Shown here in pieces: positions 1-64,000 of a stretch of DNA of 64,000 nucleotides. The notes beneath the pieces are model-generated. The model was not told the origin of the DNA. It was given only the letters and a program-made list of their open reading frames with translations, and did no database searches. The position numbers and the translations under genes are program-made. Each line of letters begins with the position of its first letter. The stretch's first letter is position 1. The DNA is from Treponemataceae bacterium (lineage in GTDB: Bacteria; Spirochaetota; Spirochaetia; Treponematales; Rectinemataceae). The stretch is taken from assembly GCA_963667725.2 (NCBI GenBank), contig CAXXHO010000003.1, positions 1,600,001-1,664,000 of the forward strand, in the 5' to 3' direction.

Positions 1-1139
1 GCGTTGGCCGTGTACAAGTAGCCAGTCGATGTATTGACCAGCCGGTGGTCGGGGAGCGTCCATTTTCCCGAATCGTGCTCTCTGTTGTAGAGGTAGGTGG
101 TGGTCCGATAGCCCTCGTAGCTCAGGCGCAGGCCTCCCGGTTCCGAAAAGCTGTTCTCCCGAAGCGAATAATCGGCTTCCCTCATGCGGCCGAAGGCGTA
201 GGGCGCGCCGCCCGCGATTTTCCATTCGGCGCCGCCCAGGAATCCCAGGGCGGTCGGCCGAGCCGGGGAACCGTCGGAGGTCTCCCAGGGCATGACGAGA
301 TCGTCCATCACGATTTCTCCGAAGGTCCTGACCGTTCCGAATCTGATCTCGGCGTTGGCATCGAGCATGACGTTGCTGTAGGCGTCCTGGTACATGTTGT
401 GATAGACGGCGAAGGGCGAAATATCGATGAGGCCGGGCACTATGTCGTGGATGAGGTTGAGTTCGCCCACGGCAATCCTCAGCCGGTCGCTCGCGTAGCC
501 GACCCGATGGGCGAAAATGTTTTTATAGCCCCATCCGGCAGGTTCAGGGTCCAGCTGGGTCCACACGTTGCCGGCCCTGTCCGCCCCGATGGCGACGAAA
601 CCGTACCACCACTCGCCCTTCCGCGTGGGGAAGCGATAGTCGATCCACAGGTGATCCATGTAGGGCGCGCTGTCGGATATGGCGAGCCCATAAGTGCCTG
701 GCCCCCATTTGAGCTGGCGCCTTCCTATCGAAAGCAGAAGCTTCTCGCCCCCGAACTCAAAATAGCCGACGGTGGGCATGTTTGCGTCGCCTATGGAGTT
801 GATGCCATGGGCGACGAAGGGCAGATTGCTGTAATACCGTTCGGTGGCGAAGGATTGGAAATCGGGCCGTATATCGACGCGGAAAACGATTTCCGACCTG
901 GCGGCATGCAGCTCGAGTCCCAGATTGAGCACGGAAGGGAAATCGTAGTAACGGGCATAATCCTCAGGACTCAGGGACAGCGTGTCGCCGAGAGGATCGA
1001 CGCTTGTGAGGCTGAAGGCAGGCATTGCCTGTACAAAAAACAGAGCCTCCCCCGGCAGCGGAGCCGGGGCGATCCATGAGCATACGCCGAACAGGCAGAA
1101 GAACAAGAGCCCGAGCGGCTTCGGTTTCGGACCTGTCAT
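1..1139 (-). CDS. Secreted/outer-membrane protein, partial (runs off window start)
   Basis: Manual minus-strand translation MTGPKPKPLGLLFFCLFGVCSWIAPAP...IGRRQLKWGPG...; signal-peptide-like N-terminus; ATGA overlap with the stop of the upstream gene. Confidence 0.6.
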   Translation of the reverse strand, partial: MTGPKPKPLGLLFFCLFGVCSWIAPAPLPGEALFFVQAMPAFSLTSVDPLGDTLSLSPEDYARYYDFPSVLNLGLELHAARSEIVFRVDIRPDFQSFATERYYSNLPFVAHGINSIGDANMPTVGYFEFGGEKLLLSIGRRQLKWGPGTYGLAISDSAPYMDHLWIDYRFPTRKGEWWYGFVAIGADRAGNVWTQLDPEPAGWGYKNIFAHRVGYASDRLRIAVGELNLIHDIVPGLIDISPFAVYHNMYQDAYSNVMLDANAEIRFGTVRTFGEIVMDDLVMPWETSDGSPARPTALGFLGGAEWKIAGGAPYAFGRMREADYSLRENSFSEPGGLRLSYEGYRTTTYLYNREHDSGKWTLPDHRLVNTSTGYLYTAN

Positions 1140-3208
1140 CCGAAAATCGGTCCGAGCCATCCGGCGAAATACGCTACGGCGAAGGCTATGACGATGAGAA
1201 GCGCGATGTAGAGCGCCCAGGGCTTCTTTTTCTCGGCGAACGGATCCTTGACGACCTTGGCGGCCCCAGGAGGCAGAACGGCGAGGTGGCTCAGGGTCGC
1301 GCCGAAGGGAACGTTGATCTTAAGCCGTCCATTAACCGCCCAGCCTTCCGCGTTGAGCAGAGGGCCCAGGTTCCTTTTCCGCAGCTTCATGTAGGCAAGA
1401 ATCATGGAGGGACCGGAGATGAGGAGGAAAATGGCGGCGACGCCGACGGGCATCCAGACGCCCATGCCGAAGAATATCCCCAGAATCCCCGTAACCATCG
1501 CGCCGACGCTTCCCAAGGCGACACCTATGGCCGCCACGGTTCCGACGTCTATTTTCTTGGGCGCCAGCTGCTCTGGTTTGGGTCCGTTGACCGTCGCCTG
1601 CGCGACTCCCTTCATCTTGTCCATGTTCGCGGCTTCCGCCGTGGCCGCCCGCTTCATGGCGAGTTCCTCTACCGTCCTGATGAGCAGCTTGTAAGGGCTG
1701 AAGAAGGCTTCGCGGATGCTGATTGGCTGGATGACGACCTTTGTGATGACGGCATCCCAATCGGTGCCTTCCGTATCGTAGTAAATGCCGTTCCGGCCAA
1801 TGAAGATGTTGTCGGCGTCGCCTGCGGTCAAGGCCGCGACAATCGACTTTTTCCTGCCGTCCTTTCGGGAGAGATCGCAATAGATGAGATAGATGGACGA
1901 CAAACCGGCCATCGTACCGTGGGCCGGGGCGTTTTTTACGTCCAGGCACAACTCCATTTCCCTGCCGTCGAGAAAGAGCCTGCCCGACATGAACATTCCT
2001 CTTTTCCGGACATAGAATTCGTCAAGGTTGACAAAATTCCCCAAAATGCGCAGAAAATCCCTCTTCAGGATCAGCAGGGTTCTGATCTTGCCCAAAGATT
2101 CGGCCTTCTCTGCCATCGCCAGATCCTTTTCTATAAGCGCGCGCAGCTTTTCCAGGGCATCCTGGCCGAAAGCGGGCTCGAAAACCTGACCATCCAAAAC
2201 GGCCACGCCCGTCTTGGGCTTGGAATCGGCCCAGGCGTTATATGAATACATCGTCGCCGCGATATTCTCCCATTCGGCCTGCGTGACGACATTCGCGCTG
2301 CCGAGCTTTTTCGCCGAAAGGGCGAAAAACGAAAGAACCGCCTTGCCATGACTGGGATGGAGGGCGCCATCGAGGCGCAGAACGCATGCGGCGTCGGGCA
2401 GGGCGACCGGCAGTCTCGCCAACTCTTCGGAATCGGCGGGTAGATTTCTGGACAGAACCGATGCCATGAGCGCTTCCAGCTCCCCCATGATTGAAGATCC
2501 CGACATGGCCAGAATGCGGCAGCGCTTGAAATAATCATCGAGCTGGGGACCGATCGCCTTGAAAAGATCGGCCGCCTTCCTGCCCTCCTCTTCCGAGGCG
2601 AAAAGACCCGTAAAAGCCTCGGCTCCGCCCAGCCATGAGCGGTAATCCGCTACGTCGGCGCTAAACCTGTCCAGGGAAGCCGCGTCCACGCCCGCTTCGC
2701 CGCAGGAATCCTGGACCGCGTAGCCCGTTCCGACCAGGGTGGCGATCAGCGCCTTCGAAGCCTCGTCCTCGGCCGAAGTCGATACCACGACGCCATCCCC
2801 GTTGAAAGGCAGGGCGGAGAACGTGTTTATGGCCTCTTCGACCGTGGTGAGATCGATAGATGTATGCTTGCCCTGCATCCGCGAGACGGCTTGATTCAGA
2901 GCGGCGTCCTTCAGCTGCTCGGCGGCGATGCTGTCGTTCTGCTCAAAGAGAATATCGAGCGAATTCAGCTGCCCCTTCAGCTCCTCGATGGTTCTGAGGA
3001 TATCGGTGACCCTTATCTTTCCGTCTTTGTCGGCATCGAGATAGGCTAGACCGTCCTTGAAGGCGGGCTGGGCGGCCGGCATGGCGAGGACTGCCCACAA
3101 TTTCTGATCCAGGTCGCCAAGCCGGGCTATATCGGCTCCATTTCTGATGACTACCTGATCCACACCGCCGATCCGGGAAAAACTCCAAGCGCCAGCAGTC
3201 TCTTTCAT
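1136..3208 (-). CDS. Conserved hypothetical membrane-anchored protein (EF-hand-like motif, C-terminal TM helices)
   Basis: 690-aa ORF with GGAG RBS; DADKDGKI motif; hydrophobic C-terminal segments. Confidence 0.7.
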   Translation of the reverse strand: MKETAGAWSFSRIGGVDQVVIRNGADIARLGDLDQKLWAVLAMPAAQPAFKDGLAYLDADKDGKIRVTDILRTIEELKGQLNSLDILFEQNDSIAAEQLKDAALNQAVSRMQGKHTSIDLTTVEEAINTFSALPFNGDGVVVSTSAEDEASKALIATLVGTGYAVQDSCGEAGVDAASLDRFSADVADYRSWLGGAEAFTGLFASEEEGRKAADLFKAIGPQLDDYFKRCRILAMSGSSIMGELEALMASVLSRNLPADSEELARLPVALPDAACVLRLDGALHPSHGKAVLSFFALSAKKLGSANVVTQAEWENIAATMYSYNAWADSKPKTGVAVLDGQVFEPAFGQDALEKLRALIEKDLAMAEKAESLGKIRTLLILKRDFLRILGNFVNLDEFYVRKRGMFMSGRLFLDGREMELCLDVKNAPAHGTMAGLSSIYLIYCDLSRKDGRKKSIVAALTAGDADNIFIGRNGIYYDTEGTDWDAVITKVVIQPISIREAFFSPYKLLIRTVEELAMKRAATAEAANMDKMKGVAQATVNGPKPEQLAPKKIDVGTVAAIGVALGSVGAMVTGILGIFFGMGVWMPVGVAAIFLLISGPSMILAYMKLRKRNLGPLLNAEGWAVNGRLKINVPFGATLSHLAVLPPGAAKVVKDPFAEKKKPWALYIALLIVIAFAVAYFAGWLGPIFG

Positions 3209-3400
3209 GGAGATAGACTCCTTATCTGTACGATCATTCTAGTCGCTGCCTGTCACAGTATCAGCGGTTTTCTTTTTCCGCGCAAGGCTATATACAGATT
3301 TCCAGGCATAAGTCATTTGACCGGCTCCAGAGAATTTAGCTATACTATATGAGCAAATCCCAAACGGAAAATTTCCAGGAAAGATATTCAAGGAGCCGTC

Positions 3401-3718
3401 ATGAGCGTCGAAGTAACCCTTACCTCAGCCAACTTCCAGGCGGAAGTTCTCGATTCGAAAATCCCCGTCCTCGTCGATTTCTGGGCCGAATGGTGTATGC
3501 CCTGCAGGATGATCGCCCCTTCGATCGCCCAGATCGCCGAAGCCAATGAAGGCAAAATCAAGGTAGGGAAAGTGAATGTCGACGATGAAGGCGATATAGC
3601 CTCGCAATATGGCATCATCTCGATCCCCACGCTTCTGTTTTTCAAGGACGGCCAGCTCGCCAAACAGAAAGTGGGAGCCCTACCCAAACACGAGATCGAG
3701 AACTTCATTAAAGACTGA
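3401..3718 (+). CDS. trxA: Thioredoxin
   Basis: VDFWAEWCMPC active-site motif, 105 aa. Confidence 0.95.
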   Translation: MSVEVTLTSANFQAEVLDSKIPVLVDFWAEWCMPCRMIAPSIAQIAEANEGKIKVGKVNVDDEGDIASQYGIISIPTLLFFKDGQLAKQKVGALPKHEIENFIKD

Positions 3719-3748
3719 ACCCAAACACGCCGGAGCGGCTCCAGGATC

Positions 3749-4885
3749 TTAGCCGGTCTTGGAGCCGCTCTTCCTTGTCTTCTTGGAACCTGCGGCGGAT
3801 TTTCCCGGAGCCGCGATGCCAGGACTCTGTGTGCCCGATTCCCCAACCTGCCATTGACCGGCCCCCACCTCGCCATCTCGATTCCGATGCAGGGGCTTGG
3901 AAGCCGAGCTCTTCCAGGGAAATCCGTCTTCCCATAACGGCGGGCTGGAACAAGGCCAGAGATCGGCAATTGTCAACTCCTCCAGAAATCCTGAAAGCTT
4001 AGCCGAATCGACCTCGCCGGTTTTGGCTGAAGAAACGAAGAAAACGCCGTCCACCGGCTGATCTTCTTCCCTGAGTCTTAGCATGATAAGGCCGGTCTCG
4101 TCCGGAATTCCGCCCGCATCGGACCAGAAATCCCTTCCCGCGACGCTCGCGTCCACACCTCCCGAAAGCGAAAGATCAGGCCCGGTCTCGTCCACTTCGG
4201 ACGGAAGGCCTTCGGGTGCGCAATGCAGGACAACAATCGAATTCTTGGCCGCTTCGCAGGGAGGAAAGGTGTAGGACATGGTCTTTACCGAACTGGCCCA
4301 TTGCACCTGTACTCCTCCGGTGTTCCCGCCTTCCTCGACCGTAAACTCGATATAATCCCTATGGAGGTTGCTGGCTGAACTGTTCTTGCCCGTCTGTATC
4401 TCGTTTATGCGCAGCAGCGCGGGCTTTTCGTTGTAGCCGACGAAGGAAAAGAGGAATCTCGTCGTATTGCCGGACTCATCCCTAGCCTCGCCGGAAAGAG
4501 AGCAGGCCTCTCCTGCCGCGGCCGCGGGATCCAGCGAGACGGTCAGGAGCGCCCCTTCGGAATCGGGAGTCGCTCTGGTAGCCGCGGGATCGAAAGCAAA
4601 ACTCTGGATTATCGGCTGGACATTTTCATCGAAGAGAATCTTAAAGGTCCCCGGATCGCTCTGGCCCGCGTCGAGAATGGATGGAGGCCTGATATCGCCC
4701 GCCGGCAGAAGTATGTCCGAAGGATCGGGGGAACAGGCGGCCATGAAAGCGGCGGCCGCGAGACAAGGCCAAAGCCAGGCGTTTCGCCCTGAGGTGAATG
4801 GATAAGGGCAGCTGCCGCCGCCTGAACTTCTTTTAAGGCTGGCGGCTTCTGGCCCCAGCATTCCCGAAAGTCCGGACCTCCCCAT
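3749..4885 (-). CDS. Hypothetical lipoprotein
   Basis: Long ORF with GGAGG RBS before MGRSG; lipobox-like FMAAC; start uncertain. Confidence 0.6.
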   Translation of the reverse strand: MGRSGLSGMLGPEAASLKRSSGGGSCPYPFTSGRNAWLWPCLAAAAFMAACSPDPSDILLPAGDIRPPSILDAGQSDPGTFKILFDENVQPIIQSFAFDPAATRATPDSEGALLTVSLDPAAAAGEACSLSGEARDESGNTTRFLFSFVGYNEKPALLRINEIQTGKNSSASNLHRDYIEFTVEEGGNTGGVQVQWASSVKTMSYTFPPCEAAKNSIVVLHCAPEGLPSEVDETGPDLSLSGGVDASVAGRDFWSDAGGIPDETGLIMLRLREEDQPVDGVFFVSSAKTGEVDSAKLSGFLEELTIADLWPCSSPPLWEDGFPWKSSASKPLHRNRDGEVGAGQWQVGESGTQSPGIAAPGKSAAGSKKTRKSGSKTG

Positions 4886-4982
4886 GGATACCTCCTGGCC
4901 AAGTCTCACCTTGTGAACGTCCGGAGAATATTCCTTCGCTTCAATATTGCCGCGTGGCGCCTCCCTGAAGTAAGATTGTCGC

Positions 4983-5441
4983 ATGAATATTGTAATAGCC
5001 AACGACCATGGCGCCGTCGATCTTAAAAAACGGCTTCTCCAATGGTTGCAGAAAAAGGGGCATTCGGTGAAGAATCTGGGGGTCGACTCGGAAGACAGGG
5101 TCGATTACCCCGACATGGCGACTCTGGCGGTCAAGGAGTATTCCAAGGGCGGCTATGATTTCGGCATCCTGCTCTGCGGGACCGGCATCGGGATTTCCAT
5201 CGCCGCGAACAGGCATAAGGGAATCCGCTGCGCCCTCATACACGACAGCTTCACCGCCCTCATGGCCAAGGAGCACAACAACGCCAACTTTCTCGCCTTC
5301 GGCGGAAGGGTTCAATACAGGGAAAAGCCCGAAGATATTCTGGAAGTGTTCATGAACGCCAGTTTCCAGGGCGGCCGCCACGAGCTGAGAATAGAAAAGC
5401 TGGACGCGTTCGAGGAAACGGAGAATTTCACCTTGCCCTGA
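4983..5441 (+). CDS. rpiB: Ribose-5-phosphate isomerase B
   Basis: NDHGA, DYPD, CGTGIG, HNNAN and GGRH motifs. Confidence 0.95.
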   Translation: MNIVIANDHGAVDLKKRLLQWLQKKGHSVKNLGVDSEDRVDYPDMATLAVKEYSKGGYDFGILLCGTGIGISIAANRHKGIRCALIHDSFTALMAKEHNNANFLAFGGRVQYREKPEDILEVFMNASFQGGRHELRIEKLDAFEETENFTLP

Positions 5442-6483
5442 TGCGGAGAAGGTCGGCCCGGTCGACGACGAGGCTGGCTCCGTAGAGGGCGGCGCCCAAG
5501 AGGCCGGCTCTGTGCGACAGAAGCGCCGTCTCGAATTTGCATTGCTTCCAGGCATCGCGATACACCTTCTCGCGCACGAGTTCGGCGATCCGCGCCGGCA
5601 GGTGGGGGGCTCCCGCGATGACGCCGCCGCCGAAGACGACGGTATCGGGCGCCATCATGGCCAAGGCTACCGATACGGCGCGGGCCAGGGCCTCGGCGGC
5701 GACCGCGTCGACGGCGAGCGCGAGGCGATCCCCGGCCGCGTAGGCTTCGTAGACTTCCCGGGCGTTGAAACATTCACCGGCGAGCGCGCGCGCCGCCAGG
5801 GGCGAATCTTTAAATGAGGAGGCAGGGCCGGCGGCGCGCGCCATCGACCCGAGCCCCGCGTCTTCTCCCCTGCCCAAGGCGGCCGCCACCCTCCCGATGG
5901 AAGGCCCCGAAGCGTAGGCCTCGGAGCAGCCGTCGATGCCGCAGGCGCAGCGCCTGCCGGAAGGTTCGATCACGAAATGCCCGATCTCCAGCGCCCTGTC
6001 GTCGCAGCCGCCGAAGATCCTGCCGTCTTCCACATAGCCGCCGCCGATCCCCGTCCCCAGACCTATGAACAGCAAACCTTTAAGGCTTCCTTCCCTCGCC
6101 GCCCACTCCCCGTAGGCGGCCATATTGCCGTCGTTGCGAACGGCGCAGGGAGCGGCGGCCATTGCCGAGACTTCATCGCGGAGTCTCGTTCCATACCAGC
6201 CGGAAATATTGGCCGACATGCCGACGATGACTCCGTCGCTATCCACCCCGCCCGGCGTGCCTACACCCACGGAGGCAATCGTGCCGACGGCCGAAAGCTC
6301 GGCGATAACGCCGCGGATGACTTCCAGGACGGCGGCCGCGCCGCACGAGGCGGCCGTCTCCCGCGAGGCGGGCGTGGTCCGCGACACTTCAAGTCGCGAC
6401 TTCCCCGCGCCATCCAGGACGACGCCCTTTATGGTTTGCCCGCCTATGTCCAGGCCGGCGTAGAGCTTTTCCATTCGATTCAT
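5428..6483 (-). CDS. ROK family sugar kinase
   Basis: DIGG, GLGTGIGGG, EIGH and CxCGxxGCxE motifs. Confidence 0.9.
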   Translation of the reverse strand: MNRMEKLYAGLDIGGQTIKGVVLDGAGKSRLEVSRTTPASRETAASCGAAAVLEVIRGVIAELSAVGTIASVGVGTPGGVDSDGVIVGMSANISGWYGTRLRDEVSAMAAAPCAVRNDGNMAAYGEWAAREGSLKGLLFIGLGTGIGGGYVEDGRIFGGCDDRALEIGHFVIEPSGRRCACGIDGCSEAYASGPSIGRVAAALGRGEDAGLGSMARAAGPASSFKDSPLAARALAGECFNAREVYEAYAAGDRLALAVDAVAAEALARAVSVALAMMAPDTVVFGGGVIAGAPHLPARIAELVREKVYRDAWKQCKFETALLSHRAGLLGAALYGASLVVDRADLLRIRAR

Positions 6484-6489
6484 TTCCTT

Positions 6490-7905
6490 TCAGAGAAGAT
6501 AGGTTTCTCCCGCTTGGACTATCTCAACGGCGGCGGCGCCAGCTCCCAGCACCTTCTCCCTCATCGAAGCGAGGGCTTCCGATTCGCCATGGACGAGGAA
6601 CACTTTCTTGATCCTCGCGATATCGGTTCCCTTCAGCCAGTCGAGGGTTTCCTTCCAGTCGGCGTGAGCCGAAAAAGCGTCTATTTCCTGGATATCGGCC
6701 TTCACCCTGAACCAGTCTCCATGGATCCGCACATCCTTGGCCCCGTCCCTCAATCGCCTGCCCAGGGTTCCCTCGGCCATATAGCCGACGATAAGGATGG
6801 TGTTCGCGGCGCTGCCCACATTGTGGATCAGATGATGCTGTATCCTGCCGAACTCGCACATTCCGTCGGCGGAAATGACGATCATGGAACCCTTCGCCGC
6901 GTTGAGGGCCTTGGAATCGGCGACCGTCCTTGAAAAACGAAGCGCGGCGAAGCCGAAAGGATTTTCGGAATGGACCGTGAAGGCATCGTGAGTCTGCTGG
7001 TCGTAACATTCTGGATGAAGGCGGAATATCTCCGTCGCGTCCACCGCCATCGGCGAATCCACCCAGATAGGCAGGTCGGGAATTTCACCCTTATCCTGAA
7101 GAAGGTGAAGATTGAAAACAAGCTCCTGCGTTCTTTCCACGGCGAAGGCGGGAATGATGATCTTGCCGCCTGACCTGGCGGTGTTCGTCACGATATAAGC
7201 CAGTCTTTTCAGGGCATCGGAAGTGTCCTCGTGCAGTTTGTTGCCGTAGGTGCTCTCCAGAACCAGGTAATCGAGGTCCTCGAGGAATTCCGGATCGCGG
7301 ATAATCGGCTTGTCCTTCCTGCCAAGATCCCCGCTGAAGCCCACCACGAGCTCCTCGCCGTCGGCCGCCTTCAGTTTCATGCGAACCAGGGCGGAACCCA
7401 GTATGTGGCCGGCGTCGAAAAACTCGATCGAGACGCCATCCATGAGGGTAATAGGTCGGTGATAGTTGATGGTGACGAACTGGCCCGTCGTCTGGACGAC
7501 ATCCAGGTCGTTGTACAGCGGCTTCCAGTCGAATTTTTCATTCTTCTTGTCAGCCTGGCGTGAGAGATAGTCGGCATCGCGGGCCTGGATGCGCGCCGAG
7601 TCCATCATCACGAGATTGGCGAGATCCCTCGTCGCCGAGGTCGAGTAGATATTACCCGAAAATCCGCGCTTGACCAAAAGCGGCAGGAGCCCGCAATGGT
7701 CGAAATGAGCGTGCGTGAGGACGACGGCGTCGATGTCCGAGGCGGGAAGGTCACCGAGCAGGGCTCGGTTTTTCGCGTCCGATTCGGCTCTTCTTCCTTG
7801 AAAAGCCCCGCAATCGACCAATATCCGTTTCCCGTCCATTTCGACAAGATGCTTGGAACCCGTCACTTCACCCGCGGCGCCCAGGGAGCGAATGGTTATA
7901 CTCAT
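6490..7905 (-). CDS. MBL-fold beta-CASP ribonuclease
   Basis: THAHFDH, AGHILGS, ESTYG and FSAHAD motifs. Confidence 0.92.
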   Translation of the reverse strand: MSITIRSLGAAGEVTGSKHLVEMDGKRILVDCGAFQGRRAESDAKNRALLGDLPASDIDAVVLTHAHFDHCGLLPLLVKRGFSGNIYSTSATRDLANLVMMDSARIQARDADYLSRQADKKNEKFDWKPLYNDLDVVQTTGQFVTINYHRPITLMDGVSIEFFDAGHILGSALVRMKLKAADGEELVVGFSGDLGRKDKPIIRDPEFLEDLDYLVLESTYGNKLHEDTSDALKRLAYIVTNTARSGGKIIIPAFAVERTQELVFNLHLLQDKGEIPDLPIWVDSPMAVDATEIFRLHPECYDQQTHDAFTVHSENPFGFAALRFSRTVADSKALNAAKGSMIVISADGMCEFGRIQHHLIHNVGSAANTILIVGYMAEGTLGRRLRDGAKDVRIHGDWFRVKADIQEIDAFSAHADWKETLDWLKGTDIARIKKVFLVHGESEALASMREKVLGAGAAAVEIVQAGETYLL

Positions 7906-8001
7906 ATCGTGAATATACCACCAAGTTTACCCCAGGCCAAGAAACCTTGCCTTCGGCCGTACTTGCGGAATTCTCGAATATCTGTCTATTATCATTCCAG
8001 C

Positions 8002-9180
8002 ATGGCTGACAGGATAACCCTTACCGTTGAAAAGCTCGCTTCGGGCGGCGACGGTATCGCATTCCTCGACGGTAAGGCCGTCTTCATCCCCTTCAGCATT
8101 CCCGGCGAGAAAATAACCTGCGAAATCGCCGAAACATCCAAAGACTACATCCGCGCGAGACTCCTCGACGTTCTTGTCCCCTCCCCCTTCAGGGTAAAGC
8201 CTCCCTGTCCTATTTTCGGCCTCTGCGGCGGCTGCGGCCTCCAGCATATCGAATACGGCCATCAGCTCGAATTCAAGGCCGCGGCCGTCCGGGACAGCTT
8301 CAGGCGCATCGCCAAACTTGATCCGACAGAAATGACGATAAAGAGCGGCGCGCCCTACGGCTACAGGAACAGGGTCCAGCTTCACATCGCTCAGGATCAT
8401 GGAATCGGCTTCATGGAAGCCGATTCCGCCTCCTCACTGAGAGCCGAAGGCTGCCCCGTCGCCGCGCCCTGCATCGACGTCTGGCTCCGCCGTCAGAACC
8501 GGAAGTCCAGACCGGACAAAGAGCTTCAGGCGCGCATCGGCCAGCGCGACCGCTTCGTCGTGTTCGGACAGGATGATCGGCTCTACATCGAAGGGATCGA
8601 CCCGCAGGCGAAAGCCATGGTGGCGGGCAGGGAATACCGTTTCCCGCTCAAGCACTTTTTCCAGAGCAACCTGGAGATGGCCGGCGCCCTCGTCGACGAC
8701 GCCCTGCGGGGCATCTCGGGACAAAAGGCCGTCGACCTCTACAGCGGCGCCGGCCTCTTCGCCGCCCGCCTGGCCGGGCAGTTCGGCGAAGTGACCTGCG
8801 TCGAGAGCGACGCCGTGTCGCTGGAAGCCGCCCGGGGCAATCTGCCCGCGGGAACCGGACGTTTCGTGCCCACCGACGTCGAAACCTGGGCCCTGGCGGC
8901 CGCCGCGCGCGCTCGCCGCGGGGAAGCCTCCCGCTTCGACTGGGTCCTCGCCGATCCTCCGCGCAGCGGCCTCTCGCCCGCCACCAGGGAATGGCTGAAA
9001 GGCGCCGATATAGGCGGCTTCATCTACGTTTCCTGCGATCACGTGACGATGGCGCGCGATATCGGCGACCTTACCCGCGCGGGCTGGAGCCTGGAATCCT
9101 TGACGCTGTATGATTTTTATCCCCAGACGGGATATATCGAAGCCCTCGGGCGGCTCAGGCCGCCCGGGAAGGCCACATAG
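8002..9180 (+). CDS. TRAM-domain rRNA (uracil-5)-methyltransferase, RlmD/TrmA family
   Basis: CxxFGLCGGC Fe-S motif, FFQSN, DLYSGAG, DPPRSG, YVSC. Confidence 0.9.
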   Translation: MADRITLTVEKLASGGDGIAFLDGKAVFIPFSIPGEKITCEIAETSKDYIRARLLDVLVPSPFRVKPPCPIFGLCGGCGLQHIEYGHQLEFKAAAVRDSFRRIAKLDPTEMTIKSGAPYGYRNRVQLHIAQDHGIGFMEADSASSLRAEGCPVAAPCIDVWLRRQNRKSRPDKELQARIGQRDRFVVFGQDDRLYIEGIDPQAKAMVAGREYRFPLKHFFQSNLEMAGALVDDALRGISGQKAVDLYSGAGLFAARLAGQFGEVTCVESDAVSLEAARGNLPAGTGRFVPTDVETWALAAAARARRGEASRFDWVLADPPRSGLSPATREWLKGADIGGFIYVSCDHVTMARDIGDLTRAGWSLESLTLYDFYPQTGYIEALGRLRPPGKAT

Positions 9181-9189
9181 GAGGCTACC

Positions 9190-10770
9190 ATGGAACGATC
9201 CGGTCCATTCAAAGGCAGAACGATTGCCGTCGTGAACGATCTTTCGCTCGATGAACAGCGATATCTCTATAAAAAAGCCAGCGAACTGAAGAATCTCGCC
9301 CGTTCGGGCGGGGACCTGAGTCCCTTCAAGATCAACGATCCCAGTTACCAGGCCTACCTCATCTTCATGGAAGACTCGACGAGGACGCGCGAATCTTTCC
9401 GCAACGCGGCAAAATTCCTCGGCTGCCGCACCAATGTCTTCGACGCGGCCTCCAGTTCCTTCAACAAGAACGAATCCATGACGGATGCCATAAAAATGCT
9501 GTATGGCTATTCGGCCGACTCCTGCTTCATCCTGCGCACGAAGCTCGAAGGCGCCTGCCGCTGGCTTCAGGGCGCCCTCTCCCGCTACGCCGAGATTTCC
9601 GGCGGCCCCCGCCCCGGATTCATCAACGCGGGCGACGGGAAGCACGAGCACCCCACCCAGGAATTCCTCGACGAATTCTCCTTTCTCGAACAGCTGAACT
9701 GGAACGAGGACCACATCCATATCGCCCTCACCGGCGACCTCTACCATGGGCGCACCGTCCATTCCAAGGCCGATGGATTGCGGATCTTCCGGAACGTCGA
9801 GGTGGATCTCGTAGCCCCCGAGCTGCTCTCCATGCCGCCCTATTACATCGAAAGGATGAAGGCCAACGGCTACAAGATCAATGCCTACGAATCACTGGAC
9901 GAATACCTGGCTTCGGGCAAGGTGGCGCCCATCTGGTACTTCACGAGGCTTCAGCTCGAACGCATGGGCGACTCGGTGCTGGAACGCGCGCCCTTCCTCC
10001 GGAAAAGCGTGACCTTCCGCAAGGACATGCTGAGCCTCCTGCCCGACGATGCCTGCTTCTACCACCCTCTGCCCCGCGACCGCCTCAATCCGACCAATCC
10101 CACCTTCCTCGATGAGCTGCCGCTCAATCGATGGGACGCGCAGTCGGCCAACGGCTATTGGACGAGGATCATAGAGATAGGCATGGTCTCGGGCCTTCTC
10201 GGCAAGGATTTCGAGGGAGCCTTCGCCATGGAACCGGATATCGTGGAAGACTTCATCATCGAAGCTCCCTCCGCCGACCACAGCAAGCCTGAGTATAAAG
10301 TGGGCATCAAGCCGGTTGAGGAAGGTATCGTCATCGACCATATCGCGTCGGGAGAACCCATCGAAAAGATATGGAGCAACGTGGAGGCGGTGCGCAAGAT
10401 CCTAAAGCTCAACGTCCGCTCGAGCCATGGCGTCTACCACTCATTCAAGGGCACCGATGTCTACAAGGGCATCATCTCCCTGCCTGACATCATCAGCTTC
10501 GGTGAGAAGGACCTGAAAAAACTGGCCGCGATAGCGCCCGGCTGCACGCTCAACCTCATCCGCGATTCGAAGGTCGCGAAAAAATATCGCCTGGCCATGC
10601 CGCCCCGGATCTATGGTTTCGAGGAAATTTCCTGCAAGAATGAGAACTGCATCTCCAATCCGAAGAACAACGAGGGCGTGACCACGGAGTTCAGGCGAAA
10701 GTCGGGTTCCACCTTCGTGTGCCGCTACTGCGAGCGCGAACACCCGTTCAGGGAGATCTGGGACATCTAG
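9190..10770 (+). CDS. pyrBI: Fused aspartate carbamoyltransferase catalytic/regulatory subunit
   Basis: STRTRESF, HPTQ and HPLP motifs plus a C-terminal PyrI domain (VIDHI, CxNxxC...CxYC). Confidence 0.93.
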   Translation: MERSGPFKGRTIAVVNDLSLDEQRYLYKKASELKNLARSGGDLSPFKINDPSYQAYLIFMEDSTRTRESFRNAAKFLGCRTNVFDAASSSFNKNESMTDAIKMLYGYSADSCFILRTKLEGACRWLQGALSRYAEISGGPRPGFINAGDGKHEHPTQEFLDEFSFLEQLNWNEDHIHIALTGDLYHGRTVHSKADGLRIFRNVEVDLVAPELLSMPPYYIERMKANGYKINAYESLDEYLASGKVAPIWYFTRLQLERMGDSVLERAPFLRKSVTFRKDMLSLLPDDACFYHPLPRDRLNPTNPTFLDELPLNRWDAQSANGYWTRIIEIGMVSGLLGKDFEGAFAMEPDIVEDFIIEAPSADHSKPEYKVGIKPVEEGIVIDHIASGEPIEKIWSNVEAVRKILKLNVRSSHGVYHSFKGTDVYKGIISLPDIISFGEKDLKKLAAIAPGCTLNLIRDSKVAKKYRLAMPPRIYGFEEISCKNENCISNPKNNEGVTTEFRRKSGSTFVCRYCEREHPFREIWDI

Positions 10771-11531
10771 TCGTTATGCGCTCTTCTGTATTCGTACATG
10801 AAGAGCGCCGCGGCCACCGAAACGTTGAGCGAATCCACATGCCCCCGCATCGGGATCGACACGATGGCGTCCGCCCTTTCGGCGAGAAGCCGCGACACGC
10901 CTTCCCCCTCGTTCCCGAAGACAAAGCAGGTCTTCGCGGGAAGCGGGAGTCCCGGGAGCGGCGCGCCTCCCATGTCGGCGGCGTACACCCAAAAGCCCTT
11001 GCCCTGAAGCCTTTTTATCGCGTCCGCGAGGTTCTGGACGAAAGCCACAGGCACCCAGGCCGAGGCGCCGGCGCTCGTCCTCGCCGCGGCGTCTCCCAAG
11101 GGCGATGCGCGCCGCATCGGGGCCACCACGAGGCTGATGCCGAAAGCGTCGGCCGAGCGCAGTATCGCGCCGAAATTCTGGGGATCTTCGATATGATCCA
11201 GCACCAGGACGAGAGCCTTTTCAGGCGGATCTTCCAGAAAATCTTCCAGGGAGAGGCTTTTTTCTGCGTTCCTGCCGAGCAGGGAAAGCGCTATGCCTTT
11301 ATTGTCGGGATCGATCCTGTCGAGCATGTCCTGGCCGACCTGTTCGACGACAATCCCCTGTTTTTTCGCCAGATCCAGGATATCCCTTACGCGCGGGCCC
11401 TGCTTGCGGCTTCCCAAGCCGGAGGCGACGAGAATCTTCACCTGGGAAGGCTTGGCTTTAAGCGTCTCGAGGATTCCATGAAAACTTGTTATATAGTCCA
11501 CAGAGCGAATACTAGCAGAGGAAGGCTTCAA
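10767..11531 (-). CDS. rlmB: 23S rRNA 2'-O-methyltransferase (SpoU family)
   Basis: DPQNFGAILRS, GNEGEG and SLNVSVA motifs. Confidence 0.88.
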   Translation of the reverse strand: MKPSSASIRSVDYITSFHGILETLKAKPSQVKILVASGLGSRKQGPRVRDILDLAKKQGIVVEQVGQDMLDRIDPDNKGIALSLLGRNAEKSLSLEDFLEDPPEKALVLVLDHIEDPQNFGAILRSADAFGISLVVAPMRRASPLGDAAARTSAGASAWVPVAFVQNLADAIKRLQGKGFWVYAADMGGAPLPGLPLPAKTCFVFGNEGEGVSRLLAERADAIVSIPMRGHVDSLNVSVAAALFMYEYRRAHND

Positions 11532-11589
11532 TGAAAAGTGAGGGACCTTGCCGGATAATCCCGCGAGGTCCCGACTGGCTCAGGCTGTC

Positions 11590-12411
11590 TCAAGGCATGA
11601 CGGTGAATTCCTGGACAAGCTGTATGGCGCTTTCCGCGTGCTTGACGCCTGAAATCGAGTGAGTGGCCGCCAAGGCCGTGTCGATGGAGGACTGCGCGTT
11701 CGCGACGCCATGCAGCACCACCGAGCCTCTCTCGACCGTCGCTTCCAGGAAATGTACGGGGATCTTGCGCGCATAGATGATCTCGGTCACGACATTCTGC
11801 GCGAGCACGAGATCTTCTATCTTCTGCACGCCGGCTTCTTCCTTCCCCTTGTCGACAAAAACCTTGAGGAGCGAATCGATCGCCACCGCCGCGTGAGCGG
11901 GATCGGTATTCCCCGTATTGATGGTCAGATCATATTCTCGGCCATCGGACCAGTCCGTGGAGAAAAAATACTTATGGAAGCCGCCACGGTCATGGTCGCT
12001 CTGTTCGATGATCTGGAGGGCGCGCTTGTTGTCGCAGCCGAAAGTCCTTTTCGTCCTTTCGACCCTGACGGATAAGGGCGCCGTGATCTTCACCGAAAGC
12101 ATATGCGGAACGCCTCTCAGGATGGCATAACCGCCTCGTCCCATGATGATGCAGTTGTTTTCCTGCGCCGCCTCCAGAATCGCCGTCTTGAGAAAATGCA
12201 GGTAGTCGTCCCTCTGCTGCGAGAGCGAAGCCCAGAAACCGGGGTTTCTCTCATCGTATTTTTGCCGCTTCTCGGCGGTTATTCCAATAGAATTGAGCTT
12301 GCCTTCCAGATACTCCTTGTCGATGAGTTTATATCCGGAAATCTGCGACAATTCTTGAGCCGTCTCTTCGCCGAGGGATGCCAGTTCACGCGCTATGGTT
12401 ATTATCGCCAT
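11590..12411 (-). CDS. Cytidylate kinase-like family protein with C-terminal BON-like domain
   Basis: IITIARELAS, IIMGRGG and YDLTINT motifs. Confidence 0.8.
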   Translation of the reverse strand: MAIITIARELASLGEETAQELSQISGYKLIDKEYLEGKLNSIGITAEKRQKYDERNPGFWASLSQQRDDYLHFLKTAILEAAQENNCIIMGRGGYAILRGVPHMLSVKITAPLSVRVERTKRTFGCDNKRALQIIEQSDHDRGGFHKYFFSTDWSDGREYDLTINTGNTDPAHAAVAIDSLLKVFVDKGKEEAGVQKIEDLVLAQNVVTEIIYARKIPVHFLEATVERGSVVLHGVANAQSSIDTALAATHSISGVKHAESAIQLVQEFTVMP

Positions 12412-12581
12412 TGTTTCTCCCTCCTTATTCTATGTTTACTGTATGATTATATTCGCGGTTAGTCAAATTTTTTCCGAAACAGGCTTTCCGGCTTGCCCAG
12501 CGGTTCCCCCTTTTAGGGCCGGAGTACCCGGCTCGGAGCACCCGATGGCACAAGCCTGCCGATATCGGTATACTCAGCCCG

Positions 12582-13484
12582 ATGGAAAAGTTAGGCGCCT
12601 TGGCGGCCTTCGGGACGGCTTTCTGCTGGTCCATCTCCGCCATATTCTTTGAAAACGCGTCCAGGAAATTCGGCGCCCTCGCCGTCAACTTCTGGAAAGT
12701 CGTTTTCGCTTTTTTTCTCCTCGCCCTGGCGGGAACCATCCTTAACGGCCAGCCCCTTCCCTTTAGCGCTTCGCCCAGGACATGGCTCTACCTATGTCTT
12801 TCGGGCGTCATAGGCTTCCTGGTTTCGGACTATTTCCTCTTCAATGCCTACATACTCATCGGATCGCGCATAAGCGTCGTATTCCAGGCCCTGACGCCGC
12901 TTTTCACCGCCCTGTTCGCCTTCGTCTTCCTGGGCGAAAGAATGAAGCCGCTCCGGCTTCTCGGAATGGCCATTGTCGTGGGCGGCATCCTCATGGTGGT
13001 TTTATCGAGACAGAGAAAACAAAAAAGCGAAGGCAAGCCGTTCTTGGCATCTAAAAAAGGTTATGTCTACGCCCTGCTTTCGGCCGTTTTCCAGGCCGCT
13101 GGCCTGATCTTCTCAAAAGTCGGCCTCGGCGACAGCAACGCCATCGCCGGCACGCAGATCAGAGTGATGACCGCGATTCTGGGGTTTGGGCTTCAAGCCT
13201 TGCTTACCGGCCACGCGGTGCAGGTTTTCAAAGTCACGCCGAAGGAAAGGACTTTCCTGAAGAACCTGGGCATCGGCGCTATTTTCGGTCCTTTCCTGGG
13301 CGTCACCTTCTCGCTTTTCGCCCTTCAGAATACCGAAGCGGGCACGGCCAGCACCCTGATGGCGCTCACGCCAGTGCTCATCATCCCGCCCACGATTTTC
13401 ATCCTCAAACAAAAAGTGCAGGCCATGGAAGTCGCGGGCGCCGTCGTGGCGGTGAGCGGCGCCGCGCTTTTCTTTCTTCTGTAG
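12582..13484 (+). CDS. EamA/DMT family transporter
   Basis: About 10 hydrophobic helices in two repeats. Confidence 0.85.
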   Translation: MEKLGALAAFGTAFCWSISAIFFENASRKFGALAVNFWKVVFAFFLLALAGTILNGQPLPFSASPRTWLYLCLSGVIGFLVSDYFLFNAYILIGSRISVVFQALTPLFTALFAFVFLGERMKPLRLLGMAIVVGGILMVVLSRQRKQKSEGKPFLASKKGYVYALLSAVFQAAGLIFSKVGLGDSNAIAGTQIRVMTAILGFGLQALLTGHAVQVFKVTPKERTFLKNLGIGAIFGPFLGVTFSLFALQNTEAGTASTLMALTPVLIIPPTIFILKQKVQAMEVAGAVVAVSGAALFFLL

Positions 13485-13554
13485 GCGGACTTCAGGCATT
13501 TTTTATGCACGAATCCAGTGCATTGATATATAATTGATCCTAAAGGAGCGCGCA

Positions 13555-14583
13555 ATGAAGGCTCTCGTGAAAAGCAAGGCCGAACCCGGACTGTGGATGC
13601 AGGAAGTGCCCATGCCCGAGATCGGCGACAACGATCTTCTGGTTCGCGTCAAGAAAACGGCTATCTGCGGCACCGACGTCCACATCTGGAAATGGGACGC
13701 CTGGTCCCAGCGCACCATCGGCATCGGGCAAACTGTCGGCCACGAATTCGTGGGCGAAATCGTCGAGATGGGACGTTCCGTAGCCGGGTACAAAATCGGC
13801 GAGAGAGTCTCGGCGGAAGGTCATATCGTCTGCGGCGTCTGCAGGGCGTGCAGGGCCGGCAAGCGCCACCTCTGTCCCAACACCATCGGCATTGGCGTCA
13901 ACAGGAACGGCTGTTTCGCCGAATACGTATCCGTGCCGGCCTCCAACGCATGGCATGTCCACGATTCCATTTCCGACGATATTGCCGCCATTTTCGATCC
14001 CTACGGCAACGCCACCCATACCGCCCTCTCCTTCGATATGATCGGCGAGGACGTGCTCATCACCGGCGCCGGCCCCATCGGCTGCATGGCTGCCGCCATT
14101 TCCAAGCATGTCGGCGCGCGGAATGTCGTCATCACCGACGTGAACGACTGGCGACTCGATCTCGCTAAGAAATTGGGCGCCACCCGAACCGTGAATACCG
14201 CGAAGGAATCCCTCAAGGCGGTGCAGCAGGAGCTGGGCATGGTCGGCGGCTTCGATATCGGCCTCGAAATGTCGGGAAACCCCAAAGCCTTGGAACAGAT
14301 GATAGAGAACATGTACAACGGCGGCAGGATGGCTCTTTTAGGCCTTCTCCCCGACGGGGCCGGCATCGACTGGAGCCGCGTCATATTCAAAGGCCTCTTC
14401 CTCAAAGGGATCTACGGCCGCGAAATTTTCGAGACCTGGTACAAGATGCAGGCCATGCTTCTTTCAGGCCTCGATATCAGCCCCGTGATCACGCATCGCT
14501 ATTCCTTCGACGACTTCGAAAAGGGCTTCGACGCCATGCTCTCGGGGCAGTCGGGCAAAGTGATCCTCAGCTTCGATTGGTGA
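13555..14583 (+). CDS. tdh: L-threonine 3-dehydrogenase
   Basis: [23 protein letters not shown] and GIYGRE motifs. Confidence 0.95.
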
Positions 14584-14676
14584 GAAAGGCAGTTCGCGTT
14601 TTTTAACCGAGGAGGGGGAACCTACGGTTCCTCCTCTACTCTCGATACATGCCGTCTTTTCTGCTATACTCCCCTC

Positions 14677-16125
14677 GTGAAAGAACACGCATATAAAGGC
14701 GATCGACGTCCGGGCGGATCGCCCCGCCGTTTCGAAAAACCCCGGTCAACGCAAAAGCCGGAGATCCAGCCGCTTTCCTCGATGGTGATCCAGTCCCTCA
14801 GGATAGAGAGCGACTGCGTAAAAGCCCTGGCCGCCCTGCCCGCCATATTCGACGAGACCGTCCCGCTTACGCAAAAACACAGGGTGGAACTAGGTCACAC
14901 CATCAGATCGCTTTGGGAAGACCTCACCTCCGAACGCGAACACCGCACGGCTGAGTATTTGAGCTCGCCTGCCTATTATTCGGCATACGTGCGCTATTTC
15001 CTTCCCTGGAACATCATCCGCCTCTCATCGATCTTTTCCGGCCTTCCGCTCGAACTGGACGACGGAGCGACAATCGTCGATATCGGCTCGGGGCCGATGA
15101 CCCTACCGATAGCTCTCTATATCGCCCGCCCCGACCTGCGGAAAAAACAACTCACAATTTACTGCCTGGATAAGACGGAACACATTCTCAAGGTCGGCCA
15201 GACAATTTTCGAGAGTCTCGGCGTCAGGCTTTCCAGCGCCCTGCCCCCCTGGAAAATCATACCCCTGAGACAGCAGTTTGGGTCCTTTCTGCCGGAAAAG
15301 GCTGACCTGCTCACCGCCGCCAATGTCTTCAACGAGTTTTTCTGGAAGAGCAAGACACCGCTCGGCATGCGCGCCCTCCTCACGGCCCGCCAGCTCCTGG
15401 GATACCTGAAGGATTCGGGCTCGATCTTCCTCATGGAACCGGGCGACCCGCGTTCCGGCTCCTTCATCAGCTCGGTCCGCGCCGCCCTGTCGGCCTTTGG
15501 GGCTTTCCCTGTAGCGCCCTGTCCTCACAGCCATTCCTGCCCTATGCCCGGCATTTTCCGCAGCCTTTCCTCGCCAGGCGAGGAACTCCCCACGGGAGCC
15601 TCGTCCAAAAACCTCTCCGACGTCGTCATGCCCAAAAGGCGCGACAAATATCCCTGGTGCCATTTCACCATCGGAACGGAGAGCGCTCCGACATGGCTCA
15701 AGACGCTGTCCGACGAAGCGGGGCTCTCCAAGGACAAACTGGTTTTCTCATATCTATTGTCGACCTTGCCCAGGATGCCCCTCCAGGCGAAAAAGCCGCC
15801 GGAATCTCCAGCTCTGCTGCGCATCGTTTCCGAAGAGTTCCCCCTGCCTAACTTCAAGGCAGGCCGCTATGCCTGCTCGGCAGAGGGCTACAGCCTCGCG
15901 CGCTATTCGCCCCTAAGCTTTGGCTTCGCGAGCGGGGATCTCGTCCGCATGCCTCAGCCAGCCGGCCTTGCCGCGCCAGGCGCCCCGAGGGAAAAGCGCC
16001 CGGCGGGAAAGCCCCAAACGCGTTTAGCCGACATCCTGGACCATCGTCCGATACCCTCGGCCAAGGCCGCCGGCAAGGGCAAAGACATCGATGAAAAATC
16101 GGGAGCGATAATCGTTTCCTATTGA
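14677..16125 (+). CDS. Rsm22-like SAM-dependent methyltransferase
   Basis: DIGSGP, EPG, APCPH..CP and WCHF motifs. Confidence 0.75.
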   Translation: MKEHAYKGDRRPGGSPRRFEKPRSTQKPEIQPLSSMVIQSLRIESDCVKALAALPAIFDETVPLTQKHRVELGHTIRSLWEDLTSEREHRTAEYLSSPAYYSAYVRYFLPWNIIRLSSIFSGLPLELDDGATIVDIGSGPMTLPIALYIARPDLRKKQLTIYCLDKTEHILKVGQTIFESLGVRLSSALPPWKIIPLRQQFGSFLPEKADLLTAANVFNEFFWKSKTPLGMRALLTARQLLGYLKDSGSIFLMEPGDPRSGSFISSVRAALSAFGAFPVAPCPHSHSCPMPGIFRSLSSPGEELPTGASSKNLSDVVMPKRRDKYPWCHFTIGTESAPTWLKTLSDEAGLSKDKLVFSYLLSTLPRMPLQAKKPPESPALLRIVSEEFPLPNFKAGRYACSAEGYSLARYSPLSFGFASGDLVRMPQPAGLAAPGAPREKRPAGKPQTRLADILDHRPIPSAKAAGKGKDIDEKSGAIIVSY

Positions 16126-16172
16126 CATTAGGGTTCAATCCATATATATTTCGTCTTCGTCAGCAATGACAC

Positions 16173-16246
16173 GGGGGCGTAGCGAAGCTGGTTATCGCGC
16201 TGGCCTGTCAAGCCGGAGATCGCGGGTTCGATACCCGTCGCTCCCG
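16173..16246 (+). tRNA. tRNA-Asp(GTC)
   Basis: Cloverleaf with acceptor GGGGGCG/CGCTCCC, anticodon loop CTGTCAA, T loop TTCGATA. Confidence 0.95.
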
Positions 16247-16267
16247 ATTCGCCTCTTGGGGCGATCC

Positions 16268-16297
16268 AACCCGTCAATCAAACTGACGGGTTTTTTT
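16268..16297 (+). terminator. Terminator-like hairpin between the two tRNAs
   Basis: AACCCGTCA-loop-TGACGGGTT followed by a T run. Confidence 0.6.
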
Positions 16298-16301
16298 ATT
16301 A

Positions 16302-16374
16302 CGGGCTGTAGCGCAGGGGCTAGCGCGCTTGGTTCGGGACCAAGATGTCGGAGGTTCAAATCCTCTCAGCCCGA
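16302..16374 (+). tRNA. tRNA-Pro(CGG), integration target
   Basis: Cloverleaf with acceptor CGGGCTG/CAGCCCG, anticodon loop TTCGGGA, T loop TTCAAAT. Confidence 0.95.
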
Positions 16375-16375
16375 T
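16332..16375 (+). repeat. attL core (3' part of tRNA-Pro)
   Basis: GTTCGGGACCAAGATGTCGGAGGTTCAAATCCTCTCAGCCCGAT, identical to 56110-56153. Confidence 0.95.
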
Positions 16376-16383
16376 TTTATGAT

Positions 16384-16409
16384 AAGCCACTCGAAAGAGT
16401 GGCTTTTTT
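16384..16409 (+). terminator. Element-supplied terminator for the reconstituted tRNA-Pro
   Basis: AAGCCACTC-GAAA-GAGTGGCTT followed by a T run. Confidence 0.8.
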
Positions 16410-16579
16410 ATTGTCCTACAACAACTTAACGAAAATAAATAACGTTATACGCCACATGTTGCAAAGCTCAAAAAACAGCCCTATTATAGGCAAAAATGAG
16501 GCTCGCGGGGTACAAATGGAGTACATCGTATTTTTTATGCCTCCAGCTCGCGCGCATAACGCTTTTAAGGGAGATAGCC

Positions 16580-17917
16580 ATGGGGACCAAGTACCACCTT
16601 TTTTCACGCGATCGGACCGGAAAGGACGGTAAAATAGTTCGCCGCTGGTACTACTGGTACTGGGGGGAAGATGGCGTAAGGATCAAAAAGGCCGCCGGAC
16701 CTAATGGCAGCGCCCCCCTCCTGAAGAGAGAAGCGCAAGACTACATCGACCAGCTAGATGCCCCTCTAGTAATGCCAGGGCTCATCCCTGCCCTATCTAG
16801 CCCGCCGGCAAGCTTTGCCCCCTATGGAGCACCACGTACATTCAAGGCTTTCGCAGACACTCTCTATCTTCCTGATTCGCAGCATCTCAAGAGGAAAGCG
16901 CTCACCGATGGGGAACCAATCAGTGAAGACACTAGAACAGGGCATCGCAGTCGACTAAAAAACTACCTCATTCCAAAATGGGGCGAATGCTCTTGGGCTA
17001 CGTTTGCAGAACCGGGATTCCCCGATGATTTCACGGATTGGCTTGTTGATCTTGAGAGGATCCCGAAACACAAAGAAGGCACCCGTGTCCCTGATCCAGT
17101 TCCTATCTCCAACTCAACCAGGAATTCTCTTATAGAGACAATGACGATATCCCTAAGGGAAGCGAAACGGGCAAGATTGATCCTACAAGTCCCTGAGTTT
17201 GAGCGATTCAATAGGCTATCTCGTCACCAGGACACCCTTACGAATGAGGAACTGATTAAGCTCTTTCCGGAAGATCCGGATAAGCTCAAGAAAATATGGC
17301 AGCTCGAGGATGGCCGCGACTTGAATACTGGGTTGCTTTTCGGCGCTATGTGTTGTCTCGGAGTGTCGGCGGGGCTTCGATCCGGAGAACTTCGCGCGGT
17401 CTCGGCAGATCAAATAATCCGTACTCGACAACCGGATGGAGCTATGACCTATGGCCTTATAGTTGATAGAGCCTTGAACAGAAATAATGAGATCGCAGGA
17501 CTGAAGAAGGCTAACAAAGAAGATCTTCGCGTCCGTGTTGTCGTTTTATCGGATAAAACCATGCGAATACTTGATATGTACCTAACCAGTATCAAGCACA
17601 AGGAAGGACTACTCTTCCTCCATCGAGGCCAACCGGTTCGGAAAGAGAATCTTGGGAGACGCTGGGCCGGAGGGCTCAAACAAGCGAAGATTCCTTTAAA
17701 AGGGAGGCGGCTTACTCCTCATGCAATGCGGTACACCTACAATACACGCATGAGGATGCTGCTTTCAGAGCAGGTACTCCAGGAGGTAGTCGGACACAGG
17801 TCGGATGCCATGACGGCTCTCTATGATCGGCCTCACCTTGTAGAACGGTTGAAGCAACTATCAGATCAACAAGGTGCTTTCAATAAATTCTGGGGAGAGG
17901 TTAAAGCCATCACCTAA
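16580..17917 (+). CDS. Tyrosine recombinase/phage integrase
   Basis: GLRSGEL, HAMRYTY and VGH..Y catalytic motifs; next to attL; GGGAG RBS. Confidence 0.93.
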   Translation: MGTKYHLFSRDRTGKDGKIVRRWYYWYWGEDGVRIKKAAGPNGSAPLLKREAQDYIDQLDAPLVMPGLIPALSSPPASFAPYGAPRTFKAFADTLYLPDSQHLKRKALTDGEPISEDTRTGHRSRLKNYLIPKWGECSWATFAEPGFPDDFTDWLVDLERIPKHKEGTRVPDPVPISNSTRNSLIETMTISLREAKRARLILQVPEFERFNRLSRHQDTLTNEELIKLFPEDPDKLKKIWQLEDGRDLNTGLLFGAMCCLGVSAGLRSGELRAVSADQIIRTRQPDGAMTYGLIVDRALNRNNEIAGLKKANKEDLRVRVVVLSDKTMRILDMYLTSIKHKEGLLFLHRGQPVRKENLGRRWAGGLKQAKIPLKGRRLTPHAMRYTYNTRMRMLLSEQVLQEVVGHRSDAMTALYDRPHLVERLKQLSDQQGAFNKFWGEVKAIT

Positions 17918-18025
17918 AAGCAGTAATTGTGAAGTGGTTTTCGCGACCGGAGAATTAGTAACTTCTCAAGCATATCAAGGTAATATTTATTTACTACAGC
18001 CCTCATTAACTAATATTTTTACTTA

Positions 18026-18739
18026 GGGGCTGTACTAGATAAAATAAGATGTTATACTTAAAAAGTGATCATAAGTCATTGCAGGTTAATGAAAAGAACA
18101 CAAGAAAGACTCCTCGAATTCTTTGTGCTAGAAGTAACTGCTAGATCTGCTGCAAATATACTAGAAATTCATTCTAATTCTGCAGCTCTTTTCTATCGGA
18201 AAATTCGTCAAGTTATAGCCTTTCATGTAGCCCAGGAAGCAGCTGAAGTATTCAATGGTGAAGTAGAAATCGATGAAAGCTACTTCGGTGGAGTTCGCAA
18301 AGGTAAACGAGGCCGAGGCGCTGCTGGGAAAGTAGTCGTCTTTGGCATGCTAAAGCGCCATGGCAAGGTTTTCACCGTTGTTGTGGAGAATACCAAGACA
18401 AAGACCCTAATGAACGAAATTGCCCGTAAAATCAAGCCCGATAGCGTTGTCTATACTGATGCCTATCATAGTTACGATGCGTTGGACGTTAGTGAATTCC
18501 ATCATCTCCGAATAAATCATTCAGATATATTTGTTGATGAAAAGAATCACATCAACGGAATAGAAAACTTTTGGAACCAAGCTAAAAGAGTATTAAGAAA
18601 GTACAATGGAATAGACAAGAAATATTTCTATCTGTTTCTGAAAGAATGTGAGTTCCGATTCAACTACGGAACACCAAAGAATCAACTTAAAATTCTTAGA
18701 AAATGGTGCTCAATCTAGACTTTTATCTAGTACAGCCCC
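18026..18739 (+). mobile_element. IS1595-family (IS1016-like) insertion sequence
   Basis: 19-bp terminal inverted repeats GGGGCTGTACTAGATAAAA; 8-bp target duplication TTTACTTA (18018-18025, 18740-18747). Confidence 0.93.
18065..18718 (+). CDS. IS1595-family transposase
   Basis: EIDESYFGG, YTD, NGIENFW and ECEFRFN motifs. Confidence 0.93.
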   Translation: MIISHCRLMKRTQERLLEFFVLEVTARSAANILEIHSNSAALFYRKIRQVIAFHVAQEAAEVFNGEVEIDESYFGGVRKGKRGRGAAGKVVVFGMLKRHGKVFTVVVENTKTKTLMNEIARKIKPDSVVYTDAYHSYDALDVSEFHHLRINHSDIFVDEKNHINGIENFWNQAKRVLRKYNGIDKKYFYLFLKECEFRFNYGTPKNQLKILRKWCSI

Positions 18740-18780
18740 TTTACTTATTACCTTATCCGAAGAAAAGCAATAAAATAGTA

Positions 18781-19587
18781 TTAGTTTTTTGATATTTTGG
18801 GTCTTTTAATATTAAACAAGAGTCTTTCTGCATCAATTGCTTTATTTATGTAAGTCAACATGCACAAAGCGAGAATATACATTACTATTCCTATAATGAC
18901 TAAGACAATTGAATTCACAATATCAATGGCCATGTAGATTGCAATGGTTAAGCCGAATAATACTCCAAATGCGATAATTAACGAATACTGGTAAGCTTCA
19001 CGAGTATCTTTTGAGATTGATGAAAAATATAAAACCAAACTCGATGCAGCAAATATCATAGCTGGCGAGACAAAAATCACCGCAATAGTCCATTCCAGAA
19101 TAGCTACTCCACTAATACCTACAAAAGCAATCGCAAGACTCAATTCGAGTATCCCTAATACCCATGCAATAACAACGGAAGGTAATACTATTTCTCCTAA
19201 TTTTGTTATAAAAATTGATCTTATGCTCATTGGCATACAAACAAGTGTTTCCAAAGTACCCTGTTCTTTTTCCTCAATAATAAGGCTAATTCCAATGATA
19301 AATGGAAAAGCTAACTGTAAAAGTAAATAATATAAAGGTAACACATTATTAAAAATCACTAAATATGCCGGATTAACAGTACCTTGGTATCTAGCAAGAG
19401 TCACCGCCCAAAATCTGCTCTGATTTGTAAGCGCTACCACATCAATTAAATTACCAAAGGTTATTGAATAGACTGCGATATTCATTATTATCAGCAATAA
19501 AGGTATTGCAATAAGTGCACTTGCATTCTTTTTATCAGCAAAGATATACCTAAGGTCACTTTTAATTAAGAATAATCTTGAATTCAT
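18781..19587 (-). CDS. ABC-2 type transporter permease
   Basis: EKEQGTLETL motif, about 6 TM helices. Confidence 0.85.
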   Translation of the reverse strand: MNSRLFLIKSDLRYIFADKKNASALIAIPLLLIIMNIAVYSITFGNLIDVVALTNQSRFWAVTLARYQGTVNPAYLVIFNNVLPLYYLLLQLAFPFIIGISLIIEEKEQGTLETLVCMPMSIRSIFITKLGEIVLPSVVIAWVLGILELSLAIAFVGISGVAILEWTIAVIFVSPAMIFAASSLVLYFSSISKDTREAYQYSLIIAFGVLFGLTIAIYMAIDIVNSIVLVIIGIVMYILALCMLTYINKAIDAERLLFNIKRPKISKN

Positions 19588-20306
19588 ATTATTTTCCCTC
19601 GTGCTTTAAAATAAGCGTCACCAAGGTTATCACAGCTGTATCTTTCATATATGTTTTGGATAGTATCTTCGCATACAATTTTTGATTTAAAAAGAAAACC
19701 GATATGAGAGCAGAAAGCTTGGCAAAATACTAGATCATGTGAACTAATAAAAAAAGTTACCCCATTTTGGGAATTTAAGATTTTTATAAGCCGAATTACA
19801 CTCTCGGCGCCTTCCGGATCTAAATTTGCAAAAGGTTCATCCCAAAAAACGAGAATTGGTCTGTGGATAATTGAGCGCACTAGATCTACTTTTTTCTTAT
19901 TCCCTGAGGACAAAGCGGAATATTTTGTTTTCTTATATTCAGAAATGTATAGTTGATCCATTAGTTCGCTTAGCTCGTTTTTTGAAAGAGTGTTGGGATA
20001 AAAACCAGCATAAAACGCTAGATTCTGATCAACCGTAAGATGAGGTCGAAGCATAGTTTCTTCTGTAGATACCCCTGCGAGTTTGTGTATCTTTTCTTTT
20101 TCTTTCATTGGATTAATGCCAAGTATACTTACATATCCGCTTTCAATACGAAATAAACCATTCATTACCCTAATTAAGCTCGTTTTCCCGGCTCCGTTGG
20201 ATCCCAAGAGCCCATAAATTGATTTTTCTTTGCATGACACAGATACATTGTTAAGGATTGTTTTTTCACCAATTGTTTTTACTATATTTTGCACATCAAT
20301 AATCAT
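19584..20306 (-). CDS. ABC transporter ATP-binding protein
   Basis: GSNGAGKT, LSSGN, DEP and SSH motifs. Confidence 0.92.
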   Translation of the reverse strand: MIIDVQNIVKTIGEKTILNNVSVSCKEKSIYGLLGSNGAGKTSLIRVMNGLFRIESGYVSILGINPMKEKEKIHKLAGVSTEETMLRPHLTVDQNLAFYAGFYPNTLSKNELSELMDQLYISEYKKTKYSALSSGNKKKVDLVRSIIHRPILVFWDEPFANLDPEGAESVIRLIKILNSQNGVTFFISSHDLVFCQAFCSHIGFLFKSKIVCEDTIQNIYERYSCDNLGDAYFKARGKII

Positions 20307-20308
20307 CT

Positions 20309-20854
20309 TTAGCTCCTGAAATACTTGATCAAGCCCGGCAACTGAACACACTCCATTATACAAATAAGCTTTATTGTGTCGCTAATGAAATTTTCATAGC
20401 TCTTTTTTTTCATATGATAGACAAGACTTACATAAATTGCTTGGAGCACTGTAATTACTATCATTACTAAGGTAATAGGTGCTCTCCGTCCATCCAATTG
20501 ACTTCCAAAAGCAAATAACGAATAAGATTGTGGATTATTTTTATAATATATCAATAAAACCGCTATCAGCCCACTAAAAATCCAAAATGAACTAGCAACC
20601 ACAGAAATAAAAAGACGAGAATCCTTTTCTGCCTCAAATGTAAGTAGGAAGAATACCTTTTTATATATTATTACTAATATTAAATATGTCACTACTTGTA
20701 AGAAAAACATTACGAAGGTCATTGTACGAGAGACCAGAAAAGCCAATCCAGGTAAAGAAGCCACACCTAAAATGGTATTATTATCCTGAATCAACAACGT
20801 TTGGAGACCAGCACATACTAGAAGTGATACAGCGATGAAAACATACCTTTTCAT
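20309..20854 (-). CDS. Multi-pass membrane protein (putative bacteriocin maturation/immunity)
   Basis: Hydrophobic 181-aa ORF translationally coupled within the operon. Confidence 0.6.
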   Translation of the reverse strand: MKRYVFIAVSLLVCAGLQTLLIQDNNTILGVASLPGLAFLVSRTMTFVMFFLQVVTYLILVIIYKKVFFLLTFEAEKDSRLFISVVASSFWIFSGLIAVLLIYYKNNPQSYSLFAFGSQLDGRRAPITLVMIVITVLQAIYVSLVYHMKKKSYENFISDTIKLICIMECVQLPGLIKYFRS

Positions 20855-21357
20855 AATATTCTTATATATGAATTTATGCTTTTTAGAAGTGAAGACTCAA
20901 CAAATGCTCCAATAATGAGCAACATTAATGCGAGTACTGAAGTAAACATGAGTTCCATCTCCAGGTGTGTTTTACGACGGAATATCTTATTCATAACGCT
21001 TGAAAATCCAACTGCAGTCATAAGACAATATGCGGTTAGCTCACTAAAAAAAACAATCCATACCCCTTTATCAATAAAAGAGTACAAACTAATATACGGA
21101 AGAACATATGAGAAGAATATCACTGAATTAGTAACAGAAACTAATAAAGTTGAAAGGCCATATGTATAAATCCCAGATGCGAGCAATATACTTACTAATA
21201 TGTTGCTGAACAAAATACCAAAAGCATTTTTTTCGGTTAATTTTCCACCAAGCTGCAATACCCTGGAAGGAATTAATACCTGATTAACGATATATAATAG
21301 AGTCCAATATAAAATACAAATTGCTAATAAGCCCAAGAAGAAGGTTCGATTCTTCAT
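20851..21357 (-). CDS. SpoIIM/DUF95-like membrane protein
   Basis: ILFSNI...N...EL.AY...LLIIGAFVES pattern typical of DUF95. Confidence 0.7.
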   Translation of the reverse strand: MKNRTFFLGLLAICILYWTLLYIVNQVLIPSRVLQLGGKLTEKNAFGILFSNILVSILLASGIYTYGLSTLLVSVTNSVIFFSYVLPYISLYSFIDKGVWIVFFSELTAYCLMTAVGFSSVMNKIFRRKTHLEMELMFTSVLALMLLIIGAFVESSLLKSINSYIRIL

Positions 21358-21382
21358 TTTCTAGGATTTTGAGGTAATTTAC

Positions 21383-21417
21383 TAAAGGCAGCGGATTTGG
21401 GATCTCCGCTGCCTTTA
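21383..21417 (-). terminator. Stem-loop after the peptide gene
   Basis: TAAAGGCAGCGGA...TCCGCTGCCTTTA inverted repeat. Confidence 0.7.
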
Positions 21418-21419
21418 GC

Positions 21420-21632
21420 TTACAGCCCCCAGGATGTAATCATTCCAAGAAGGAACCATCCTGCAGGACCAGCAGCACCGCATGCTAATGCGGCTACGCT
21501 AAAGTAGGTGCTGCCGATAAAGACGCCGACACCAACTCCGGGAATAAAGAGTGCGAGATTCGCCCCTCCCGAAATCAGTCCCACAAGAACAAGCCCCAAC
21601 AGCCATGCAATACCTTTCACCTTTTTTTGCAT
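21420..21632 (-). CDS. Putative circular bacteriocin-like precursor peptide (70 aa)
   Basis: Strong AAGGAGG RBS; Gly/Ala-rich hydrophobic peptide with a C-terminal Trp; heads a DUF95+ABC operon. Confidence 0.65.
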   Translation of the reverse strand: MQKKVKGIAWLLGLVLVGLISGGANLALFIPGVGVGVFIGSTYFSVAALACGAAGPAGWFLLGMITSWGL

Positions 21633-23028
21633 GAGCTCCTCCTTAAAAAATACCAAATTCGACTATAAATCTGAAAATGTTACCTGTCAATTAAAATAGT
21701 ATAAAATCGTATAACAGTGCCCTGGTACAAAGAAGAAAAATGTTTATTGATGATGAAAATATGGCAATGTATAATAAAGATGCATTACAGAATTTTAAGG
21801 TACTTTATTACTATAGTTACCTATTTTCATGAAGGATTCTTTTACAAGTACAATTGCTTATAGAGTTCGTTCACCTTCTTCTACAATTCGAGCGATTTCT
21901 TGTAGAATTCGGGCAAGCTTACCGACAATACTTCCACTGAATAACTTTATGCTATTGAGCTCACTTCGACATTCGTTGACTAACTTCTAAATCTCTGATT
22001 ACTTCCTTGTTAGCAGCTAGTTGCTTCCCGAGGGCTGGTTTTAAAATCCAAAGGCTGCGCCCCCCCGACACGGCACCAAGAATGAAAGCAAGAGAGTACG
22101 TTCCAAAAAAAATACCAGCAACGAACTAATAAGTAGAGGTAATAAACCAAAGAAGATGAGCATATTAGTTAATAAAGCTAATAACCTCTCTTCTATTTCA
22201 CTTCAAATCGCCCTGCCCTAAACCGGAGGTCTTCAGCACTCTTTTTCGCGAACTCCTCGATGTGATCCTCGAACTTGACCAAGAAAGATCCCATCTCGTC
22301 ATATTCGAAAGCTTCATCTGCAACGAAAACGAGACGAATTTTCTGGTTTGATGCTGCATTCTTCAGTGTGAATTTTTGCCACCCTTGGCCAGTATTCCTA
22401 TTTGGCTCGTCCCAGATCAAGAGCAAGCCAGGGAACCTTCTGTTAAAACGTTCCTGGAGATCCTTACAAGCAAGATCTCTATTTTGATCACCACTCTTGA
22501 AAAACGTACCTGCCTCCCTCTATCAGAACCAAAATTGAAAGAAAGAACATACTAGGCAACACGGATAGTCTCAAGGAGCTTTCAAGATGTTAGTTTTTCG
22601 ACTGCCGATCAATTCCCAAGATTAGTACTCACAATCGAAATTATTCCAACGACATCAAGCAAGAAGCGCCTTTTCTAAAGGAGAGTTATGGCTTAAAACA
22701 TAACGCTCTCTCTTGCCACGACTACTACTCCTCAAGAAATTATGGATCACTTTATCTAGTTTTTGAAGTCGTCCTTAGCTTTGGGCCTAGCCTATGTAGG
22801 TTTTTCCAATAGAGTTCACAAAATTCTTTCATATTAAGTAAGACGAAAGTCGTGAATTCATCAATTTTCTTATCTTCATCTTTCTTTTTTAGTCTCGCTA
22901 TAGTTGTCCCCAATACTGTCAGAAAAGAATAAACCGTCTGATGTTTTATGCCCGATGTTACTGCGACGGCAGTTTATATAGTTTTCTTAGTTAAGCATGG
23001 AATAGGATAATATTTTTGCAGCCCGGGC

Positions 23029-23403
23029 TTAGGCTTCCGACCCGTTTTTCACAAGTTCTGTATCTTCAATCGCTAGTGCATGAATCGTATCGCAGAAATA
23101 TCTAGACATATTTGGTGAAATAACGTCAAGATCATTAACCGCTTGACGCCACCGTCGAGCTTTTGCATAAAACTCCGCTTCGGATGCGGATAAGATGATT
23201 GGCTCCACTCCAGTTACAAAGTACTCAACAGTTGTATTCAAGGCTGTCGCAATACCTACTGCTGCATCAGCGGGTGGTATTGTTTTTCTTGATGACCATC
23301 TTCTAAAAGAATCTGATCGTACTCCTATCTTTTGTGATACCCAGTCCATAGTAGTATTTTCAGACTCGATCTTCTGCCTAATACGGGACCAAAAGTTTTC
23401 CAT
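23029..23403 (-). CDS. XRE-family HTH repressor (CI-like)
   Basis: HTH ...VSQKIGV...RRW...PPADAAVGIATALNTTVEYFVTG; divergent from the early operon. Confidence 0.85.
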   Translation of the reverse strand: MENFWSRIRQKIESENTTMDWVSQKIGVRSDSFRRWSSRKTIPPADAAVGIATALNTTVEYFVTGVEPIILSASEAEFYAKARRWRQAVNDLDVISPNMSRYFCDTIHALAIEDTELVKNGSEA

Positions 23404-23423
23404 ACCTAAATTATCGTCAAAAA

Positions 23424-23505
23424 GTGGCAATATTGCCTCTTTTTTCTATTGACATTATGGCAGTTTAGCCACATTAATATATTATGAGTGTGGCAAAAAT
23501 GCAAC
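23424..23505. promoter_or_regulatory. Three operator-like 16-bp palindromes plus a TTGACA -35 box
   Basis: GTGGCAATATTGCCTC (23424), ATGGCAGTTTAGCCAC (23457), GTGGCAAAAATGCAAC (23490); TTGACA at 23449. Confidence 0.7.
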
Positions 23506-23705
23506 GAAGACGAGATATCAACGATCTGTCAGTAAAAATTCCTTTTGAAGGGAACGAAAGAAGCCGGTTCATATGTTTTGCCAAGGCTAGAACATTAGTG
23601 CAAGGCCAATGGATTAGAAAGCTAATACTAGAAGAAATGTCAGCCCTCGAAGCCAAAGAAACCCATATAGAAAAAGAAGAAACCTTACTCCGGAGCCAAT
23701 CATGA
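23484..23705 (+). CDS. Small Cro-position regulator (hypothetical)
   Basis: First ORF divergent from the repressor. Confidence 0.5.
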   Translation: MSVAKMQRRRDINDLSVKIPFEGNERSRFICFAKARTLVQGQWIRKLILEEMSALEAKETHIEKEETLLRSQS

Positions 23706-24142
23706 AAAGCCAACCTGATGAATTTGCTTCTCCTGGTACCGAGCCACCAGTCAGTATCCCAATTTATCTCCCGCAGCTTGCAAGCATGAATAACAAGCTT
23801 GATGCCGTGCTCGATGGTACTGGTCAACGCCTTTATACCCTTGAACAAGCTCATGGCAGGAAATATGGCAAAACCAAGGGCGGAATCTCCTACTCAACTA
23901 TAAAAAATTGCCCTGCAATGCAACCCCGCGGGGGAAAGCCTGATGGCTGGTGCTCAGGGAAAAAGGTCTGGTCCGTGCCCACTGTCGAAGAGTGGTGCTT
24001 GGTTGATGACCTCCATCTCGGTGAATACCTAGCGAAGTACAACCCCAATATCAAGGTTCCCGCGCGAATCATAGAAGCGAATAAGCGGCACTCCTCTGAA
24101 CAGGTGAAATACTCGGAGGCATTCGATGAAAAAGAATATTAA
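23702..24142 (+). CDS. Hypothetical phage protein
   Basis: Coupled ORF in the early operon. Confidence 0.6.
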   Translation: MKSQPDEFASPGTEPPVSIPIYLPQLASMNNKLDAVLDGTGQRLYTLEQAHGRKYGKTKGGISYSTIKNCPAMQPRGGKPDGWCSGKKVWSVPTVEEWCLVDDLHLGEYLAKYNPNIKVPARIIEANKRHSSEQVKYSEAFDEKEY

Positions 24143-24374
24143 CTGCGATTCGATCTGTAGGTCATTAGAGCTTTATAAAAAGGCTTCTGCTGACTCGAAA
24201 GAAGCTGCCCGAGCCCTCTACTCGGCGATCGCAACCATCCTTTCTGAAAGTGGCCTCGAAGCTGTAGTGATCACTACCCCCCACCCCGACGAATTACTCT
24301 CCCGCCAGATAGACATAAAGATTTCAGAAAGCATTTCACTGCGCCTGAGTGGTTATATCAGGCATTCATCATAA
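24126..24374 (+). CDS. Hypothetical phage protein
   Basis: ORF with GGAGG upstream. Confidence 0.5.
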   Translation: MKKNINCDSICRSLELYKKASADSKEAARALYSAIATILSESGLEAVVITTPHPDELLSRQIDIKISESISLRLSGYIRHSS

Positions 24375-24480
24375 AAGGAGGATGCATTGAGATAAACGAG
24401 GAAGGGGCTGCAGGACAACCATAACGCAATTTGGATGCAGCCCCGGCACTCAATCTCAAGGCATTTCAAGGAGGTTTCTG

Positions 24481-24642
24481 ATGGAAAACGAAGAGATCGT
24501 CAAGCTTGTCACGATGATTTCAACCCTCGGCCATCACGTCGTGGGTATCACCGAAGAAACCTACATTGAGGCGCCCCGCAACAAGCCAGAGCCCACCGGA
24601 AGATACCTTCTCATCATTCGCCCTGCTCAGGAAAAGAACTGA
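24481..24642 (+). CDS. Small hypothetical protein (53 aa)
   Basis: AAGGAGG RBS followed by MENEEIVKLV... Confidence 0.55.
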   Translation: MENEEIVKLVTMISTLGHHVVGITEETYIEAPRNKPEPTGRYLLIIRPAQEKN

Positions 24643-24708
24643 TGTCCCGCTCCACATCGAATAAAGCGCCGTTGGCGCTGAACATATCCCCTTTTGGAGG
24701 TATCGGAA

Positions 24709-25032
24709 GTGAAGAAGCTTCTCGCCTTCTGTCTGATGGCGACCGCACTGTTGTTCATGCTTGCCGCCATGCCATCAACGGCTGGCCCTGGCATGGCGCC
24801 GCTTGCCTTGATCGAAAGCGCCCTGCCCGCTGTCCTCGTATCGCCGGCAGAGGCACTCTCCGTCCCGGCACCAGCGCGTCCGCTCGCTATTTCGAGCAGC
24901 TCCGTTCCTATGCTCACGTTGGCGCCATCAGCCCCTTTGCTCGCTCTATTTTCGACCAAAGCGGACCTTCCCCTTCACGCTACGATAGCCACGCTGGCAG
25001 CCCTTATGGGGGTAGGGCTCACCGGCGCATAG
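24709..25032 (+). CDS. Hydrophobic hypothetical protein
   Basis: GGAGG RBS, GTG start, signal-peptide-like N-terminus. Confidence 0.45.
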   Translation: MKKLLAFCLMATALLFMLAAMPSTAGPGMAPLALIESALPAVLVSPAEALSVPAPARPLAISSSSVPMLTLAPSAPLLALFSTKADLPLHATIATLAALMGVGLTGA

Positions 25033-25324
25033 CCACCCGCTTGAGCTACGACATCAGAGACCGTATGCACGGCCTGCCGCGCGACCAGGACGCGCCAGCC
25101 TAACGACGGCAAGCAAACAGCAGTGCATCAGCGGCCATAGCGCGCTTCGCCCCTCTTTGCGGGGCGCGCATTTCATCTTCCCGCCTGAACGCGGGAACAG
25201 TATCGCGATCCTCTCTCAGGGAGTGATCGCCGCGGATCGGGCTGCCACGTGCAGTACCGTCCGGCCAAGCGGGGATTCCCCGCAAGGTTCTTTCAAGTGA
25301 TCCGGACCGCCTAAGTCTGGAGGG

Positions 25325-25387
25325 AGGAGCGTAGCTCAGATGGGAGAGCTTCGGTGTTTCGCGAGGGTTCGAACCCCTCCGCTCCTG
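25325..25387 (+). ncRNA. tRNA-like element lacking an anticodon arm
   Basis: AGGAGCG/CGCTCCT acceptor, TA-GCTC..GAGC D arm, GAGGG-TTCGAAC-CCCTC T arm, 13-nt linker in place of the anticodon arm. Confidence 0.6.
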
Positions 25388-25468
25388 TTCCGGCCTGTAT
25401 GAGGCCGGGGTAGACACGTTTGTTGAGGCTGAACATGCCGCCGGGCCCTATCCCCCCGGCGGTTCCTA

Positions 25469-25554
25469 GGGAGCGTAGAGACCGGGGAGCACGTCCATGG
25501 CGCGTGTGGATCCGGCCTTGACCGGTGAAGAGGGTTCAACTCCCTTCGCTCCGA
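25469..25554 (+). ncRNA. Second degenerate tRNA-like element
   Basis: GGAGCG/CGCTCC acceptor, GAGGG-TTCAACT-CCCTT T arm, non-canonical D and anticodon arms. Confidence 0.45.
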
Positions 25555-25571
25555 TACGCTGGAGGTAATCG

Positions 25572-26045
25572 ATGCTGAACGGGTTGTCACAAGAGCAAGC
25601 GTATCGAAACAGGATTTCTTTCTCCGTCGAGGAAGCCGCCAAGATTTGGGGCTATAACCCCAGGACGGTTTGGAAGAGAATCCGTTCAGGCCAGCTCGCG
25701 GCCGCAAGGATCGGTACCAGGATCCTCCTTCCCCGGATTGAACTTGAGAAGCTCACCGGCCCCCTCTCTCCCCTCCCCGTGGACCAAGGCCCTGCACTCC
25801 TCTCCGTACTAAGCAAGGACTGCGGTATCAGCGATCGCTTCTTAAGGGAACTAATCTCTACAGGCGCTCTCAGCATCGAAAGCAGGGTCCGTCCGATCAA
25901 AATAGACCGCCAGCACATCGTCGATTGGCTCTCCTCCCATACCGACACTTCTGGCGCCCGGGTCCGTCCCGATCTCGCCATGGGCGTCAAACAGAGAAAC
26001 CGGCAGCGGCGAAAGGCAGCCACAACAGAACGGAGCGCCCCATGA
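25572..26045 (+). CDS. Excisionase-like HTH DNA-binding protein
   Basis: SVEEAAKIWG...TVWKRIRSGQLAAARIG..ILLPR motif. Confidence 0.8.
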   Translation: MLNGLSQEQAYRNRISFSVEEAAKIWGYNPRTVWKRIRSGQLAAARIGTRILLPRIELEKLTGPLSPLPVDQGPALLSVLSKDCGISDRFLRELISTGALSIESRVRPIKIDRQHIVDWLSSHTDTSGARVRPDLAMGVKQRNRQRRKAATTERSAP

Positions 26046-26332
26046 CAAGGACGCAGTGGCGGCTACGGGACCTTAGCCTCTGGCTCAGGAAGAATCGCGA
26101 GTTCATCGCCGATCTCATGTTCGCCCTTCTTCTGTCGCTCGCCCTCACCTCCCTTGGGAAATGCTCCCTTAAGCGCCAGGAAGCCAGCTTTGAAGCTATC
26201 ACCCTGCAGGCAGTCCATATGCCCTGCCCCGATGGTTCCACCCTCGTCACCTTCATGCAAGGCGGGGCAATCCAGGGGCAGACCTTCGCCGACCGGGCCT
26301 CCGCCCTCGCCTTCGCGGAGGCGCTCCGGTGA
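26042..26332 (+). CDS. Hypothetical membrane protein
   Basis: Coupled ORF with one TM segment. Confidence 0.5.
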   Translation: MTRTQWRLRDLSLWLRKNREFIADLMFALLLSLALTSLGKCSLKRQEASFEAITLQAVHMPCPDGSTLVTFMQGGAIQGQTFADRASALAFAEALR

Positions 26333-26667
26333 CGAAGGAAAAGAAAGCAGCGCTTAGGGCGTCCCTCTTCGTGGAGGTGTCAAAAGAGGCGGAGCTCCTA
26401 GAGAAGAACGTGGGGCTTCAGCAGTTCCGCATGCGGCCAAAGGACTTGAGCCGGAGCGAGGCGATCGTTGAGGCGATGATCGCCCGAACCCAATGCACTG
26501 ACCGAATGCACGAGGGATCCATGACATGGTTCCACCTGCTCAAGGCTGCCTTTACCGAAGTCTTCGCCGAGGAAGAAAGGGATCTCACCGCGGAGCAGCT
26601 CGTGAAGCTCTGCGCCACAGCGCTTTTCATGCTCGAATCGATCGAAAAGAGGAGGAAGCACCCATGA
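26329..26667 (+). CDS. Hypothetical phage protein (MazG-like helical pattern)
   Basis: TWFHLL...EVFAE...QLVKLCATA pattern; coupled ORF. Confidence 0.5.
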   Translation: MTKEKKAALRASLFVEVSKEAELLEKNVGLQQFRMRPKDLSRSEAIVEAMIARTQCTDRMHEGSMTWFHLLKAAFTEVFAEEERDLTAEQLVKLCATALFMLESIEKRRKHP

Positions 26668-27179
26668 AGCCAACAACGGGAGTACTCGCGATTACCGCCG
26701 AGCGGATCCGTCAGATCCAGGACGAAGGATTCCTGCCCGACCATGATGATGCACACCGGAACGGGGAGCTTACCCAAGCTGCCGCGGCCTATGCGTACCC
26801 GGAGCAAGAGGGCGTGACCATGCTCTTCCAGGACTTCCGTGGCGGAGTACTCTTCCCCGCGTCCTGGGACTCATCATGGTGGAAGCCGGGGACGGGAGCT
26901 TTCCTTGCGGGACGGAAGCGCGAGCTTGAGAAGGCTGGCGCACTCATCGCCGCCGAATGGGACCGGCTCGAACGCCTCGAAGAAAAGCTTCAAAGCTTCG
27001 ATGGTAAGAACAATGATTCCTTATCCTGGATCGACTGGTACGAGCTGCTGCAGGAGTACTCCTTCGTCCTTGGCCATGGAAGAGAGCTTATCACCGGATG
27101 CGGCGATGAATGCTGGAAGAGTCTCTATAACGAAGGCTTCGACATTCCGGAAGCATTCCGGGCAGGATTCGAGGAATGA
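26664..27179 (+). CDS. Conserved hypothetical phage protein
   Basis: AER.RQ..EG..HDD.H..GEL..AA..YA...WWKP...KAGALI.AE..RL pattern, recalled from phage proteins. Confidence 0.65.
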   Translation: MKPTTGVLAITAERIRQIQDEGFLPDHDDAHRNGELTQAAAAYAYPEQEGVTMLFQDFRGGVLFPASWDSSWWKPGTGAFLAGRKRELEKAGALIAAEWDRLERLEEKLQSFDGKNNDSLSWIDWYELLQEYSFVLGHGRELITGCGDECWKSLYNEGFDIPEAFRAGFEE

Positions 27180-27658
27180 GCGTCTCCCCGGCCGAAGCGG
27201 GCTTCTTCACCCTGAAGGACGGCATCTACGCCGCCCCGCTCGCTTCTCCAGGAGGGGCGAGCGCGATGTCCTTCTTCGTCCAGGGGGATCCCCTTTCAGC
27301 ATCCTATGGGAGCCGAATCGTTTCTGCCGTCTCGCGCATGAAACGTACCCCATTTGCCGGTGCCCTCGAATTGAACCTGCAGTTCCTGTTCAACCGTCCG
27401 AAGAAGGACTCAGTCAGGTTCATACGCGAGCATGCCTCTTTCATCGCTTCCCTCGAGGAGACAACCAGCCGGACGCTCTCCCGGGCAAGTACCTGGCTCG
27501 ATGAGACGCAGGTGATACGCACCCAGTCAGTAAAGCGCTATGCCCTCCCGGAAGAAACGCCGGGGGTGCATATAGAAATCGTCACCTTGCCTCAAACCCT
27601 GGAGCGGGGGTTCTCAAAAACCTCCTTACCCCGTGCCAGGGCACGAGGCTCTTTTTAG
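27176..27658 (+). CDS. RusA-like resolvase fold protein (possibly degenerate)
   Basis: FFVQGDP, L.L.F.F.RPK and QV....KRY...GV.IEI patterns; catalytic Asp motif not evident. Confidence 0.45.
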   Translation: MSVSPAEAGFFTLKDGIYAAPLASPGGASAMSFFVQGDPLSASYGSRIVSAVSRMKRTPFAGALELNLQFLFNRPKKDSVRFIREHASFIASLEETTSRTLSRASTWLDETQVIRTQSVKRYALPEETPGVHIEIVTLPQTLERGFSKTSLPRARARGSF

Positions 27659-27669
27659 GACCATTTGAA

Positions 27670-27870
27670 ATGACCGTAGTGATTGATGGGAGAAAGATCA
27701 CGGGGCTCACCCGGATCTACAACGAACTGGGCGCGAGTACGCCTGAAGCGATGCAGGAAGCACGATCCTGCCTCGATACGGGGCGCCCCTACAAGGGCCA
27801 CACCATCGCGCACGAGGTGCCGGAAACGCGTCCTTCCGAACCCGGCGCCCGTCCCGCAGGATGGTGGTGA
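27670..27870 (+). CDS. Hypothetical protein
   Basis: Short ORF in the operon. Confidence 0.45.
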   Translation: MTVVIDGRKITGLTRIYNELGASTPEAMQEARSCLDTGRPYKGHTIAHEVPETRPSEPGARPAGWW

Positions 27871-27872
27871 GC

Positions 27873-28376
27873 ATGCGTATTCCCCTTTTGGAACGAATAA
27901 AGACCTTCTTCAAGGCACAGACGGGTCATGTCCGGGTGGGAAGAACCTGGATCTCTACGAGCGAGTTCCTGGCCAGTGAAGAAGAAAAACGGCAGGCAAG
28001 GATTCCTCCTATGAACGATATCTCGGGGGAGGCAGTCCTTGAGGTGCTCTTCGAGCCTGAGCGGCAGCTTGAGCTCTTCGAAGGCGTTCCCACCTGCGGG
28101 GCGACGATCAATGCGCGGTTCGCCGAGTTCCATAAGAAGAATCCTCATGTCTATAGGATCCTTGTACGCCTCGCCCTCGATGACGCTGCTTCAGGAGGCA
28201 GGCGAGGCATAGCCGCCCTCTTTGAGGATCTCCGCGATAGCGAGATCCCCACGGACCATGGCCAGGAGGTGTTCAAACTGAACAACAGCTACGCCTCACG
28301 GTACGTCCGCCTGATGATGAAAAACGAGCCCCGTCTTGTGGGGCACTTCGAGACTAGGGAGTTGAAAGCGCTATGA
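27873..28376 (+). CDS. Hypothetical phage protein
   Basis: F..FH..NP.VY...FKLNN.Y...Y.RL.M...P.L.G.F..R pattern, recalled from phage proteins. Confidence 0.6.
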   Translation: MRIPLLERIKTFFKAQTGHVRVGRTWISTSEFLASEEEKRQARIPPMNDISGEAVLEVLFEPERQLELFEGVPTCGATINARFAEFHKKNPHVYRILVRLALDDAASGGRRGIAALFEDLRDSEIPTDHGQEVFKLNNSYASRYVRLMMKNEPRLVGHFETRELKAL

Positions 28377-29947
28377 ATAGAGAAGCACCGGCTACCTCGA
28401 TGAATGAAAAGATCCAGCATATCCCGCTCGAGAAGATCGTTCCCTCCCCGAAGAACCGAAACGTCGGCGGGTTCGACAAGGAGAAGCTCGAGCAGCTCGC
28501 CGACAGCATCCGCTCGATCGGCGTCCAGCAGCCGGCGATTGTCCGCCCCGCAGGCGATCACTTCGAACTGGTTGCAGGCGAGCGCCGGTGGCGAGCGTCT
28601 TCCCTCGCAGGAGTGCCCACGCTCCCCTGCATAGTCCGGGACCTCGATAACGCGGCCGCACTCCATATCCAGCTCATCGAGAATCTGCAGCGGGAAGACA
28701 TCCATCCGCTCGATGAGGCCGAAGGCTTCCATAGGCTCATCGAAGAAGGACATTACGAGATCGAATTCATCGCGAAAGAAACAGGCCGGTCCGCCGTGTA
28801 TGTCTATCAACGGCTCAAGCTTCGAAAGCTCATTCCTGCAGCCCGTTCCCTGCTTGCCGGCGGGAAGATTTCCGCAGGGCATGCGAATCTCATCGCGCGG
28901 CTGCCTCCTAAGCAGCAGCATGAGGCGCTCAAGATTCTGGACCGTCCATGGCTGGTGTCGATCAAGGACTTTGACGAACAGATCAGGCACGAGATCCTCA
29001 TGGAACTTTCCCGAGCAGCCTGGAAGCTTCATGATGCCGACCTTCTTCCTGCCGCGGGGCCATGTTCTTCCTGCTCGAAACGGACCGGCGCCGAACCACA
29101 GCTCTTCGCGGAACTTGGCAAGAAGGACTGCTGTGCGGACAAGACCTGCTTCGAGGCAAAAGAGAACGCCTTCATCGCGAAGAAGCAGGCAGCCCTTGAG
29201 GGGATCGAGCACCTCGAAGTCCTCGATGGGTATTCCGAAGAACGCGAGGCCATCGCGCTCGCCCCGCACGAATGGACCGAATGCAAGAAGAGCGACGAAG
29301 GAGCGGTCCGCGTCCTCGTGGTCGGCGGGAACAAGCCTGGGAGGCTCACCTGGGGGAAGAAACGGGCGTATGTAAAGACGCAGGCACAGAAGAAGGAAGA
29401 GCGTACTAAGGAGAAGCAGATCGAGAAGGCCCGGAACGAGTATGCCCTCTCCCTCTATGAAGGGATCCTCGAGCGGTTCAATGACGTCGAGGGGCTCTCC
29501 CTTCCCCTGCTTCGATCCTCGCTCCTGCAGGTCTGGAAGAATCTCGGCTTCGAGGGGATGAAACGGATCGCGAAGCTCGAAGGGTGGGCAGATCCGGACT
29601 ATAACAACACCTTCCTAAAAAACCACCTGGAGACGCTCAACCGCGGGAGCCTTGAGCGGCTTCTTCTCGTTTTCGCCTTCGGTATCCACAGCAAGGTGAA
29701 TCAGTACAACAGGGGGATCGACAGGGCGCTCATCGAAGGCGCGACAGCCGCAGGCATTGATGCCGCCCCGCTCCTCGAGAAGATCGCCGGAGCCTACGGC
29801 CTGACCGCAGATGATATCGACCCGCGGGGCGCCCCCGGCGAGAAAGATGATGCCAACGATGACGCCACTGAAGATGAGGCGACTGAAGACGAGAATCCTG
29901 ACGATGAAAGTGCCCGCGATACGACGCCTGCGGAGGCAACCGTATGA
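28373..29947 (+). CDS. ParB/RepB/Spo0J family protein
   Basis: LADSIRSIGVQQP, LVAGERRWRA and ENLQRED motifs; CxxC. Confidence 0.9.
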   Translation: MNREAPATSMNEKIQHIPLEKIVPSPKNRNVGGFDKEKLEQLADSIRSIGVQQPAIVRPAGDHFELVAGERRWRASSLAGVPTLPCIVRDLDNAAALHIQLIENLQREDIHPLDEAEGFHRLIEEGHYEIEFIAKETGRSAVYVYQRLKLRKLIPAARSLLAGGKISAGHANLIARLPPKQQHEALKILDRPWLVSIKDFDEQIRHEILMELSRAAWKLHDADLLPAAGPCSSCSKRTGAEPQLFAELGKKDCCADKTCFEAKENAFIAKKQAALEGIEHLEVLDGYSEEREAIALAPHEWTECKKSDEGAVRVLVVGGNKPGRLTWGKKRAYVKTQAQKKEERTKEKQIEKARNEYALSLYEGILERFNDVEGLSLPLLRSSLLQVWKNLGFEGMKRIAKLEGWADPDYNNTFLKNHLETLNRGSLERLLLVFAFGIHSKVNQYNRGIDRALIEGATAAGIDAAPLLEKIAGAYGLTADDIDPRGAPGEKDDANDDATEDEATEDENPDDESARDTTPAEATV

Positions 29948-30795
29948 ACCAGGATCAGGTGAAGGAGAAGCTCCTTTCTTTGAAGGTTCCCTGCCCGGAC
30001 TTCACCCTCGTGTTTTCAGGCAAAGCCTCCTGCCGAGTGAACGGCCTCTACAAGCCCGCCCTCGCCTCGATCGTCCTTCACAACAAAAATTTCACGAACG
30101 ACAACGCTCTCATGTATACCGCCCTCCACGAGTTCACCCATCACCTTGCACATACGCGAAACCTCGTCTCAGGAAGGAATGCACACTCGATCGCCTTCTG
30201 GGCGCTTTTCCACTCCCTTCTGAAGCTCGCGATCGAGGAAGGCGTCTATGTGGATCCCTACCTCGAGGACGAAGCCTTGAAGGCGAAACGTGAAGAGATC
30301 CTCGAACTCCAAAGGCAGCAGAACGAACTCAATAGAAAGCTAGGGCAAGCAATCGCCGAGATGGAGACCCTCTCCCAGGAGAAGGGCGCCCGCTTGGAGG
30401 ACTTCCTCGATCGTCATGCACGGATCCCAAGGAACCATGCCCAGAATCTCGTCAAAGCGCAGCACAACGTCGCGTTGAGCAATGTCGAGGCCGCAGGCTC
30501 GCCTTCCCTCGTGGAAGCGATCGTGAACCAGGGCGAGGACATGAGCCATGCGGCCGCTATGGCGAACCAGGGATGCTCGATCCAACAGATCAAGGCGGTT
30601 TGCCGACAGAAGAAAGTAATCGATCCCCGTTTCGACCCGGGAGAGGCCCAGACGGATGAGGAGAGGCTTGAGAAAGCCAAGAAAGAGCTGTCCGGGGAAT
30701 ACAAGAAGAAAGAACGAGTGGAGCGAAGGATCGACGAGCTTTCGCGCGAGATCGAGGTCCTCGAGGATCCAGGACAAGGAGAAGCCCATGGATAA
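29944..30795 (+). CDS. HExxH zincin (SprT-like) domain protein with coiled coil
   Basis: ALHEFTHH...H motif. Confidence 0.6.
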   Translation: MNQDQVKEKLLSLKVPCPDFTLVFSGKASCRVNGLYKPALASIVLHNKNFTNDNALMYTALHEFTHHLAHTRNLVSGRNAHSIAFWALFHSLLKLAIEEGVYVDPYLEDEALKAKREEILELQRQQNELNRKLGQAIAEMETLSQEKGARLEDFLDRHARIPRNHAQNLVKAQHNVALSNVEAAGSPSLVEAIVNQGEDMSHAAAMANQGCSIQQIKAVCRQKKVIDPRFDPGEAQTDEERLEKAKKELSGEYKKKERVERRIDELSREIEVLEDPGQGEAHG

Positions 30796-30912
30796 AGCAT
30801 TGTTGTTCCTGTTGATCTTGAAGCGGCTAATCCCCGCCCTGGTCAAGATTCAGGAAGACCTGGAGAAGTATTCCGCCGTCCTCACCGAAGGGCTCTCAAA
30901 GGACAAGGCGCC

Positions 30913-31272
30913 ATGAGCAAAGGGCAACTCGAGCTTGACATGACGGAGCGGATCCCCAAGGAGGCGCTCCACGCCGAGGATCCCTATGCGCTCGATTCCA
31001 GGATCCCGGTGGAGGAAGTCCCCTTCCAGTATGGAAAGGTCAAGCTTCGGAAGCTCGAGAACGGTCTCTGGATATGGGGCATGCGCTATGCCCTCCCCGT
31101 GAAAGGCTGCGGTGGTGATTTCCAGCCCTTCAGGGCACATGGACCTGCGTATGCGGCCCATTCCCGTGAGGAGGCGATCGGCAATGCGATCTCCTGGCTG
31201 AAGGAACGCTTCGACCTTAGCGCGGTGAGAATAGTTCGCGATTTCATGGATTCGAGCGTGGGCATGTCTTGA
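30913..31272 (+). CDS. Hypothetical protein
   Basis: Coupled ORF. Confidence 0.5.
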   Translation: MSKGQLELDMTERIPKEALHAEDPYALDSRIPVEEVPFQYGKVKLRKLENGLWIWGMRYALPVKGCGGDFQPFRAHGPAYAAHSREEAIGNAISWLKERFDLSAVRIVRDFMDSSVGMS

Positions 31273-31388
31273 AGGCAGCCCAGCTCGCCAAGGTGACACA
31301 GGGTGTTTTCCCTCCTCGGGGAGGAACTTGTTGGTCGTGCTTCGAGTGTACGCCTTGAGGAGGGCTTTTTAATGGAAGGAGGGAGAGC

Positions 31389-31637
31389 ATGAGGATTGGA
31401 TCGTTGTGGATTAGGGAGAAGGAAGGAAAGAAGGTGACGGGTGGGGAGATCTCCTCGGATTCAGGGATCAACCTGCCCGCCGGGATGAAACTCCAGTGCA
31501 GACTCGTGAGGAATGAAAAGAAGCAGCCGGGCGACAGGTATCCGGATTTTTATGTTGAAGCCTGGGTGGCTCGGGAAAAGAAAGCTTCAAGTACCCCCAG
31601 CGGGGCGCCGCATAATGACGATGACTACCCGTTCTAA
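31389..31637 (+). CDS. Small SSB-like (DUF736-like) protein
   Basis: IGSLW...N.K....YPDF motif and acidic DDDYPF tail. Confidence 0.6.
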   Translation: MRIGSLWIREKEGKKVTGGEISSDSGINLPAGMKLQCRLVRNEKKQPGDRYPDFYVEAWVAREKKASSTPSGAPHNDDDYPF

Positions 31638-31653
31638 GGAGAAGGCGAACACG

Positions 31654-31941
31654 ATGAAAACTGAATCGATCGGTCCCACGCAGCGAAAGGTACTCGAGGT
31701 CATGGCGGACTTGGAATGGTGGACGGTCCGGCGCCTAGTAGAATCGCTTCACAGTACTGGCGCAGAGAAGGCGGTATTCAGGCTCTTCGAGCGGGGCTTC
31801 GTTGAGAAACGCCTTGGACGCGGGCTTCCTGTGCACCATGAAATGAGGCTCACCCTTGAAGGTGTCGATGCGTACCTCGAAGGTTCGGAGAACCCCTCCA
31901 AGGCAGAGACTCAGGAGCTCGAGCCAAGGCTCTTTGCATGA
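31654..31941 (+). CDS. Winged-helix hypothetical protein
   Basis: AAGGAG RBS; wHTH-like pattern. Confidence 0.5.
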   Translation: MKTESIGPTQRKVLEVMADLEWWTVRRLVESLHSTGAEKAVFRLFERGFVEKRLGRGLPVHHEMRLTLEGVDAYLEGSENPSKAETQELEPRLFA

Positions 31942-32354
31942 AGCTGTACCATTTCACGAATCGGGAATGCGCGCGAAGGATTGCTCAGGAAGGGATCACG
32001 CATGGTGGTGTCTATCTTCCCTATAGCGCCGGATCCCGAGTCTTCCGAGGCTTTCTCTGGCTCACCGATGATCCTCGCTTCGAAGCACAACACTGGGCCA
32101 CGAATCTGTCAGGAAAATGTGGCGACCGCACACAAGTGCGCCTTACGATCGAGCTGCCTGAAGGAACAAAGATAAAGCCCTGGAACACTATCGCGAGAAC
32201 GCTCTTTCTCTTGAGCCCCACCGATCTATGTGCCTTCAACCTCGCGGGGCATTCCGACGGTTCGCACTGGTACCTCTACCGCGGGGTGATCCCCGCTTCC
32301 TGGATTATCGAGAAAACGGAAAGAACAAAGGAGTATGTCCATGGCAAGTCTTGA
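31938..32354 (+). CDS. Putative ADP-ribosyltransferase-fold protein
   Basis: LYHFT...I...GI...LWLT pattern. Confidence 0.4.
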   Translation: MKLYHFTNRECARRIAQEGITHGGVYLPYSAGSRVFRGFLWLTDDPRFEAQHWATNLSGKCGDRTQVRLTIELPEGTKIKPWNTIARTLFLLSPTDLCAFNLAGHSDGSHWYLYRGVIPASWIIEKTERTKEYVHGKS

Positions 32355-32943
32355 AGTAATCGAGATCAAGCCCATCAACCTCAAGTACACGGAGATCAGG
32401 ATCATTGGTGACACGCCTCTCATCGTTCACGCCTGGAGCGAGAAGATCAAGAAAGAAATGCTCGATCGGCAGATGAAGAAGGCGAAAAACGCGAAAGGTG
32501 CTAAGAACCCAGAAGAGGAGTATCTTGCTTCATTCTATCGGCTTCCGGATGGTAAGTACGGCTTCCCCGCAATCGGCTTCAAGGCCGCGGCCGTATCCGC
32601 CGGCGGACGGTTTGCCGAAGGTATGAAGATGACGGAGCTTCGGGGATCCTTCTTCGTCCTGGGAGAAGAGGGGAGCGACCTCGTCCCCATCGAGGGCGAG
32701 CCTTCCATGAGGGAGGACACGGTCAAGGTCGGGATGGGGGTCGCGGACATACGCTACCGGCCCGAGTTCAGGGTCTGGGCGACGACGATACGGGTGAGAT
32801 TCAACGCGGACAAGATCAGTCTCGAGCAGCTTGTGAACCTGTTCAATCTGGCGGGATTTGGGGTTGGGGTTGGCGAGTGGCGCCCTGAACGCGACGGTCA
32901 ATTTGGCTGTTTCCATGTCGAGGTCAATGCCCCTCAAGGGTAA
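32341..32943 (+). CDS. Standalone RAMP/Cas7-like RNA-binding protein
   Basis: TPLIVH, FPAIGFKAA and C-terminal Gly-rich loop GFGVGVGEWRPERDGQFG in RAMP-like order; adjacent GGY-NN array. Confidence 0.65.
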   Translation: MASLEVIEIKPINLKYTEIRIIGDTPLIVHAWSEKIKKEMLDRQMKKAKNAKGAKNPEEEYLASFYRLPDGKYGFPAIGFKAAAVSAGGRFAEGMKMTELRGSFFVLGEEGSDLVPIEGEPSMREDTVKVGMGVADIRYRPEFRVWATTIRVRFNADKISLEQLVNLFNLAGFGVGVGEWRPERDGQFGCFHVEVNAPQG

Positions 32944-32964
32944 TGCCTCGTTGGAATATGACTC

Positions 32965-33035
32965 GGTTAGGTGCGGCTAGGCCGGGAAGGGCATGGCTTT
33001 GTAAGGCAAGGCATGGCAGGGACGGCAGGCAGGGG
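32965..33035 (+). ncRNA. GGY-NN pentamer repeat array (candidate guide RNA)
   Basis: GGTTA GGTGC GGCTA GGCCG GGAAG GGCAT GGCTT TGTAA GGCAA GGCAT GGCAG, then GGAC GGCA GGCA GGGG; intergenic. Confidence 0.7.
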
Positions 33036-33135
33036 ATCATGGAAGAGGCGATCGTACCGGAAGAGGAAAAGCGCAACGACGCTCTTTCTTCTGGCGCGAG
33101 GCGCGAAGGCTCTGGATAAGGGCAAGGAGTGGTAC

Positions 33136-33834
33136 ATGGTGTACAAGTGGAAGGAAGACTCGCCCCTGGTGAAGAAAGCGGATCCTCAGGCGATCGCGCG
33201 AGAGATCCTGACGATCGGCGGGGCGTCGGTACGGCCGAAGGATCTGGTTCAGGAAGCGTACTTGAAGAAAAACTCCGAACTCCACAAGTGCTTTGAGTGG
33301 GACAATACGGTCGCGGCCATCGAGTATCGAAAGTCCCAGGCGAAGGAGATCCTCTACTCGCTCGTGAAGGTGGAGAGCACGAAGCACGGCACCATGGAAG
33401 TGCTTGCTTTCGTTGAAAGCAGCCCCGTCTCGCACTCCCCAGAGACCGTACACTTTTCCGTTCGCGATGAGACAGAACGGCAGAAACATGAGACGAAGAA
33501 GCCCAAAGAAGCGCCCCCCTCGTTCCACCAAGGGCCGTTTGTGGCCATGGATGATACGGTGGGTACCCCTCCCCCTCTAAAGCGATCCTACGACGATCCT
33601 GAGCCCGCGACAGCGAAAGAACGAGAACAGGCGCCCGGCGAAGCGAGCGAGGAACGAGAAATTCAGGAAGGGAGTGACATGGAGGAGCTTATCAGGAGGC
33701 TTTCATCGATCCAGGATGAGCTCATGACGTATGGACGGTTTGAGGATCTCGGGGAGAAGCTTGGGGCATTGATCGACGAAATAAAAGAAAGAACGACTCG
33801 CGGGACTTCCAAGCTTGTTGCCAGTGTCGCGTAA
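33136..33834 (+). CDS. Conserved phage protein downstream of the RAMP-like gene and array
   Basis: AAGGAG RBS; LH.CFEWD...AA.EYR..QA motif. Confidence 0.65.
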   Translation: MVYKWKEDSPLVKKADPQAIAREILTIGGASVRPKDLVQEAYLKKNSELHKCFEWDNTVAAIEYRKSQAKEILYSLVKVESTKHGTMEVLAFVESSPVSHSPETVHFSVRDETERQKHETKKPKEAPPSFHQGPFVAMDDTVGTPPPLKRSYDDPEPATAKEREQAPGEASEEREIQEGSDMEELIRRLSSIQDELMTYGRFEDLGEKLGALIDEIKERTTRGTSKLVASVA

Positions 33835-33846
33835 GGAGCATGCATC

Positions 33847-35136
33847 ATGGGAAGAATACGAAGTATAAAACCAGAATTCCCGCAATCGGAGAGCATTGGC
33901 AGGATGACCCGCGATGCCCGGCTTTGTTTTATTGAACTATGGACCATCGCCGACGATGAGGGAAGACTCCGGGGAAACACGCGGATGCTCGCGAGTTTAC
34001 TGTTTCCCTATGATGATGATGCCCCTGGCCTCATAGGCTCATGGCTTTCTGAAATCGAACGGGAAGGCTGTATTGTGCGCTATGAGGGTGCAGGACAGCA
34101 TTATGTTCAGGTATCGAACTGGGCTGCCCACCAGAAAATTGACAAGCCTTCACCGTCAAAGTTCCCGCCTCCCCCTGCAAAAGCCGAGACGCCTTCAGCG
34201 GCTGAGAGTACTCCACGCCAATTCGCCGAGGATTCGCGAACTATCGATACATCCTCGCGACCATTCGCCGAGGATTCGGCGAGTATTCCCCGAGGACTCG
34301 ACGAGGATTCGGCGAATGATCGAAGAACCTTCGCGACGGATATGGATCTAGGAAAGGATCAAGGAGAAGAAGGGAAAGGATCTTCCGCGCGCGAGGATTT
34401 ATCAAGCGAAGAGGGCGAGGAAAACAAAGAAATAATGACGGAGTGTCTTGTCCAAGAAGGTCATGATTCGTTTATGTTGGATCCGTCACTAGCAACGATG
34501 AAGCAGGATCATGACGATGTCATGACGAACCATGACGATATCATGAGAGAGAGCAAGCCTACTCAGCAAGAAGAACAGAAAGAAGAGAAGACGCGCATGT
34601 GTGAGGATCAGACTCCAATCCGAAAGACTTCATCCCGCGGGGCGTCGGCGAATGAGCCCGTCATCTTTTCGGAGCTTCCTCAATTCAAGATCGCCGGCTA
34701 TTGGTTCAGAAGGTACAATCAAGTGACGGGGATCACGCTCCTTCCTGATGAACGGGCAAACCACGCGGCAAAGGAGCTTTATGAAGCCTTAGGGAAGAAC
34801 AACACACTCGCGCAGCGCGCGGTGGATTACTACTTCGAGAACTGGCGAGAACTCTGGTTCGCTCAGAAGCGTATGCCGAAAGAGACGCCTCTTGAGAAAC
34901 GACAGTGGTCCTTCACGTTCATAAGCTTCACGAAGAACATCCAGGAGATTCTCTCGCTCATGCAAGCCTCTCCAACATCAACGAGTCCACGGACCACGCC
35001 TGAGCGTTGGAGTACAGGGATATCCTTCGATGAGGAGCACATACCCGAAGAAGAACGGGTAGAAAATGCGCGAAAACTATCGGATTTTGTACAGAATCTG
35101 GGCAAAACGAAGCGGGTTTCGTTGCTGGCAAATTAA
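33847..35136 (+). CDS. Phage replication initiator/replisome organizer
   Basis: MGRIRSIKPEF..SE...ARL.FI.LW..ADDEGR N-terminal family pattern; internal iterons. Confidence 0.75.
   Translation: MGRIRSIKPEFPQSESIGRMTRDARLCFIELWTIADDEGRLRGNTRMLASLLFPYDDDAPGLIGSWLSEIEREGCIVRYEGAGQHYVQVSNWAAHQKIDKPSPSKFPPPPAKAETPSAAESTPRQFAEDSRTIDTSSRPFAEDSASIPRGLDEDSANDRRTFATDMDLGKDQGEEGKGSSAREDLSSEEGEENKEIMTECLVQEGHDSFMLDPSLATMKQDHDDVMTNHDDIMRESKPTQQEEQKEEKTRMCEDQTPIRKTSSRGASANEPVIFSELPQFKIAGYWFRRYNQVTGITLLPDERANHAAKELYEALGKNNTLAQRAVDYYFENWRELWFAQKRMPKETPLEKRQWSFTFISFTKNIQEILSLMQASPTSTSPRTTPERWSTGISFDEEHIPEEERVENARKLSDFVQNLGKTKRVSLLAN
34221..34340 (+). repeat. Iteron-like ~11-bp repeats inside rep (putative ori)
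   Basis: ATTCGCCGAGG / ATTCGGCGAGT / ATTCCCCGAGG / ACTCGACGAGG / ATTCGGCGAAT. Confidence 0.65.
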
Positions 35137-35163
35137 TAGATGTACACCATGTGAGGAGCATCA

Positions 35164-35355
35164 ATGACCCTTGAATACGAAGATATCGAAGAGCTGAGGA
35201 AGGCGCTCGCAAATGTTGAATTCGGCAAGGTGGAGATGCAGATTCATGAAAGTATCATCATTTCAATAACCGTTACCACCGTTAAGAAGAAGCCAGTACC
35301 CAAGAAGGATCGAATCGTAGTACATACGCCCTCAAAACCATTAAAATTGGTTTAA
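35164..35355 (+). CDS. Small DUF2292/YezD-like protein, copy 1
   Basis: L..V.FG.VE..IHE pattern; paralog at 41922. Confidence 0.6.
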   Translation: MTLEYEDIEELRKALANVEFGKVEMQIHESIIISITVTTVKKKPVPKKDRIVVHTPSKPLKLV

Positions 35356-35401
35356 CCTTTAAATCCACAAATTTATAAGGTTGAAGCAATTGTTAGGCTT
35401 T

Positions 35402-36217
35402 TTATCCTTTATTCTCTTGTCCGCAATCTGTACCATCATTACTACTTTTCTCAGCTTCTTTTATTTTACTTTTTTGTTTTTCAATTTTCTTAATAGTTTT
35501 CAAATATTTATCATTAGTCTCAATTGCTTCAGGTGTATCTATAATTTCTCTTTTTAATACATCATTTACTATTATCGTATCTATTTCATCTACTTCAAAT
35601 TTAATTGTAGGATCAACTTTTCTAAATTCTCTTTTGATTGCTTCTATTACATATTCAGACCTAATAAATGCTCCTATATAATATTTATTAACAATCATCT
35701 TATGCTGTGTAAACTCATCTATTGCATTCTTCTTAATTCCTTCTTTACAAATAATATATAATTTATCTAAATCATTTCTATTTTTAATTTTTACATCTAA
35801 AATATTAAACTCACATACAAAATCAGTTTTTATTGGCTTTTCAAACTTAACTTTATATACTTTCCATACCACACCATTTGTAAGTATAATCCACTCATTT
35901 CCATTATTAGCACCGTAATCAAGTACTTGTTGATAATGCTTATCGGCAAGAGTCGTTCCAATTGCCTTTACTTCAATAAGGAACTTTACACTACCATCAA
36001 TTTTTACTGCTAAATCACAATATGTACTTTTTATGCAATATTCACGAGTAACTTCAGTATATTTATCATATCCAAAGAGAAGCGTTAATATATCTGTAAC
36101 TATTACAACAGTATCAGCTTCATTTATATCTCTATCTTTAGCTTGTTCTAGAATTTTTTGAATTTTCCCTAAATTTTCTTTGAATCTTTCAATAACCTTT
36201 ACATTGATTTGTGCCAT
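35402..36217 (-). CDS. Cassette: HsdR N-terminal/restriction endonuclease-like protein
   Basis: INEADT, CDLAVK..LIEVK, ILTNG motifs. Confidence 0.75.
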   Translation of the reverse strand: MAQINVKVIERFKENLGKIQKILEQAKDRDINEADTVVIVTDILTLLFGYDKYTEVTREYCIKSTYCDLAVKIDGSVKFLIEVKAIGTTLADKHYQQVLDYGANNGNEWIILTNGVVWKVYKVKFEKPIKTDFVCEFNILDVKIKNRNDLDKLYIICKEGIKKNAIDEFTQHKMIVNKYYIGAFIRSEYVIEAIKREFRKVDPTIKFEVDEIDTIIVNDVLKREIIDTPEAIETNDKYLKTIKKIEKQKSKIKEAEKSSNDGTDCGQENKG

Positions 36218-36343
36218 ACAAAACTCCTTTGATAAAATGCTTAAATTGCTAATCTTTAAAATTAGCTTTGTCTCGCGCCGAAAGCGTCATCCTAACATTG
36301 GCAATTAAAGTTTAGTATGTATCTTTGCGCGCCGAAGACGTCA

Positions 36344-36468
36344 ACCTAACATTGGCTTGACCCTTAACGCCAGATCCTGAGCGTAGCGAGGGATTGGCGT
36401 GGTTTATGCATTGTTGTTCTGCACAAACCATGACAAAGGGCGTTATAGGGTTGAAGCATTTGTTAGGC
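36344..36468 (-). repeat. attC site (representative of the family)
   Basis: Minus strand GCCTAAC...GTTAGGT (RYYYAAC/GTTRRRY) with a long imperfect palindrome. Confidence 0.88.
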
Positions 36469-37221
36469 GATAGCACTTCTTCTTTTCTTACACTTTATCA
36501 CTATATAAATTGGCTCATTAAGTAAATCTTCGTATCTATCATTATTACTCTCTCTCCATTTTACTGGAGGTCCTGGTTCTTGTATCTCTTTTACTTCTAA
36601 CCCAGCTTCTCTTAGCCCATTTATATAGTCAGAAAAAGTATAATGATAGCTTTTGCATACAACTCCATTCTTACTCTTTCCATATTTTGTCCATGGTTGA
36701 TAGTACTCTCGTATCTCTTTATGTAGATATCGTATTTTCCATTCTCCATCTTTATCAAATGGGTATTCTGCAGTATATAGTGGATGCATAGCCGATAGGA
36801 TAACAATTCCATTTTCTGCAAGAACATTATGGATACTTCTAAAAGCTTCTTTAAGATCCGGAAAGTAATGTGTGGCTGTTGATGAAAAAACAAAATCAAA
36901 CTTTTCAGACACTATCTCACTGATGTCTTCTACTGAACACTTTTGAAACTTAATCCGATAACTTTTATTCTTATTTTTAGCATAAGCTAACATTTCTTCA
37001 GATATATCTATTCCAAGAATAGATTTTGGCTCATATGAATCAAAGTAGAACGAGAATCTTCCAGTTCCACATCCAATATCCAAGATTGTTTTATCTTTCA
37101 ATATTGGAAGCATTTCTTTAATACAAGGCCATTCTATCTCATTACTATATGAATTTTCTCTATTCGTAAAATCTTCATAATCTGAAGTCATTGAATCCCA
37201 TATCGTTTCGATGTCTTTCAT
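36463..37221 (-). CDS. Cassette: class I SAM-dependent methyltransferase
   Basis: LDIGCGTG, DISEEML. Confidence 0.88.
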   Translation of the reverse strand: MKDIETIWDSMTSDYEDFTNRENSYSNEIEWPCIKEMLPILKDKTILDIGCGTGRFSFYFDSYEPKSILGIDISEEMLAYAKNKNKSYRIKFQKCSVEDISEIVSEKFDFVFSSTATHYFPDLKEAFRSIHNVLAENGIVILSAMHPLYTAEYPFDKDGEWKIRYLHKEIREYYQPWTKYGKSKNGVVCKSYHYTFSDYINGLREAGLEVKEIQEPGPPVKWRESNNDRYEDLLNEPIYIVIKCKKRRSAIA

Positions 37222-37420
37222 ACTTCCTGTTTCCTAATGAAAAGTATTTACTTTCTTAGCGCCTAAGGCGTCTGCCTAACGATGGCTTGACCTGCGAAAG
37301 GCGTTGGCGCGCAATTTGCATTGCAACTCACGCAAATTGCGTGACAATACCCTGAGTCAGGTCGAAACGATTGTTAGGCGACTTCATTTTTTAAGAATTA
37401 ATGAAATAATGCTTTATATA

Positions 37421-38095
37421 TTAATCAGAGAATCTGCATGCTCCCACAAATGCATACCCAAGCCTCGTAAACTCAACTCGTTGGTATGAAAACCATTCTG
37501 TACTACTACTACTCTCATCCCCCATTAAATAAGAACTCTGTGATGCTCTGCAAAGATTGAGTCTTACTAGGTTACCCATTAATAATTCATACTCCCATGT
37601 AGCTATCTTAAATACTTCTTGAATTTCGTTGAATGTTGCAATCCAACCAATTTGTTTATGAACACGATCTGTCATCCATTCCAAAATTCTTGCCTCAATT
37701 GAGGAAATCTCAGAGAGTATTTTTGGAAATGCAGGGGGAACTTTTTCGGGTTTCTCAGCAGCACTAGCTAATAATGCAGCCCATCTGTTTTTCATATCAG
37801 CTTCTTCTTCTAATGAACCCGCTTCAAGTAAGGGAGCAACTACTTTTGGTAGGAGACGTTTCGGTTCAATGCCCTTCTTCTCAAGAAAGGCTTTTGCTTT
37901 TAAAATTAGGTTTACTTTGTTCTTGAATCTCCAAAAGGCAACTGTATCACCAATTAATCCACCAGACTGTTCTAGACCAGGAACTATCAATTTATCAAGA
38001 TAATCTTTGGCGATCTTGGCCGTCTCTTCAATTCCTTTCTCAAGTGCAATACGCATCGGATCATTGGGTTGATGATTGTCACTCATACTACTCAA
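37421..38095 (-). CDS. Cassette: Abi-alpha/DUF4393-like protein
   Basis: PLLE..S.EE...M...WAALLA...PAF..IL..IS..EARIL pattern. Confidence 0.65.
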   Translation of the reverse strand: MSSMSDNHQPNDPMRIALEKGIEETAKIAKDYLDKLIVPGLEQSGGLIGDTVAFWRFKNKVNLILKAKAFLEKKGIEPKRLLPKVVAPLLEAGSLEEEADMKNRWAALLASAAEKPEKVPPAFPKILSEISSIEARILEWMTDRVHKQIGWIATFNEIQEVFKIATWEYELLMGNLVRLNLCRASQSSYLMGDESSSSTEWFSYQRVEFTRLGYAFVGACRFSD

Positions 38096-38219
38096 TCCTT
38101 AATATTTAGCTCCGTTTTTAGAGGCTCATTTTTTTTATTTATTTCAAATAATTCAAAGAAGAAATATACTTTGCGCAATACGCGTCCGCTTAACATCTCT
38201 TTATATATTTAATTAATGA

Positions 38220-38501
38220 CTATAGTTTACCTTGGAGTTTATGAGATCTTTGCCAGCCTGCTGCACTGCGAGATTGCACATAACATATAAGGAGATCGGC
38301 AACAGATCTTGATTGAACCCAACATATTTTTGAAGTTGCTGATGCGTCACTTTGAACAAAACACCATATGCCATCTACACCATCTGCGGGTCCGCGTGAT
38401 TCCGATATACAAACGAGCAAATCAGCTACAGATCTAGATTGTACTTCGCATACTAGATAATCTGCTGATGACCTAGATTCTTTTACCCTAATTAATGCCA
38501 T
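38220..38501 (-). CDS. Cassette: small repeat protein (DUF6150-like)
   Basis: Repeated V.SRS.ADL.V units; GGAGG RBS. Confidence 0.6.
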   Translation of the reverse strand: MALIRVKESRSSADYLVCEVQSRSVADLLVCISESRGPADGVDGIWCFVQSDASATSKICWVQSRSVADLLICYVQSRSAAGWQRSHKLQGKL

Positions 38502-38674
38502 AGTTCCTCCTATTTTAATAAGCGTGAAGCGTCCGCCTAACATTTTCGCTTAACCTTTAAATCCTGGCCTGAGCTACTGCGAAGGCTTGGCATGGTTTGT
38601 GCATTGTTGTTCCTGCACAAACCATGCCAAAGGATTTATAAGGTTGAAGCAGTTGTTAGTAGGTTACTCGAAAA

Positions 38675-40150
38675 TTAAGTATCAATTCTTAATTTATGAT
38701 TTTCTTCAGCTTTTTGTATATCTTTTGAGCTAATAAATTGACTAGATAGACTAAGCCACTTCAATACTTCAAAGTATGCATTATAATATTTTTTACTATC
38801 AAATTTAAAATAAACAAAATTATTTATATTAGAGGGTATTATAACTTTATCTTCAACAAGTACAAGAATTTTTTTTGAATTTTCTAATCCATAGTGTCTT
38901 AAGAAAAATCCTATTTCGTGATACACATTTGGACGCGAATAATTATTTTTTTTCTCAGTTATATCATTTTTAAGAATTGCAATAGTAAGTGTAGATTCAA
39001 GCATTGTTGAATATATTTTTTTTGATAATTCTTCCCCAAATCCAACTTGAACAATATTTGTTTTTGCTCCCTTATCAAAGAAATCTTCTTTAAGCCACTT
39101 ACTTAATTGAAACGCATATTCATTAGGTATTGTCTTTCCTTTCTTCTCATCATATTCCCAACTACATGTAATAAATATTTTTTCTTCTGTTGGTATAGAT
39201 ATTACTTCTCTTACATTGTTCTTTAAAACATATACAAGACTTGCTTTCCATTTATTTAAAGCAATTTCATCTAAAGAATTTTTTTCATTATCGATACTTT
39301 TTGAATTAAAAAATGTTGCTTTACAATTATAATTAATGTCTTTAGGATCCTTTATTCTTTTCAAACCGTCTTTCTTATTACTTTTATAGTATGTAGCATC
39401 ATCTGATATCATAGTACTATCTAATGTCCATAAATATCTCCAATGCTCTGCTAGAGAATTAAAAAGTTCAACGTCATCTGTTTCATTTGCACAAAGCATT
39501 GGATAATTTAGTAATAATTTATCAGAATTTATATTTTTTTTTGTTAGTATATATGCATCAGAATAAATATTATTATTAATTTTTAATATAGATACATTTA
39601 AGCTAGAAGTTGTAAATCTTACCATTACTTTATTTTCTTCATTATCAAAAGAAAGTAATTCTTCATTTATATAACTATGAATTGTTTTCAGAGAATTATT
39701 AAGATTTCTTACTGTCATTGAACCCCAAAATGTTCTTTCATCTATTTCATCAACTAAATCAAAACTTCTATAATATAATGGTTCATCAATAGTAGTTCTC
39801 TTTCTGCTATTTTCAGCTTGAAGAATAGAATACGTATAATCTGAAAATGGATAAACAAATAAAAGCCTAAATCTTACAGCAATCCCTTGATCGTTAATTG
39901 TTTTTATATTTTTTATTGTTTCTTGCAGTTTTTTAGCAATCGATGGATCGGAAAACATTCCCCCTAAATCAAAAAGAATGCTACCAGATAAACCTGCATA
40001 ATCTATTGTAGCTATTTTCTTATACTTACTTTCTTCTAGATCTAGTGGGTTTTTTTTGTCGTAAGCAGATTTAATTAATGAGTCAAGACATAAATCATTA
40101 ATTATTTTTTCATTTAACTCTTTTGAATATCTACTTTCATAATATTTCAT
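38675..40150 (-). CDS. Cassette: protein with C-terminal TIR-like nucleotide-binding domain
   Basis: IFITCS...RPNVYHEIGFF...IPSNI motif. Confidence 0.65.
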   Translation of the reverse strand: MKYYESRYSKELNEKIINDLCLDSLIKSAYDKKNPLDLEESKYKKIATIDYAGLSGSILFDLGGMFSDPSIAKKLQETIKNIKTINDQGIAVRFRLLFVYPFSDYTYSILQAENSRKRTTIDEPLYYRSFDLVDEIDERTFWGSMTVRNLNNSLKTIHSYINEELLSFDNEENKVMVRFTTSSLNVSILKINNNIYSDAYILTKKNINSDKLLLNYPMLCANETDDVELFNSLAEHWRYLWTLDSTMISDDATYYKSNKKDGLKRIKDPKDINYNCKATFFNSKSIDNEKNSLDEIALNKWKASLVYVLKNNVREVISIPTEEKIFITCSWEYDEKKGKTIPNEYAFQLSKWLKEDFFDKGAKTNIVQVGFGEELSKKIYSTMLESTLTIAILKNDITEKKNNYSRPNVYHEIGFFLRHYGLENSKKILVLVEDKVIIPSNINNFVYFKFDSKKYYNAYFEVLKWLSLSSQFISSKDIQKAEENHKLRIDT

Positions 40151-40373
40151 TTTTCACTCCTAAAATAAATTTCTTTGGTTTTGATACTTGTATTTATATA
40201 TATATCAAACTTAAATATTTTTTCTTGCCCGAAGGGTCAACCTAACATTGGCTTAACCCTTAACGCCTGTTCCTGAGCGAAGCGAAGGATTGGCGTGGTT
40301 TTTGCATTGTTGTTCTGCAAAAACCATGACAAAAGGCGTTATAGGGTTGAAGCATTTGTTAGATTTCTTTTAT

Positions 40374-40835
40374 CTATTTAGGAAATACTAAATCTACTGT
40401 TTTAAAAGACTCTGGTAATTTTAAATCTTTTACTAATCCATCATATATAATCATTACAATATCATTGTATTTATAATATTCTTCTTTTTGTATTTGTATT
40501 CGTTTTATCCATTTATCTTTTACATATTTATTTTTGATGCTTTTATCATACTCATCTACATCATGAGTTTCTAGCAAGATACCATTTTTTCTCATTAATC
40601 CAATTCTTCCAATAATTTCTTCATTCTTATTGCTACATTCAATTACTATTATTGAGTGATCACCATTTTTGCTTCCAGTAAATTCAATTATTCCTTTTTC
40701 ATAAGGGATAATGAATTTTTTCTTATTATCAAAAAGCAAATCATATTTACTACAACTTCCTAGAGATACACATAACAACACAACTTGAAGGAAAAGAATT
40801 AGAAAACGCTTCTTATTTCTAATATTTTTACTCAT
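40374..40835 (-). CDS. Cassette: hypothetical lipoprotein
   Basis: Basic N-terminus, hydrophobic stretch, LGSC lipobox. Confidence 0.6.
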   Translation of the reverse strand: MSKNIRNKKRFLILFLQVVLLCVSLGSCSKYDLLFDNKKKFIIPYEKGIIEFTGSKNGDHSIIVIECSNKNEEIIGRIGLMRKNGILLETHDVDEYDKSIKNKYVKDKWIKRIQIQKEEYYKYNDIVMIIYDGLVKDLKLPESFKTVDLVFPK

Positions 40836-41041
40836 AGAGTTTGCCTACTTTATCTGAATAAAATATTCTCTATATAGATTTGCTTACTTCTATGGAAACA
40901 AATATTACTTCTTTTAACCGAACTCTTGTTAACCTAACACTAACAATAAAATGATCAGAAAATTGCTTTTATTACCTAATTCACTAATTTTGCAGTGCCA
41001 CCGAAATTATGCAATGTTTTATTTCTGCCCGCGCAGCGTGA

Positions 41042-41555
41042 ATCTAACAATAATTGGATTGTTCCAGATAAATTTGAAATACCAAGAATTACCTTTCTTT
41101 GTAATGGGATAGATAAGTTCTATCCTAAAAAATAGAATATTTTTTGGAAAAGAAATACAAATTTCCTGTTATACGAATATATCTTTTATACTGTTAGGCA
41201 TAAATTCTAAATGATAATAGTATATTTATAGTGGTAGTATCATTTTCTCAGGAAAGGCAACTATGCTTCTCATCTCTCTTCTAATGACTATACTAGGTAA
41301 TGTTCTTTCCTAGCAGCCCTTCCCGGCTGTTACTGAAAGACGCTTGATAACAACACATGAGCGTGTTCTTCGCCGAAACAGAATGAATACGCTCGGGGAA
41401 CTTTCCTAAACTTTAATATTTTATGTTTCTTTGTTATCATAAAGAGTCTATCTGGAAAGTCAATCTGAAAACGATATTCTCTATTGGTTAATGTAGAGTA
41501 ATCAACTCTTTTTACATCATTAATTATTACTATATCAGTAATCATTAAGCAGGCA
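41042..41555 (-). promoter_or_regulatory. attI/Pc-like platform 1
   Basis: GTTAGAT core at the array head; TTGACT-N16-TATGAT at 41436-41463; homologous to 54058-54570. Confidence 0.6.
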
Positions 41556-41921
41556 AAACCTCATAAAAGGAAAGGAGCATCATGTTCAGAGACTCTCTAC
41601 ATCATAGATTGAGTACACTTTTCTACATCCAGCCTAACCTGCAATCAGGAGAGATTGGCGGATTTGAGCACACTTCATCTACTCGATCGTCATAAATAGC
41701 ATCTTAGCGAGCTTCTCTAATATACCATCCTCTTCTTCTGTAACGACTTATCAGGTAAATCAAGAACAAAAGTATTGAGGTACCCTTCGAAAGCAAATAT
41801 AAATCCTAAGTAAATCAAACAAAAAACGTTAGATACTATCAAATTTTAAGCTGAATTAGGGCAAAACAATGCGATTTTTACTACAGGCACCTCGTAGTAA
41901 GGCACTGTGTAAGGAGAATCA

Positions 41922-42140
41922 ATGACCCCGGGAAACGAGGATATTAAGGAGCTGAGGGAGGCGTTGGTCAATGTCAAATTTGGGGAGGTGGAGGTACGGG
42001 TTCATGAAGGATCTAATTTTTCAATGACGATCACTACCTTAAAGAATAAGCTTGCGGCTAACAAAGAGAGGGTTGTCATACATTCCCGCCTACGGAGTAG
42101 CGACAAAGGAGAAGTGAGACATAAGCAATGCGATTCTTAA
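41922..42140 (+). CDS. Small DUF2292/YezD-like protein, copy 2
   Basis: Paralog of 35164-35355 with a similar RBS context. Confidence 0.6.
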   Translation: MTPGNEDIKELREALVNVKFGEVEVRVHEGSNFSMTITTLKNKLAANKERVVIHSRLRSSDKGEVRHKQCDS

Positions 42141-42735
42141 GCTCACAAGTTATATCCTTAACACCGAGGGAGGGGGGGGCAAATCTCTAGGGCATTTAGG
42201 TGTAAACCGCAGCGTTTCGGCTCACTCCCACTCTACGGATTCAGGGGGTAAGGGGGTCACGAAAAAATATTCTAAATAATCTTCAATTTTTTAATAAACC
42301 AGATCATAGTCCAAGCATTGTTAAAAGGGAGATAAAGGCTCTAGGAACAGTTGTATAATCAGGAATGACATTAATACTAGGATGTGTTATATAATGTGCT
42401 CCAGAATGTACAAAACTTGATTCACCTTTCAAATGTAGCTCGATTAATCACAAAGTAAAAGCTAATCTTTCTCCTATTACCTGCTTTTTCTAACCGTTAC
42501 CATTCATGGAAACTAGGGACCGATGAAATTACTAATAACCTTATTCGCTAATACTCATCAAAAGGATCCGACATGAAACATGTTTCACTAATCGCTGTAA
42601 CCGTATTGCCTACAAACTCAATATGAAACATCGTAAGAAGTTTGGTTATAAAAACCATTTCGGGTTATTCTACAACGTCGCCTCTCCGTTGCCCCTCGAC
42701 CTTGAATTCAGGTTAATCTCATGGATACTCAGTTC

Positions 42736-43509
42736 TTATGCTTTCTTGCCAATATAAAAAACATACCCATAGTACTGTTTGTATTTTGAATATAGCTCAG
42801 CTTCATACTTCATGTTTTCAACAAAATCTTTAGCAGCACTATTCCCTGCATGTTCACTTAAAAATGTTTTTTGTATTGCTTGTTGCGGTTTGAAATAAGT
42901 ATCAATCCAGCATGTTTCTGGTAACGTAAACGCAGCAACAAGCCTATACCCTGTGTTTTGCATTACAGAAATATTATACCCAATTGTATCCATTTCAGGG
43001 ACAGCATCAACCCAGAACTTTTCAATTTCAGTAGGTCGTTCATCGGTAAACCATGACTCATATGTTATAGCAATATAGCCATCTTTCTTTAGAAATTCTT
43101 TCCAATAGTTCAATCCCTTTCTAAATCCAATATTGGCAATGGCCCCTTCAGACCATATAACATCAAATTTTTCATTTCGAAACGGTAAATTATCCATTGA
43201 ACCAACGATACCTTTTACCCTATTCTGCAAACCGAGTCTTTTAGCGTTTGCATTAAATTTACCTACAAAATCGGGGAAAATATCAAGCCCAGTAATAGTA
43301 CCTTTTGTATGTTGTGCAAGAGTCATCGTTTGACCGCCTGTTCCACAGGCAAGATCCGCAATTTTTATTTCACTTGAAAAATTATCAATAAATCTTAATG
43401 CCCTAATAGTAGATTCTGAACTACCAGGTCCCTGCCGTTCCAACCTTCCAAAATAGTCACAGATCAATTCTAAATCAAAATCATGAATTGACATTTCTTT
43501 ATTTTCCAT
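42736..43509 (-). CDS. Cassette: class I SAM methyltransferase
   Basis: RQGPGS, DLACGTG, IWSEGA. Confidence 0.88.
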
Positions 43510-43793
43510 AGGTAAAATCCTTTATCAAGAGAATACTACTATACGGCTAAATCTTTTTTAAAGAGCAGTGAAAATGATATTACCTTTAACCCTTACTATT
43601 ATCCTTTTTTCTTCTTGCGCGAAGCGTCAATTTAGCATTCGTTTAGCCTACGAGCGAATTCCCGAGCCACGCGAGGGATTGGTGTCATTCTTGCTCGCTT
43701 CTTACTAATTATGGCTTTCTTCTCTTCTTCCTTTCAACCTCACCAGAATAATGACAACGTGCGAGTCAGGTTGAAACGGTTATTAGGCGATAA

Positions 43794-44546
43794 CTATTTT
43801 TTTACTCCAACGACCTTTGTCCATGTAAAGTTTCCACCATCAAGCTCAAGCATTTCTACGTCACCAGTCCTTTTTAGTATCCCGGCTTCTTTCAGTGTTT
43901 TATCCCAATGTAGCCATATATTATACCCATTAGGCATATTCTCTGCTTTTAGTACATCAACACATTCTGACCTGGCCCATAACCTTGACCACCATTCCGG
44001 TGTATGGTGTGTATAATTGTATGGTTCCCAATATTCCCCTATTCTTTCAATATCTTCTTGCGTCCATTCATGGTTTACACCAGGTACAACAATGCCTATC
44101 TCACCCTTTGGTTTGAGGTATTTCGTTATGTATGACACATACATCTCATCTGTACCAAAATAGTGATATGCATCTAGGCTTACTACTGCATCAAAAAAAC
44201 CATACGCAAATGGCAGGGAATGTGCTTCTATGTTAATGGGATATACCAAATCTTCAACTTCTTTATCCTTTATTCGTACAAAGTTATCTACTGCCTTTAT
44301 CCAAAGATCAGCAGCCCAAACCTGGGCCTTATATTCTTTGGCTATAAATATTGAACTTAATGCTTTCCCGCATCCAAGATCTAATACACGCATCCCCGCA
44401 TGCAATCCCATTGTTTCACATAGATACTCTACAAGCCATGTTGAGCTTGGTCCCATCTCGTTTTCATTCAACCATTCTATGTCATATTTTGCTGATAACG
44501 GGAATTGTGGTGACTTCATCTTTTCTTGAAGCATTAGCTTGTCCAT
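43794..44546 (-). CDS. Cassette: SAM methyltransferase
   Basis: LDLGCGK, DAYHYFG. Confidence 0.85.
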   Translation of the reverse strand: MDKLMLQEKMKSPQFPLSAKYDIEWLNENEMGPSSTWLVEYLCETMGLHAGMRVLDLGCGKALSSIFIAKEYKAQVWAADLWIKAVDNFVRIKDKEVEDLVYPINIEAHSLPFAYGFFDAVVSLDAYHYFGTDEMYVSYITKYLKPKGEIGIVVPGVNHEWTQEDIERIGEYWEPYNYTHHTPEWWSRLWARSECVDVLKAENMPNGYNIWLHWDKTLKEAGILKRTGDVEMLELDGGNFTWTKVVGVKK

Positions 44547-44650
44547 GATTAATCCAATCCTCACAACATCATTAGTTACAATACCATTACTATTTTACTT
44601 GCGCGAAGTACAAGTCCGCCTAACATTGGCTATAACAATCTTTTTGCTTT

Positions 44651-44983
44651 TCATCTTGTTTTCGCTATCTGAAGCAGTTCTATTGGCATTCCTTCCTCTT
44701 CAATAAATGCAACAAGATTCCCTTCTGACGGGCTATTAGGCAGAATTATTACCTTTTTATCTTTGATGTATTCATACAGATCTTCTACTTCAAAGGCAAG
44801 GTGTGGTCTTGTTTTTACGAGTTCTGGAAGAAGACAATCCTCTTCATACCGCATATACTCAATTCCATATATGCTATTCTCAAATCCATAATGATAGCAT
44901 TTATATTCTTTGAGATATACTTCCCCAATTATTCGTTCTTTTACTGGTACACCAAGATGATGATATTTCAGTCGATTATCCAT
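44651..44983 (-). CDS. Cassette: VOC/glyoxalase-like protein
   Basis: HHLGVP, HLAFEV, IELL. Confidence 0.75.
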   Translation of the reverse strand: MDNRLKYHHLGVPVKERIIGEVYLKEYKCYHYGFENSIYGIEYMRYEEDCLLPELVKTRPHLAFEVEDLYEYIKDKKVIILPNSPSEGNLVAFIEEEGMPIELLQIAKTR

Positions 44984-45166
44984 AGTATTTTTGCCTTTAT
45001 CCTGAATTGTGATGCACGCAAAGCGTGTCCGACTAACATTTGCTTACCCCTTAACGGCCGCTCCTGAGCAAAGCGAAGGATTGGCGTGGTTTGTGCATTG
45101 TTGTTCTTGCACAAACCATGACAAAAGACTTTTAAGGTTGAAACATGTGTTAGCCGATTCTTTTCT

Positions 45167-46156
45167 CTATAGTGTTCCCGATTCTACCAATTCCAAGAAA
45201 ATTTTCCCAAGCTTTGGGTCAAACTGAGTTCCTAAATTGGCATATATTATATCTATTGCTTCTTTTACATTAAGTGCTTTTCTATATGATCTAGTAGAAG
45301 TAATTGCATCATAGGTATCAGCAAGAGCTAAAATCCTACTTCCGATATTTATTTCATCTCCTCTTTGTCTATCAGGATATCCATTTCCGTCATATCTTTC
45401 ATGATGATGTTTGGCAATATCAATTACTTCCTTAAGATTCAAAAAGGGTGATAGTATTTGCGCTGTTATTGTTGGATGCTTCTGCATCTCAATCATTTCT
45501 GCTTCTGTGAGTTTTCCCGACTTATTTAGAATTGTTTCGCTTACACCGATTTTCCCAATATCATGAAGCTTTGCAGCAAGTTCAATATCCGCATAGAGTT
45601 GTGATTGACCATATACTTCTTGCACATATTTTGTTGATATTTTTGTTACTCTCTCCGAGTGACCTTTTGTATATATATATTTAGCTTCTAGAGTATAGAC
45701 TAAAGAATTTAGGGACTCAATAAAAAGACTATTTAATCGATCAGTTAATCCTGTTATTTCTAGTTTGAGCTTTTGATTATACTTAAGGTTTTCTTCCTCT
45801 ACTCTATGTTTTTCAGTTATATCTCTTGATAATACTATTGAGCCTACTTTTAAATCTTTATCATTAGAAATGATTTGATAAATATTTTCATAAACTTTAC
45901 CGTTAGCATTATCGATAACCATTCTCTTGAATGATTTTTCTTTTTCTTGCAAATAAACAACAGCACGCCGAACCTTTTCATGTGATTCTGGTTTATGACA
46001 GCTAATAATATTTTGTCCAATTTTTTCTTCTCGTTTGATATGTCTTATCTTTTCAGCAGCACTATTCACAAAAATGATTTCATCATTTTCATCAGCTACT
46101 ACCAGCCCATCTGGAAGATTTTCAAGGATAGTTTTGTAAATCATTTGATCTGACAT
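45167..46156 (-). CDS. Cassette: PAS + HD-GYP phosphodiesterase
   Basis: PAS N-terminus; HDIGK, HHERYDGNGYP. Confidence 0.9.
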   Translation of the reverse strand: MSDQMIYKTILENLPDGLVVADENDEIIFVNSAAEKIRHIKREEKIGQNIISCHKPESHEKVRRAVVYLQEKEKSFKRMVIDNANGKVYENIYQIISNDKDLKVGSIVLSRDITEKHRVEEENLKYNQKLKLEITGLTDRLNSLFIESLNSLVYTLEAKYIYTKGHSERVTKISTKYVQEVYGQSQLYADIELAAKLHDIGKIGVSETILNKSGKLTEAEMIEMQKHPTITAQILSPFLNLKEVIDIAKHHHERYDGNGYPDRQRGDEINIGSRILALADTYDAITSTRSYRKALNVKEAIDIIYANLGTQFDPKLGKIFLELVESGTL

Positions 46157-46303
46157 AACTGTTTTTCTCCTTAATTCTGCCTAGAGGGTCTGGTTAACAT
46201 CGACTTTAAGCTTGGAGCTTCGATCGCGAAGCGGTTGGCGCACTTTTTGTGTGAACTTCTCGCAAAATGTGTGACAAAGAAGCGACTCATCTTGAAGCAG
46301 TTG

Positions 46304-46828
46304 TTAGAATTCCTCTTTTACTTTTGATTCAAATACTATCGGCAAATAAGCTTCAAATATTGTAACAAATTCCTTTGTCTTCATCATCTTGTGTATTTCT
46401 TCTTTACTTACTATCCTCGCTTCTTCTACTTCTGTTTCTTGACATACTATATCTTCAATCTTAACCTTTTGTTCGAATAGCCATACATCAACAAAGTTAG
46501 GGCTAAATGTATTAGTCCCATCGTACTGATGTATGATTCTTCCATTTTTTGGATCCAGATCTATTCCTAATTCTTCTTTTGTTTCCTTCAATGCTGTGGT
46601 AAGGCTATCGTGGCCTGCTATAGCTGATCCGCCAGTACATTCCCATAAGCCAGGGAATATTGGCCTATTATTCTTTCTCTTTGATATAATATATCGATTC
46701 TTTGATGTTCTTACCCAAACGTGTACAACTAAATGGAAATCACCGTCTGCAAGTTTTTTCCCTCGTTGTATTGTTCTTCCAGTTTTATTCCGATTTGAAT
46801 CAAGAATATCCCAATACTCATTTTCCAT
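46304..46828 (-). CDS. Cassette: NUDIX hydrolase
   Basis: GG......TALKETKEELG Nudix box. Confidence 0.88.
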   Translation of the reverse strand: MENEYWDILDSNRNKTGRTIQRGKKLADGDFHLVVHVWVRTSKNRYIISKRKNNRPIFPGLWECTGGSAIAGHDSLTTALKETKEELGIDLDPKNGRIIHQYDGTNTFSPNFVDVWLFEQKVKIEDIVCQETEVEEARIVSKEEIHKMMKTKEFVTIFEAYLPIVFESKVKEEF

Positions 46829-47032
46829 ATATTGTTCCATGTTTTCATGTGATCTTAATAGGTAATTCTTGCATTCGCTTAACCTGTTAGCGCATACCCA
46901 AGCGAAGCGAGGGTTTGGCAACATTATTGCGGCTATCTTAAGTGCAGCTTTCTTTATTCTATACGTGCATCACGCAAGAATGATACCAAAGCGTGAGTTA
47001 GGCTTAAGCATGTGTTAAGTCGTTTTTCTTTA

Positions 47033-47614
47033 TCATATTTCATATTTCTTTAATTCTTCATTACCATATAATTCGAAATACTCTTGTGAAATTATATCCA
47101 TCAATATTTCATCATAGTATTTGTTCCCAATAATTCGTCTATGCCTATGTCTCCCAATAATTTTGAATCCTACTTTTTCATATAAATGTATCGCTGGTTT
47201 ATTGAATTCCCATGTCCCAAGCTGAACACTCTCTAGATTTATATCGATAAATGCATGTTTCAACATTAATTGTATTGATTCTATTCCAAAACCTTTTCTT
47301 CTGTTTTCTTCTCCATAAATCATAATACTCAACGTTCCAGATCTATTATATATATCAATTGAATTGATACTTATATCTCCAATTATTATATTAGTATCTT
47401 CTCGAAATATTACGTAGGTTTGATCTTTTTGATATCCTTCTAGTTTATCTTTCATTTGTTTTTCATATACAGCACTGCCGCAATTCCGACCATATACTTT
47501 TATATGGTCATCATTCATATAATTTGCAAGAATTGGAATATCATTTTCTTGAAGTGGATTAAGATAAACCTTTTTACCAACCATAGACATAAACTTTGTC
47601 ATAAGTAACTCCAT
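47033..47614 (-). CDS. Cassette: GNAT (RimJ/RimL) acetyltransferase
   Basis: RRKGFG, N.PAI.LYEKVGF. Confidence 0.88.
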   Translation of the reverse strand: MELLMTKFMSMVGKKVYLNPLQENDIPILANYMNDDHIKVYGRNCGSAVYEKQMKDKLEGYQKDQTYVIFREDTNIIIGDISINSIDIYNRSGTLSIMIYGEENRRKGFGIESIQLMLKHAFIDINLESVQLGTWEFNKPAIHLYEKVGFKIIGRHRHRRIIGNKYYDEILMDIISQEYFELYGNEELKKYEI

Positions 47615-47755
47615 TTAGCATTTTCAGTCTTCATTTTCGTAAATCGACCTAATATTCGTTTAGCCTTTAAATCCGTGCCCGAAGGGCTTGGCACGTTTTG
47701 TGCGTTGTTGTTCTACACAAAACATGCCAAAGGATTTATAAGGTTGAAACGGTTG

Positions 47756-48733
47756 TTATGCGCTTTTTCTTAAGTTACTATAATAATCTATAAGCCCAAT
47801 CCTAAACGCTATATCATTAACCTTTCTCTCTTCTTTTCTCCAATCATTTTCAAGCGATATTCCTGAATATGCACCCCATTTCGTAAACGAATATGGTCTC
47901 TTAATATTTTTGATACTTTCTATCATGTTCTCAACATTATTTAGATTTCTGTTCACTTTTTTAAGGGTATTGATGTCTCTAAGTAATCCCATTCTTGCTA
48001 AGTATTCGTTTCTTATTAACCATTCTGCTTTTTTATCATCATTACATTCAATAAAATCGGTATCTATTTCATGCATTAAGTAACTACCTGGAGCTATCAA
48101 TTGCCCTTTATAAGGAATATAGACATTAGGAATGGGCTGCAATCTACAAAGTCTTTCAAATGCTTTTACCATCATTTCAATAGTATGGACACTTTTCCAA
48201 GATTTTGAAAATGCCAATACTCTAAAATTATAATAATCAGGGAATAGCTTCCCTTCTTTATAAACCCATGTGTCGCTCTTCTTTACTGCAAAGTCATCTA
48301 TCGAACTATAATCAAGTACTGCTTTAAAGCACTTTAATGAATGCTCAATACGTTCAATAACATCAGGATGCGAATCGAACCCTGAACTCGCTAAGAGTGA
48401 TGCCTTTATCGTTACCGATGCACTATACCCCTTATCTTCAACGTACTTACCTACTTTCGTGATTCCTCTTGTAAACAGTGCGCCGTTATTATCTGTTTGA
48501 CGAACTAATTCAAGGATTCTTTTATAATGCGGCTCATCTTTATCAATTCCATACTCAGAAAGGATTTTTGCTAAACTTTCTATACTATTATACCCATGAA
48601 ACAGCACCTTCTCGAAGCTCATAGTATCTATAATATTGAAAACATCTTTTATGATTTTCATATCAGCAATTTGATTGTTGATATCAGATGAGCAACTTTT
48701 AAGTAGTCCTAAAGCAAACAATCGTTTACGCAT
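47756..48733 (-). CDS. Cassette: hypothetical protein
   Basis: Long ORF between attC sites; start uncertain. Confidence 0.6.
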   Translation of the reverse strand: MRKRLFALGLLKSCSSDINNQIADMKIIKDVFNIIDTMSFEKVLFHGYNSIESLAKILSEYGIDKDEPHYKRILELVRQTDNNGALFTRGITKVGKYVEDKGYSASVTIKASLLASSGFDSHPDVIERIEHSLKCFKAVLDYSSIDDFAVKKSDTWVYKEGKLFPDYYNFRVLAFSKSWKSVHTIEMMVKAFERLCRLQPIPNVYIPYKGQLIAPGSYLMHEIDTDFIECNDDKKAEWLIRNEYLARMGLLRDINTLKKVNRNLNNVENMIESIKNIKRPYSFTKWGAYSGISLENDWRKEERKVNDIAFRIGLIDYYSNLRKSA

Positions 48734-48939
48734 TGCTGGAGAAGGATTTCTTATGTAGCGAAACACTATTTCTCCTGATTGCGCGCGCGTAGCGCGTCCG
48801 CATAACATTGGCTTGACCCTTAACGCGTCCATTGGTGTGATTCTTGCCACACTTTACGTTACAGCTCCTGCTTTACGTCGATTCGCAAAAACCATGACAA
48901 TAGCGTTATAGGGTCGAAGCGGGTGTTAGGTGCTATTTT

Positions 48940-49632
48940 TTACTTTAGTAGCACTTCTAGCTCGTCCCAAGAATGTATAATATTTTCTTTAATATCTTCA
49001 GATCTATTTGTATTACCAGTATATAAAAACGGAATCATCCCAACATTTTTACTCGCTATATAGTCGTTTTCCCTGTTATCCCCAATAAACCAGATATCAT
49101 TACTTTTTAAGCTAAGCTTCCCTCTTGCTAACTCAAATATGAAGGGATGTGGCTTTCTTATTCCATAATCTGCACTAGAAATTACAAATTCAAAATACTT
49201 GTTTATCCCATGACTTTCCAATTCATACTCAAGAGTATTTCCACAAAAAGTATTATTGCTTATAATACCTATTCGAATATTTTTTGATTTTATTATATTT
49301 AAAGTATTATTAATTCCAGGTGCTAAATATTCTTCTACAACTTTTTTAAAGTATTCTATTTCAATAGAATTATTTGTTTCAACTTTCATCTGAAGACTTT
49401 CAAATATAAGCTTTATAGCTGATACCCAAGAATGCTCAATTAGAGATGACATTCTTTTAGGTCGTATATCACTATATATTTTTTCTTTATGCTCGTTAAA
49501 TTCCTTGAATGATACCTTTTTGGGGTTGCTTGCATTGTTAAAAAGCCATAAGTTTCCTTTATCCCAGTCAAGCTTCGTCTCATGGAATATTGTATCTGCA
49601 AAATCAAATAATATTGCCTTTGGTTTTTTCAT
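48940..49632 (-). CDS. Cassette: HAD hydrolase
   Basis: FDFADT, KPHP, IGD...D. Confidence 0.88.
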   Translation of the reverse strand: MKKPKAILFDFADTIFHETKLDWDKGNLWLFNNASNPKKVSFKEFNEHKEKIYSDIRPKRMSSLIEHSWVSAIKLIFESLQMKVETNNSIEIEYFKKVVEEYLAPGINNTLNIIKSKNIRIGIISNNTFCGNTLEYELESHGINKYFEFVISSADYGIRKPHPFIFELARGKLSLKSNDIWFIGDNRENDYIASKNVGMIPFLYTGNTNRSEDIKENIIHSWDELEVLLK

Positions 49633-49659
49633 TTTTCCTCTGCGTGAAGCGTCCACCTA

Positions 49660-51300
49660 GGGATTCCTGAAGAACCCGCTTTTCAATCTTTCAAGCCGCT
49701 CTCAACAGCCCCATTGGTATAAATTTTAATCGTTCTGCTATTTCAATAATCGTATCAATGAGCAACACAAAAAGGGCTTTCGCCTTTCTCCTTGCCAACA
49801 CCATGAGGTTCATCACCAAGAATACCATCATGATGGAAGTCTCGCTCGTTTCCTTAAGCTTCGTTCCAATACTATCGAGCGTATAACGTCGTTTCGCTTC
49901 TCCAAACTTGCCCTCTACCGCGATCCTCATGCTCTCATCTTCTCGCTCGATTCTTTTTTGTTCACGTATTCGTTCTTTATTCTTGCCGTTAACCTTGAAC
50001 GGCCTTCCCAGCTTCGGCCCCGATAATCGTATCCCATACTCTTGGCAGTACTGCAGATTCTCCCTCGTCCTATAGATCTTATCGGCGCATACCGCTTCTG
50101 GATATCTCCCATATCGCCGCTTATAGCTTTCTATTTGCCCTTTCAAATCTTTGCATTCGTTGTAGGAATCCCATGAGAGCCTATAGACTTCCGCCATTCC
50201 ATCAACAAGGCTCAACGAGAGCTTCGCTCCAAACTCATACATTCCTCGGGCCTTTCCTCTCGCGATCGGACGCACCCAAGGCTTACTTATGCTTAAGATC
50301 CTTCCTTCTATCGACCAGGTGTCACTGCGGTACAATTCTCTCTGCTGGCGGACCAATTCTCCGATTACCCACAGATCCTGCCGCTGCTTTCTCGAGAGCG
50401 AAGTTATCCCTACTTTGTCCTTGTATTCATTGATCAACCGCAGGTTCCGCTCGACATATTGGATCTGCGTTTTCAACGCTCTCCTTATCGTATTCACTCT
50501 CGGCTTTCGGTTCCGTATGAAGGTCAGAAACTCTTTTCTCGCCTTCTTCCTATACGTCCTTGGTTTTTCCCAACCCTCCGGCATTTCTTTCTGGAGCGTA
50601 TCGATGATACTTTCAGTCTTCCTTCTCGCTTCATCCAGCAAGGTCACATCATGGGGGAATCTCATATCTTCGGGAGCGCAGGTAGCATCAACGATCAAGG
50701 TCCCTTTATTCTCTTGCCCTTTCTCTTCTCCATCCCCTGCGCCGTTGCCTTTATCTTCATCATCATGGTGTTCATCGTCGGCTTTGCTCTTCTCGATGAT
50801 CAATGAATTCACTTCTTTCAGGACGTCAGCAGATAATCGTTTCCTGAAATGCACCATCATGCTCGGATCGAAAGGTATCTCATATTTGTATCCTTCGTAT
50901 CCTAAGAAGAACTGTAGATAAGGACTCTCTCGAATATCCTCCACCAGTTCTTCATCTGAAAGATTCTTCTTCTCTTTTATTATGAGAGCGCCTAACGCGA
51001 CTCTCACCGGTATCGCCGGCCTTCCATTATTAGCGACGAACAGCTTTGAATATTTCTCTTCGACATCTTTCCAAGGGATCAGGCTTGCCAAGATTACCCA
51101 ACGATTATCCGCTTTCAAGCTGCCGCCGAACACCATGTCGAACTGATCAAACTCAGGCGTATACTTTGGTATTCTGTACATCTTCGCCTTCCAAGTGCAC
51201 GACTTTTTCACGCTTTTCTTCAATTTCCGTGCACTTTTCCGGTCCATTATATCATATATTCCTTTAACTGATTTGACTTTATTTCTTTTTCAGGAGCCCC
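49660..51300 (-). mobile_element. IS5-family insertion sequence
   Basis: Imperfect 15-bp IRs (GGGATTCCTGAAGAA / GGGGCTCCTGAAAAA); 6-bp duplication CACCTA. Confidence 0.88.
49691..51247 (-). CDS. IS5-family transposase
   Basis: NRWV.LA..IPW, VDAT, ADKIY, VEGKFG motifs; true start may be 51181. Confidence 0.9.
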   Translation of the reverse strand: MDRKSARKLKKSVKKSCTWKAKMYRIPKYTPEFDQFDMVFGGSLKADNRWVILASLIPWKDVEEKYSKLFVANNGRPAIPVRVALGALIIKEKKNLSDEELVEDIRESPYLQFFLGYEGYKYEIPFDPSMMVHFRKRLSADVLKEVNSLIIEKSKADDEHHDDEDKGNGAGDGEEKGQENKGTLIVDATCAPEDMRFPHDVTLLDEARRKTESIIDTLQKEMPEGWEKPRTYRKKARKEFLTFIRNRKPRVNTIRRALKTQIQYVERNLRLINEYKDKVGITSLSRKQRQDLWVIGELVRQQRELYRSDTWSIEGRILSISKPWVRPIARGKARGMYEFGAKLSLSLVDGMAEVYRLSWDSYNECKDLKGQIESYKRRYGRYPEAVCADKIYRTRENLQYCQEYGIRLSGPKLGRPFKVNGKNKERIREQKRIEREDESMRIAVEGKFGEAKRRYTLDSIGTKLKETSETSIMMVFLVMNLMVLARRKAKALFVLLIDTIIEIAERLKFIPMGLLRAA

Positions 51301-51453
51301 CACCTAACATTTTTGCTTAAGCTGGGAGCTTCGATCGCGAAACGGTTGGCGCGCTTTGTGCATTGTTGTTCTGCACAAAACGTACTAAAGGATTTATAAG
51401 GTTGAAGCATTTGTTCGGCAGTTCTTCATTCTCTTATTTCCTCACAAAACATA

Positions 51454-52320
51454 TCATTCTAAAACAATCATTTCTTCACAATAGTCGGTATAAGGCCGTA
51501 TCTTATTGTAATTTCGTATGAATCGAAGCTTCGGATCTATTTGTTGTATTAAAATGTTTGTCGATTCTTCATTATACCTTTTACATATGTTTCGCGTATC
51601 TAAATCAAGTATTTTACATGCCTCTAAAGTTGGACAAAAATTCATCGAATGAAATACAAGCTTTTTATTATTTCTATTTACTATTGGTGCTTCTTTCTGG
51701 TCTATTCCAAAACGACACAACAGTAGTCTATAGGCACTTTGTAGTGAATCTTCACTGAGAAATCTAAATAAATCTTTCTTTTCATCAAACCAGGCTAATC
51801 TTCGATTAACTGAGTCCTTACAAAGAATATCGAGCCCTTCTTCATTTATATTCCGTAGCCTTTTTACTTCATCACGAACAGTTTTATTATATAATAATTC
51901 ACAGTTATGAAATAAAATACCGGAATGAACAACTACTTCTTTTCCTGCTCTATCAAAAACTTCTTTACATAATAAATTGATCCTTTTTCTCCCTTGCTCA
52001 ATTGATTGTTCTATAGAATAGCCATATGCAACTTCAGCGATTCCTGACCACACAATGGCAGAAGAACACATGGGACACGGCTCATGAGTAGACACAATCA
52101 TACATTTAGAAAGGTCCTTACCAATTATTTTTGTTGCATGCTTTATTGCATTAATCTCTGCATGTGATGTGGGATCACAAAGTGTTTCTTCTTCATCATG
52201 TGCTTGTGAAAGTATTTCATTGCCTTTTACTATTACTGCACCAAAGCCATGATTACCTTCTTTTAAGCTAGTTTTAGCTTCATGGACTGCGATTTCCATT
52301 ATACTTTCGATAAAGCTCAT
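51454..52320 (-). CDS. Cassette: nucleoside deaminase with C-terminal extra domain
   Basis: HAE and PCPMC zinc motifs. Confidence 0.85.
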   Translation of the reverse strand: MSFIESIMEIAVHEAKTSLKEGNHGFGAVIVKGNEILSQAHDEEETLCDPTSHAEINAIKHATKIIGKDLSKCMIVSTHEPCPMCSSAIVWSGIAEVAYGYSIEQSIEQGRKRINLLCKEVFDRAGKEVVVHSGILFHNCELLYNKTVRDEVKRLRNINEEGLDILCKDSVNRRLAWFDEKKDLFRFLSEDSLQSAYRLLLCRFGIDQKEAPIVNRNNKKLVFHSMNFCPTLEACKILDLDTRNICKRYNEESTNILIQQIDPKLRFIRNYNKIRPYTDYCEEMIVLE

Positions 52321-52498
52321 TTAATTCCTACTCAATAACAGTATTTTTTCTAGACACTTAATCCGCCAAACATTTTCGCTTAACCTTTAAGCTCGACCTG
52401 AGCGAACGCGAAGGTTTAGCGCGATTCTTGCACCACTTTACGTTGCCGCTCCTACTTTACTGAATCTCGCAAGAATCGTGACAAAGGGCTTATAAGGT

Positions 52499-52981
52499 TC
52501 AAGCGGGTGTTGGGTTTCTTCTTTTAAAATCTTTCAATTGTCTTATTATTCCAAGATGGAATGCACAATGAGCGATTATTGCTATACTTCCACCTAAGTA
52601 ATCTTCATTTTCCCATTTATCTATCTCTTCTACAAATTCCTTAAGATTCTTGTATTCTTCTTTTAATCGCTTCTTGAGTTCTTCCCATTCCTCTTTTCTA
52701 ACATCTTTTATCTTCCAACTTTCATTCCAATCTGTCTTCCCTGTTCTCTTCCCTGTTATATATTCCTTTAAAACTACTATATAAAAGATTACATGGTTTA
52801 CATGTCCAGCTATTGTTTCAGGTATCGCATGAAAGCTCTTTCCAACTTTTTCATACGGTATGGTATCAATTGTTTCAAATAGTGATGTATTTTTATCTAG
52901 GTATATTCCATGAGACCGTTCAAATGTTTCTTCAAGTACTTCAAGTATCTGTTTTTTAACAATGTCTTCTGTAATATTCAT
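52499..52981 (-). CDS. Cassette: DinB-like protein
   Basis: IAGHV.H...HCAFHLG.IRQ. Confidence 0.7.
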   Translation of the reverse strand: MNITEDIVKKQILEVLEETFERSHGIYLDKNTSLFETIDTIPYEKVGKSFHAIPETIAGHVNHVIFYIVVLKEYITGKRTGKTDWNESWKIKDVRKEEWEELKKRLKEEYKNLKEFVEEIDKWENEDYLGGSIAIIAHCAFHLGIIRQLKDFKRRNPTPA

Positions 52982-53176
52982 TCGCCTGCTCCTTTTATCG
53001 TTTATATACAATTCAAGAAGATTGCTTTTTATCTTCCTGTGCGGGAGCGTCAACCTAACATTGGCTTAACCCTTAACGCCAGCTCCTGAGCGAAGCGAGG
53101 GATTGGCGTGGTTTTTACGTCATCTTCTCGCAAAAACCATGACAAAAGGAGTTATAGGGTTGAAGCATGTGTTAGG

Positions 53177-53722
53177 TTATTCTTTCTTCATTATTGTTCT
53201 TTGTACCCATGTGATATTATTCTTCGAATAATCATCTTCAGAATATATATGCCATTCTCTCCATTCTTTTGTCTCTTCATAATCATTCTCTTTAATAAAT
53301 CTTGATAATGGTTTATATGATTTAGGTACAGACCAATTAGTACCCCATACTAGGATTCCTGCCACAACTGTTGATTTTACTTTTTCTATCTTTGCATTAG
53401 TCTCTACTTTTAATCCTTTCTCAATTTTGAATCCTACTTGAACAGTATACATTTTATTTTCAGGTAGATCTAAGAACCTTACTAATAATGCTGGTGTGTT
53501 TTCTGTATTAAAGATTCTTATATACTCTTCATATATTTTTGGAGTAATTCTCCGTACTGATCGTAGAGCATCATCTTCAAATATATTTGCTTCTTCATGA
53601 TAAAAGTAATTGAATCCAATAACTCTTTGAAGTTTTGGCTCACTAATAACACATTCAGGAATGGATATACCAGTTTTAAGATCTCTCATTTCCATAGCAG
53701 CCTCACAATTGATATTCAACAT
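53177..53722 (-). CDS. Cassette: GyrI-like small-molecule-binding protein
   Basis: Y..L..FIKEN.Y......E.. C-terminal pattern. Confidence 0.5.
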   Translation of the reverse strand: MLNINCEAAMEMRDLKTGISIPECVISEPKLQRVIGFNYFYHEEANIFEDDALRSVRRITPKIYEEYIRIFNTENTPALLVRFLDLPENKMYTVQVGFKIEKGLKVETNAKIEKVKSTVVAGILVWGTNWSVPKSYKPLSRFIKENDYEETKEWREWHIYSEDDYSKNNITWVQRTIMKKE

Positions 53723-54057
53723 ATTGTTATTAAATCTTACACTTTGGCGCGAAGCGTCAACCTAACATTTGTTTAACCTTTAAACCCGTCCCGAGCTACT
53801 GCGAGGGATTGGCGCGATTCTTGCAACACTCTAGTAAGCAGTAACATTCTAATGTGATATGCAAGAAGCGTGACAATAGGGTTTATAAGGTTGAAACGTT
53901 TGTTAGAATTTTCACCCCAAAGAGCACTTCTTTCTTCTCTTCTCTTTTACTAATCTACTTTCTTCTCTTCGCCGTTTTTTATGTGGATAAACCACGCGAG
54001 AATAAGGGAAAGACGCGCCGCTTCTCTTCCCTTTTCGAGCATCTATTCACTCAATAA

Positions 54058-54570
54058 TTCTAACAATATTTTGATTGTTCCAGATAAATCCTAATTGCTG
54101 AGAATTGCTTTTCTTAGTAATGCCATAAAAAATTAGTCCTAAAGAGTAAATAGTTATCAAGTAAAGGAATGAAAAAGTATTTTTGTACAAAAATACTTTT
54201 TATAAAGTTTGGCATATTTCTAATTACAAATAGTAGATTTATTGCAATAATACCTTTATAGCATGGCAGGCGATCATGCTTCTAAACCTTACCCTAACGA
54301 ATATCTCAAGTAATGCCTTTCCCTTACAGCCTTTCCAGACTGTAAGGGAAAGAGGAAGGATAGCATCAAATGAGTGTACCCTTCGCCGAAACAGAATGAA
54401 TACGCTCCAGTAACTTTCCTAAACCCTTGCTATGTATGTCTTTTTGTCATGATAAAGTGCTTACCTGAAAAGTCAATCTGAAAACATTATTTTCTTTTAG
54501 AATAGTTCTAAATATTTCTCTTTTAAATCACTATATAATACTAGATTAGTAACCATTAAGCGAGCCAAGT
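54058..54570 (-). promoter_or_regulatory. attI/Pc-like platform 2
   Basis: GTTAGAA core at the array head; TTGACT-N16-TATCAT at 54449-54476; homologous to 41042-41555. Confidence 0.6.
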
Positions 54571-54596
54571 CTCATGTACAGAACAGTGCAGTGTGT

Positions 54597-54980
54597 TCAG
54601 AGATTCTCTGCGTTATAAATTGTATATTTTTTCCTCCCATTTGACTTGACGGGTTTTGATTGGCTTTCATAGCGCTCCACCTGATCCTTCCATGTCCTGA
54701 TCACCGCTTCTGGTGTATCCGGCCTTAACCAGGCTTGAAACGCTTCTCCTGCATCTTTCATGCTTTCCATAAACTGATCCTGCAGTTCATAGAAGATCCG
54801 ATGCATCTCCGCGGTACTAGCTTCCGTCTTTCGATAGATATTGATCTTCGATTCCGCTTTCTCAAGGGCATCCAATATCAGCTTGGCATCTTTAAGGTTT
54901 ATGACGTGATACCCATTCCCTGACTGTTCCTTGATTTCCTGTCTCACTGCTTCAAGCTTTGCCTTCTCTTCGTCATTCAT
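54597..54980 (-). CDS. Hypothetical protein
   Basis: AAGGAG RBS; coupled to the methyltransferase gene. Confidence 0.55.
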   Translation of the reverse strand: MNDEEKAKLEAVRQEIKEQSGNGYHVINLKDAKLILDALEKAESKINIYRKTEASTAEMHRIFYELQDQFMESMKDAGEAFQAWLRPDTPEAVIRTWKDQVERYESQSKPVKSNGRKKYTIYNAENL

Positions 54981-55737
54981 CGGTAGTCTCCTTTTCTCTA
55001 TACTTCTTCAGCCGATCAAGTGCGAGCTCATGATACGACGCTTCCTTTTCAAAGCCGATAAAATGCCTTTCTTCAGCCATGGCCGCAATCGCTGTTGTCC
55101 CCGACCCCATGAAAGGGTCAAAGACGACTTCCCCTGGATTAGAGTATGTCCGGACGAGGTACCGGAAGAGTGCAACGGGTTTCTGGGTAGGATGTCTCCC
55201 CGCTCCCCCACCCTCCTTGTTGAAAGGAAGGATGCTCGTCGGATACTTCCCTTCATGCTCGTAGGCGATCTTCCATGTCTTTTTGTAGACTCCCCTTGTC
55301 GAATGCTCCTGCCCTTTGAGCTGCCTGGCCACATGAGAGGCATCCTTCTTCATCTGGGGGTTATATACCGGAAGTCTTCTATAGAACACGAGAATGAGTT
55401 CGTGCTGTCGCATCGGCATTTTATGGGAGTTTAGGAATCCGACGGGGTTTGATTTCACCCAGACCAGGTCATAGCGGAACCATTTTCTATTGGAGTTGAT
55501 CAGATCCGTGGCGAAAGGCTGTGTTGCGGTGATCACCGCGGCGCCGTTAGGTTTCAGAATCCGGAGGAACTCGGTCCACATGAATCCTAAGTCTGGCCGT
55601 TTGTCCCAGGCGCAGTCCGTGACCCCATAAGGGGGATCCGTGAGAACGAGGTCGATTGAACCATCGGGGATCCGTTTGATCCCAACCTCATAGGGAGCTA
55701 GTAAGATTTTGTCGAGCAAAGTTGAGGAAGTCGGCAT
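54973..55737 (-). CDS. Orphan DNA methyltransferase (N6A/N4C, beta class)
   Basis: TDPPYG, HPTQKP, DPFMGSGT. Confidence 0.9.
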   Translation of the reverse strand: MPTSSTLLDKILLAPYEVGIKRIPDGSIDLVLTDPPYGVTDCAWDKRPDLGFMWTEFLRILKPNGAAVITATQPFATDLINSNRKWFRYDLVWVKSNPVGFLNSHKMPMRQHELILVFYRRLPVYNPQMKKDASHVARQLKGQEHSTRGVYKKTWKIAYEHEGKYPTSILPFNKEGGGAGRHPTQKPVALFRYLVRTYSNPGEVVFDPFMGSGTTAIAAMAEERHFIGFEKEASYHELALDRLKKYREKETTDE

Positions 55738-56109
55738 TGAGGCAGTGTAATATTCTACTACACATTTGTAAAGTAATATTGATTCATCGATAGCTTCATA
55801 AGTGCACATTAAAGGTTAGCTCTGGAGCTTACGATTCCTAGAATGATCTTTAGCAGCCCCATAGTGGTGTACTCTCAGGCGAGCATGACCGGTTAAAATG
55901 AAGTACTTGGGATAGGCTATATGCAACCTGGCTTTTGACCAGGAGGCTCTAGGGTGATTTGACAATACTTACCGTATTGTCAAATTGCAAATAAAACATG
56001 TACCCCATGGAGTACATCATATTTTCTCATCATGTGATTCTGTAAGATTGCCGATTCATTTTACCCAATAAACACAGGGGTATTATAAATCGTGTGTGTA
56101 TATTTCCCC

Positions 56110-56153
56110 GTTCGGGACCAAGATGTCGGAGGTTCAAATCCTCTCAGCCCGAT
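56110..56153 (+). repeat. attR core (duplicated 3' part of tRNA-Pro)
   Basis: 44-bp identity to 16332-16375. Confidence 0.95.
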
Positions 56154-56191
56154 AAAAGAAAAGCCGCCTTTACGGGCGGCTTTTCTTTTTT
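56154..56191 (+). terminator. Original tRNA-Pro terminator (bidirectional-looking)
   Basis: AAAAGAAAAGCCGCC-TTTACG-GGCGGCTTTTCTTTT. Confidence 0.85.
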
Positions 56192-56215
56192 GTAGGCGTT
56201 CTCGCATCGGCTTGA

Positions 56216-57121
56216 TCAGTAATATGAAGACATAGCTCTATAATCGTATTGTATCGCCGAATGGCCAGAATACTGGTCGCCATCGGTCGTATAGACCCTA
56301 CAGTGCCGGATAGAATTCAGCGCCGTCGCGCCGACGGCATTCCCGTTGCTGTCGAAGATATCACTTCCGCTTAAGGCTATTGTATTCTGGGAATCGGGAG
56401 CGTTCTGGAAAGAACCTGACGAGAATTTCGTCGAGCTCAATTCGGTTAGCTGGTTAAAAAAATAAACGGATCGACCTATATAGTCGCCGTTGGCGTCGTA
56501 GAACCAAATCCAGCCATTCCGGACGTTGCTGCCTTTCACGGTGAAGGTGGTCAGAAGCTGTCCGCCTGAAAGCGCGAGGCTGTCGACGATTGGCCGCATG
56601 ATAGCTGGAGTGGAGAAAGCGGGGATTGAGGCTGTGGCTTCATCATCAAGACAATAGACATAAGAGTACCCTCCTGTGGATGTAGAGCCAGGTTTTCCCA
56701 TTATGAAGCTATAGGTGTCGCTTTCCCCATTGGTACGCAGTATCTTCGCGGTGAGCGCGCCGATCGGCAGTTCCTTGGGGTTAGCGCCGTACCAGTAACG
56801 AGCCGATCCCCCGACGCTATTAGTGTCCGCATGGAAGTATCTATCTTTATCAATCGTCCAATATAAGTCGGAATTGTCGGGCAGGTAAATCCTTACATAT
56901 TCGATGTCGGACGCGCTAAGGTCTTCCTTAAAAAATACCTCGAAACTATAGGTGAGCGACGGCTTTACATCGCTCCCTGCCGCCCAACGATCGCTTGCCA
57001 CGTTCTCAATGAACCAGCCAACGTCCTCAATCGTCACTGTTTTAGTGCCACCGATGATCAAGGAACAAGAGTACTGCATGAGCAGTCCAACAAGGCATAC
57101 CAACAATGTCAATTTTTTCAC
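56216..57121 (-). CDS. Hypothetical lipoprotein
   Basis: MKKL + hydrophobic stretch + YSC lipobox-like motif. Confidence 0.65.
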   Translation of the reverse strand: MKKLTLLVCLVGLLMQYSCSLIIGGTKTVTIEDVGWFIENVASDRWAAGSDVKPSLTYSFEVFFKEDLSASDIEYVRIYLPDNSDLYWTIDKDRYFHADTNSVGGSARYWYGANPKELPIGALTAKILRTNGESDTYSFIMGKPGSTSTGGYSYVYCLDDEATASIPAFSTPAIMRPIVDSLALSGGQLLTTFTVKGSNVRNGWIWFYDANGDYIGRSVYFFNQLTELSSTKFSSGSFQNAPDSQNTIALSGSDIFDSNGNAVGATALNSIRHCRVYTTDGDQYSGHSAIQYDYRAMSSYY

Positions 57122-57388
57122 AGAACCCTCCAGCCGCGGCTTTTTTATTCTATTTTTTTACGATCAAACATAGTATATTCCCTGATCGCGGTCCTAGGAA
57201 GTCAAGAATATAGCCAATTATAAAAACAATTGGACAGGCAATGAAAACGTGGCACACAAAGGTTTAGCTGTTTCACGGCGCAAAGGAAACCAGGCAAGAA
57301 AAGCTAGCTTTACCAAGATTTATGCAATAGACTATTAATAGCGATCTTTAGAAAACCTGGGTTTTATTGATCATCGGTAAGCATCGGG

Positions 57389-60085
57389 GTGAAGATAATG
57401 GGCAAAACGCTGCGGGTACTGAACATCGAAGATTCCGACAATGACGCGATTCTCACAAAGCATGCGCTGGAGAAGGGCGGTTATACGCTGGAATTCGAAA
57501 GGGTGAATACAGCCGAAGCCATGCAGGCCGCCCTGGGGACGAAGTATTGGGATCTCGTGCTTTCCGACTATCATCTTCCCCATTTCAGCGGCCTTCAGGC
57601 CATCGAGATACTGAAAAAAATGAATCTGGATCTCCCTTTCATCATCGTCTCAGGAGCCATAGGCGAAGAGACGGCGGTAGGAGCCATGAAAGCCGGAGCC
57701 CACGACTACATCATGAAGGGGCATCTTCAGCGCCTCGTGCCGGCGGTGGAGAGAGAGCTCCTGGAAGCGAGTGTCAGAGAGGAGCACAGAATCACCCTGG
57801 AGGAGCTCAAGGCCAATAAGGCGCAACTTTCCAACGCCCTGGAAATCGCTCATCTTGGCCACTGGGAATACGACGTTTCCAGGGACATTTTCACTTTCAA
57901 CGACCAATTCTACAAGCTTTTCAAGACCACGGCGGAAAATGTTGGCGGCTATACGATGAGTTCAGGGGAATACGCAAAGCGCTTCGTACATCCGGACGAC
58001 ATAGAAATCGTCACGCAGGAAACGCAAAGAGCCATTGAAACGAAAGATCCGAATTTCAGTAGACAGATCGAACACCGCATCCTGTACGAAGACGGGACGA
58101 TAGGCGATATCGCAGTACGCTTCTATATCATCAAGGACGAGCATGGGATTACGCTCAAGACATACGGCGTGAATCAGGACATCTCGGAAAGCAAAAAGGT
58201 TGAGCGCTCTCTCCGGGAAAGCGAAAGGAAATACCGTCTCATCACCGAGACTATCGCCGATGTTGTGTGGACCTGTGACCTTGATTTCAAGGTTACTTAT
58301 ATAAGCTCTTCTGCGGAAAAAATGTACGGAGAGCCCGTCAAGGTTCAGAAAAATCGTACCGCGGATGAGAGGTTCCCTCCCGAATCGCTCAAACAGCTAC
58401 GCGAAGTATTGTCCGAAGAACTTGAAAAAGAAACCGATGACTCGATCGATAAAAACAGATCACGGCTAATGGAAGTGCAGGGTTGCCGCGCTAACGGCAC
58501 GAAATTTTGGGTTTCCATGAATGTATCATTCCTTAGGGACGAGTGTGGAAAGGTTATTGGATTGCACGGAGTATCCCGCGATATCTCCGAACGCAAACGA
58601 AATGAGGATGAAATTCTTCGCAACGAGGCCAGACTGGAAGGCTTACTGAGGATCGCCCAACACAAGGCAGCTTCGATTCAGGAACTTCTCGATTACGCCC
58701 TTGAGGAAGCGATTCAACTAACCGACAGCAAGCTTGGCTATATTTATTTCTATGATGATGAAAGCAAGGAATTTACCCTCAACACATGGTCTAAAGAAGT
58801 CATGGATGAATGCAATATACCCAATGCTCCTAGAACCTACCGGCTGGAAATGACGGGGATTTGGGGCGAAGCGGTAAGGCAGGCTAAACCTATCATCCTC
58901 AATGATTTCCAATCTCCGCATCCTTTGAAAAAGGGGTACCCGGATGGACATGCGCGGATCTACAAATACTTAACCGTTCCGATCTTCTCGGGCGAGAAGA
59001 TCGTGGCGGTGGCCGGTGTGGCGAACAAAGCGGAGGACTACAACATCTCAGACGTCAGGCAGTTAACCTTGCTGATGGACTCGATATGGAGAATCCTCGA
59101 GGCAAAACGATTGACAGAGGCTCTGCTCAAGACTGAGGGAAAGTACCGAAGCATCTTCGACAATGCGCAGGAAGGCATTTTTCAGACGAATAAAGAAGGC
59201 AGATTTCTCACCGCGAACAAGGCGATGGCGACCATGGTCGGCTATACGTCTCCCGAGGATCTCATCGTCAATATCAAAAATATCGTATCGGAAATGTATG
59301 TCGTTCCCGCCGATCGATTCCGTTTATTGAAGGAGATCGATGAACAAAATTTCGTTAAGGGATATATCTGTCAGTATTATCGCCGGGACAGAAGCATCAT
59401 TTGGGTATCGATAGACCAGCACGCCGTCCGGGACAGCAAGGGGAATATTCTCCATTACGAGGGCTTCTGCGAAGATATCACCGAGCGACAATTGAGCACC
59501 GAGCGCCTGCGGAAGGCGTTGGGAGCCACGGTCTCCGCAATCTCCGCCGCCGTCGAAGCCAGGGATCCTTATACGGCGGGGCATCAGAGCCGGGCGGCTA
59601 GCCTGGCTCAAGCGATCGGCGCGGAGATAGGTTTATCCGCCGATCGTATTGAGGGAATTCGCCTGGCCGCATCCATTCACGATCTCGGAAAACTGTCCGT
59701 TCCAGCCGAAATTCTGACAAAACCCAAAAAATTGCTAAAGATAGAGTCCGATCTCATCAAGATTCATTCCCAAGCCGGGTATGACATTCTTAAGGATATC
59801 GAGTTCCCGTGGCCGATCGCGCGTATCGTCCTGGAACATCATGAGCGTATGGATGGATCAGGTTATCCGCACAATCTGGCGGGGGATCAAATACTGCTGG
59901 AGTCCCGGATCGTGGCAGTCGCCGATGTCGTTGAGTCGATGGCTACCTATCGTCCTTATCGACCGGCCTTGGGAATTGAGGCGGCTCTCGATGAGATCGA
60001 CAAGAATAAGGGGCTCCTCTATGACAGGGATGTCGTGGAAGGTTGCCTGCGATTATTCCGCGAGAAAAGGTACAGTCTCGCATAA
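57389..60085 (+). CDS. REC-PAS-PAS-GAF-PAS-HD-GYP signalling protein
   Basis: Receiver domain (ED, SDY.LP), PAS/PAC repeats, GAF, HDLGK, HHERMDGSGYP. Confidence 0.9.
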   Translation: MKIMGKTLRVLNIEDSDNDAILTKHALEKGGYTLEFERVNTAEAMQAALGTKYWDLVLSDYHLPHFSGLQAIEILKKMNLDLPFIIVSGAIGEETAVGAMKAGAHDYIMKGHLQRLVPAVERELLEASVREEHRITLEELKANKAQLSNALEIAHLGHWEYDVSRDIFTFNDQFYKLFKTTAENVGGYTMSSGEYAKRFVHPDDIEIVTQETQRAIETKDPNFSRQIEHRILYEDGTIGDIAVRFYIIKDEHGITLKTYGVNQDISESKKVERSLRESERKYRLITETIADVVWTCDLDFKVTYISSSAEKMYGEPVKVQKNRTADERFPPESLKQLREVLSEELEKETDDSIDKNRSRLMEVQGCRANGTKFWVSMNVSFLRDECGKVIGLHGVSRDISERKRNEDEILRNEARLEGLLRIAQHKAASIQELLDYALEEAIQLTDSKLGYIYFYDDESKEFTLNTWSKEVMDECNIPNAPRTYRLEMTGIWGEAVRQAKPIILNDFQSPHPLKKGYPDGHARIYKYLTVPIFSGEKIVAVAGVANKAEDYNISDVRQLTLLMDSIWRILEAKRLTEALLKTEGKYRSIFDNAQEGIFQTNKEGRFLTANKAMATMVGYTSPEDLIVNIKNIVSEMYVVPADRFRLLKEIDEQNFVKGYICQYYRRDRSIIWVSIDQHAVRDSKGNILHYEGFCEDITERQLSTERLRKALGATVSAISAAVEARDPYTAGHQSRAASLAQAIGAEIGLSADRIEGIRLAASIHDLGKLSVPAEILTKPKKLLKIESDLIKIHSQAGYDILKDIEFPWPIARIVLEHHERMDGSGYPHNLAGDQILLESRIVAVADVVESMATYRPYRPALGIEAALDEIDKNKGLLYDRDVVEGCLRLFREKRYSLA

Positions 60086-60182
60086 ATAGGCTTTTGCCAT
60101 GATGACGGGGCAGGGTTCGCTTTCAGGAAAATGTGAACTGATCCGGATTGCTAAGTTCAAGGTGAAGCAATAATCCCCTCAG

Positions 60183-61346
60183 CTAAATCTGGCATGCCTT
60201 TTTCGGAAGTCCGATAGCGAGTATCACCGCGGCGGCGAGCGAAAGGAAAGCGCCCAACGCGAACGGAACCACAGGACCAAATATATTCCACAAGAAACCA
60301 GCGATCACGCTCGCGGGAAGCAGCGCGATTCCGACGATCGTAGAATGAAGGCCGAGCACGGTGCCCTTAAGTTCCTTGGGCGCGATCTCAGCTATGAAGG
60401 CGCGTTCGACGCCGGCCGTCATGGCGGTGAAGACTCCGTACAAGGCGAAAGCCGCGACGATGACCGCTTTACCTGTGGCCCAGGCAAAGCCTGCGTACAC
60501 GATCGCGAATGTCACATACCCGGCGACCAGCACCCATTTTCTCCCGACGCGGTCGGATATCCTGCCGAGCGGTATGGAAAGAAGGGAGGTGACGATGTTG
60601 TACAGGAAATACAGCAGCACCACCGTGGCCGAATCGAACCCCATGTTTTTTGCCCGCAGGAGCAGGAAGGTGTTCGAGGAATTGCCGAGGGTAAAGATGA
60701 ACACGACAACCAGATAGAGTTTCAGGCGCGAATCGAGATTCCGGAGACTGCTAAAGACGTTGAGCGGCGCCTTTGACTCGCGCGGTTTGTGCGTCTCCTT
60801 GATGAATATGAACATGAAGAGGGCGGCGAGCGTCGGAATGGCCGAAAGCAGGAAAATTCGCTTGTACGCGAATTCGCCGTTGCCGGTCTTCATTATGAAA
60901 AACGCGAGGAGAATGCCCGCCGCGGATCCGGCCATGTCGAGAGCCTTATGAAGGCCAAACGAGTGCCCAAGCTTTTTCGAATCGCTGCTCTCGCTGACAA
61001 GCACATCGCGCGGTGCCGTCCTGATGCCTTTTCCGAAGCGATCGATGACCCGCGCGGCAAGCACGCCCACCCAGGAACTGGCGAAAATGAGGGCCAGCTT
61101 ATATATAAGTCCCGTGGAATAGCCGAAGAAGGCGATGGGCTTTTTCTTCCGGTATTTATCCGTGGCGTAGCCGCTGAATACCTTGAGGAGGCTCGCGAGG
61201 CTTTCGGCGATTCCCTCGATCACGCCGACGAGAGCGGGCGTGGCGCCGAATACGGTCGTCAGATACATGGGAATGAGGGGATAGACCATCTCGGTGCTCA
61301 GATCGGCGAAAAAGCTGACAAGCCCAATAAATATTACGTTGTTCAT
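60183..61346 (-). CDS. MFS transporter
   Basis: DRFGKGIRTAPRD, GRISDRVGRK, about 12 TM helices. Confidence 0.9.
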   Translation of the reverse strand: MNNVIFIGLVSFFADLSTEMVYPLIPMYLTTVFGATPALVGVIEGIAESLASLLKVFSGYATDKYRKKKPIAFFGYSTGLIYKLALIFASSWVGVLAARVIDRFGKGIRTAPRDVLVSESSDSKKLGHSFGLHKALDMAGSAAGILLAFFIMKTGNGEFAYKRIFLLSAIPTLAALFMFIFIKETHKPRESKAPLNVFSSLRNLDSRLKLYLVVVFIFTLGNSSNTFLLLRAKNMGFDSATVVLLYFLYNIVTSLLSIPLGRISDRVGRKWVLVAGYVTFAIVYAGFAWATGKAVIVAAFALYGVFTAMTAGVERAFIAEIAPKELKGTVLGLHSTIVGIALLPASVIAGFLWNIFGPVVPFALGAFLSLAAAVILAIGLPKKACQI

Positions 61347-61348
61347 CG

Positions 61349-62119
61349 TTAGGTCAACCTTTCGGGTACAGTATAGACGATAGGCGACGCGGCGCCGATC
61401 CTTCCGACGAGGGTCAGTCTCTTGTCGACCGCGAGCGAAAACGCAGCCGTCGTGGGAATGCTTCGCGAAACCACGAGGGGAATGCCCGCAGCGACAGCCT
61501 TGGCCGCCATGTCCGCGGCGATGCGGCCGGAACTGATGAGGCAGCATCGCGAAAAATCCACTTTTTCTCGGAGGCCGCGGCCTATGGCTTTGTCAACGGC
61601 GTTGTGTCGGCCAACGTCTTCAAAGACGAAGACGGACCCATCCTCGGGGACGAGAGCGGCGCAGTGTATGCCGCCTGTCGTTTTGTAGAGCCTGGCCTGG
61701 TCGAACATCTCCCGGGCCCAATCGCGCAGGGATGCCATGGCGAAGATCCGCGATGAAGAAAGACGGGCGAGCCTATCGCTATAGATAATCGAAGCCGAAC
61801 CCGCGCCGCAGGCCGAGGGAACGACGGCAAAGCCAGTCTCGCGGGCGATATCATGGGTACATTTGATGTGCACGCGCGAATTATCGGGACAAACCCACAG
61901 ACTCAAGACTTCGTCCATGGAAGCTATGAGTCCGCCGCTGAAAAGGTGGCCCAAGGCGAGAACCTCCAGATCGAAGGGACTGCACATTAGCGTAACAAGG
62001 TCTCTTCCATTTACCTCGAGGGTGACGGCGCTTTCCGGAGCCAGGAGGCGATTTCTGGAATCGGGAAACGAATCGATGTCCGAAGTCGATGAAACGTCCA
62101 TATAGCGGCTTGCGTCCAT
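61349..62119 (-). CDS. fdhD: Formate dehydrogenase accessory sulfurtransferase
   Basis: TGGIHCA, EDVGRHNAVDKAIG, SGRI. Confidence 0.9.
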   Translation of the reverse strand: MDASRYMDVSSTSDIDSFPDSRNRLLAPESAVTLEVNGRDLVTLMCSPFDLEVLALGHLFSGGLIASMDEVLSLWVCPDNSRVHIKCTHDIARETGFAVVPSACGAGSASIIYSDRLARLSSSRIFAMASLRDWAREMFDQARLYKTTGGIHCAALVPEDGSVFVFEDVGRHNAVDKAIGRGLREKVDFSRCCLISSGRIAADMAAKAVAAGIPLVVSRSIPTTAAFSLAVDKRLTLVGRIGAASPIVYTVPERLT

Positions 62120-62238
62120 TCGGCAATCCTCCCTGGGTCGCGAGGCATAGTATAGCCTCCCTGGATGAGGCCGAACAGTTCTCTCCCAAGCGTCACGAAG
62201 CCCTGAAGGATCTATGACGCATGGAAACACGCTCAGCC

Positions 62239-63177
62239 TCACTTTGCGCGTCCGGCGCCCCGCTTTAGCAGCATCGAATTGATCGCCAAGCCGGCGAGGA
62301 GAAGCAGCGTGCCTAGGAGCTTGCGCAGTTCCAGATTTCCCGCTTTGGAGTAATCGATGAGAATGCCGGCGAGGGCCTGGCCGGAAAAAACGAGCAGGGT
62401 GGCGGAAAAAGCCTTTATCCGCGGAAAAATGAGATTCATCGATGTCACGACCACGACTCCCATAGTGCCGCCCCCGAGGGCGAGAAAGGGGCCGGCGGCC
62501 TTCACGGAACGCAGCGAGCCGCCGATATCGGGCCTCGCCGCGGCCACGATGGCCAAGGTCGTCGCGAGACCGACGATATAGTTGGTGCGCGTGCTCCGCA
62601 GAACGCCGATTTTACGGCCAAGCTCGGAGTTGAGGGTGAAGGAGAGCGCTGGTATCGCTCCCGACACGAGAGCCGCCATCATCGCGAGAATGTCGGCGCG
62701 CCAGCGTCCGCCCGCCATCACCATCACGCCGGAAAGCGCCAATGCCAACCCGGGCAGGCTGCGGAGGCTCAAGGGATATTTTTTTCGGCCAAGGAATCCC
62801 GCGGCGTCTATCGCGACAGAACAGAGGGTCTGGCCGAGAAGAGCGAGCGCGACCGCCAGGGACGCGCCGAGAACGCCGAACGCGTAGTTGTTGGAAAACA
62901 CCGTACCGACGCCGATAAACCCTCCGAGATAATTGTAGAAGGGAAGACGGTCCGGCAGTTTCGGCAGATCCGACTGCCCTGGCAGCCTCGGCAGTCCCGC
63001 CCGCCGAACCCTCCGCGGTTCACGCCTTGCCAGAAGGACGATGGAAACCGCGACAAGTCCCGCTACATGTATGGCAAGCGCCGCCACCAAATTACCGGTG
63101 ATCGCGGAAAGACGGCTGTTCAGACCGTTCATGATCGTGATGAGAGCGCCGACGAAAGGCGCTAGCGCGCTGTACAT
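62239..63177 (-). CDS. DMT family transporter (YdcZ-like, two repeats)
   Basis: NSRL, YLGG and GQ...ID motifs repeated. Confidence 0.8.
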   Translation of the reverse strand: MYSALAPFVGALITIMNGLNSRLSAITGNLVAALAIHVAGLVAVSIVLLARREPRRVRRAGLPRLPGQSDLPKLPDRLPFYNYLGGFIGVGTVFSNNYAFGVLGASLAVALALLGQTLCSVAIDAAGFLGRKKYPLSLRSLPGLALALSGVMVMAGGRWRADILAMMAALVSGAIPALSFTLNSELGRKIGVLRSTRTNYIVGLATTLAIVAAARPDIGGSLRSVKAAGPFLALGGGTMGVVVVTSMNLIFPRIKAFSATLLVFSGQALAGILIDYSKAGNLELRKLLGTLLLLAGLAINSMLLKRGAGRAK

Positions 63178-63269
63178 ATGCTGTGCTCCTTTTCCATACC
63201 TCTAGTATCCCACTATACTTGAGACAGCAATAGGACATATGTCCTATAATCGAAAAAAAGGGGCACAAA

Positions 63270-63971
63270 GTGGAAATAGTGGAGAACTACGCGCGGCGGT
63301 ACTCTCTCGACAGGCTTCTCTCCGCCGATCTCGTCGAGGCATTGTTTCCGCTTCAGCGAAAGCCGGGCGAATACATCATTGTGGCCGGCGATCCGGTGCG
63401 CGATCTCCTGTTCTTCGTGGAAGGCAGGAGCAAGGCCTACAACACCTTGGACAACGGCGCGAGCATTCTTGCCGCTTTCTACGCGCCCTTCGATGTCTTC
63501 GGCGAAGCCGAGCTCTTTTCATCGGAGCGCTACGCGCTGAGCGTGGAGGCCATCTCGGAAACGGTCTGTCTCGGGCTCCCGATCGCGGCCATCAAAAAAG
63601 CCGCCGGGCGCAATGAACAGCTATTCATGTACCTCTGCGGCAGGCTGGGCGCAAAGCTCCTGGACCGCAACCTCGCCGAATCGATAAATTTGCGTTATCC
63701 GGTGGAAAGCCGTCTGGCCAGCTACCTCCTCGCCTCGACGGACTCAGAGGGTCGCATCCTCGGAACGGACAATCTCGGGGAACTTGCCGATTATCTCGGG
63801 GCCAGCTACCGTCAGCTCGCGCGGATCGTGCGCCGGTTCCGGGACGAGGGCGTCATGGAGACGGCGAGAGGCCGAATCAGGGTCCTGGACAGGACGAGAC
63901 TCGAGCCTCTCGCCGGCGATTTGTACAGGCACACGGGCAGCCGCCTCTCCCCTCAGGCCTTCCTCAAATGA
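63270..63971 (+). CDS. Crp/Fnr family transcriptional regulator
   Basis: cNMP-binding FGEAE; C-terminal HTH LADYLGASYRQL.R. Confidence 0.88.
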   Translation: MEIVENYARRYSLDRLLSADLVEALFPLQRKPGEYIIVAGDPVRDLLFFVEGRSKAYNTLDNGASILAAFYAPFDVFGEAELFSSERYALSVEAISETVCLGLPIAAIKKAAGRNEQLFMYLCGRLGAKLLDRNLAESINLRYPVESRLASYLLASTDSEGRILGTDNLGELADYLGASYRQLARIVRRFRDEGVMETARGRIRVLDRTRLEPLAGDLYRHTGSRLSPQAFLK

Positions 63972-64000
63972 CCGTCTCGCCGTCGGGGAAGGCCCGGGCT

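Follow-up and report, generated by a model that had tools for sequence, protein, structure and literature searches.

A standalone RAMP protein gene and its GGY-NN repeat array on a tRNA-Pro island of an environmental bacterium: a very likely VIPR locus

Within a 64-kb window (the whole stretch of DNA analyzed here, 64,000 nucleotides), a gene for a small protein with RAMP-like motifs is followed by a tract of five-nucleotide repeats and then by a further gene, which raises the question of what kind of system the three might form. A sequence-only reading made beforehand had suggested a candidate non-CRISPR RNA-guided system and had pointed to a match with VIPR (Viral Interference Programmable Repeat). 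VIPR is in print in three 2026 bioRxiv preprints (10.64898/2026.04.26.720920, 10.64898/2026.04.26.720927, and 10.64898/2026.10.15.759431) and is described as a weapon of mobile DNA that resembles CRISPR: by means of a GGY-NN repeat RNA, a small protein locates and silences rival DNA (10.64898/2026.04.26.720920). The suggested match proved right, the published architecture being identical and the protein homologous to the solved SUSP1 Vipr. We are highly confident that the locus at 32341-33834 is a VIPR system consisting of vipr, one vrRNA, and a conserved accessory gene (Table 1). It is a further example of the published system and not a new non-CRISPR system, and the suggestion of something new had to be corrected in this respect.

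Table 1. Features of the VIPR locus and of the island that carries it (positions in the window)
Feature	Position	Strand	Basis or remark
tRNA-Pro, island left end	16302..16374	+	ARAGORN
44-bp direct repeat, left copy	16332..16375	+	exact repeat of 56110-56153
Tyrosine integrase	16496..17917	+	PF00589, E 3e-10; phrog_1 integrase, E 1e-22
ParB-like protein, same GC-rich module	28373..29947	+	PF02195, E 2e-24; PF17762, E 6e-14
Conserved 82-aa gene, C-terminal DDDYPF	31389..31637	+	holds predicted sister-guide target
Predicted target site of sister guide, within 31389-31637	31539..31570	+	18/22 NN, 1-nt skip rule
vipr, 200-aa RAMP protein (Vipr homolog)	32341..32943	+	PDB, PHROG, and AF2/Foldseek matches
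vrRNA repeat tract, 12 five-nt units	32965..33024	+	direct reading; unique best run in window
Terminal motif, two GGCAG units with 1-nt overlaps (GGACGGCAGGCAG)	33024..33032	+	junction common to relatives
Hairpin, 21 pairs	33048..33104	+	folding; between array and accessory gene
Candidate vap (vipr-accessory), 232 aa	33136..33834	+	conserved neighbor of vipr
Replication initiation protein, directly after candidate vap	33847..35136	+	phrog_2149, E 1.5e-33, and related families
44-bp direct repeat, right copy, island right end	56110..56153	+	exact repeat

The vipr frame runs from ATG 32341, with AAGGAG 8 nt 5' of it, to a TAA stop codon at 32941-32943. Its product matched PDB chain 36pp_D ("SUSP1 Vipr protein") with E values of 7.1e-8 as a single sequence and 1.9e-8 as a profile, the significant stretch being confined to residues 127-195 (about 65 residues in the C-terminal third), and it matched phrog_4652 with an E value of 2e-36. 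We found 7532 homologs of Vipr and 274 relatives in viral contigs, and a pattern scan for related vipr loci in genome contigs yielded no confirmed relative. A RAMP fold had been proposed from the letters, and the AF2 model (pLDDT 81, pTM 0.75) agreed with it: 53 Foldseek matches were obtained at E<=1e-3, and the top ones were Csm3/Cas7 chains (e.g., 6xn3_F, E 4e-6, TM 0.54). The model has a beta-hairpin at residues 121-143 and a Gly-rich loop, AGFGVGVGEWRP, at 171-182. The protein has this loop and the two other motifs named in the sequence-only reading, TPLIVH (residues 25-30) and FPAIGFKAA (75-83), all of them invariant or nearly so among 33 aligned homologs. Besides, contigs from two studies showed a vipr variant that skips 135 nt in frame.

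The residues of SUSP1 Vipr that contact GGY are reported to be H17, R138, D177, W178, and R179 (10.64898/2026.04.26.720927). They align with H30, R140, E179, W180, and R181 of the island protein, the H17/H30 pairing coming from an alignment stretch without significance of its own; four of the five contacts are kept, and the fifth is changed from D to E. All five island residues are invariant or nearly so in the 33 homologs. Because the two proteins are only distantly related (significantly so over about 65 residues), the island Vipr probably belongs to another of the seven VIPR types than type II, that of SUSP1; the type II examples given by the discovery preprint are Escherichia phage SUSP1 and a Pseudomonas fulva prophage (10.64898/2026.04.26.720920).

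The repeat tract starts 21 nt after the vipr stop codon. Its first 11 units, from 32965 to 33019, read GGTTA GGTGC GGCTA GGCCG GGAAG GGCAT GGCTT TGTAA GGCAA GGCAT GGCAG, and a twelfth, GGACG, occupies 33020-33024, giving nine GGY units, two GGA units (GGAAG and GGACG), and one TGT unit (TGTAA), that is, 3 non-GGY units in 12. The variable pairs of the guide are accordingly TA GC TA CG AG AT TT AA AA AT AG CG. Direct reading confirmed everything the earlier reading had stated about the 200-aa gene, the spacing, the 11 in-register units (nine of them GGY), and their NN pairs. Nine in-register GGY in 11 units is the highest count on either strand of the 64-kb window, in which starts scoring at least 6 occur nowhere outside this tract and counts on the minus strand stay at 4 or below; when the 192-nt intergenic stretch was shuffled by mononucleotides 20,000 times, the best count was 6, and 9/11 was never attained. 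Tandem Repeats Finder (TRF) did not report the array because its units are only about 60% alike. According to the discovery preprint, vrRNA repeats are tandem YNNGG, with at least 4 units required by the caller and 9 to 16 in the characterized vrRNAs (10.64898/2026.04.26.720920).

Such arrays accompany vipr in most of its relatives. At least 7 of 10 in-register GGY were found on the vipr strand in 72 of 80 viral-contig relatives, the opposite strand never exceeding 5. With a stricter chain rule, the vipr strand was positive in 70/80 and the opposite strand in 0/80 (251 versus 0 chains), and among metagenome relatives a same-strand chain was present in 14/23 and an opposite-strand chain in 2/23. 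Entropies at unit positions 1 to 5 were 0.22, 0.62, 1.12, 1.91, and 1.98 bits over 2239 units, so that the NN positions are near-random; the way in which chains were picked accounts in part for the low GGY values but has no bearing on the NN values. Of these units, 89% have G at position 2, and internal degenerate units are common in relatives, as they are frequent in vrRNAs according to the discovery preprint (10.64898/2026.04.26.720920). The array may lie upstream of vipr or after vap in relatives. Those with 94 to 99% Vipr identity carry the same array except for 32992 C>T, which keeps GGY. Near relatives come from freshwater, groundwater, and sediment samples. Compared with the 94% relative, there is one change in the 68 nt of the array and 10 changes in the next 103 nt, and we list this near-constant array next to changing DNA as a possible sign of selection on the guide.

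The tract ends in two overlapping GGCAG units (33024-33028 and 33028-33032), forming a junction (...GGCAG/GCA...) that ends or joins vrRNAs in relatives. The hairpin that follows is kept in the 94% relative, and in relative L082 3 of its 21 pairs are changed, all three still being standard pairs. It is absent from more distant relatives, in which the accessory gene begins 12 to 25 nt after the array. No T-run follows the hairpin and no terminator was called there, and Rfam returned nothing for 30000-36000 except a chance miRNA match. A small open reading frame over the hairpin (33039-33119) was rejected as a gene, its stop codon being lost in the 94% relative. The hairpin could act as a tail or cap at the vrRNA 3' end, or in processing or attenuation.

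The accessory gene, our candidate vap, has a homolog adjoining vipr in 35 of 80 viral loci (tblastn, E<=1e-5), and 44 distinct homologous ORFs were collected. All 44 begin with M-[VI]-[YF]-x-W, corresponding to ATG 33136, which is preceded by GGAG. The product comprises a conserved N-terminal domain (residues 1-95), a disordered linker, and a C-terminal helical hairpin. It matched phrog_15946 (E 5e-9). Foldseek with its AF2 model (pLDDT 75) gave no match at E<=1e-3, Pfam matched 0 of 37 members, and PADLOC had no match for it; a wide VIA search returned the C-terminal helical hairpin only, and an Atlas search unnamed viral clusters only.

The statement that the window lacks cas genes and CRISPR arrays was upheld. 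Rfam at gathering scores reported two tRNAs only, TRF one 11/22-nt repeat only, and PADLOC no cas gene among 23 ORFs, apart from a weak HD-domain match of a PAS/HD protein to a Cas3 model. Judged by its borders, VIPR rides on an island of about 39.8 kb integrated at tRNA-Pro, in which no virion genes were found. The island also encodes repressor-like and excisionase-like genes.

How the locus might work can be proposed by homology to the characterized SUSP1 system. The array would be expressed as RNA, and Vipr protomers would bind it one per 5-nt unit, forming a filament that holds each GGY and exposes the NN pairs. These pairs would then bind a double-stranded DNA target of the form NNx NNx ..., skipping one base per unit, and transcription of the target would be blocked and the target thereby silenced. 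The earlier idea of a standalone RAMP protein on a constant GGY scaffold, with the NN pairs as a gapped code, is in line with this scheme and is supported by the published VIPR architecture, the homology, the RAMP fold, and the arrays of relatives. The pattern it offered as an example had a 1-nt gap, as in the published NNx rule (10.64898/2026.04.26.720920 and 10.64898/2026.04.26.720927), and the varied gaps it also called for turned out to be superfluous. It is likely that the island uses its VIPR against a competing mobile element.

The gapped-match search suggested for the 32965-33024 guide gave no convincing target in the host, related genomes, or viral contigs; under the 1-nt skip rule, a natural target is expected to agree at 80% or more of the NN bases. 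With gaps of 0 to 3, the best sites in the bacterium's own 4.22-Mb genome reached 18-19/24, and the only full match was the array itself at gap 3; under the 1-nt skip the best was 18/24, the same as for guide shuffles (17 to 19), and the nine GGY units scored alone gave at best 15/18. The best site around the sister island described below was also 18/24, at a GC-rich position 30 kb away, and that in the 103 collected loci was 17/24, at shuffle level. None of 69 family genomes and none of 401 order genomes had a site with three or fewer mismatches. Exact sub-patterns (units 1-10, 3-12, 2-11, and 2-10) had 0, 1, 0, and 0 matches in viral contigs, such scans being blind to targets with scattered mismatches. 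The single match, in L081 (20/24), was judged to be due to chance because the scan of genome contigs with exact units 3-11, a 9-unit sub-pattern, gave 40 scattered matches without a common gene family; its skipped base falls on codon position 1, and the phage concerned has 40% GC.

The same genome holds a second VIPR locus (contig C3, 507-508 kb) with an 88% identical Vipr. The two lie within a collinear 10-kb module of 78 to 93% DNA identity, whose blastn alignment is interrupted precisely at the array. The arrays align unit for unit with an NN agreement of 8/22, their flanks being 79 to 89% identical. The guide of this sister locus matches the conserved 82-aa gene of the island (31389-31637). 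The match is the only site in the genome with at least 18/22, and its skipped base falls on codon position 3, the wobble base. Among 3000 shuffles of the sister guide, 10 attained a score of at least 18 in the island and none did so in the module; on score alone, 18/22 is not significant genome-wide, as 8 of 30 shuffles reach 18 somewhere. The match owes its weight to its location and to two further matches in homologs. In viral contig L001, the homologous gene likewise carries an 18/22 site for the sister guide. A search of the viral-contig collection for the exact 9-unit core of this guide returned one site only, at the same motif in a homolog of the 82-aa gene (19/22).

The 82-aa gene has nine full-length homologs with 49 to 89% identity, and the matched stretch encodes Y51-A61, including the invariant P52, D53, E57, A58, and W59. 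An assignment of its product to DUF736 was dropped, as neither Pfam nor PHROGs bore it out. VIPR guides that target conserved codons in the wobble phase have been published (10.64898/2026.10.15.759431). Tentatively, and with more doubt than confidence, we suggest two sister islands, each with its own VIPR and private guide, one guide being aimed at codon positions 1 and 2 of a conserved small gene that is confined to the other island and whose product has an SSB-like DDDYPF tail. Virion genes were seen in neither island, the second of which is only partly annotated.

Could the locus be of VIPR descent and yet decaying or idle, a passenger of the island whose guide no longer works? Three units (GGAAG, TGTAA, and GGACG) are not GGY, the searches for a target of the guide yielded nothing convincing, and contigs from two studies carry the vipr variant with the in-frame skip. 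Nevertheless, the vipr reading frame is uninterrupted and lacks none of the conserved residues, the single array change against the 94% relative keeps GGY whereas 10 changes follow in the adjacent 103 nt, and internal degenerate units are common both in relatives and in the discovery paper, so that we consider an idle copy improbable. More improbable still is that the vrRNA directs Vipr to the island's own or host DNA, as a regulator or decoy, and not to a competitor: the best score anywhere in the 4.22-Mb genome is 18/24, the shuffle level, even though repressor-like and excisionase-like genes are at hand and vrRNAs redirecting Vipr to host decoy sites have been described (10.64898/2026.10.15.759431).

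Two further explanations would take the repeat away from VIPR altogether, and we give almost no credence to either. That the 5-nt stretch is coding, with the downstream gene starting at GTG 32971 and having a longer N terminus, is suggested by the open frame from there to 33834; however, a 5-nt period is unfit for codons, the array stands upstream of vipr or after vap in relatives, the homologous ORFs start at the motif of ATG 33136 with GGAG before it, and in the paralog a TGA stands in frame immediately ahead of the accessory-gene ATG. Translation of the array as the N terminus of the next gene, named in the sequence-only reading as a way in which it could fail, is contradicted by these starts and by that TGA. 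The protein might also be taken for an orphan Cas7-type subunit working for a CRISPR-Cas system encoded at another place in the genome, next to an incidental repeat, as its closest solved folds are Csm3/Cmr/Cas7 chains. Against this, its sequence matches Vipr and no Cas protein, the cas models of PADLOC miss it, the window has neither CRISPR array nor cas gene, and a same-strand GGY array accompanies the gene in 70/80 relatives.

The VIPR reading can be set beside the systems known so far. The locus resembles published VIPR in its small standalone RAMP protein, sequence-related to SUSP1 Vipr, in its 11 to 12 same-strand GGY/NN units (published, 9 to 16) with NN hypervariable among relatives, and in its two-gene core with a candidate accessory gene on a mobile element without CRISPR array or cas genes. 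It differs in having one guide only, placed between vipr and the accessory gene, and in a tract that ends in the 1-nt-overlapping GGCAG units, with a long hairpin after them; a pseudoknot tail like that of SUSP1 was not seen. Its carrier also differs from the published ones in being an integrated island without detected virion genes. Staggered vrRNA arrays with 1-nt overlaps appear in the legend of fig. S18 of the discovery preprint (10.64898/2026.04.26.720920); likewise, successive vrRNAs of relatives are joined by a 1-nt overlap, and the window tract ends with this junction twice, although it has a single guide and no train. As modeled, the protein shares an RRM core, a thumb hairpin, and a glycine-rich loop with the Cas7/Csm3 backbone subunits of class 1 CRISPR-Cas, Csm3 being the best structural match, whereas class 1 effectors have a crRNA repeat-spacer array and partner Cas proteins that are lacking here, and a VIPR guide is read at 2 bases in 5 versus 5 in 6 for Cas7/Csm3. 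As in the phage-satellite VIPR conflict described for E. coli (10.64898/2026.10.15.759431), the sister guide leaves out the wobble base and matches codon positions 1 and 2 of a conserved gene belonging to a related element in the same genome. In contrast to that account, both parties here would be sister islands with their own VIPR in an environmental bacterium, known from sequence, and the predicted target gene encodes a small protein and not a recombinase.

The island locus leaves the understanding of how VIPR works unchanged, and its recovery shows that reading raw sequence without tools can find a VIPR locus. It provides a natural case from an environmental bacterium, with one guide, a conserved accessory gene without a fold match, and defined island borders. 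If the tentative reading of two sister islands is true, the long hairpin after the single guide would be a tail type of its own, and VIPR would serve exclusion or dominance of island against island in a single cell, beyond the conflict of phage against satellite. The guide of the co-resident sister points at the island, and the pair is suited to testing VIPR between related islands.

The 200-aa gene vipr and the tract behind it carry the 11 in-register 5-nt units (nine starting with GGY, one with GGA, and one with TGT) that a sequence-only reading had described. With nine of 11 starts, 32965-33019 was the top GGY run of the entire window when both strands were scanned. Every start scoring at least 6 fell within the 32965-33032 tract, the minus strand reached a maximum of 4, and 20,000 shuffles of the 192-nt intergenic stretch gave a maximum of 6 GGY. 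Tandem Repeats Finder did not detect the array at 32965-33019, as expected because its units have just three of five bases in common.

Features of the VIPR locus, its island, and the second locus of the same genome (window coordinates unless stated)
Feature	Coordinates	Strand	Remarks
tRNA-Pro	16302-16374	+	Island left end
Tyrosine integrase	16496-17917	+	Next after tRNA-Pro
GC-rich module of island	24-35 kb		Repressor-like gene, excisionase-like HTH, RusA-like and ParB-like proteins, vipr, accessory gene, replication initiator
Conserved 82-aa gene	31389-31637	+	Predicted sister-guide target; 9 homologs
vipr	32341-32943	+	200 aa; ATG 32341, TAA 32941-32943; AAGGAG 8 nt 5' of ATG
Repeat tract	32965-33019	+	11 in-register 5-nt units; begins 21 nt 3' of vipr stop
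Further unit GGACG	33020-33024	+	Continues repeat tract
Two GGCAG units	to 33032	+	Each shares 1 base with preceding unit; end of tract
Hairpin	33048-33104	+	21 pairs (folding)
Candidate vap	33136-33834	+	Adjoins vipr and array
Abi_alpha protein	37421-38095		Low-GC stretch
TIR-domain protein	38675-40150		Low-GC stretch
Type II DNA methylase	54973-55809		Listed with low-GC stretches
Other low-GC island genes			Transposases (two), several SAM methyltransferases, deaminase, ABC transporter pair
Second VIPR locus	G000 C3:507152-508548 (L105 9153-10549)	-	Same genome as window
Second-locus array	C3:507915-507861	-	11 units; NN set differs from window array

The vipr product had no Pfam or PADLOC model and was assigned to phrog_4652, a family of unknown function (PHROGs, E 2e-36); a large protein collection held 7532 homologs at E<=1e-3. 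Its sole match among sequences of solved structures was 36pp_D, "SUSP1 Vipr protein" (E 7.1e-8 with the single sequence; E 1.9e-8 with a 33-homolog profile, over residues 127-195). The AlphaFold2 model (pLDDT 81, pTM 0.75) had 53 structural matches at E<=1e-3 in Foldseek, the best being Csm3/Cas7 chains from type III CRISPR effectors (6xn3_F, E 4e-6, TM 0.54), from a fold library that predates the release of Vipr structures; the model has the RAMP fold that had been proposed. In SUSP1 Vipr, the residues contacting GGY bases are H17, R138, D177, W178, and R179 (10.64898/2026.04.26.720927). These align with H30, R140, E179, W180, and R181 in the 36pp_D alignment, where the stretch pairing H17 with H30 is by itself without significance, and each of the five is invariant or nearly so among 33 sequences.

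We further examined the best 80 of 274 confirmed viral-contig relatives. At least seven of 10 in-register GGY were present on the vipr strand in 72 of them, the other strand reaching at most 5. A stricter chain rule placed a GGY/NN array beside vipr on its own strand in 70/80 loci and on the other strand in 0/80 (251 versus 0 chains), as anticipated from the sequence. Among the eight loci below 7/10, five (L016, L031, L034, L039, and L070) have less than ~650 nt 3' of vipr, and three (L030, L069, and L076) are true exceptions, with full flanks. Over 2239 units, entropy was 1.91 and 1.98 bits at NN, near the 2 bits of free variation, and 0.22, 0.62, and 1.12 bits at GGY, low values that partly result from the chain selection rule, which leaves the NN values unaffected. 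Metagenome relatives showed a same-strand chain in 14/23 and an opposite-strand chain in 2/23; the nine without a same-strand chain were mostly short contigs, but two of them at 39% identity (L097 and L098) lack one despite full flanks. Arrays either follow vipr immediately, lie beyond the next small gene, or closely precede vipr. Consecutive vrRNAs of relatives share one G at the junction (...GGCAG|GCA...), which occurs twice at the end of the window tract and agrees with the staggered arrays in the fig. S18 legend of 10.64898/2026.04.26.720920. The window holds one guide; L088 and L089 carry very long vrRNA trains (17 chains), and L010 and L012 ~700 nt of array.

VIPR was reported in 2026 (discovery preprint, 10.64898/2026.04.26.720920), with further preprints on its cryo-EM structure (10.64898/2026.04.26.720927) and on phage satellites (10.64898/2026.10.15.759431); a language-model survey recovered VIPR arrays through their 5-nt period (10.64898/2026.10.21.760802). 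By the published rules, a vrRNA has 9 to 16 YNNGG units and then a tail, each unit binds one Vipr protomer, and the NN pairs recognize a double-stranded DNA target of the form NNx. Binding silences target transcription, and the majority of loci are viral or proviral. Seven types are described, with accessory vap genes; in some types the arrays are staggered and overlap by 1 nt, and in some there is a single vrRNA. Vipr homology, the Csm3/Cas7-like model, and the same-strand arrays in relatives all support the sequence-only reading of a VIPR-like RAMP protein with a GGY/NN RNA. We conclude that 32341-33032 is a real VIPR locus and, VIPR being already in print, a further example rather than a new system.

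The gene at 33136-33834 is a candidate vap. Its homologs adjoin vipr in 35/80 viral loci (tblastn), and the 44 distinct ORFs collected, mostly of 150 to 175 aa, all begin M-[VI]-[YF]-x-W. No Pfam family was found for any of 37 members; in the model, residues 1-95 form an N-terminal domain predicted with confidence, which a disordered linker joins to a helical hairpin at the C terminus, and a fold search with the model gave no informative match. The gene 5' of vipr (31938-32354) was a conserved partner in 0/80 viral loci.

The locus lies in an island of ~39.8 kb, as deduced from 44 bases at the tRNA-Pro end that are repeated exactly at 56110-56153. No virion genes were found among the island ORFs scanned. 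GC content is mosaic, ~57% at 24 to 35 kb with 30 to 40% stretches elsewhere (35400-54000 and 18000-23000) in a 56%-GC genome, and the low-GC stretches look like acquired defense and cargo genes. Within the replication-initiator gene, 34263-34315 holds 4.8 copies of an 11/22-nt tandem repeat, ATTCGCCGAGG, which could represent iterons or just reflect repetition of a FAEDS peptide. Similarity to L082 (a 94% relative) and to contigs of sequencing runs X5 to X7 begins at 32375, just within vipr, and ends at ~35258, the upstream DNA being different; vipr, the array, and the accessory and replication genes apparently travel together as a cassette.

Close relatives retain the guide, and the paralog has a different one. 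Metagenome contigs with 94 to 99% identical Vipr (L082, L091, L092, and run X7) match the window array except for a single substitution, 32992 C>T, which turns GGC into GGT and preserves GGY; the 103 nt 3' of the array have 10 changes. In a single comparison, which is weak evidence, three of the 21 hairpin pairs differ in L082, all three still standard pairs. Vipr is full-length in run X7. Contigs of X5, X6, and X8 (three runs, two studies) join 32489 to 32625-32627, an in-frame 135-nt loss that would delete the first RRM helix and that may reflect either a true deletion variant or the assembly. The second locus (Vipr 88% and accessory protein 64% identical to those of the window) lies within a 10-kb module collinear with 25530-35330 at 78 to 93% DNA identity. 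The blastn alignment of the two modules is interrupted exactly at 32918-33124, spanning the array; MAFFT aligned the two arrays unit for unit (11 units), with 8/22 NN bases agreeing. Between the second array and the vap2 ribosome-binding site lies a small hairpin, ACUGUG-GAAA-CACAGU (L105 minus strand, 9780-9800), unlike the window hairpin in sequence.

For the window guide, the gapped-match search that the sequence-only reading had proposed for host and phage DNA found no convincing target in its own 4.22-Mb genome, in 69 family and 401 order genomes with up to 3 mismatches allowed, or in viral contigs scanned with exact sub-patterns, where the one hit (L081, 20/24, out of the wobble phase) was judged to be chance. 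The own-genome blank is expected, since the methods of 10.64898/2026.04.26.720920 report no self-targeting on source contigs. The guide of the second locus (TT CC GA TT TA AT GA GC TG GT AT) had its best site in the 4.22-Mb genome at 31539-31570 of the window, the only one scoring 18/22 under a 1-nt skip rule. By score alone this is not significant, because 8/30 shuffles reached 18 somewhere in the genome. Location, rather than score, gives the match its weight: 3000 shuffles reached at least 18 in the island 10 times and in the 11-kb module 0 times. The predicted target encodes Y51-A61 of the 82-aa protein, including the invariant P52, D53, E57, A58, and W59, and the target stretch had no counterpart in the sister module. 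No Pfam or PHROG family matched the protein, whose final residues, DDDYPF (in homologs DDDIPF), are similar to those at the C-terminal tip of bacterial SSB. The sister guide also scored 18/22 on the homologous gene of viral locus L001, where 2/100 shuffles were as high. When the nine core units of the sister guide were searched for exactly throughout the viral collection, a single match came back, in another homolog (74% identical) of the 82-aa gene, at the same motif and phase and scoring 19/22. A further homolog, P0127 (FPDFYIEAWVA), would score 20/22, judging by its amino acid sequence alone. At 31539-31570, the skipped base is codon position 3, and such a wobble-phased match at conserved codons is like the targeting described for VIPR of phage satellites, in which conserved codons are targeted in wobble phase (10.64898/2026.10.15.759431).

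Follow-up and report, generated by a model that had tools for sequence, protein, structure and literature searches.

How can arrays of integron cassettes lie within a phage-derived element that has no integron integrase, and where might that integrase come from? The question is raised by a stretch of 64,000 nucleotides (hereafter the window) from a Treponemataceae genome, in which a preliminary description recognised such arrays in a prophage-like element and invoked the chromosomal integrons of Treponema. Integrons are indeed present in this genome, although records of the same family carry Rectinemataceae or Rectinema in their titles rather than Treponema.

A temperate-phage derivative without late genes

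The element is 39.8 kb long, phage-derived and inserted at a tRNA-Pro gene (Table 1). It has the integrase, attL and attR expected of a temperate phage, and comparison of nine of its genes, DUF2292 included, with those of a sister element gives dN/dS values of 0.05–0.35. No terminase, portal, capsid, tail or lysis gene was found in it. The integrase, the att pair and the early genes are intact, but the late genes are gone, and the element is a temperate-phage derivative rather than a complete prophage. As in cos-type satellites, genes for integration, regulation and replication are kept and virion genes are absent.

Two intact relatives in IMG/VR, G401 and G402, carry 20–21 kb of late genes at the very place of the arrays, as the preliminary description had supposed, in the order DUF2292, HNH, motif, terS, terL, portal, capsid and tail; the replaced span in the element is 19.2 kb. 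From the start of this late region the element retains only a GC-rich motif that precedes terS and, in the intact relatives, stops just before the terS start codon. From this position we take the motif to be cos-like, following the layout of HK97-like phages. The late-less junction after it is also found in G050 (78% over 288 nt) and in X5, X6 and X9. A search of this genome gave no terminase or capsid match and no helper phage. The element is predicted to excise by means of its own integrase. Its packaging by a related helper phage, through the retained motif, is a prediction that we put forward tentatively. The element can also be compared with defective transducing phages such as lambda dg.

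Searches with other genes of the element gave little. An ORF at 29944–30795 was dropped as a marker, since its matches, in 369 of 401 genomes, are to a host gene that is nearly universal, and the ORF at 32335–32943 has no relatives in 68 other genomes of the family. The ParB query found no match among viral contigs. The eight replication-gene matches in viral contigs cover the N-terminus only (seven) or are weak (one), and no attC was seen near any of them.

Table 1. Features of the element, in window coordinates
Feature	Position	Strand	Remarks
attL, tRNA-Pro(CGG) 3' half	16332..16375	+	44 bp, 100% identical to attR; tRNA at 16302-16374
Phage-type tyrosine integrase, open frame	16496..17917	+	PF00589, phrog_1; not IntI, no TIGR02249 match
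cI-like repressor, HTH only	23029..23430	-	S24 domain absent, though present in the sister's repressor
Phage early/replication operon	25572..35136	+	Excisionase, RusA-like, ParB, replication initiator
DUF2292 copy 1	35164..35355	+	3' end abutted by array 1; junction bridged by unitigs
Array 1	35339..41048	-	5 attC, 6 ORFs, 50-bp ORF-less unit
attI-like site 1	41046..41072	-	Crossover G at 41048; 22.0 bits
Leader hairpin 1	41353..41400	-	UUCG loop
Sigma70-type promoter-like site 1	41436..41463	-	Conserved in 12 aligned leaders
DUF2292 copy 2 and trace of replication gene 3' end	41922..42140	+	
cos-like GC-rich motif	42168..42259	+	87% to G402; aligned with G401 and sister
Array 2	42736..54064	-	10 attC, 11 ORFs, one ORF-less cassette
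IS5-family element	49658..51300	-	NF033578; beside attC R'' box, 7-bp repeat flanks
First cassette of array 2, ORF-less	53909..54064	-	11 relatives in host C5 array
attI-like site 2	54062..54088	-	Crossover G at 54064; 12.8 bits
Leader hairpin 2	54366..54413	-	
Sigma70-type promoter-like site 2	54449..54476	-	
Phage DNA methyltransferase	54973..55809	-	74-77% identity to counterparts in intact relatives
attR	56110..56153	+	44-bp perfect repeat of tRNA-Pro 3' half

Two cassette arrays headed by attI-like sites

The cassettes form two separate arrays, both preceded by a leader and an attI-like site of their own, and comprise 17 minus-strand ORFs, an IS5 transposase and two units without an ORF. 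Single co-oriented genes lie between the sites, with GC contents of 31–37% against 57% in the early region, in agreement with the roughly 17 AT-rich co-oriented genes previously counted between attL and attR. Those of array 1 encode HSDR_N-like, methyltransferase, Abi_alpha, DUF6150 and TIR-domain proteins and one unknown; those of array 2 encode two methyltransferases, PAS/HD-GYP, Nudix, GNAT, HAD, deaminase and DinB-like proteins and unknowns. We did not adopt the view of this cargo as a defence library, the PADLOC matches on window cassettes being partial domain matches. The IS5 element is 100% identical to two copies in C5 of the host.

The repeats between the genes, about 14 palindromes of 60–160 bp in the preliminary description, have attC organisation; their number is now 15, all on the minus strand between 35372 and 53908 and 60–159 nt long. 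They were called with a profile of the host C5 array in place of the IntegronFinder covariance model; fourteen are full length (E 7e-11 or better) and one is short (E 4e-4), and the sole match in the window outside the cassette region has E 0.52. The 162 training sites from C5 had themselves been selected by a profile built on 12 sites of the window, which makes this test not fully independent. The sites have the inverted boxes R''-L''...L'-R' with AAC and GTT cores. Nine of the 15 fold at z -2.6 or lower relative to dinucleotide shuffles, and six no better than the shuffles. Extrahelical bases, proposed earlier as a check on the repeats, are clear in nine of the 12 sites that could be parsed, as two unpaired arm bases that mostly read C and A in the top strand, corresponding to G and T in the bottom strand. 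The GTT core is intact in eight of these 12, and is seen by eye in the three unparsed sites. R' has decayed in four distal attC, and three cassette junctions retain just the final dozen bases of an attC. No Rfam family was assigned to attC or leader at the gathering threshold; PyrR, the best match, was rejected as weak (E 0.057).

At the head of each array is a candidate attI. A matrix of 27 positions was built from 14 distinct attI that are linked to intI in relatives. In a scan of 4.2 Mb it places the three host attI first to third, attI-1 fourth and the site of the sister element fifth; attI-1 also scores above all 200 shuffles. Array 1 thus has a significant attI at its head, as a complete integron would. 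The second site ranks second in the window, yet lies within the range of shuffles (mean 11.2, sd 2.3), and it is backed by its position, homologous to that of site 1, and by the cassette boundary only. The leader, 570 nt long, is duplicated, and the two arrays start at homologous points of its copies.

A probable role of host integrase, cassette turnover and the origin of the leaders

No similarity to IntI was found in the window (best tblastn match E 1.3, and no TIGR02249 match), as first reported, and no trace of IntI was seen in the leaders or close to them. No intI lies beside attI in the window, as it would in a complete integron. Elsewhere in the genome, where intI and matching attC had been expected, there are three full intI genes above the TIGR02249 cut-off and about 240 attC of the element's family in three arrays. 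With 15 attC, and with all three intI on other contigs, the arrays belong with the CALINs. We consider it likely that they are intI-less docking platforms, on a phage derivative devoid of late genes, that host IntI serves in trans. Host IntI would excise cassettes by attC x attC recombination and insert them at the attI sites of the element, and each new arrival would push older cassettes outward, to where R' boxes decay.

One sign of such traffic is the ORF-less first cassette of array 2, which is 80–88% identical to 11 host copies, the homology beginning at the crossover point. In the host this cassette follows an attC, in the element an attI, and its own attC shares 99.3% identity with one in the host. 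We did not count attC–attC joints as evidence of excision, since the repeats account for them.

Could the arrays instead be a static relic, in which a defective prophage once acquired parts of chromosomal integrons, through recombination or some rearrangement, and was left without intI and with attI sites that are vestiges? Loss of intI and rearrangement are among the CALIN routes given in the accessible text of PMC4889954. Decay of the distal attC, the IS5 insertion and the lack of late genes or a helper in the genome would all suit this explanation, as would the cassette bodies, 15 of 19 of which have no match in this genome's arrays while two match at 67–70%; from these figures, and from the 80–88% of the shared cassette, most cargo came earlier or from elsewhere. 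Against this, the attI-proximal attC are 95–99% identical to host sites, the integrase, att pair and early genes are intact, and the genome holds four such platforms, alike in their internal spacing, with no intI remnant. Cassette content across related elements, a comparison recommended at the outset, also differs, two further studies showing other first cassettes at these attI: an 8.8-kb contig of run X6 (study P3) joins the DUF2292/cos segment and attI-1 to another cassette start, and in run X9 (study P2) a site of attI-2 type precedes a third one. The attI matches extend over only 82 nt in X6, which lacks 364 nt spanning promoter and hairpin, and 31 nt in X9. We regard a static relic as unlikely.

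If the platforms are docks for host IntI, where did they come from? The attI-plus-promoter platforms, the leader hairpin and the retained cos-like motif all went unmentioned in the preliminary description. The predicted promoters match 10 of 12 consensus positions and are conserved in 12 leaders, although single scans do not rise above chance. The same promoter-like site and UUCG hairpin also head the host intI genes, and a 17-nt core of the leader occurs seven times in the genome, three times before intI and four times before intI-less arrays. In the latter, hairpin and attI-like site are 300–347 nt apart, about 335 nt in the two arrays of the window, with no intI between them, and in the window this spacer has stops in all sense frames; in the intI leaders the distance from hairpin core to start codon is 105–137 nt and from stop codon to attI 158–181 nt. 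The total thus fits removal of the intI frame, and each platform may have arisen by such a loss from a spirochaete-type integron, with promoter, hairpin, intI and attI in one direction. Descent by intI loss falls short of proof, since no counterpart of the hairpin–attI segment was found among host integron spacers and the same hairpin stands before cas operons and before phage accessory genes that lack cassettes.

The lack of spacer homology would suit an origin within the phage, whose accessory leader would itself have gained an attI-like site that works with host IntI in the same way. In G401 the hairpin follows cI and precedes accessory genes without attC, and the platform of the sister element, for which no att repeat was found, is at that same place. 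Such an origin is nevertheless improbable: the -35 box, spacing and stem flanks agree with those of intI leaders, the total distance fits frame removal, and 13 of 23 matches of the hairpin model in other genomes stand before intI. The exact 17-nt core, found in 52 GTDB stretches, lies before intI in five and before cas in two, the rest being chance-like; one of nine viral hits is real, and the hairpin model finds two weak matches in 115 genomes outside the family.

That the cassettes gathered at a short secondary site of attG type, with arrays growing by attC x attC and no true attI, is more improbable still. IntI1 can place cassettes in GWT sites, according to the available part of 10.1101/2022.09.11.507474, attI-2 scores weakly, and the sister has a two-cassette cluster beside DUF2292 with no leader. 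SALINs, however, use a short GWT-type target with no likeness to attI, whereas attI-1 fits the extended matrix, and the shared starting point of the arrays in the duplicated leader also argues for a true attI.

A chimeric assembly, in which attC repeats would have led to the fusion of a prophage with a chromosomal integron, was a concern raised from the start but is unlikely to the point of being negligible: although attC repeats break every unitig, placing cassette order across them beyond reach, and no single record spans the stretch, unitigs of the probable source sample match the window without differences and bridge 35112–36368 (DUF2292 to array 1) and 40339–43066 (attI-1 through the second DUF2292 to array 2) at flat depth, and the X6 contig links attI-1 with the DUF2292/cos segment independently.

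The hairpin itself may have a function. In its alignment 87% of cells are paired and five of 14 pairs change on both sides, and its score was reached by two of 500 shuffles, with the qualification that loop pairs are invariant and the sequences are kin. A second stem follows it in all four platforms, and a scan called no intrinsic terminator in either window leader. Like LoaP leaders, these leaders contain a UNCG hairpin, and a LoaP-like host gene, at 1093699–1094256 of C3, scores 118.8 bits with NF033641 (cut-off 125). LoaP-type matches occur in 69 of 69 genomes of the family at E 1e-20, a level that NusG also reaches, so that they provide no test of co-occurrence. We predict, with rather less than even confidence, that the hairpin recruits a LoaP-like antiterminator. 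The promoter would read the arrays in the lysogen, against the direction of the early operon.

Relation to known systems

CALINs with attI in prophages have already been published. Qi et al. 2023 (PMC9892861, accessible text) describe one with its own attI in the Shewanella cryptic prophage M16-3, together with 17 phage CALINs, and show that phage attC are substrates of IntI. The likeness lies in a prophage attC cluster that has an attI but no intI beside it. M16-3, however, contains a complete integron as well, and its CALIN is still surrounded by head and tail genes, whereas the present element has no intI, its two platforms take the place of the entire late region, and different samples show turnover at attI. 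Hitcher CALINs (Cury et al. 2016, PMC4889954; PMC11389934) are likewise intI-less arrays in an IntI-encoding genome for which mobilisation in trans is proposed; in the portions available they are treated as donors or relics, whereas promoter and attI make the present arrays likely recipients and expression sites. The Treponema-type chromosomal integrons of Wu et al. 2013 (PMC3607928) are, in the text accessible, not tied to mobile elements, unlike this intI-less platform on an integrative phage derivative. As a looser parallel, a prophage in G014 has a hairpin variant and an attC, and intI is absent within 40 kb; with an intron-like piece intervening, however, and no attI recognised, we do not count it as the same platform.

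PICI satellites, as outlined in PMC11389934, similarly have integrase, repressor, excisionase and replication genes and no virion genes; like them, the present element may have kept a packaging signal. The present element differs in its size of about 40 kb, near that of a helper, in that no terS or capsid-size genes were found, in its derivation from a close intact relative and in its cargo of exchangeable cassettes. For LoaP (PMC12691694, in part) the resemblance, judged by description, is a hairpin capped by UUCG within the 5' leader of long operons, together with the LoaP-like gene in this genome; the known targets are Bacillus antibiotic clusters. A literature search, to which subscription papers were mostly closed, found no attI platform replacing late genes and no relevant paper tying integron cassettes to NusG-type antitermination.

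Why keep near-genome length and a cos-like motif after losing every late gene? One answer, which we hold to be rather doubtful, is a lineage of helper-dependent cassette shuttles: the late region would have been swapped for integrase-free docks, cos and near-genome length kept for travel in the capsids of a relative, and cassettes loaded from the chromosomal integrons of each host and placed under a LoaP-type antitermination circuit shared with host integrons and CRISPR-cas operons. If true, such shuttles would be vehicles dedicated to the traffic of cassettes among sedentary integrons; both that travel and the origin of CALINs are open points in the available text of PMC4889954 and PMC9892861. 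The locus offers a test case: one cell has two attI and three candidate integrases, IMG/VR supplies intact phages that might act as helpers, and there is a candidate for the packaging signal. Finally, should the hairpin act in antitermination, this would account for the reading of long AT-rich arrays at a great distance from their promoter, and a single regulator would tie together integrons, cas operons and prophage cargo in this family.

The retained phage genes and the missing late region

The prophage-derived element retains integrase, repressor, excisionase and replication genes, whose frames are open and which show past purifying selection when measured against the sister element elsewhere in the host genome. 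Two intact phage relatives from IMG/VR, G401 and G402, share its early genes and methyltransferase. In both, DUF2292 is followed by HNH, terS, terL, portal, capsid and tail genes over 20-21 kb, and it is this late-gene position that the arrays occupy, as the preliminary description had proposed. The span replaced is 19.2 kb; no late genes are left in the element, a family search for terL and capsid gave no match in the host genome, and attC is absent from G401 and G402. The window keeps a motif of ~90 nt, 87% identical to that of G402, which in the relatives ends directly ahead of the terS start and which, from the layout of HK97-like phages, is a putative cos.

The late-less junction behind this motif recurs in another genome, G050, and in sequencing runs X5, X6 and X9; X5 also has contigs in which the motif continues into terS. 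These recurrences imply that the late-less form is a lineage coexisting with intact forms rather than the result of a single deletion event. The lack of a self-cleaving domain in the repressor would fit helper-driven induction, though decay may also account for it; packaging of the element by a helper phage is a tentative proposal.

Two further segments were observed. One gene, which falls in no Pfam or NCBIfam family and is also present in G401 and G402, has a paralogue, 39% identical to it, that 369 of the order's 401 genomes share. The place after cI that holds the platform in the sister is taken by an IS1595-family element, whose copies in the host C5 array are 95% identical to it, and by an AT-rich operon for an ABC transporter.

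Features of the element, in window positions
Feature	Position	Strand	Remarks
Element	attL 16332-16375 to attR 56110-56153		39,822 bp; tRNA-Pro
IS1595-family element, ABC operon	18005-21357
Paralogue	29944-30795
DUF2292, first copy	35164..35355	+
Array 1	35339..41048	-	headed by attI-1
Junctions with reduced attC	36290, 38186, 44617
DUF2292, second copy	41922..42140	+
cos-like motif	42168..42259	+
Decayed unit	within 42260-42735
Candidate short attC	~42660-42710		within 42260-42735
Array 2	42736..54064	-	headed by attI-2

Cassette arrays and their leaders

Across 35.3-54.1 kb of the window GC drops to 31-37%, and related repeats flank 17 ORFs, all on the minus strand, in keeping with the co-oriented AT-rich genes first described between attL and attR. 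A profile from 162 attC of the host C5 array, a training set itself seeded by window sites, identifies 15 attC in this region and no credible site elsewhere in the window. Both unpaired bases are visible in 9 of the 12 parsed sites, bearing out the reading of the palindromic repeats as attC; GTT is intact in 8 of the 12, and 9 of all 15 fold beyond shuffles. Proximal sites are 95-99% identical to host sites, and decay of the R' box marks the distal end of each array. A sequence search of the window found no IntI, as already noted, and no remnant of it. At three junctions attC is reduced to its final dozen bases and the adjacent cassettes are fused. Between the cos-like motif and array 2 lie a candidate short attC of another type and a decayed unit whose final 100 nt match high-depth contigs in three runs.

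The 570-nt leaders of the two arrays are homologous (71% identity). In each, a TTGACT promoter-like site is followed after ~60 nt by an invariant 17-nt core and, after ~335 nt more, by an attI-like site; the core flanks pair as a stem, with two-sided changes in 5 of 14 pairs. The host genome has seven copies of the core, three preceding intI genes and four preceding intI-less arrays (two in this element, one in the sister, one at C3:352 kb). Scored with a matrix drawn from 14 distinct intI-linked attI in relatives, the host attI take the first three ranks; attI-1 comes fourth at 22.0 bits, a value that none of 200 shuffles reached, and the sister site is fifth. At 12.8 bits, attI-2 is at chance level on its own score. 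The spacing between hairpin and attI equals the remainder expected after loss of the intI frame. Because no spacer homology to the host integrons is left in the platforms, it is from this spacing that we infer such an origin.

A covariance model places the leader hairpin in 22 of 69 family genomes. Among 23 loci outside the host genome, 13 precede intI, two more, on short contigs, precede the same upstream gene, three precede cas genes (two by Pfam, one by eye) and five are other or weak; in G401 the hairpin lies after cI, ahead of accessory genes. Operons with cas1 and with cas6-cas10 are headed by it in relatives (L019/L068, L018/L069, L225), and in one genus two small genes stand between hairpin and intI (L211-L213, L215, L216, L219). 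The LoaP antitermination signal is outlined as a UNCG hairpin in the leader (PMC12691694), a type that, by this description, the window hairpins share. The host genome has a LoaP-like gene scoring slightly below cut-off; matches at E 1e-20, a level that NusG reaches too, occur in 69 of 69 family genomes, which makes co-occurrence uninformative. LoaP control of the arrays is conceivable, a possibility we rate below even but slightly above helper packaging.

Host integrons and cassette turnover

The intI and matching attC anticipated elsewhere in the host are present: full intI genes lie on contigs C1, C5 and C7, whose cassette strands hold 38, 168 and 33 attC, respectively. Each intI reads toward its own array, like the Treponema integrons as summarised in PMC3607928.

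Array 2 begins with an ORF-less cassette that has 11 relatives in the C5 array, and the homology starts at the crossover, behind attC in the host and behind attI-2 in the window. The first cassette also differs in other samples. In run X6 (study P3) a single 8.8-kb contig, which is without 364 nt spanning promoter and hairpin, carries the DUF2292/cos segment and attI-1 with a different cassette start; run X9 (study P2) gave a short contig in which attI is followed by leader-2-like letters (28/30, by eye) and a third cassette start. These contigs show cassette turnover at the expected base, the different first cassettes resting on short matches in two of the four runs examined. For 15 of 19 cassette bodies the arrays of the genome contain no counterpart, which speaks against recent local exchange. 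Loading of the platforms in trans by host IntI is the reading we favour. Unitigs from the probable source sample, which are not independent evidence and do not fix cassette order, agree with the window at every base and span two key junctions.

Related elements and classification

The sister element (G000:C3:501400-534100; L009, L010) lies at tRNA-Glu, is 78-93% identical in its early region and likewise terminates at the cos-like motif. Its platform, after cI, is without intI and comprises five attC and cassettes that include a NucC-like gene; a two-cassette cluster between its DUF2292 copies holds a SoFic-like Fic gene and a serine-hydrolase-like gene (by eye). In G050 (C18 near 527800; L254, L255), a 3.2-kb module of DUF2292, two cassettes and the cos-like motif stands directly behind tRNA-Glu. 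It is 98.8% identical to the sister's, with host flanks at 92-93%, which suggests recent transfer between species; no intI was found in this genome (92% complete). A prophage-like region of G014 (C3 near 823800; L244, L245) combines a variant of the hairpin with what resembles the 3' end of a group II intron (by eye), inserted at attC; antisense genes separate its capsid-like gene from its portal-like gene, and the region lies 730 kb from that genome's sole intI. In the host, a second NusG paralogue belongs to a polysaccharide cluster (G000:C5:48000-70000) that has foreign-looking genes and is possibly contamination (6% in this assembly).

CALINs, attC clusters without a nearby intI, are on record for phages, and one that resides in a cryptic prophage has an attI of its own (PMC9892861); the 17 CALINs of that report may include closer cases. 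Their mobilisation in trans has been put forward in PMC4889954 and PMC11389934. On these grounds the element is classed as a CALIN, neither a complete integron nor a complete phage. A literature search at the level of result listings found no published platform of the attI type replacing a late region. In its behaviour the element probably resembles an integron platform working with a borrowed integrase.
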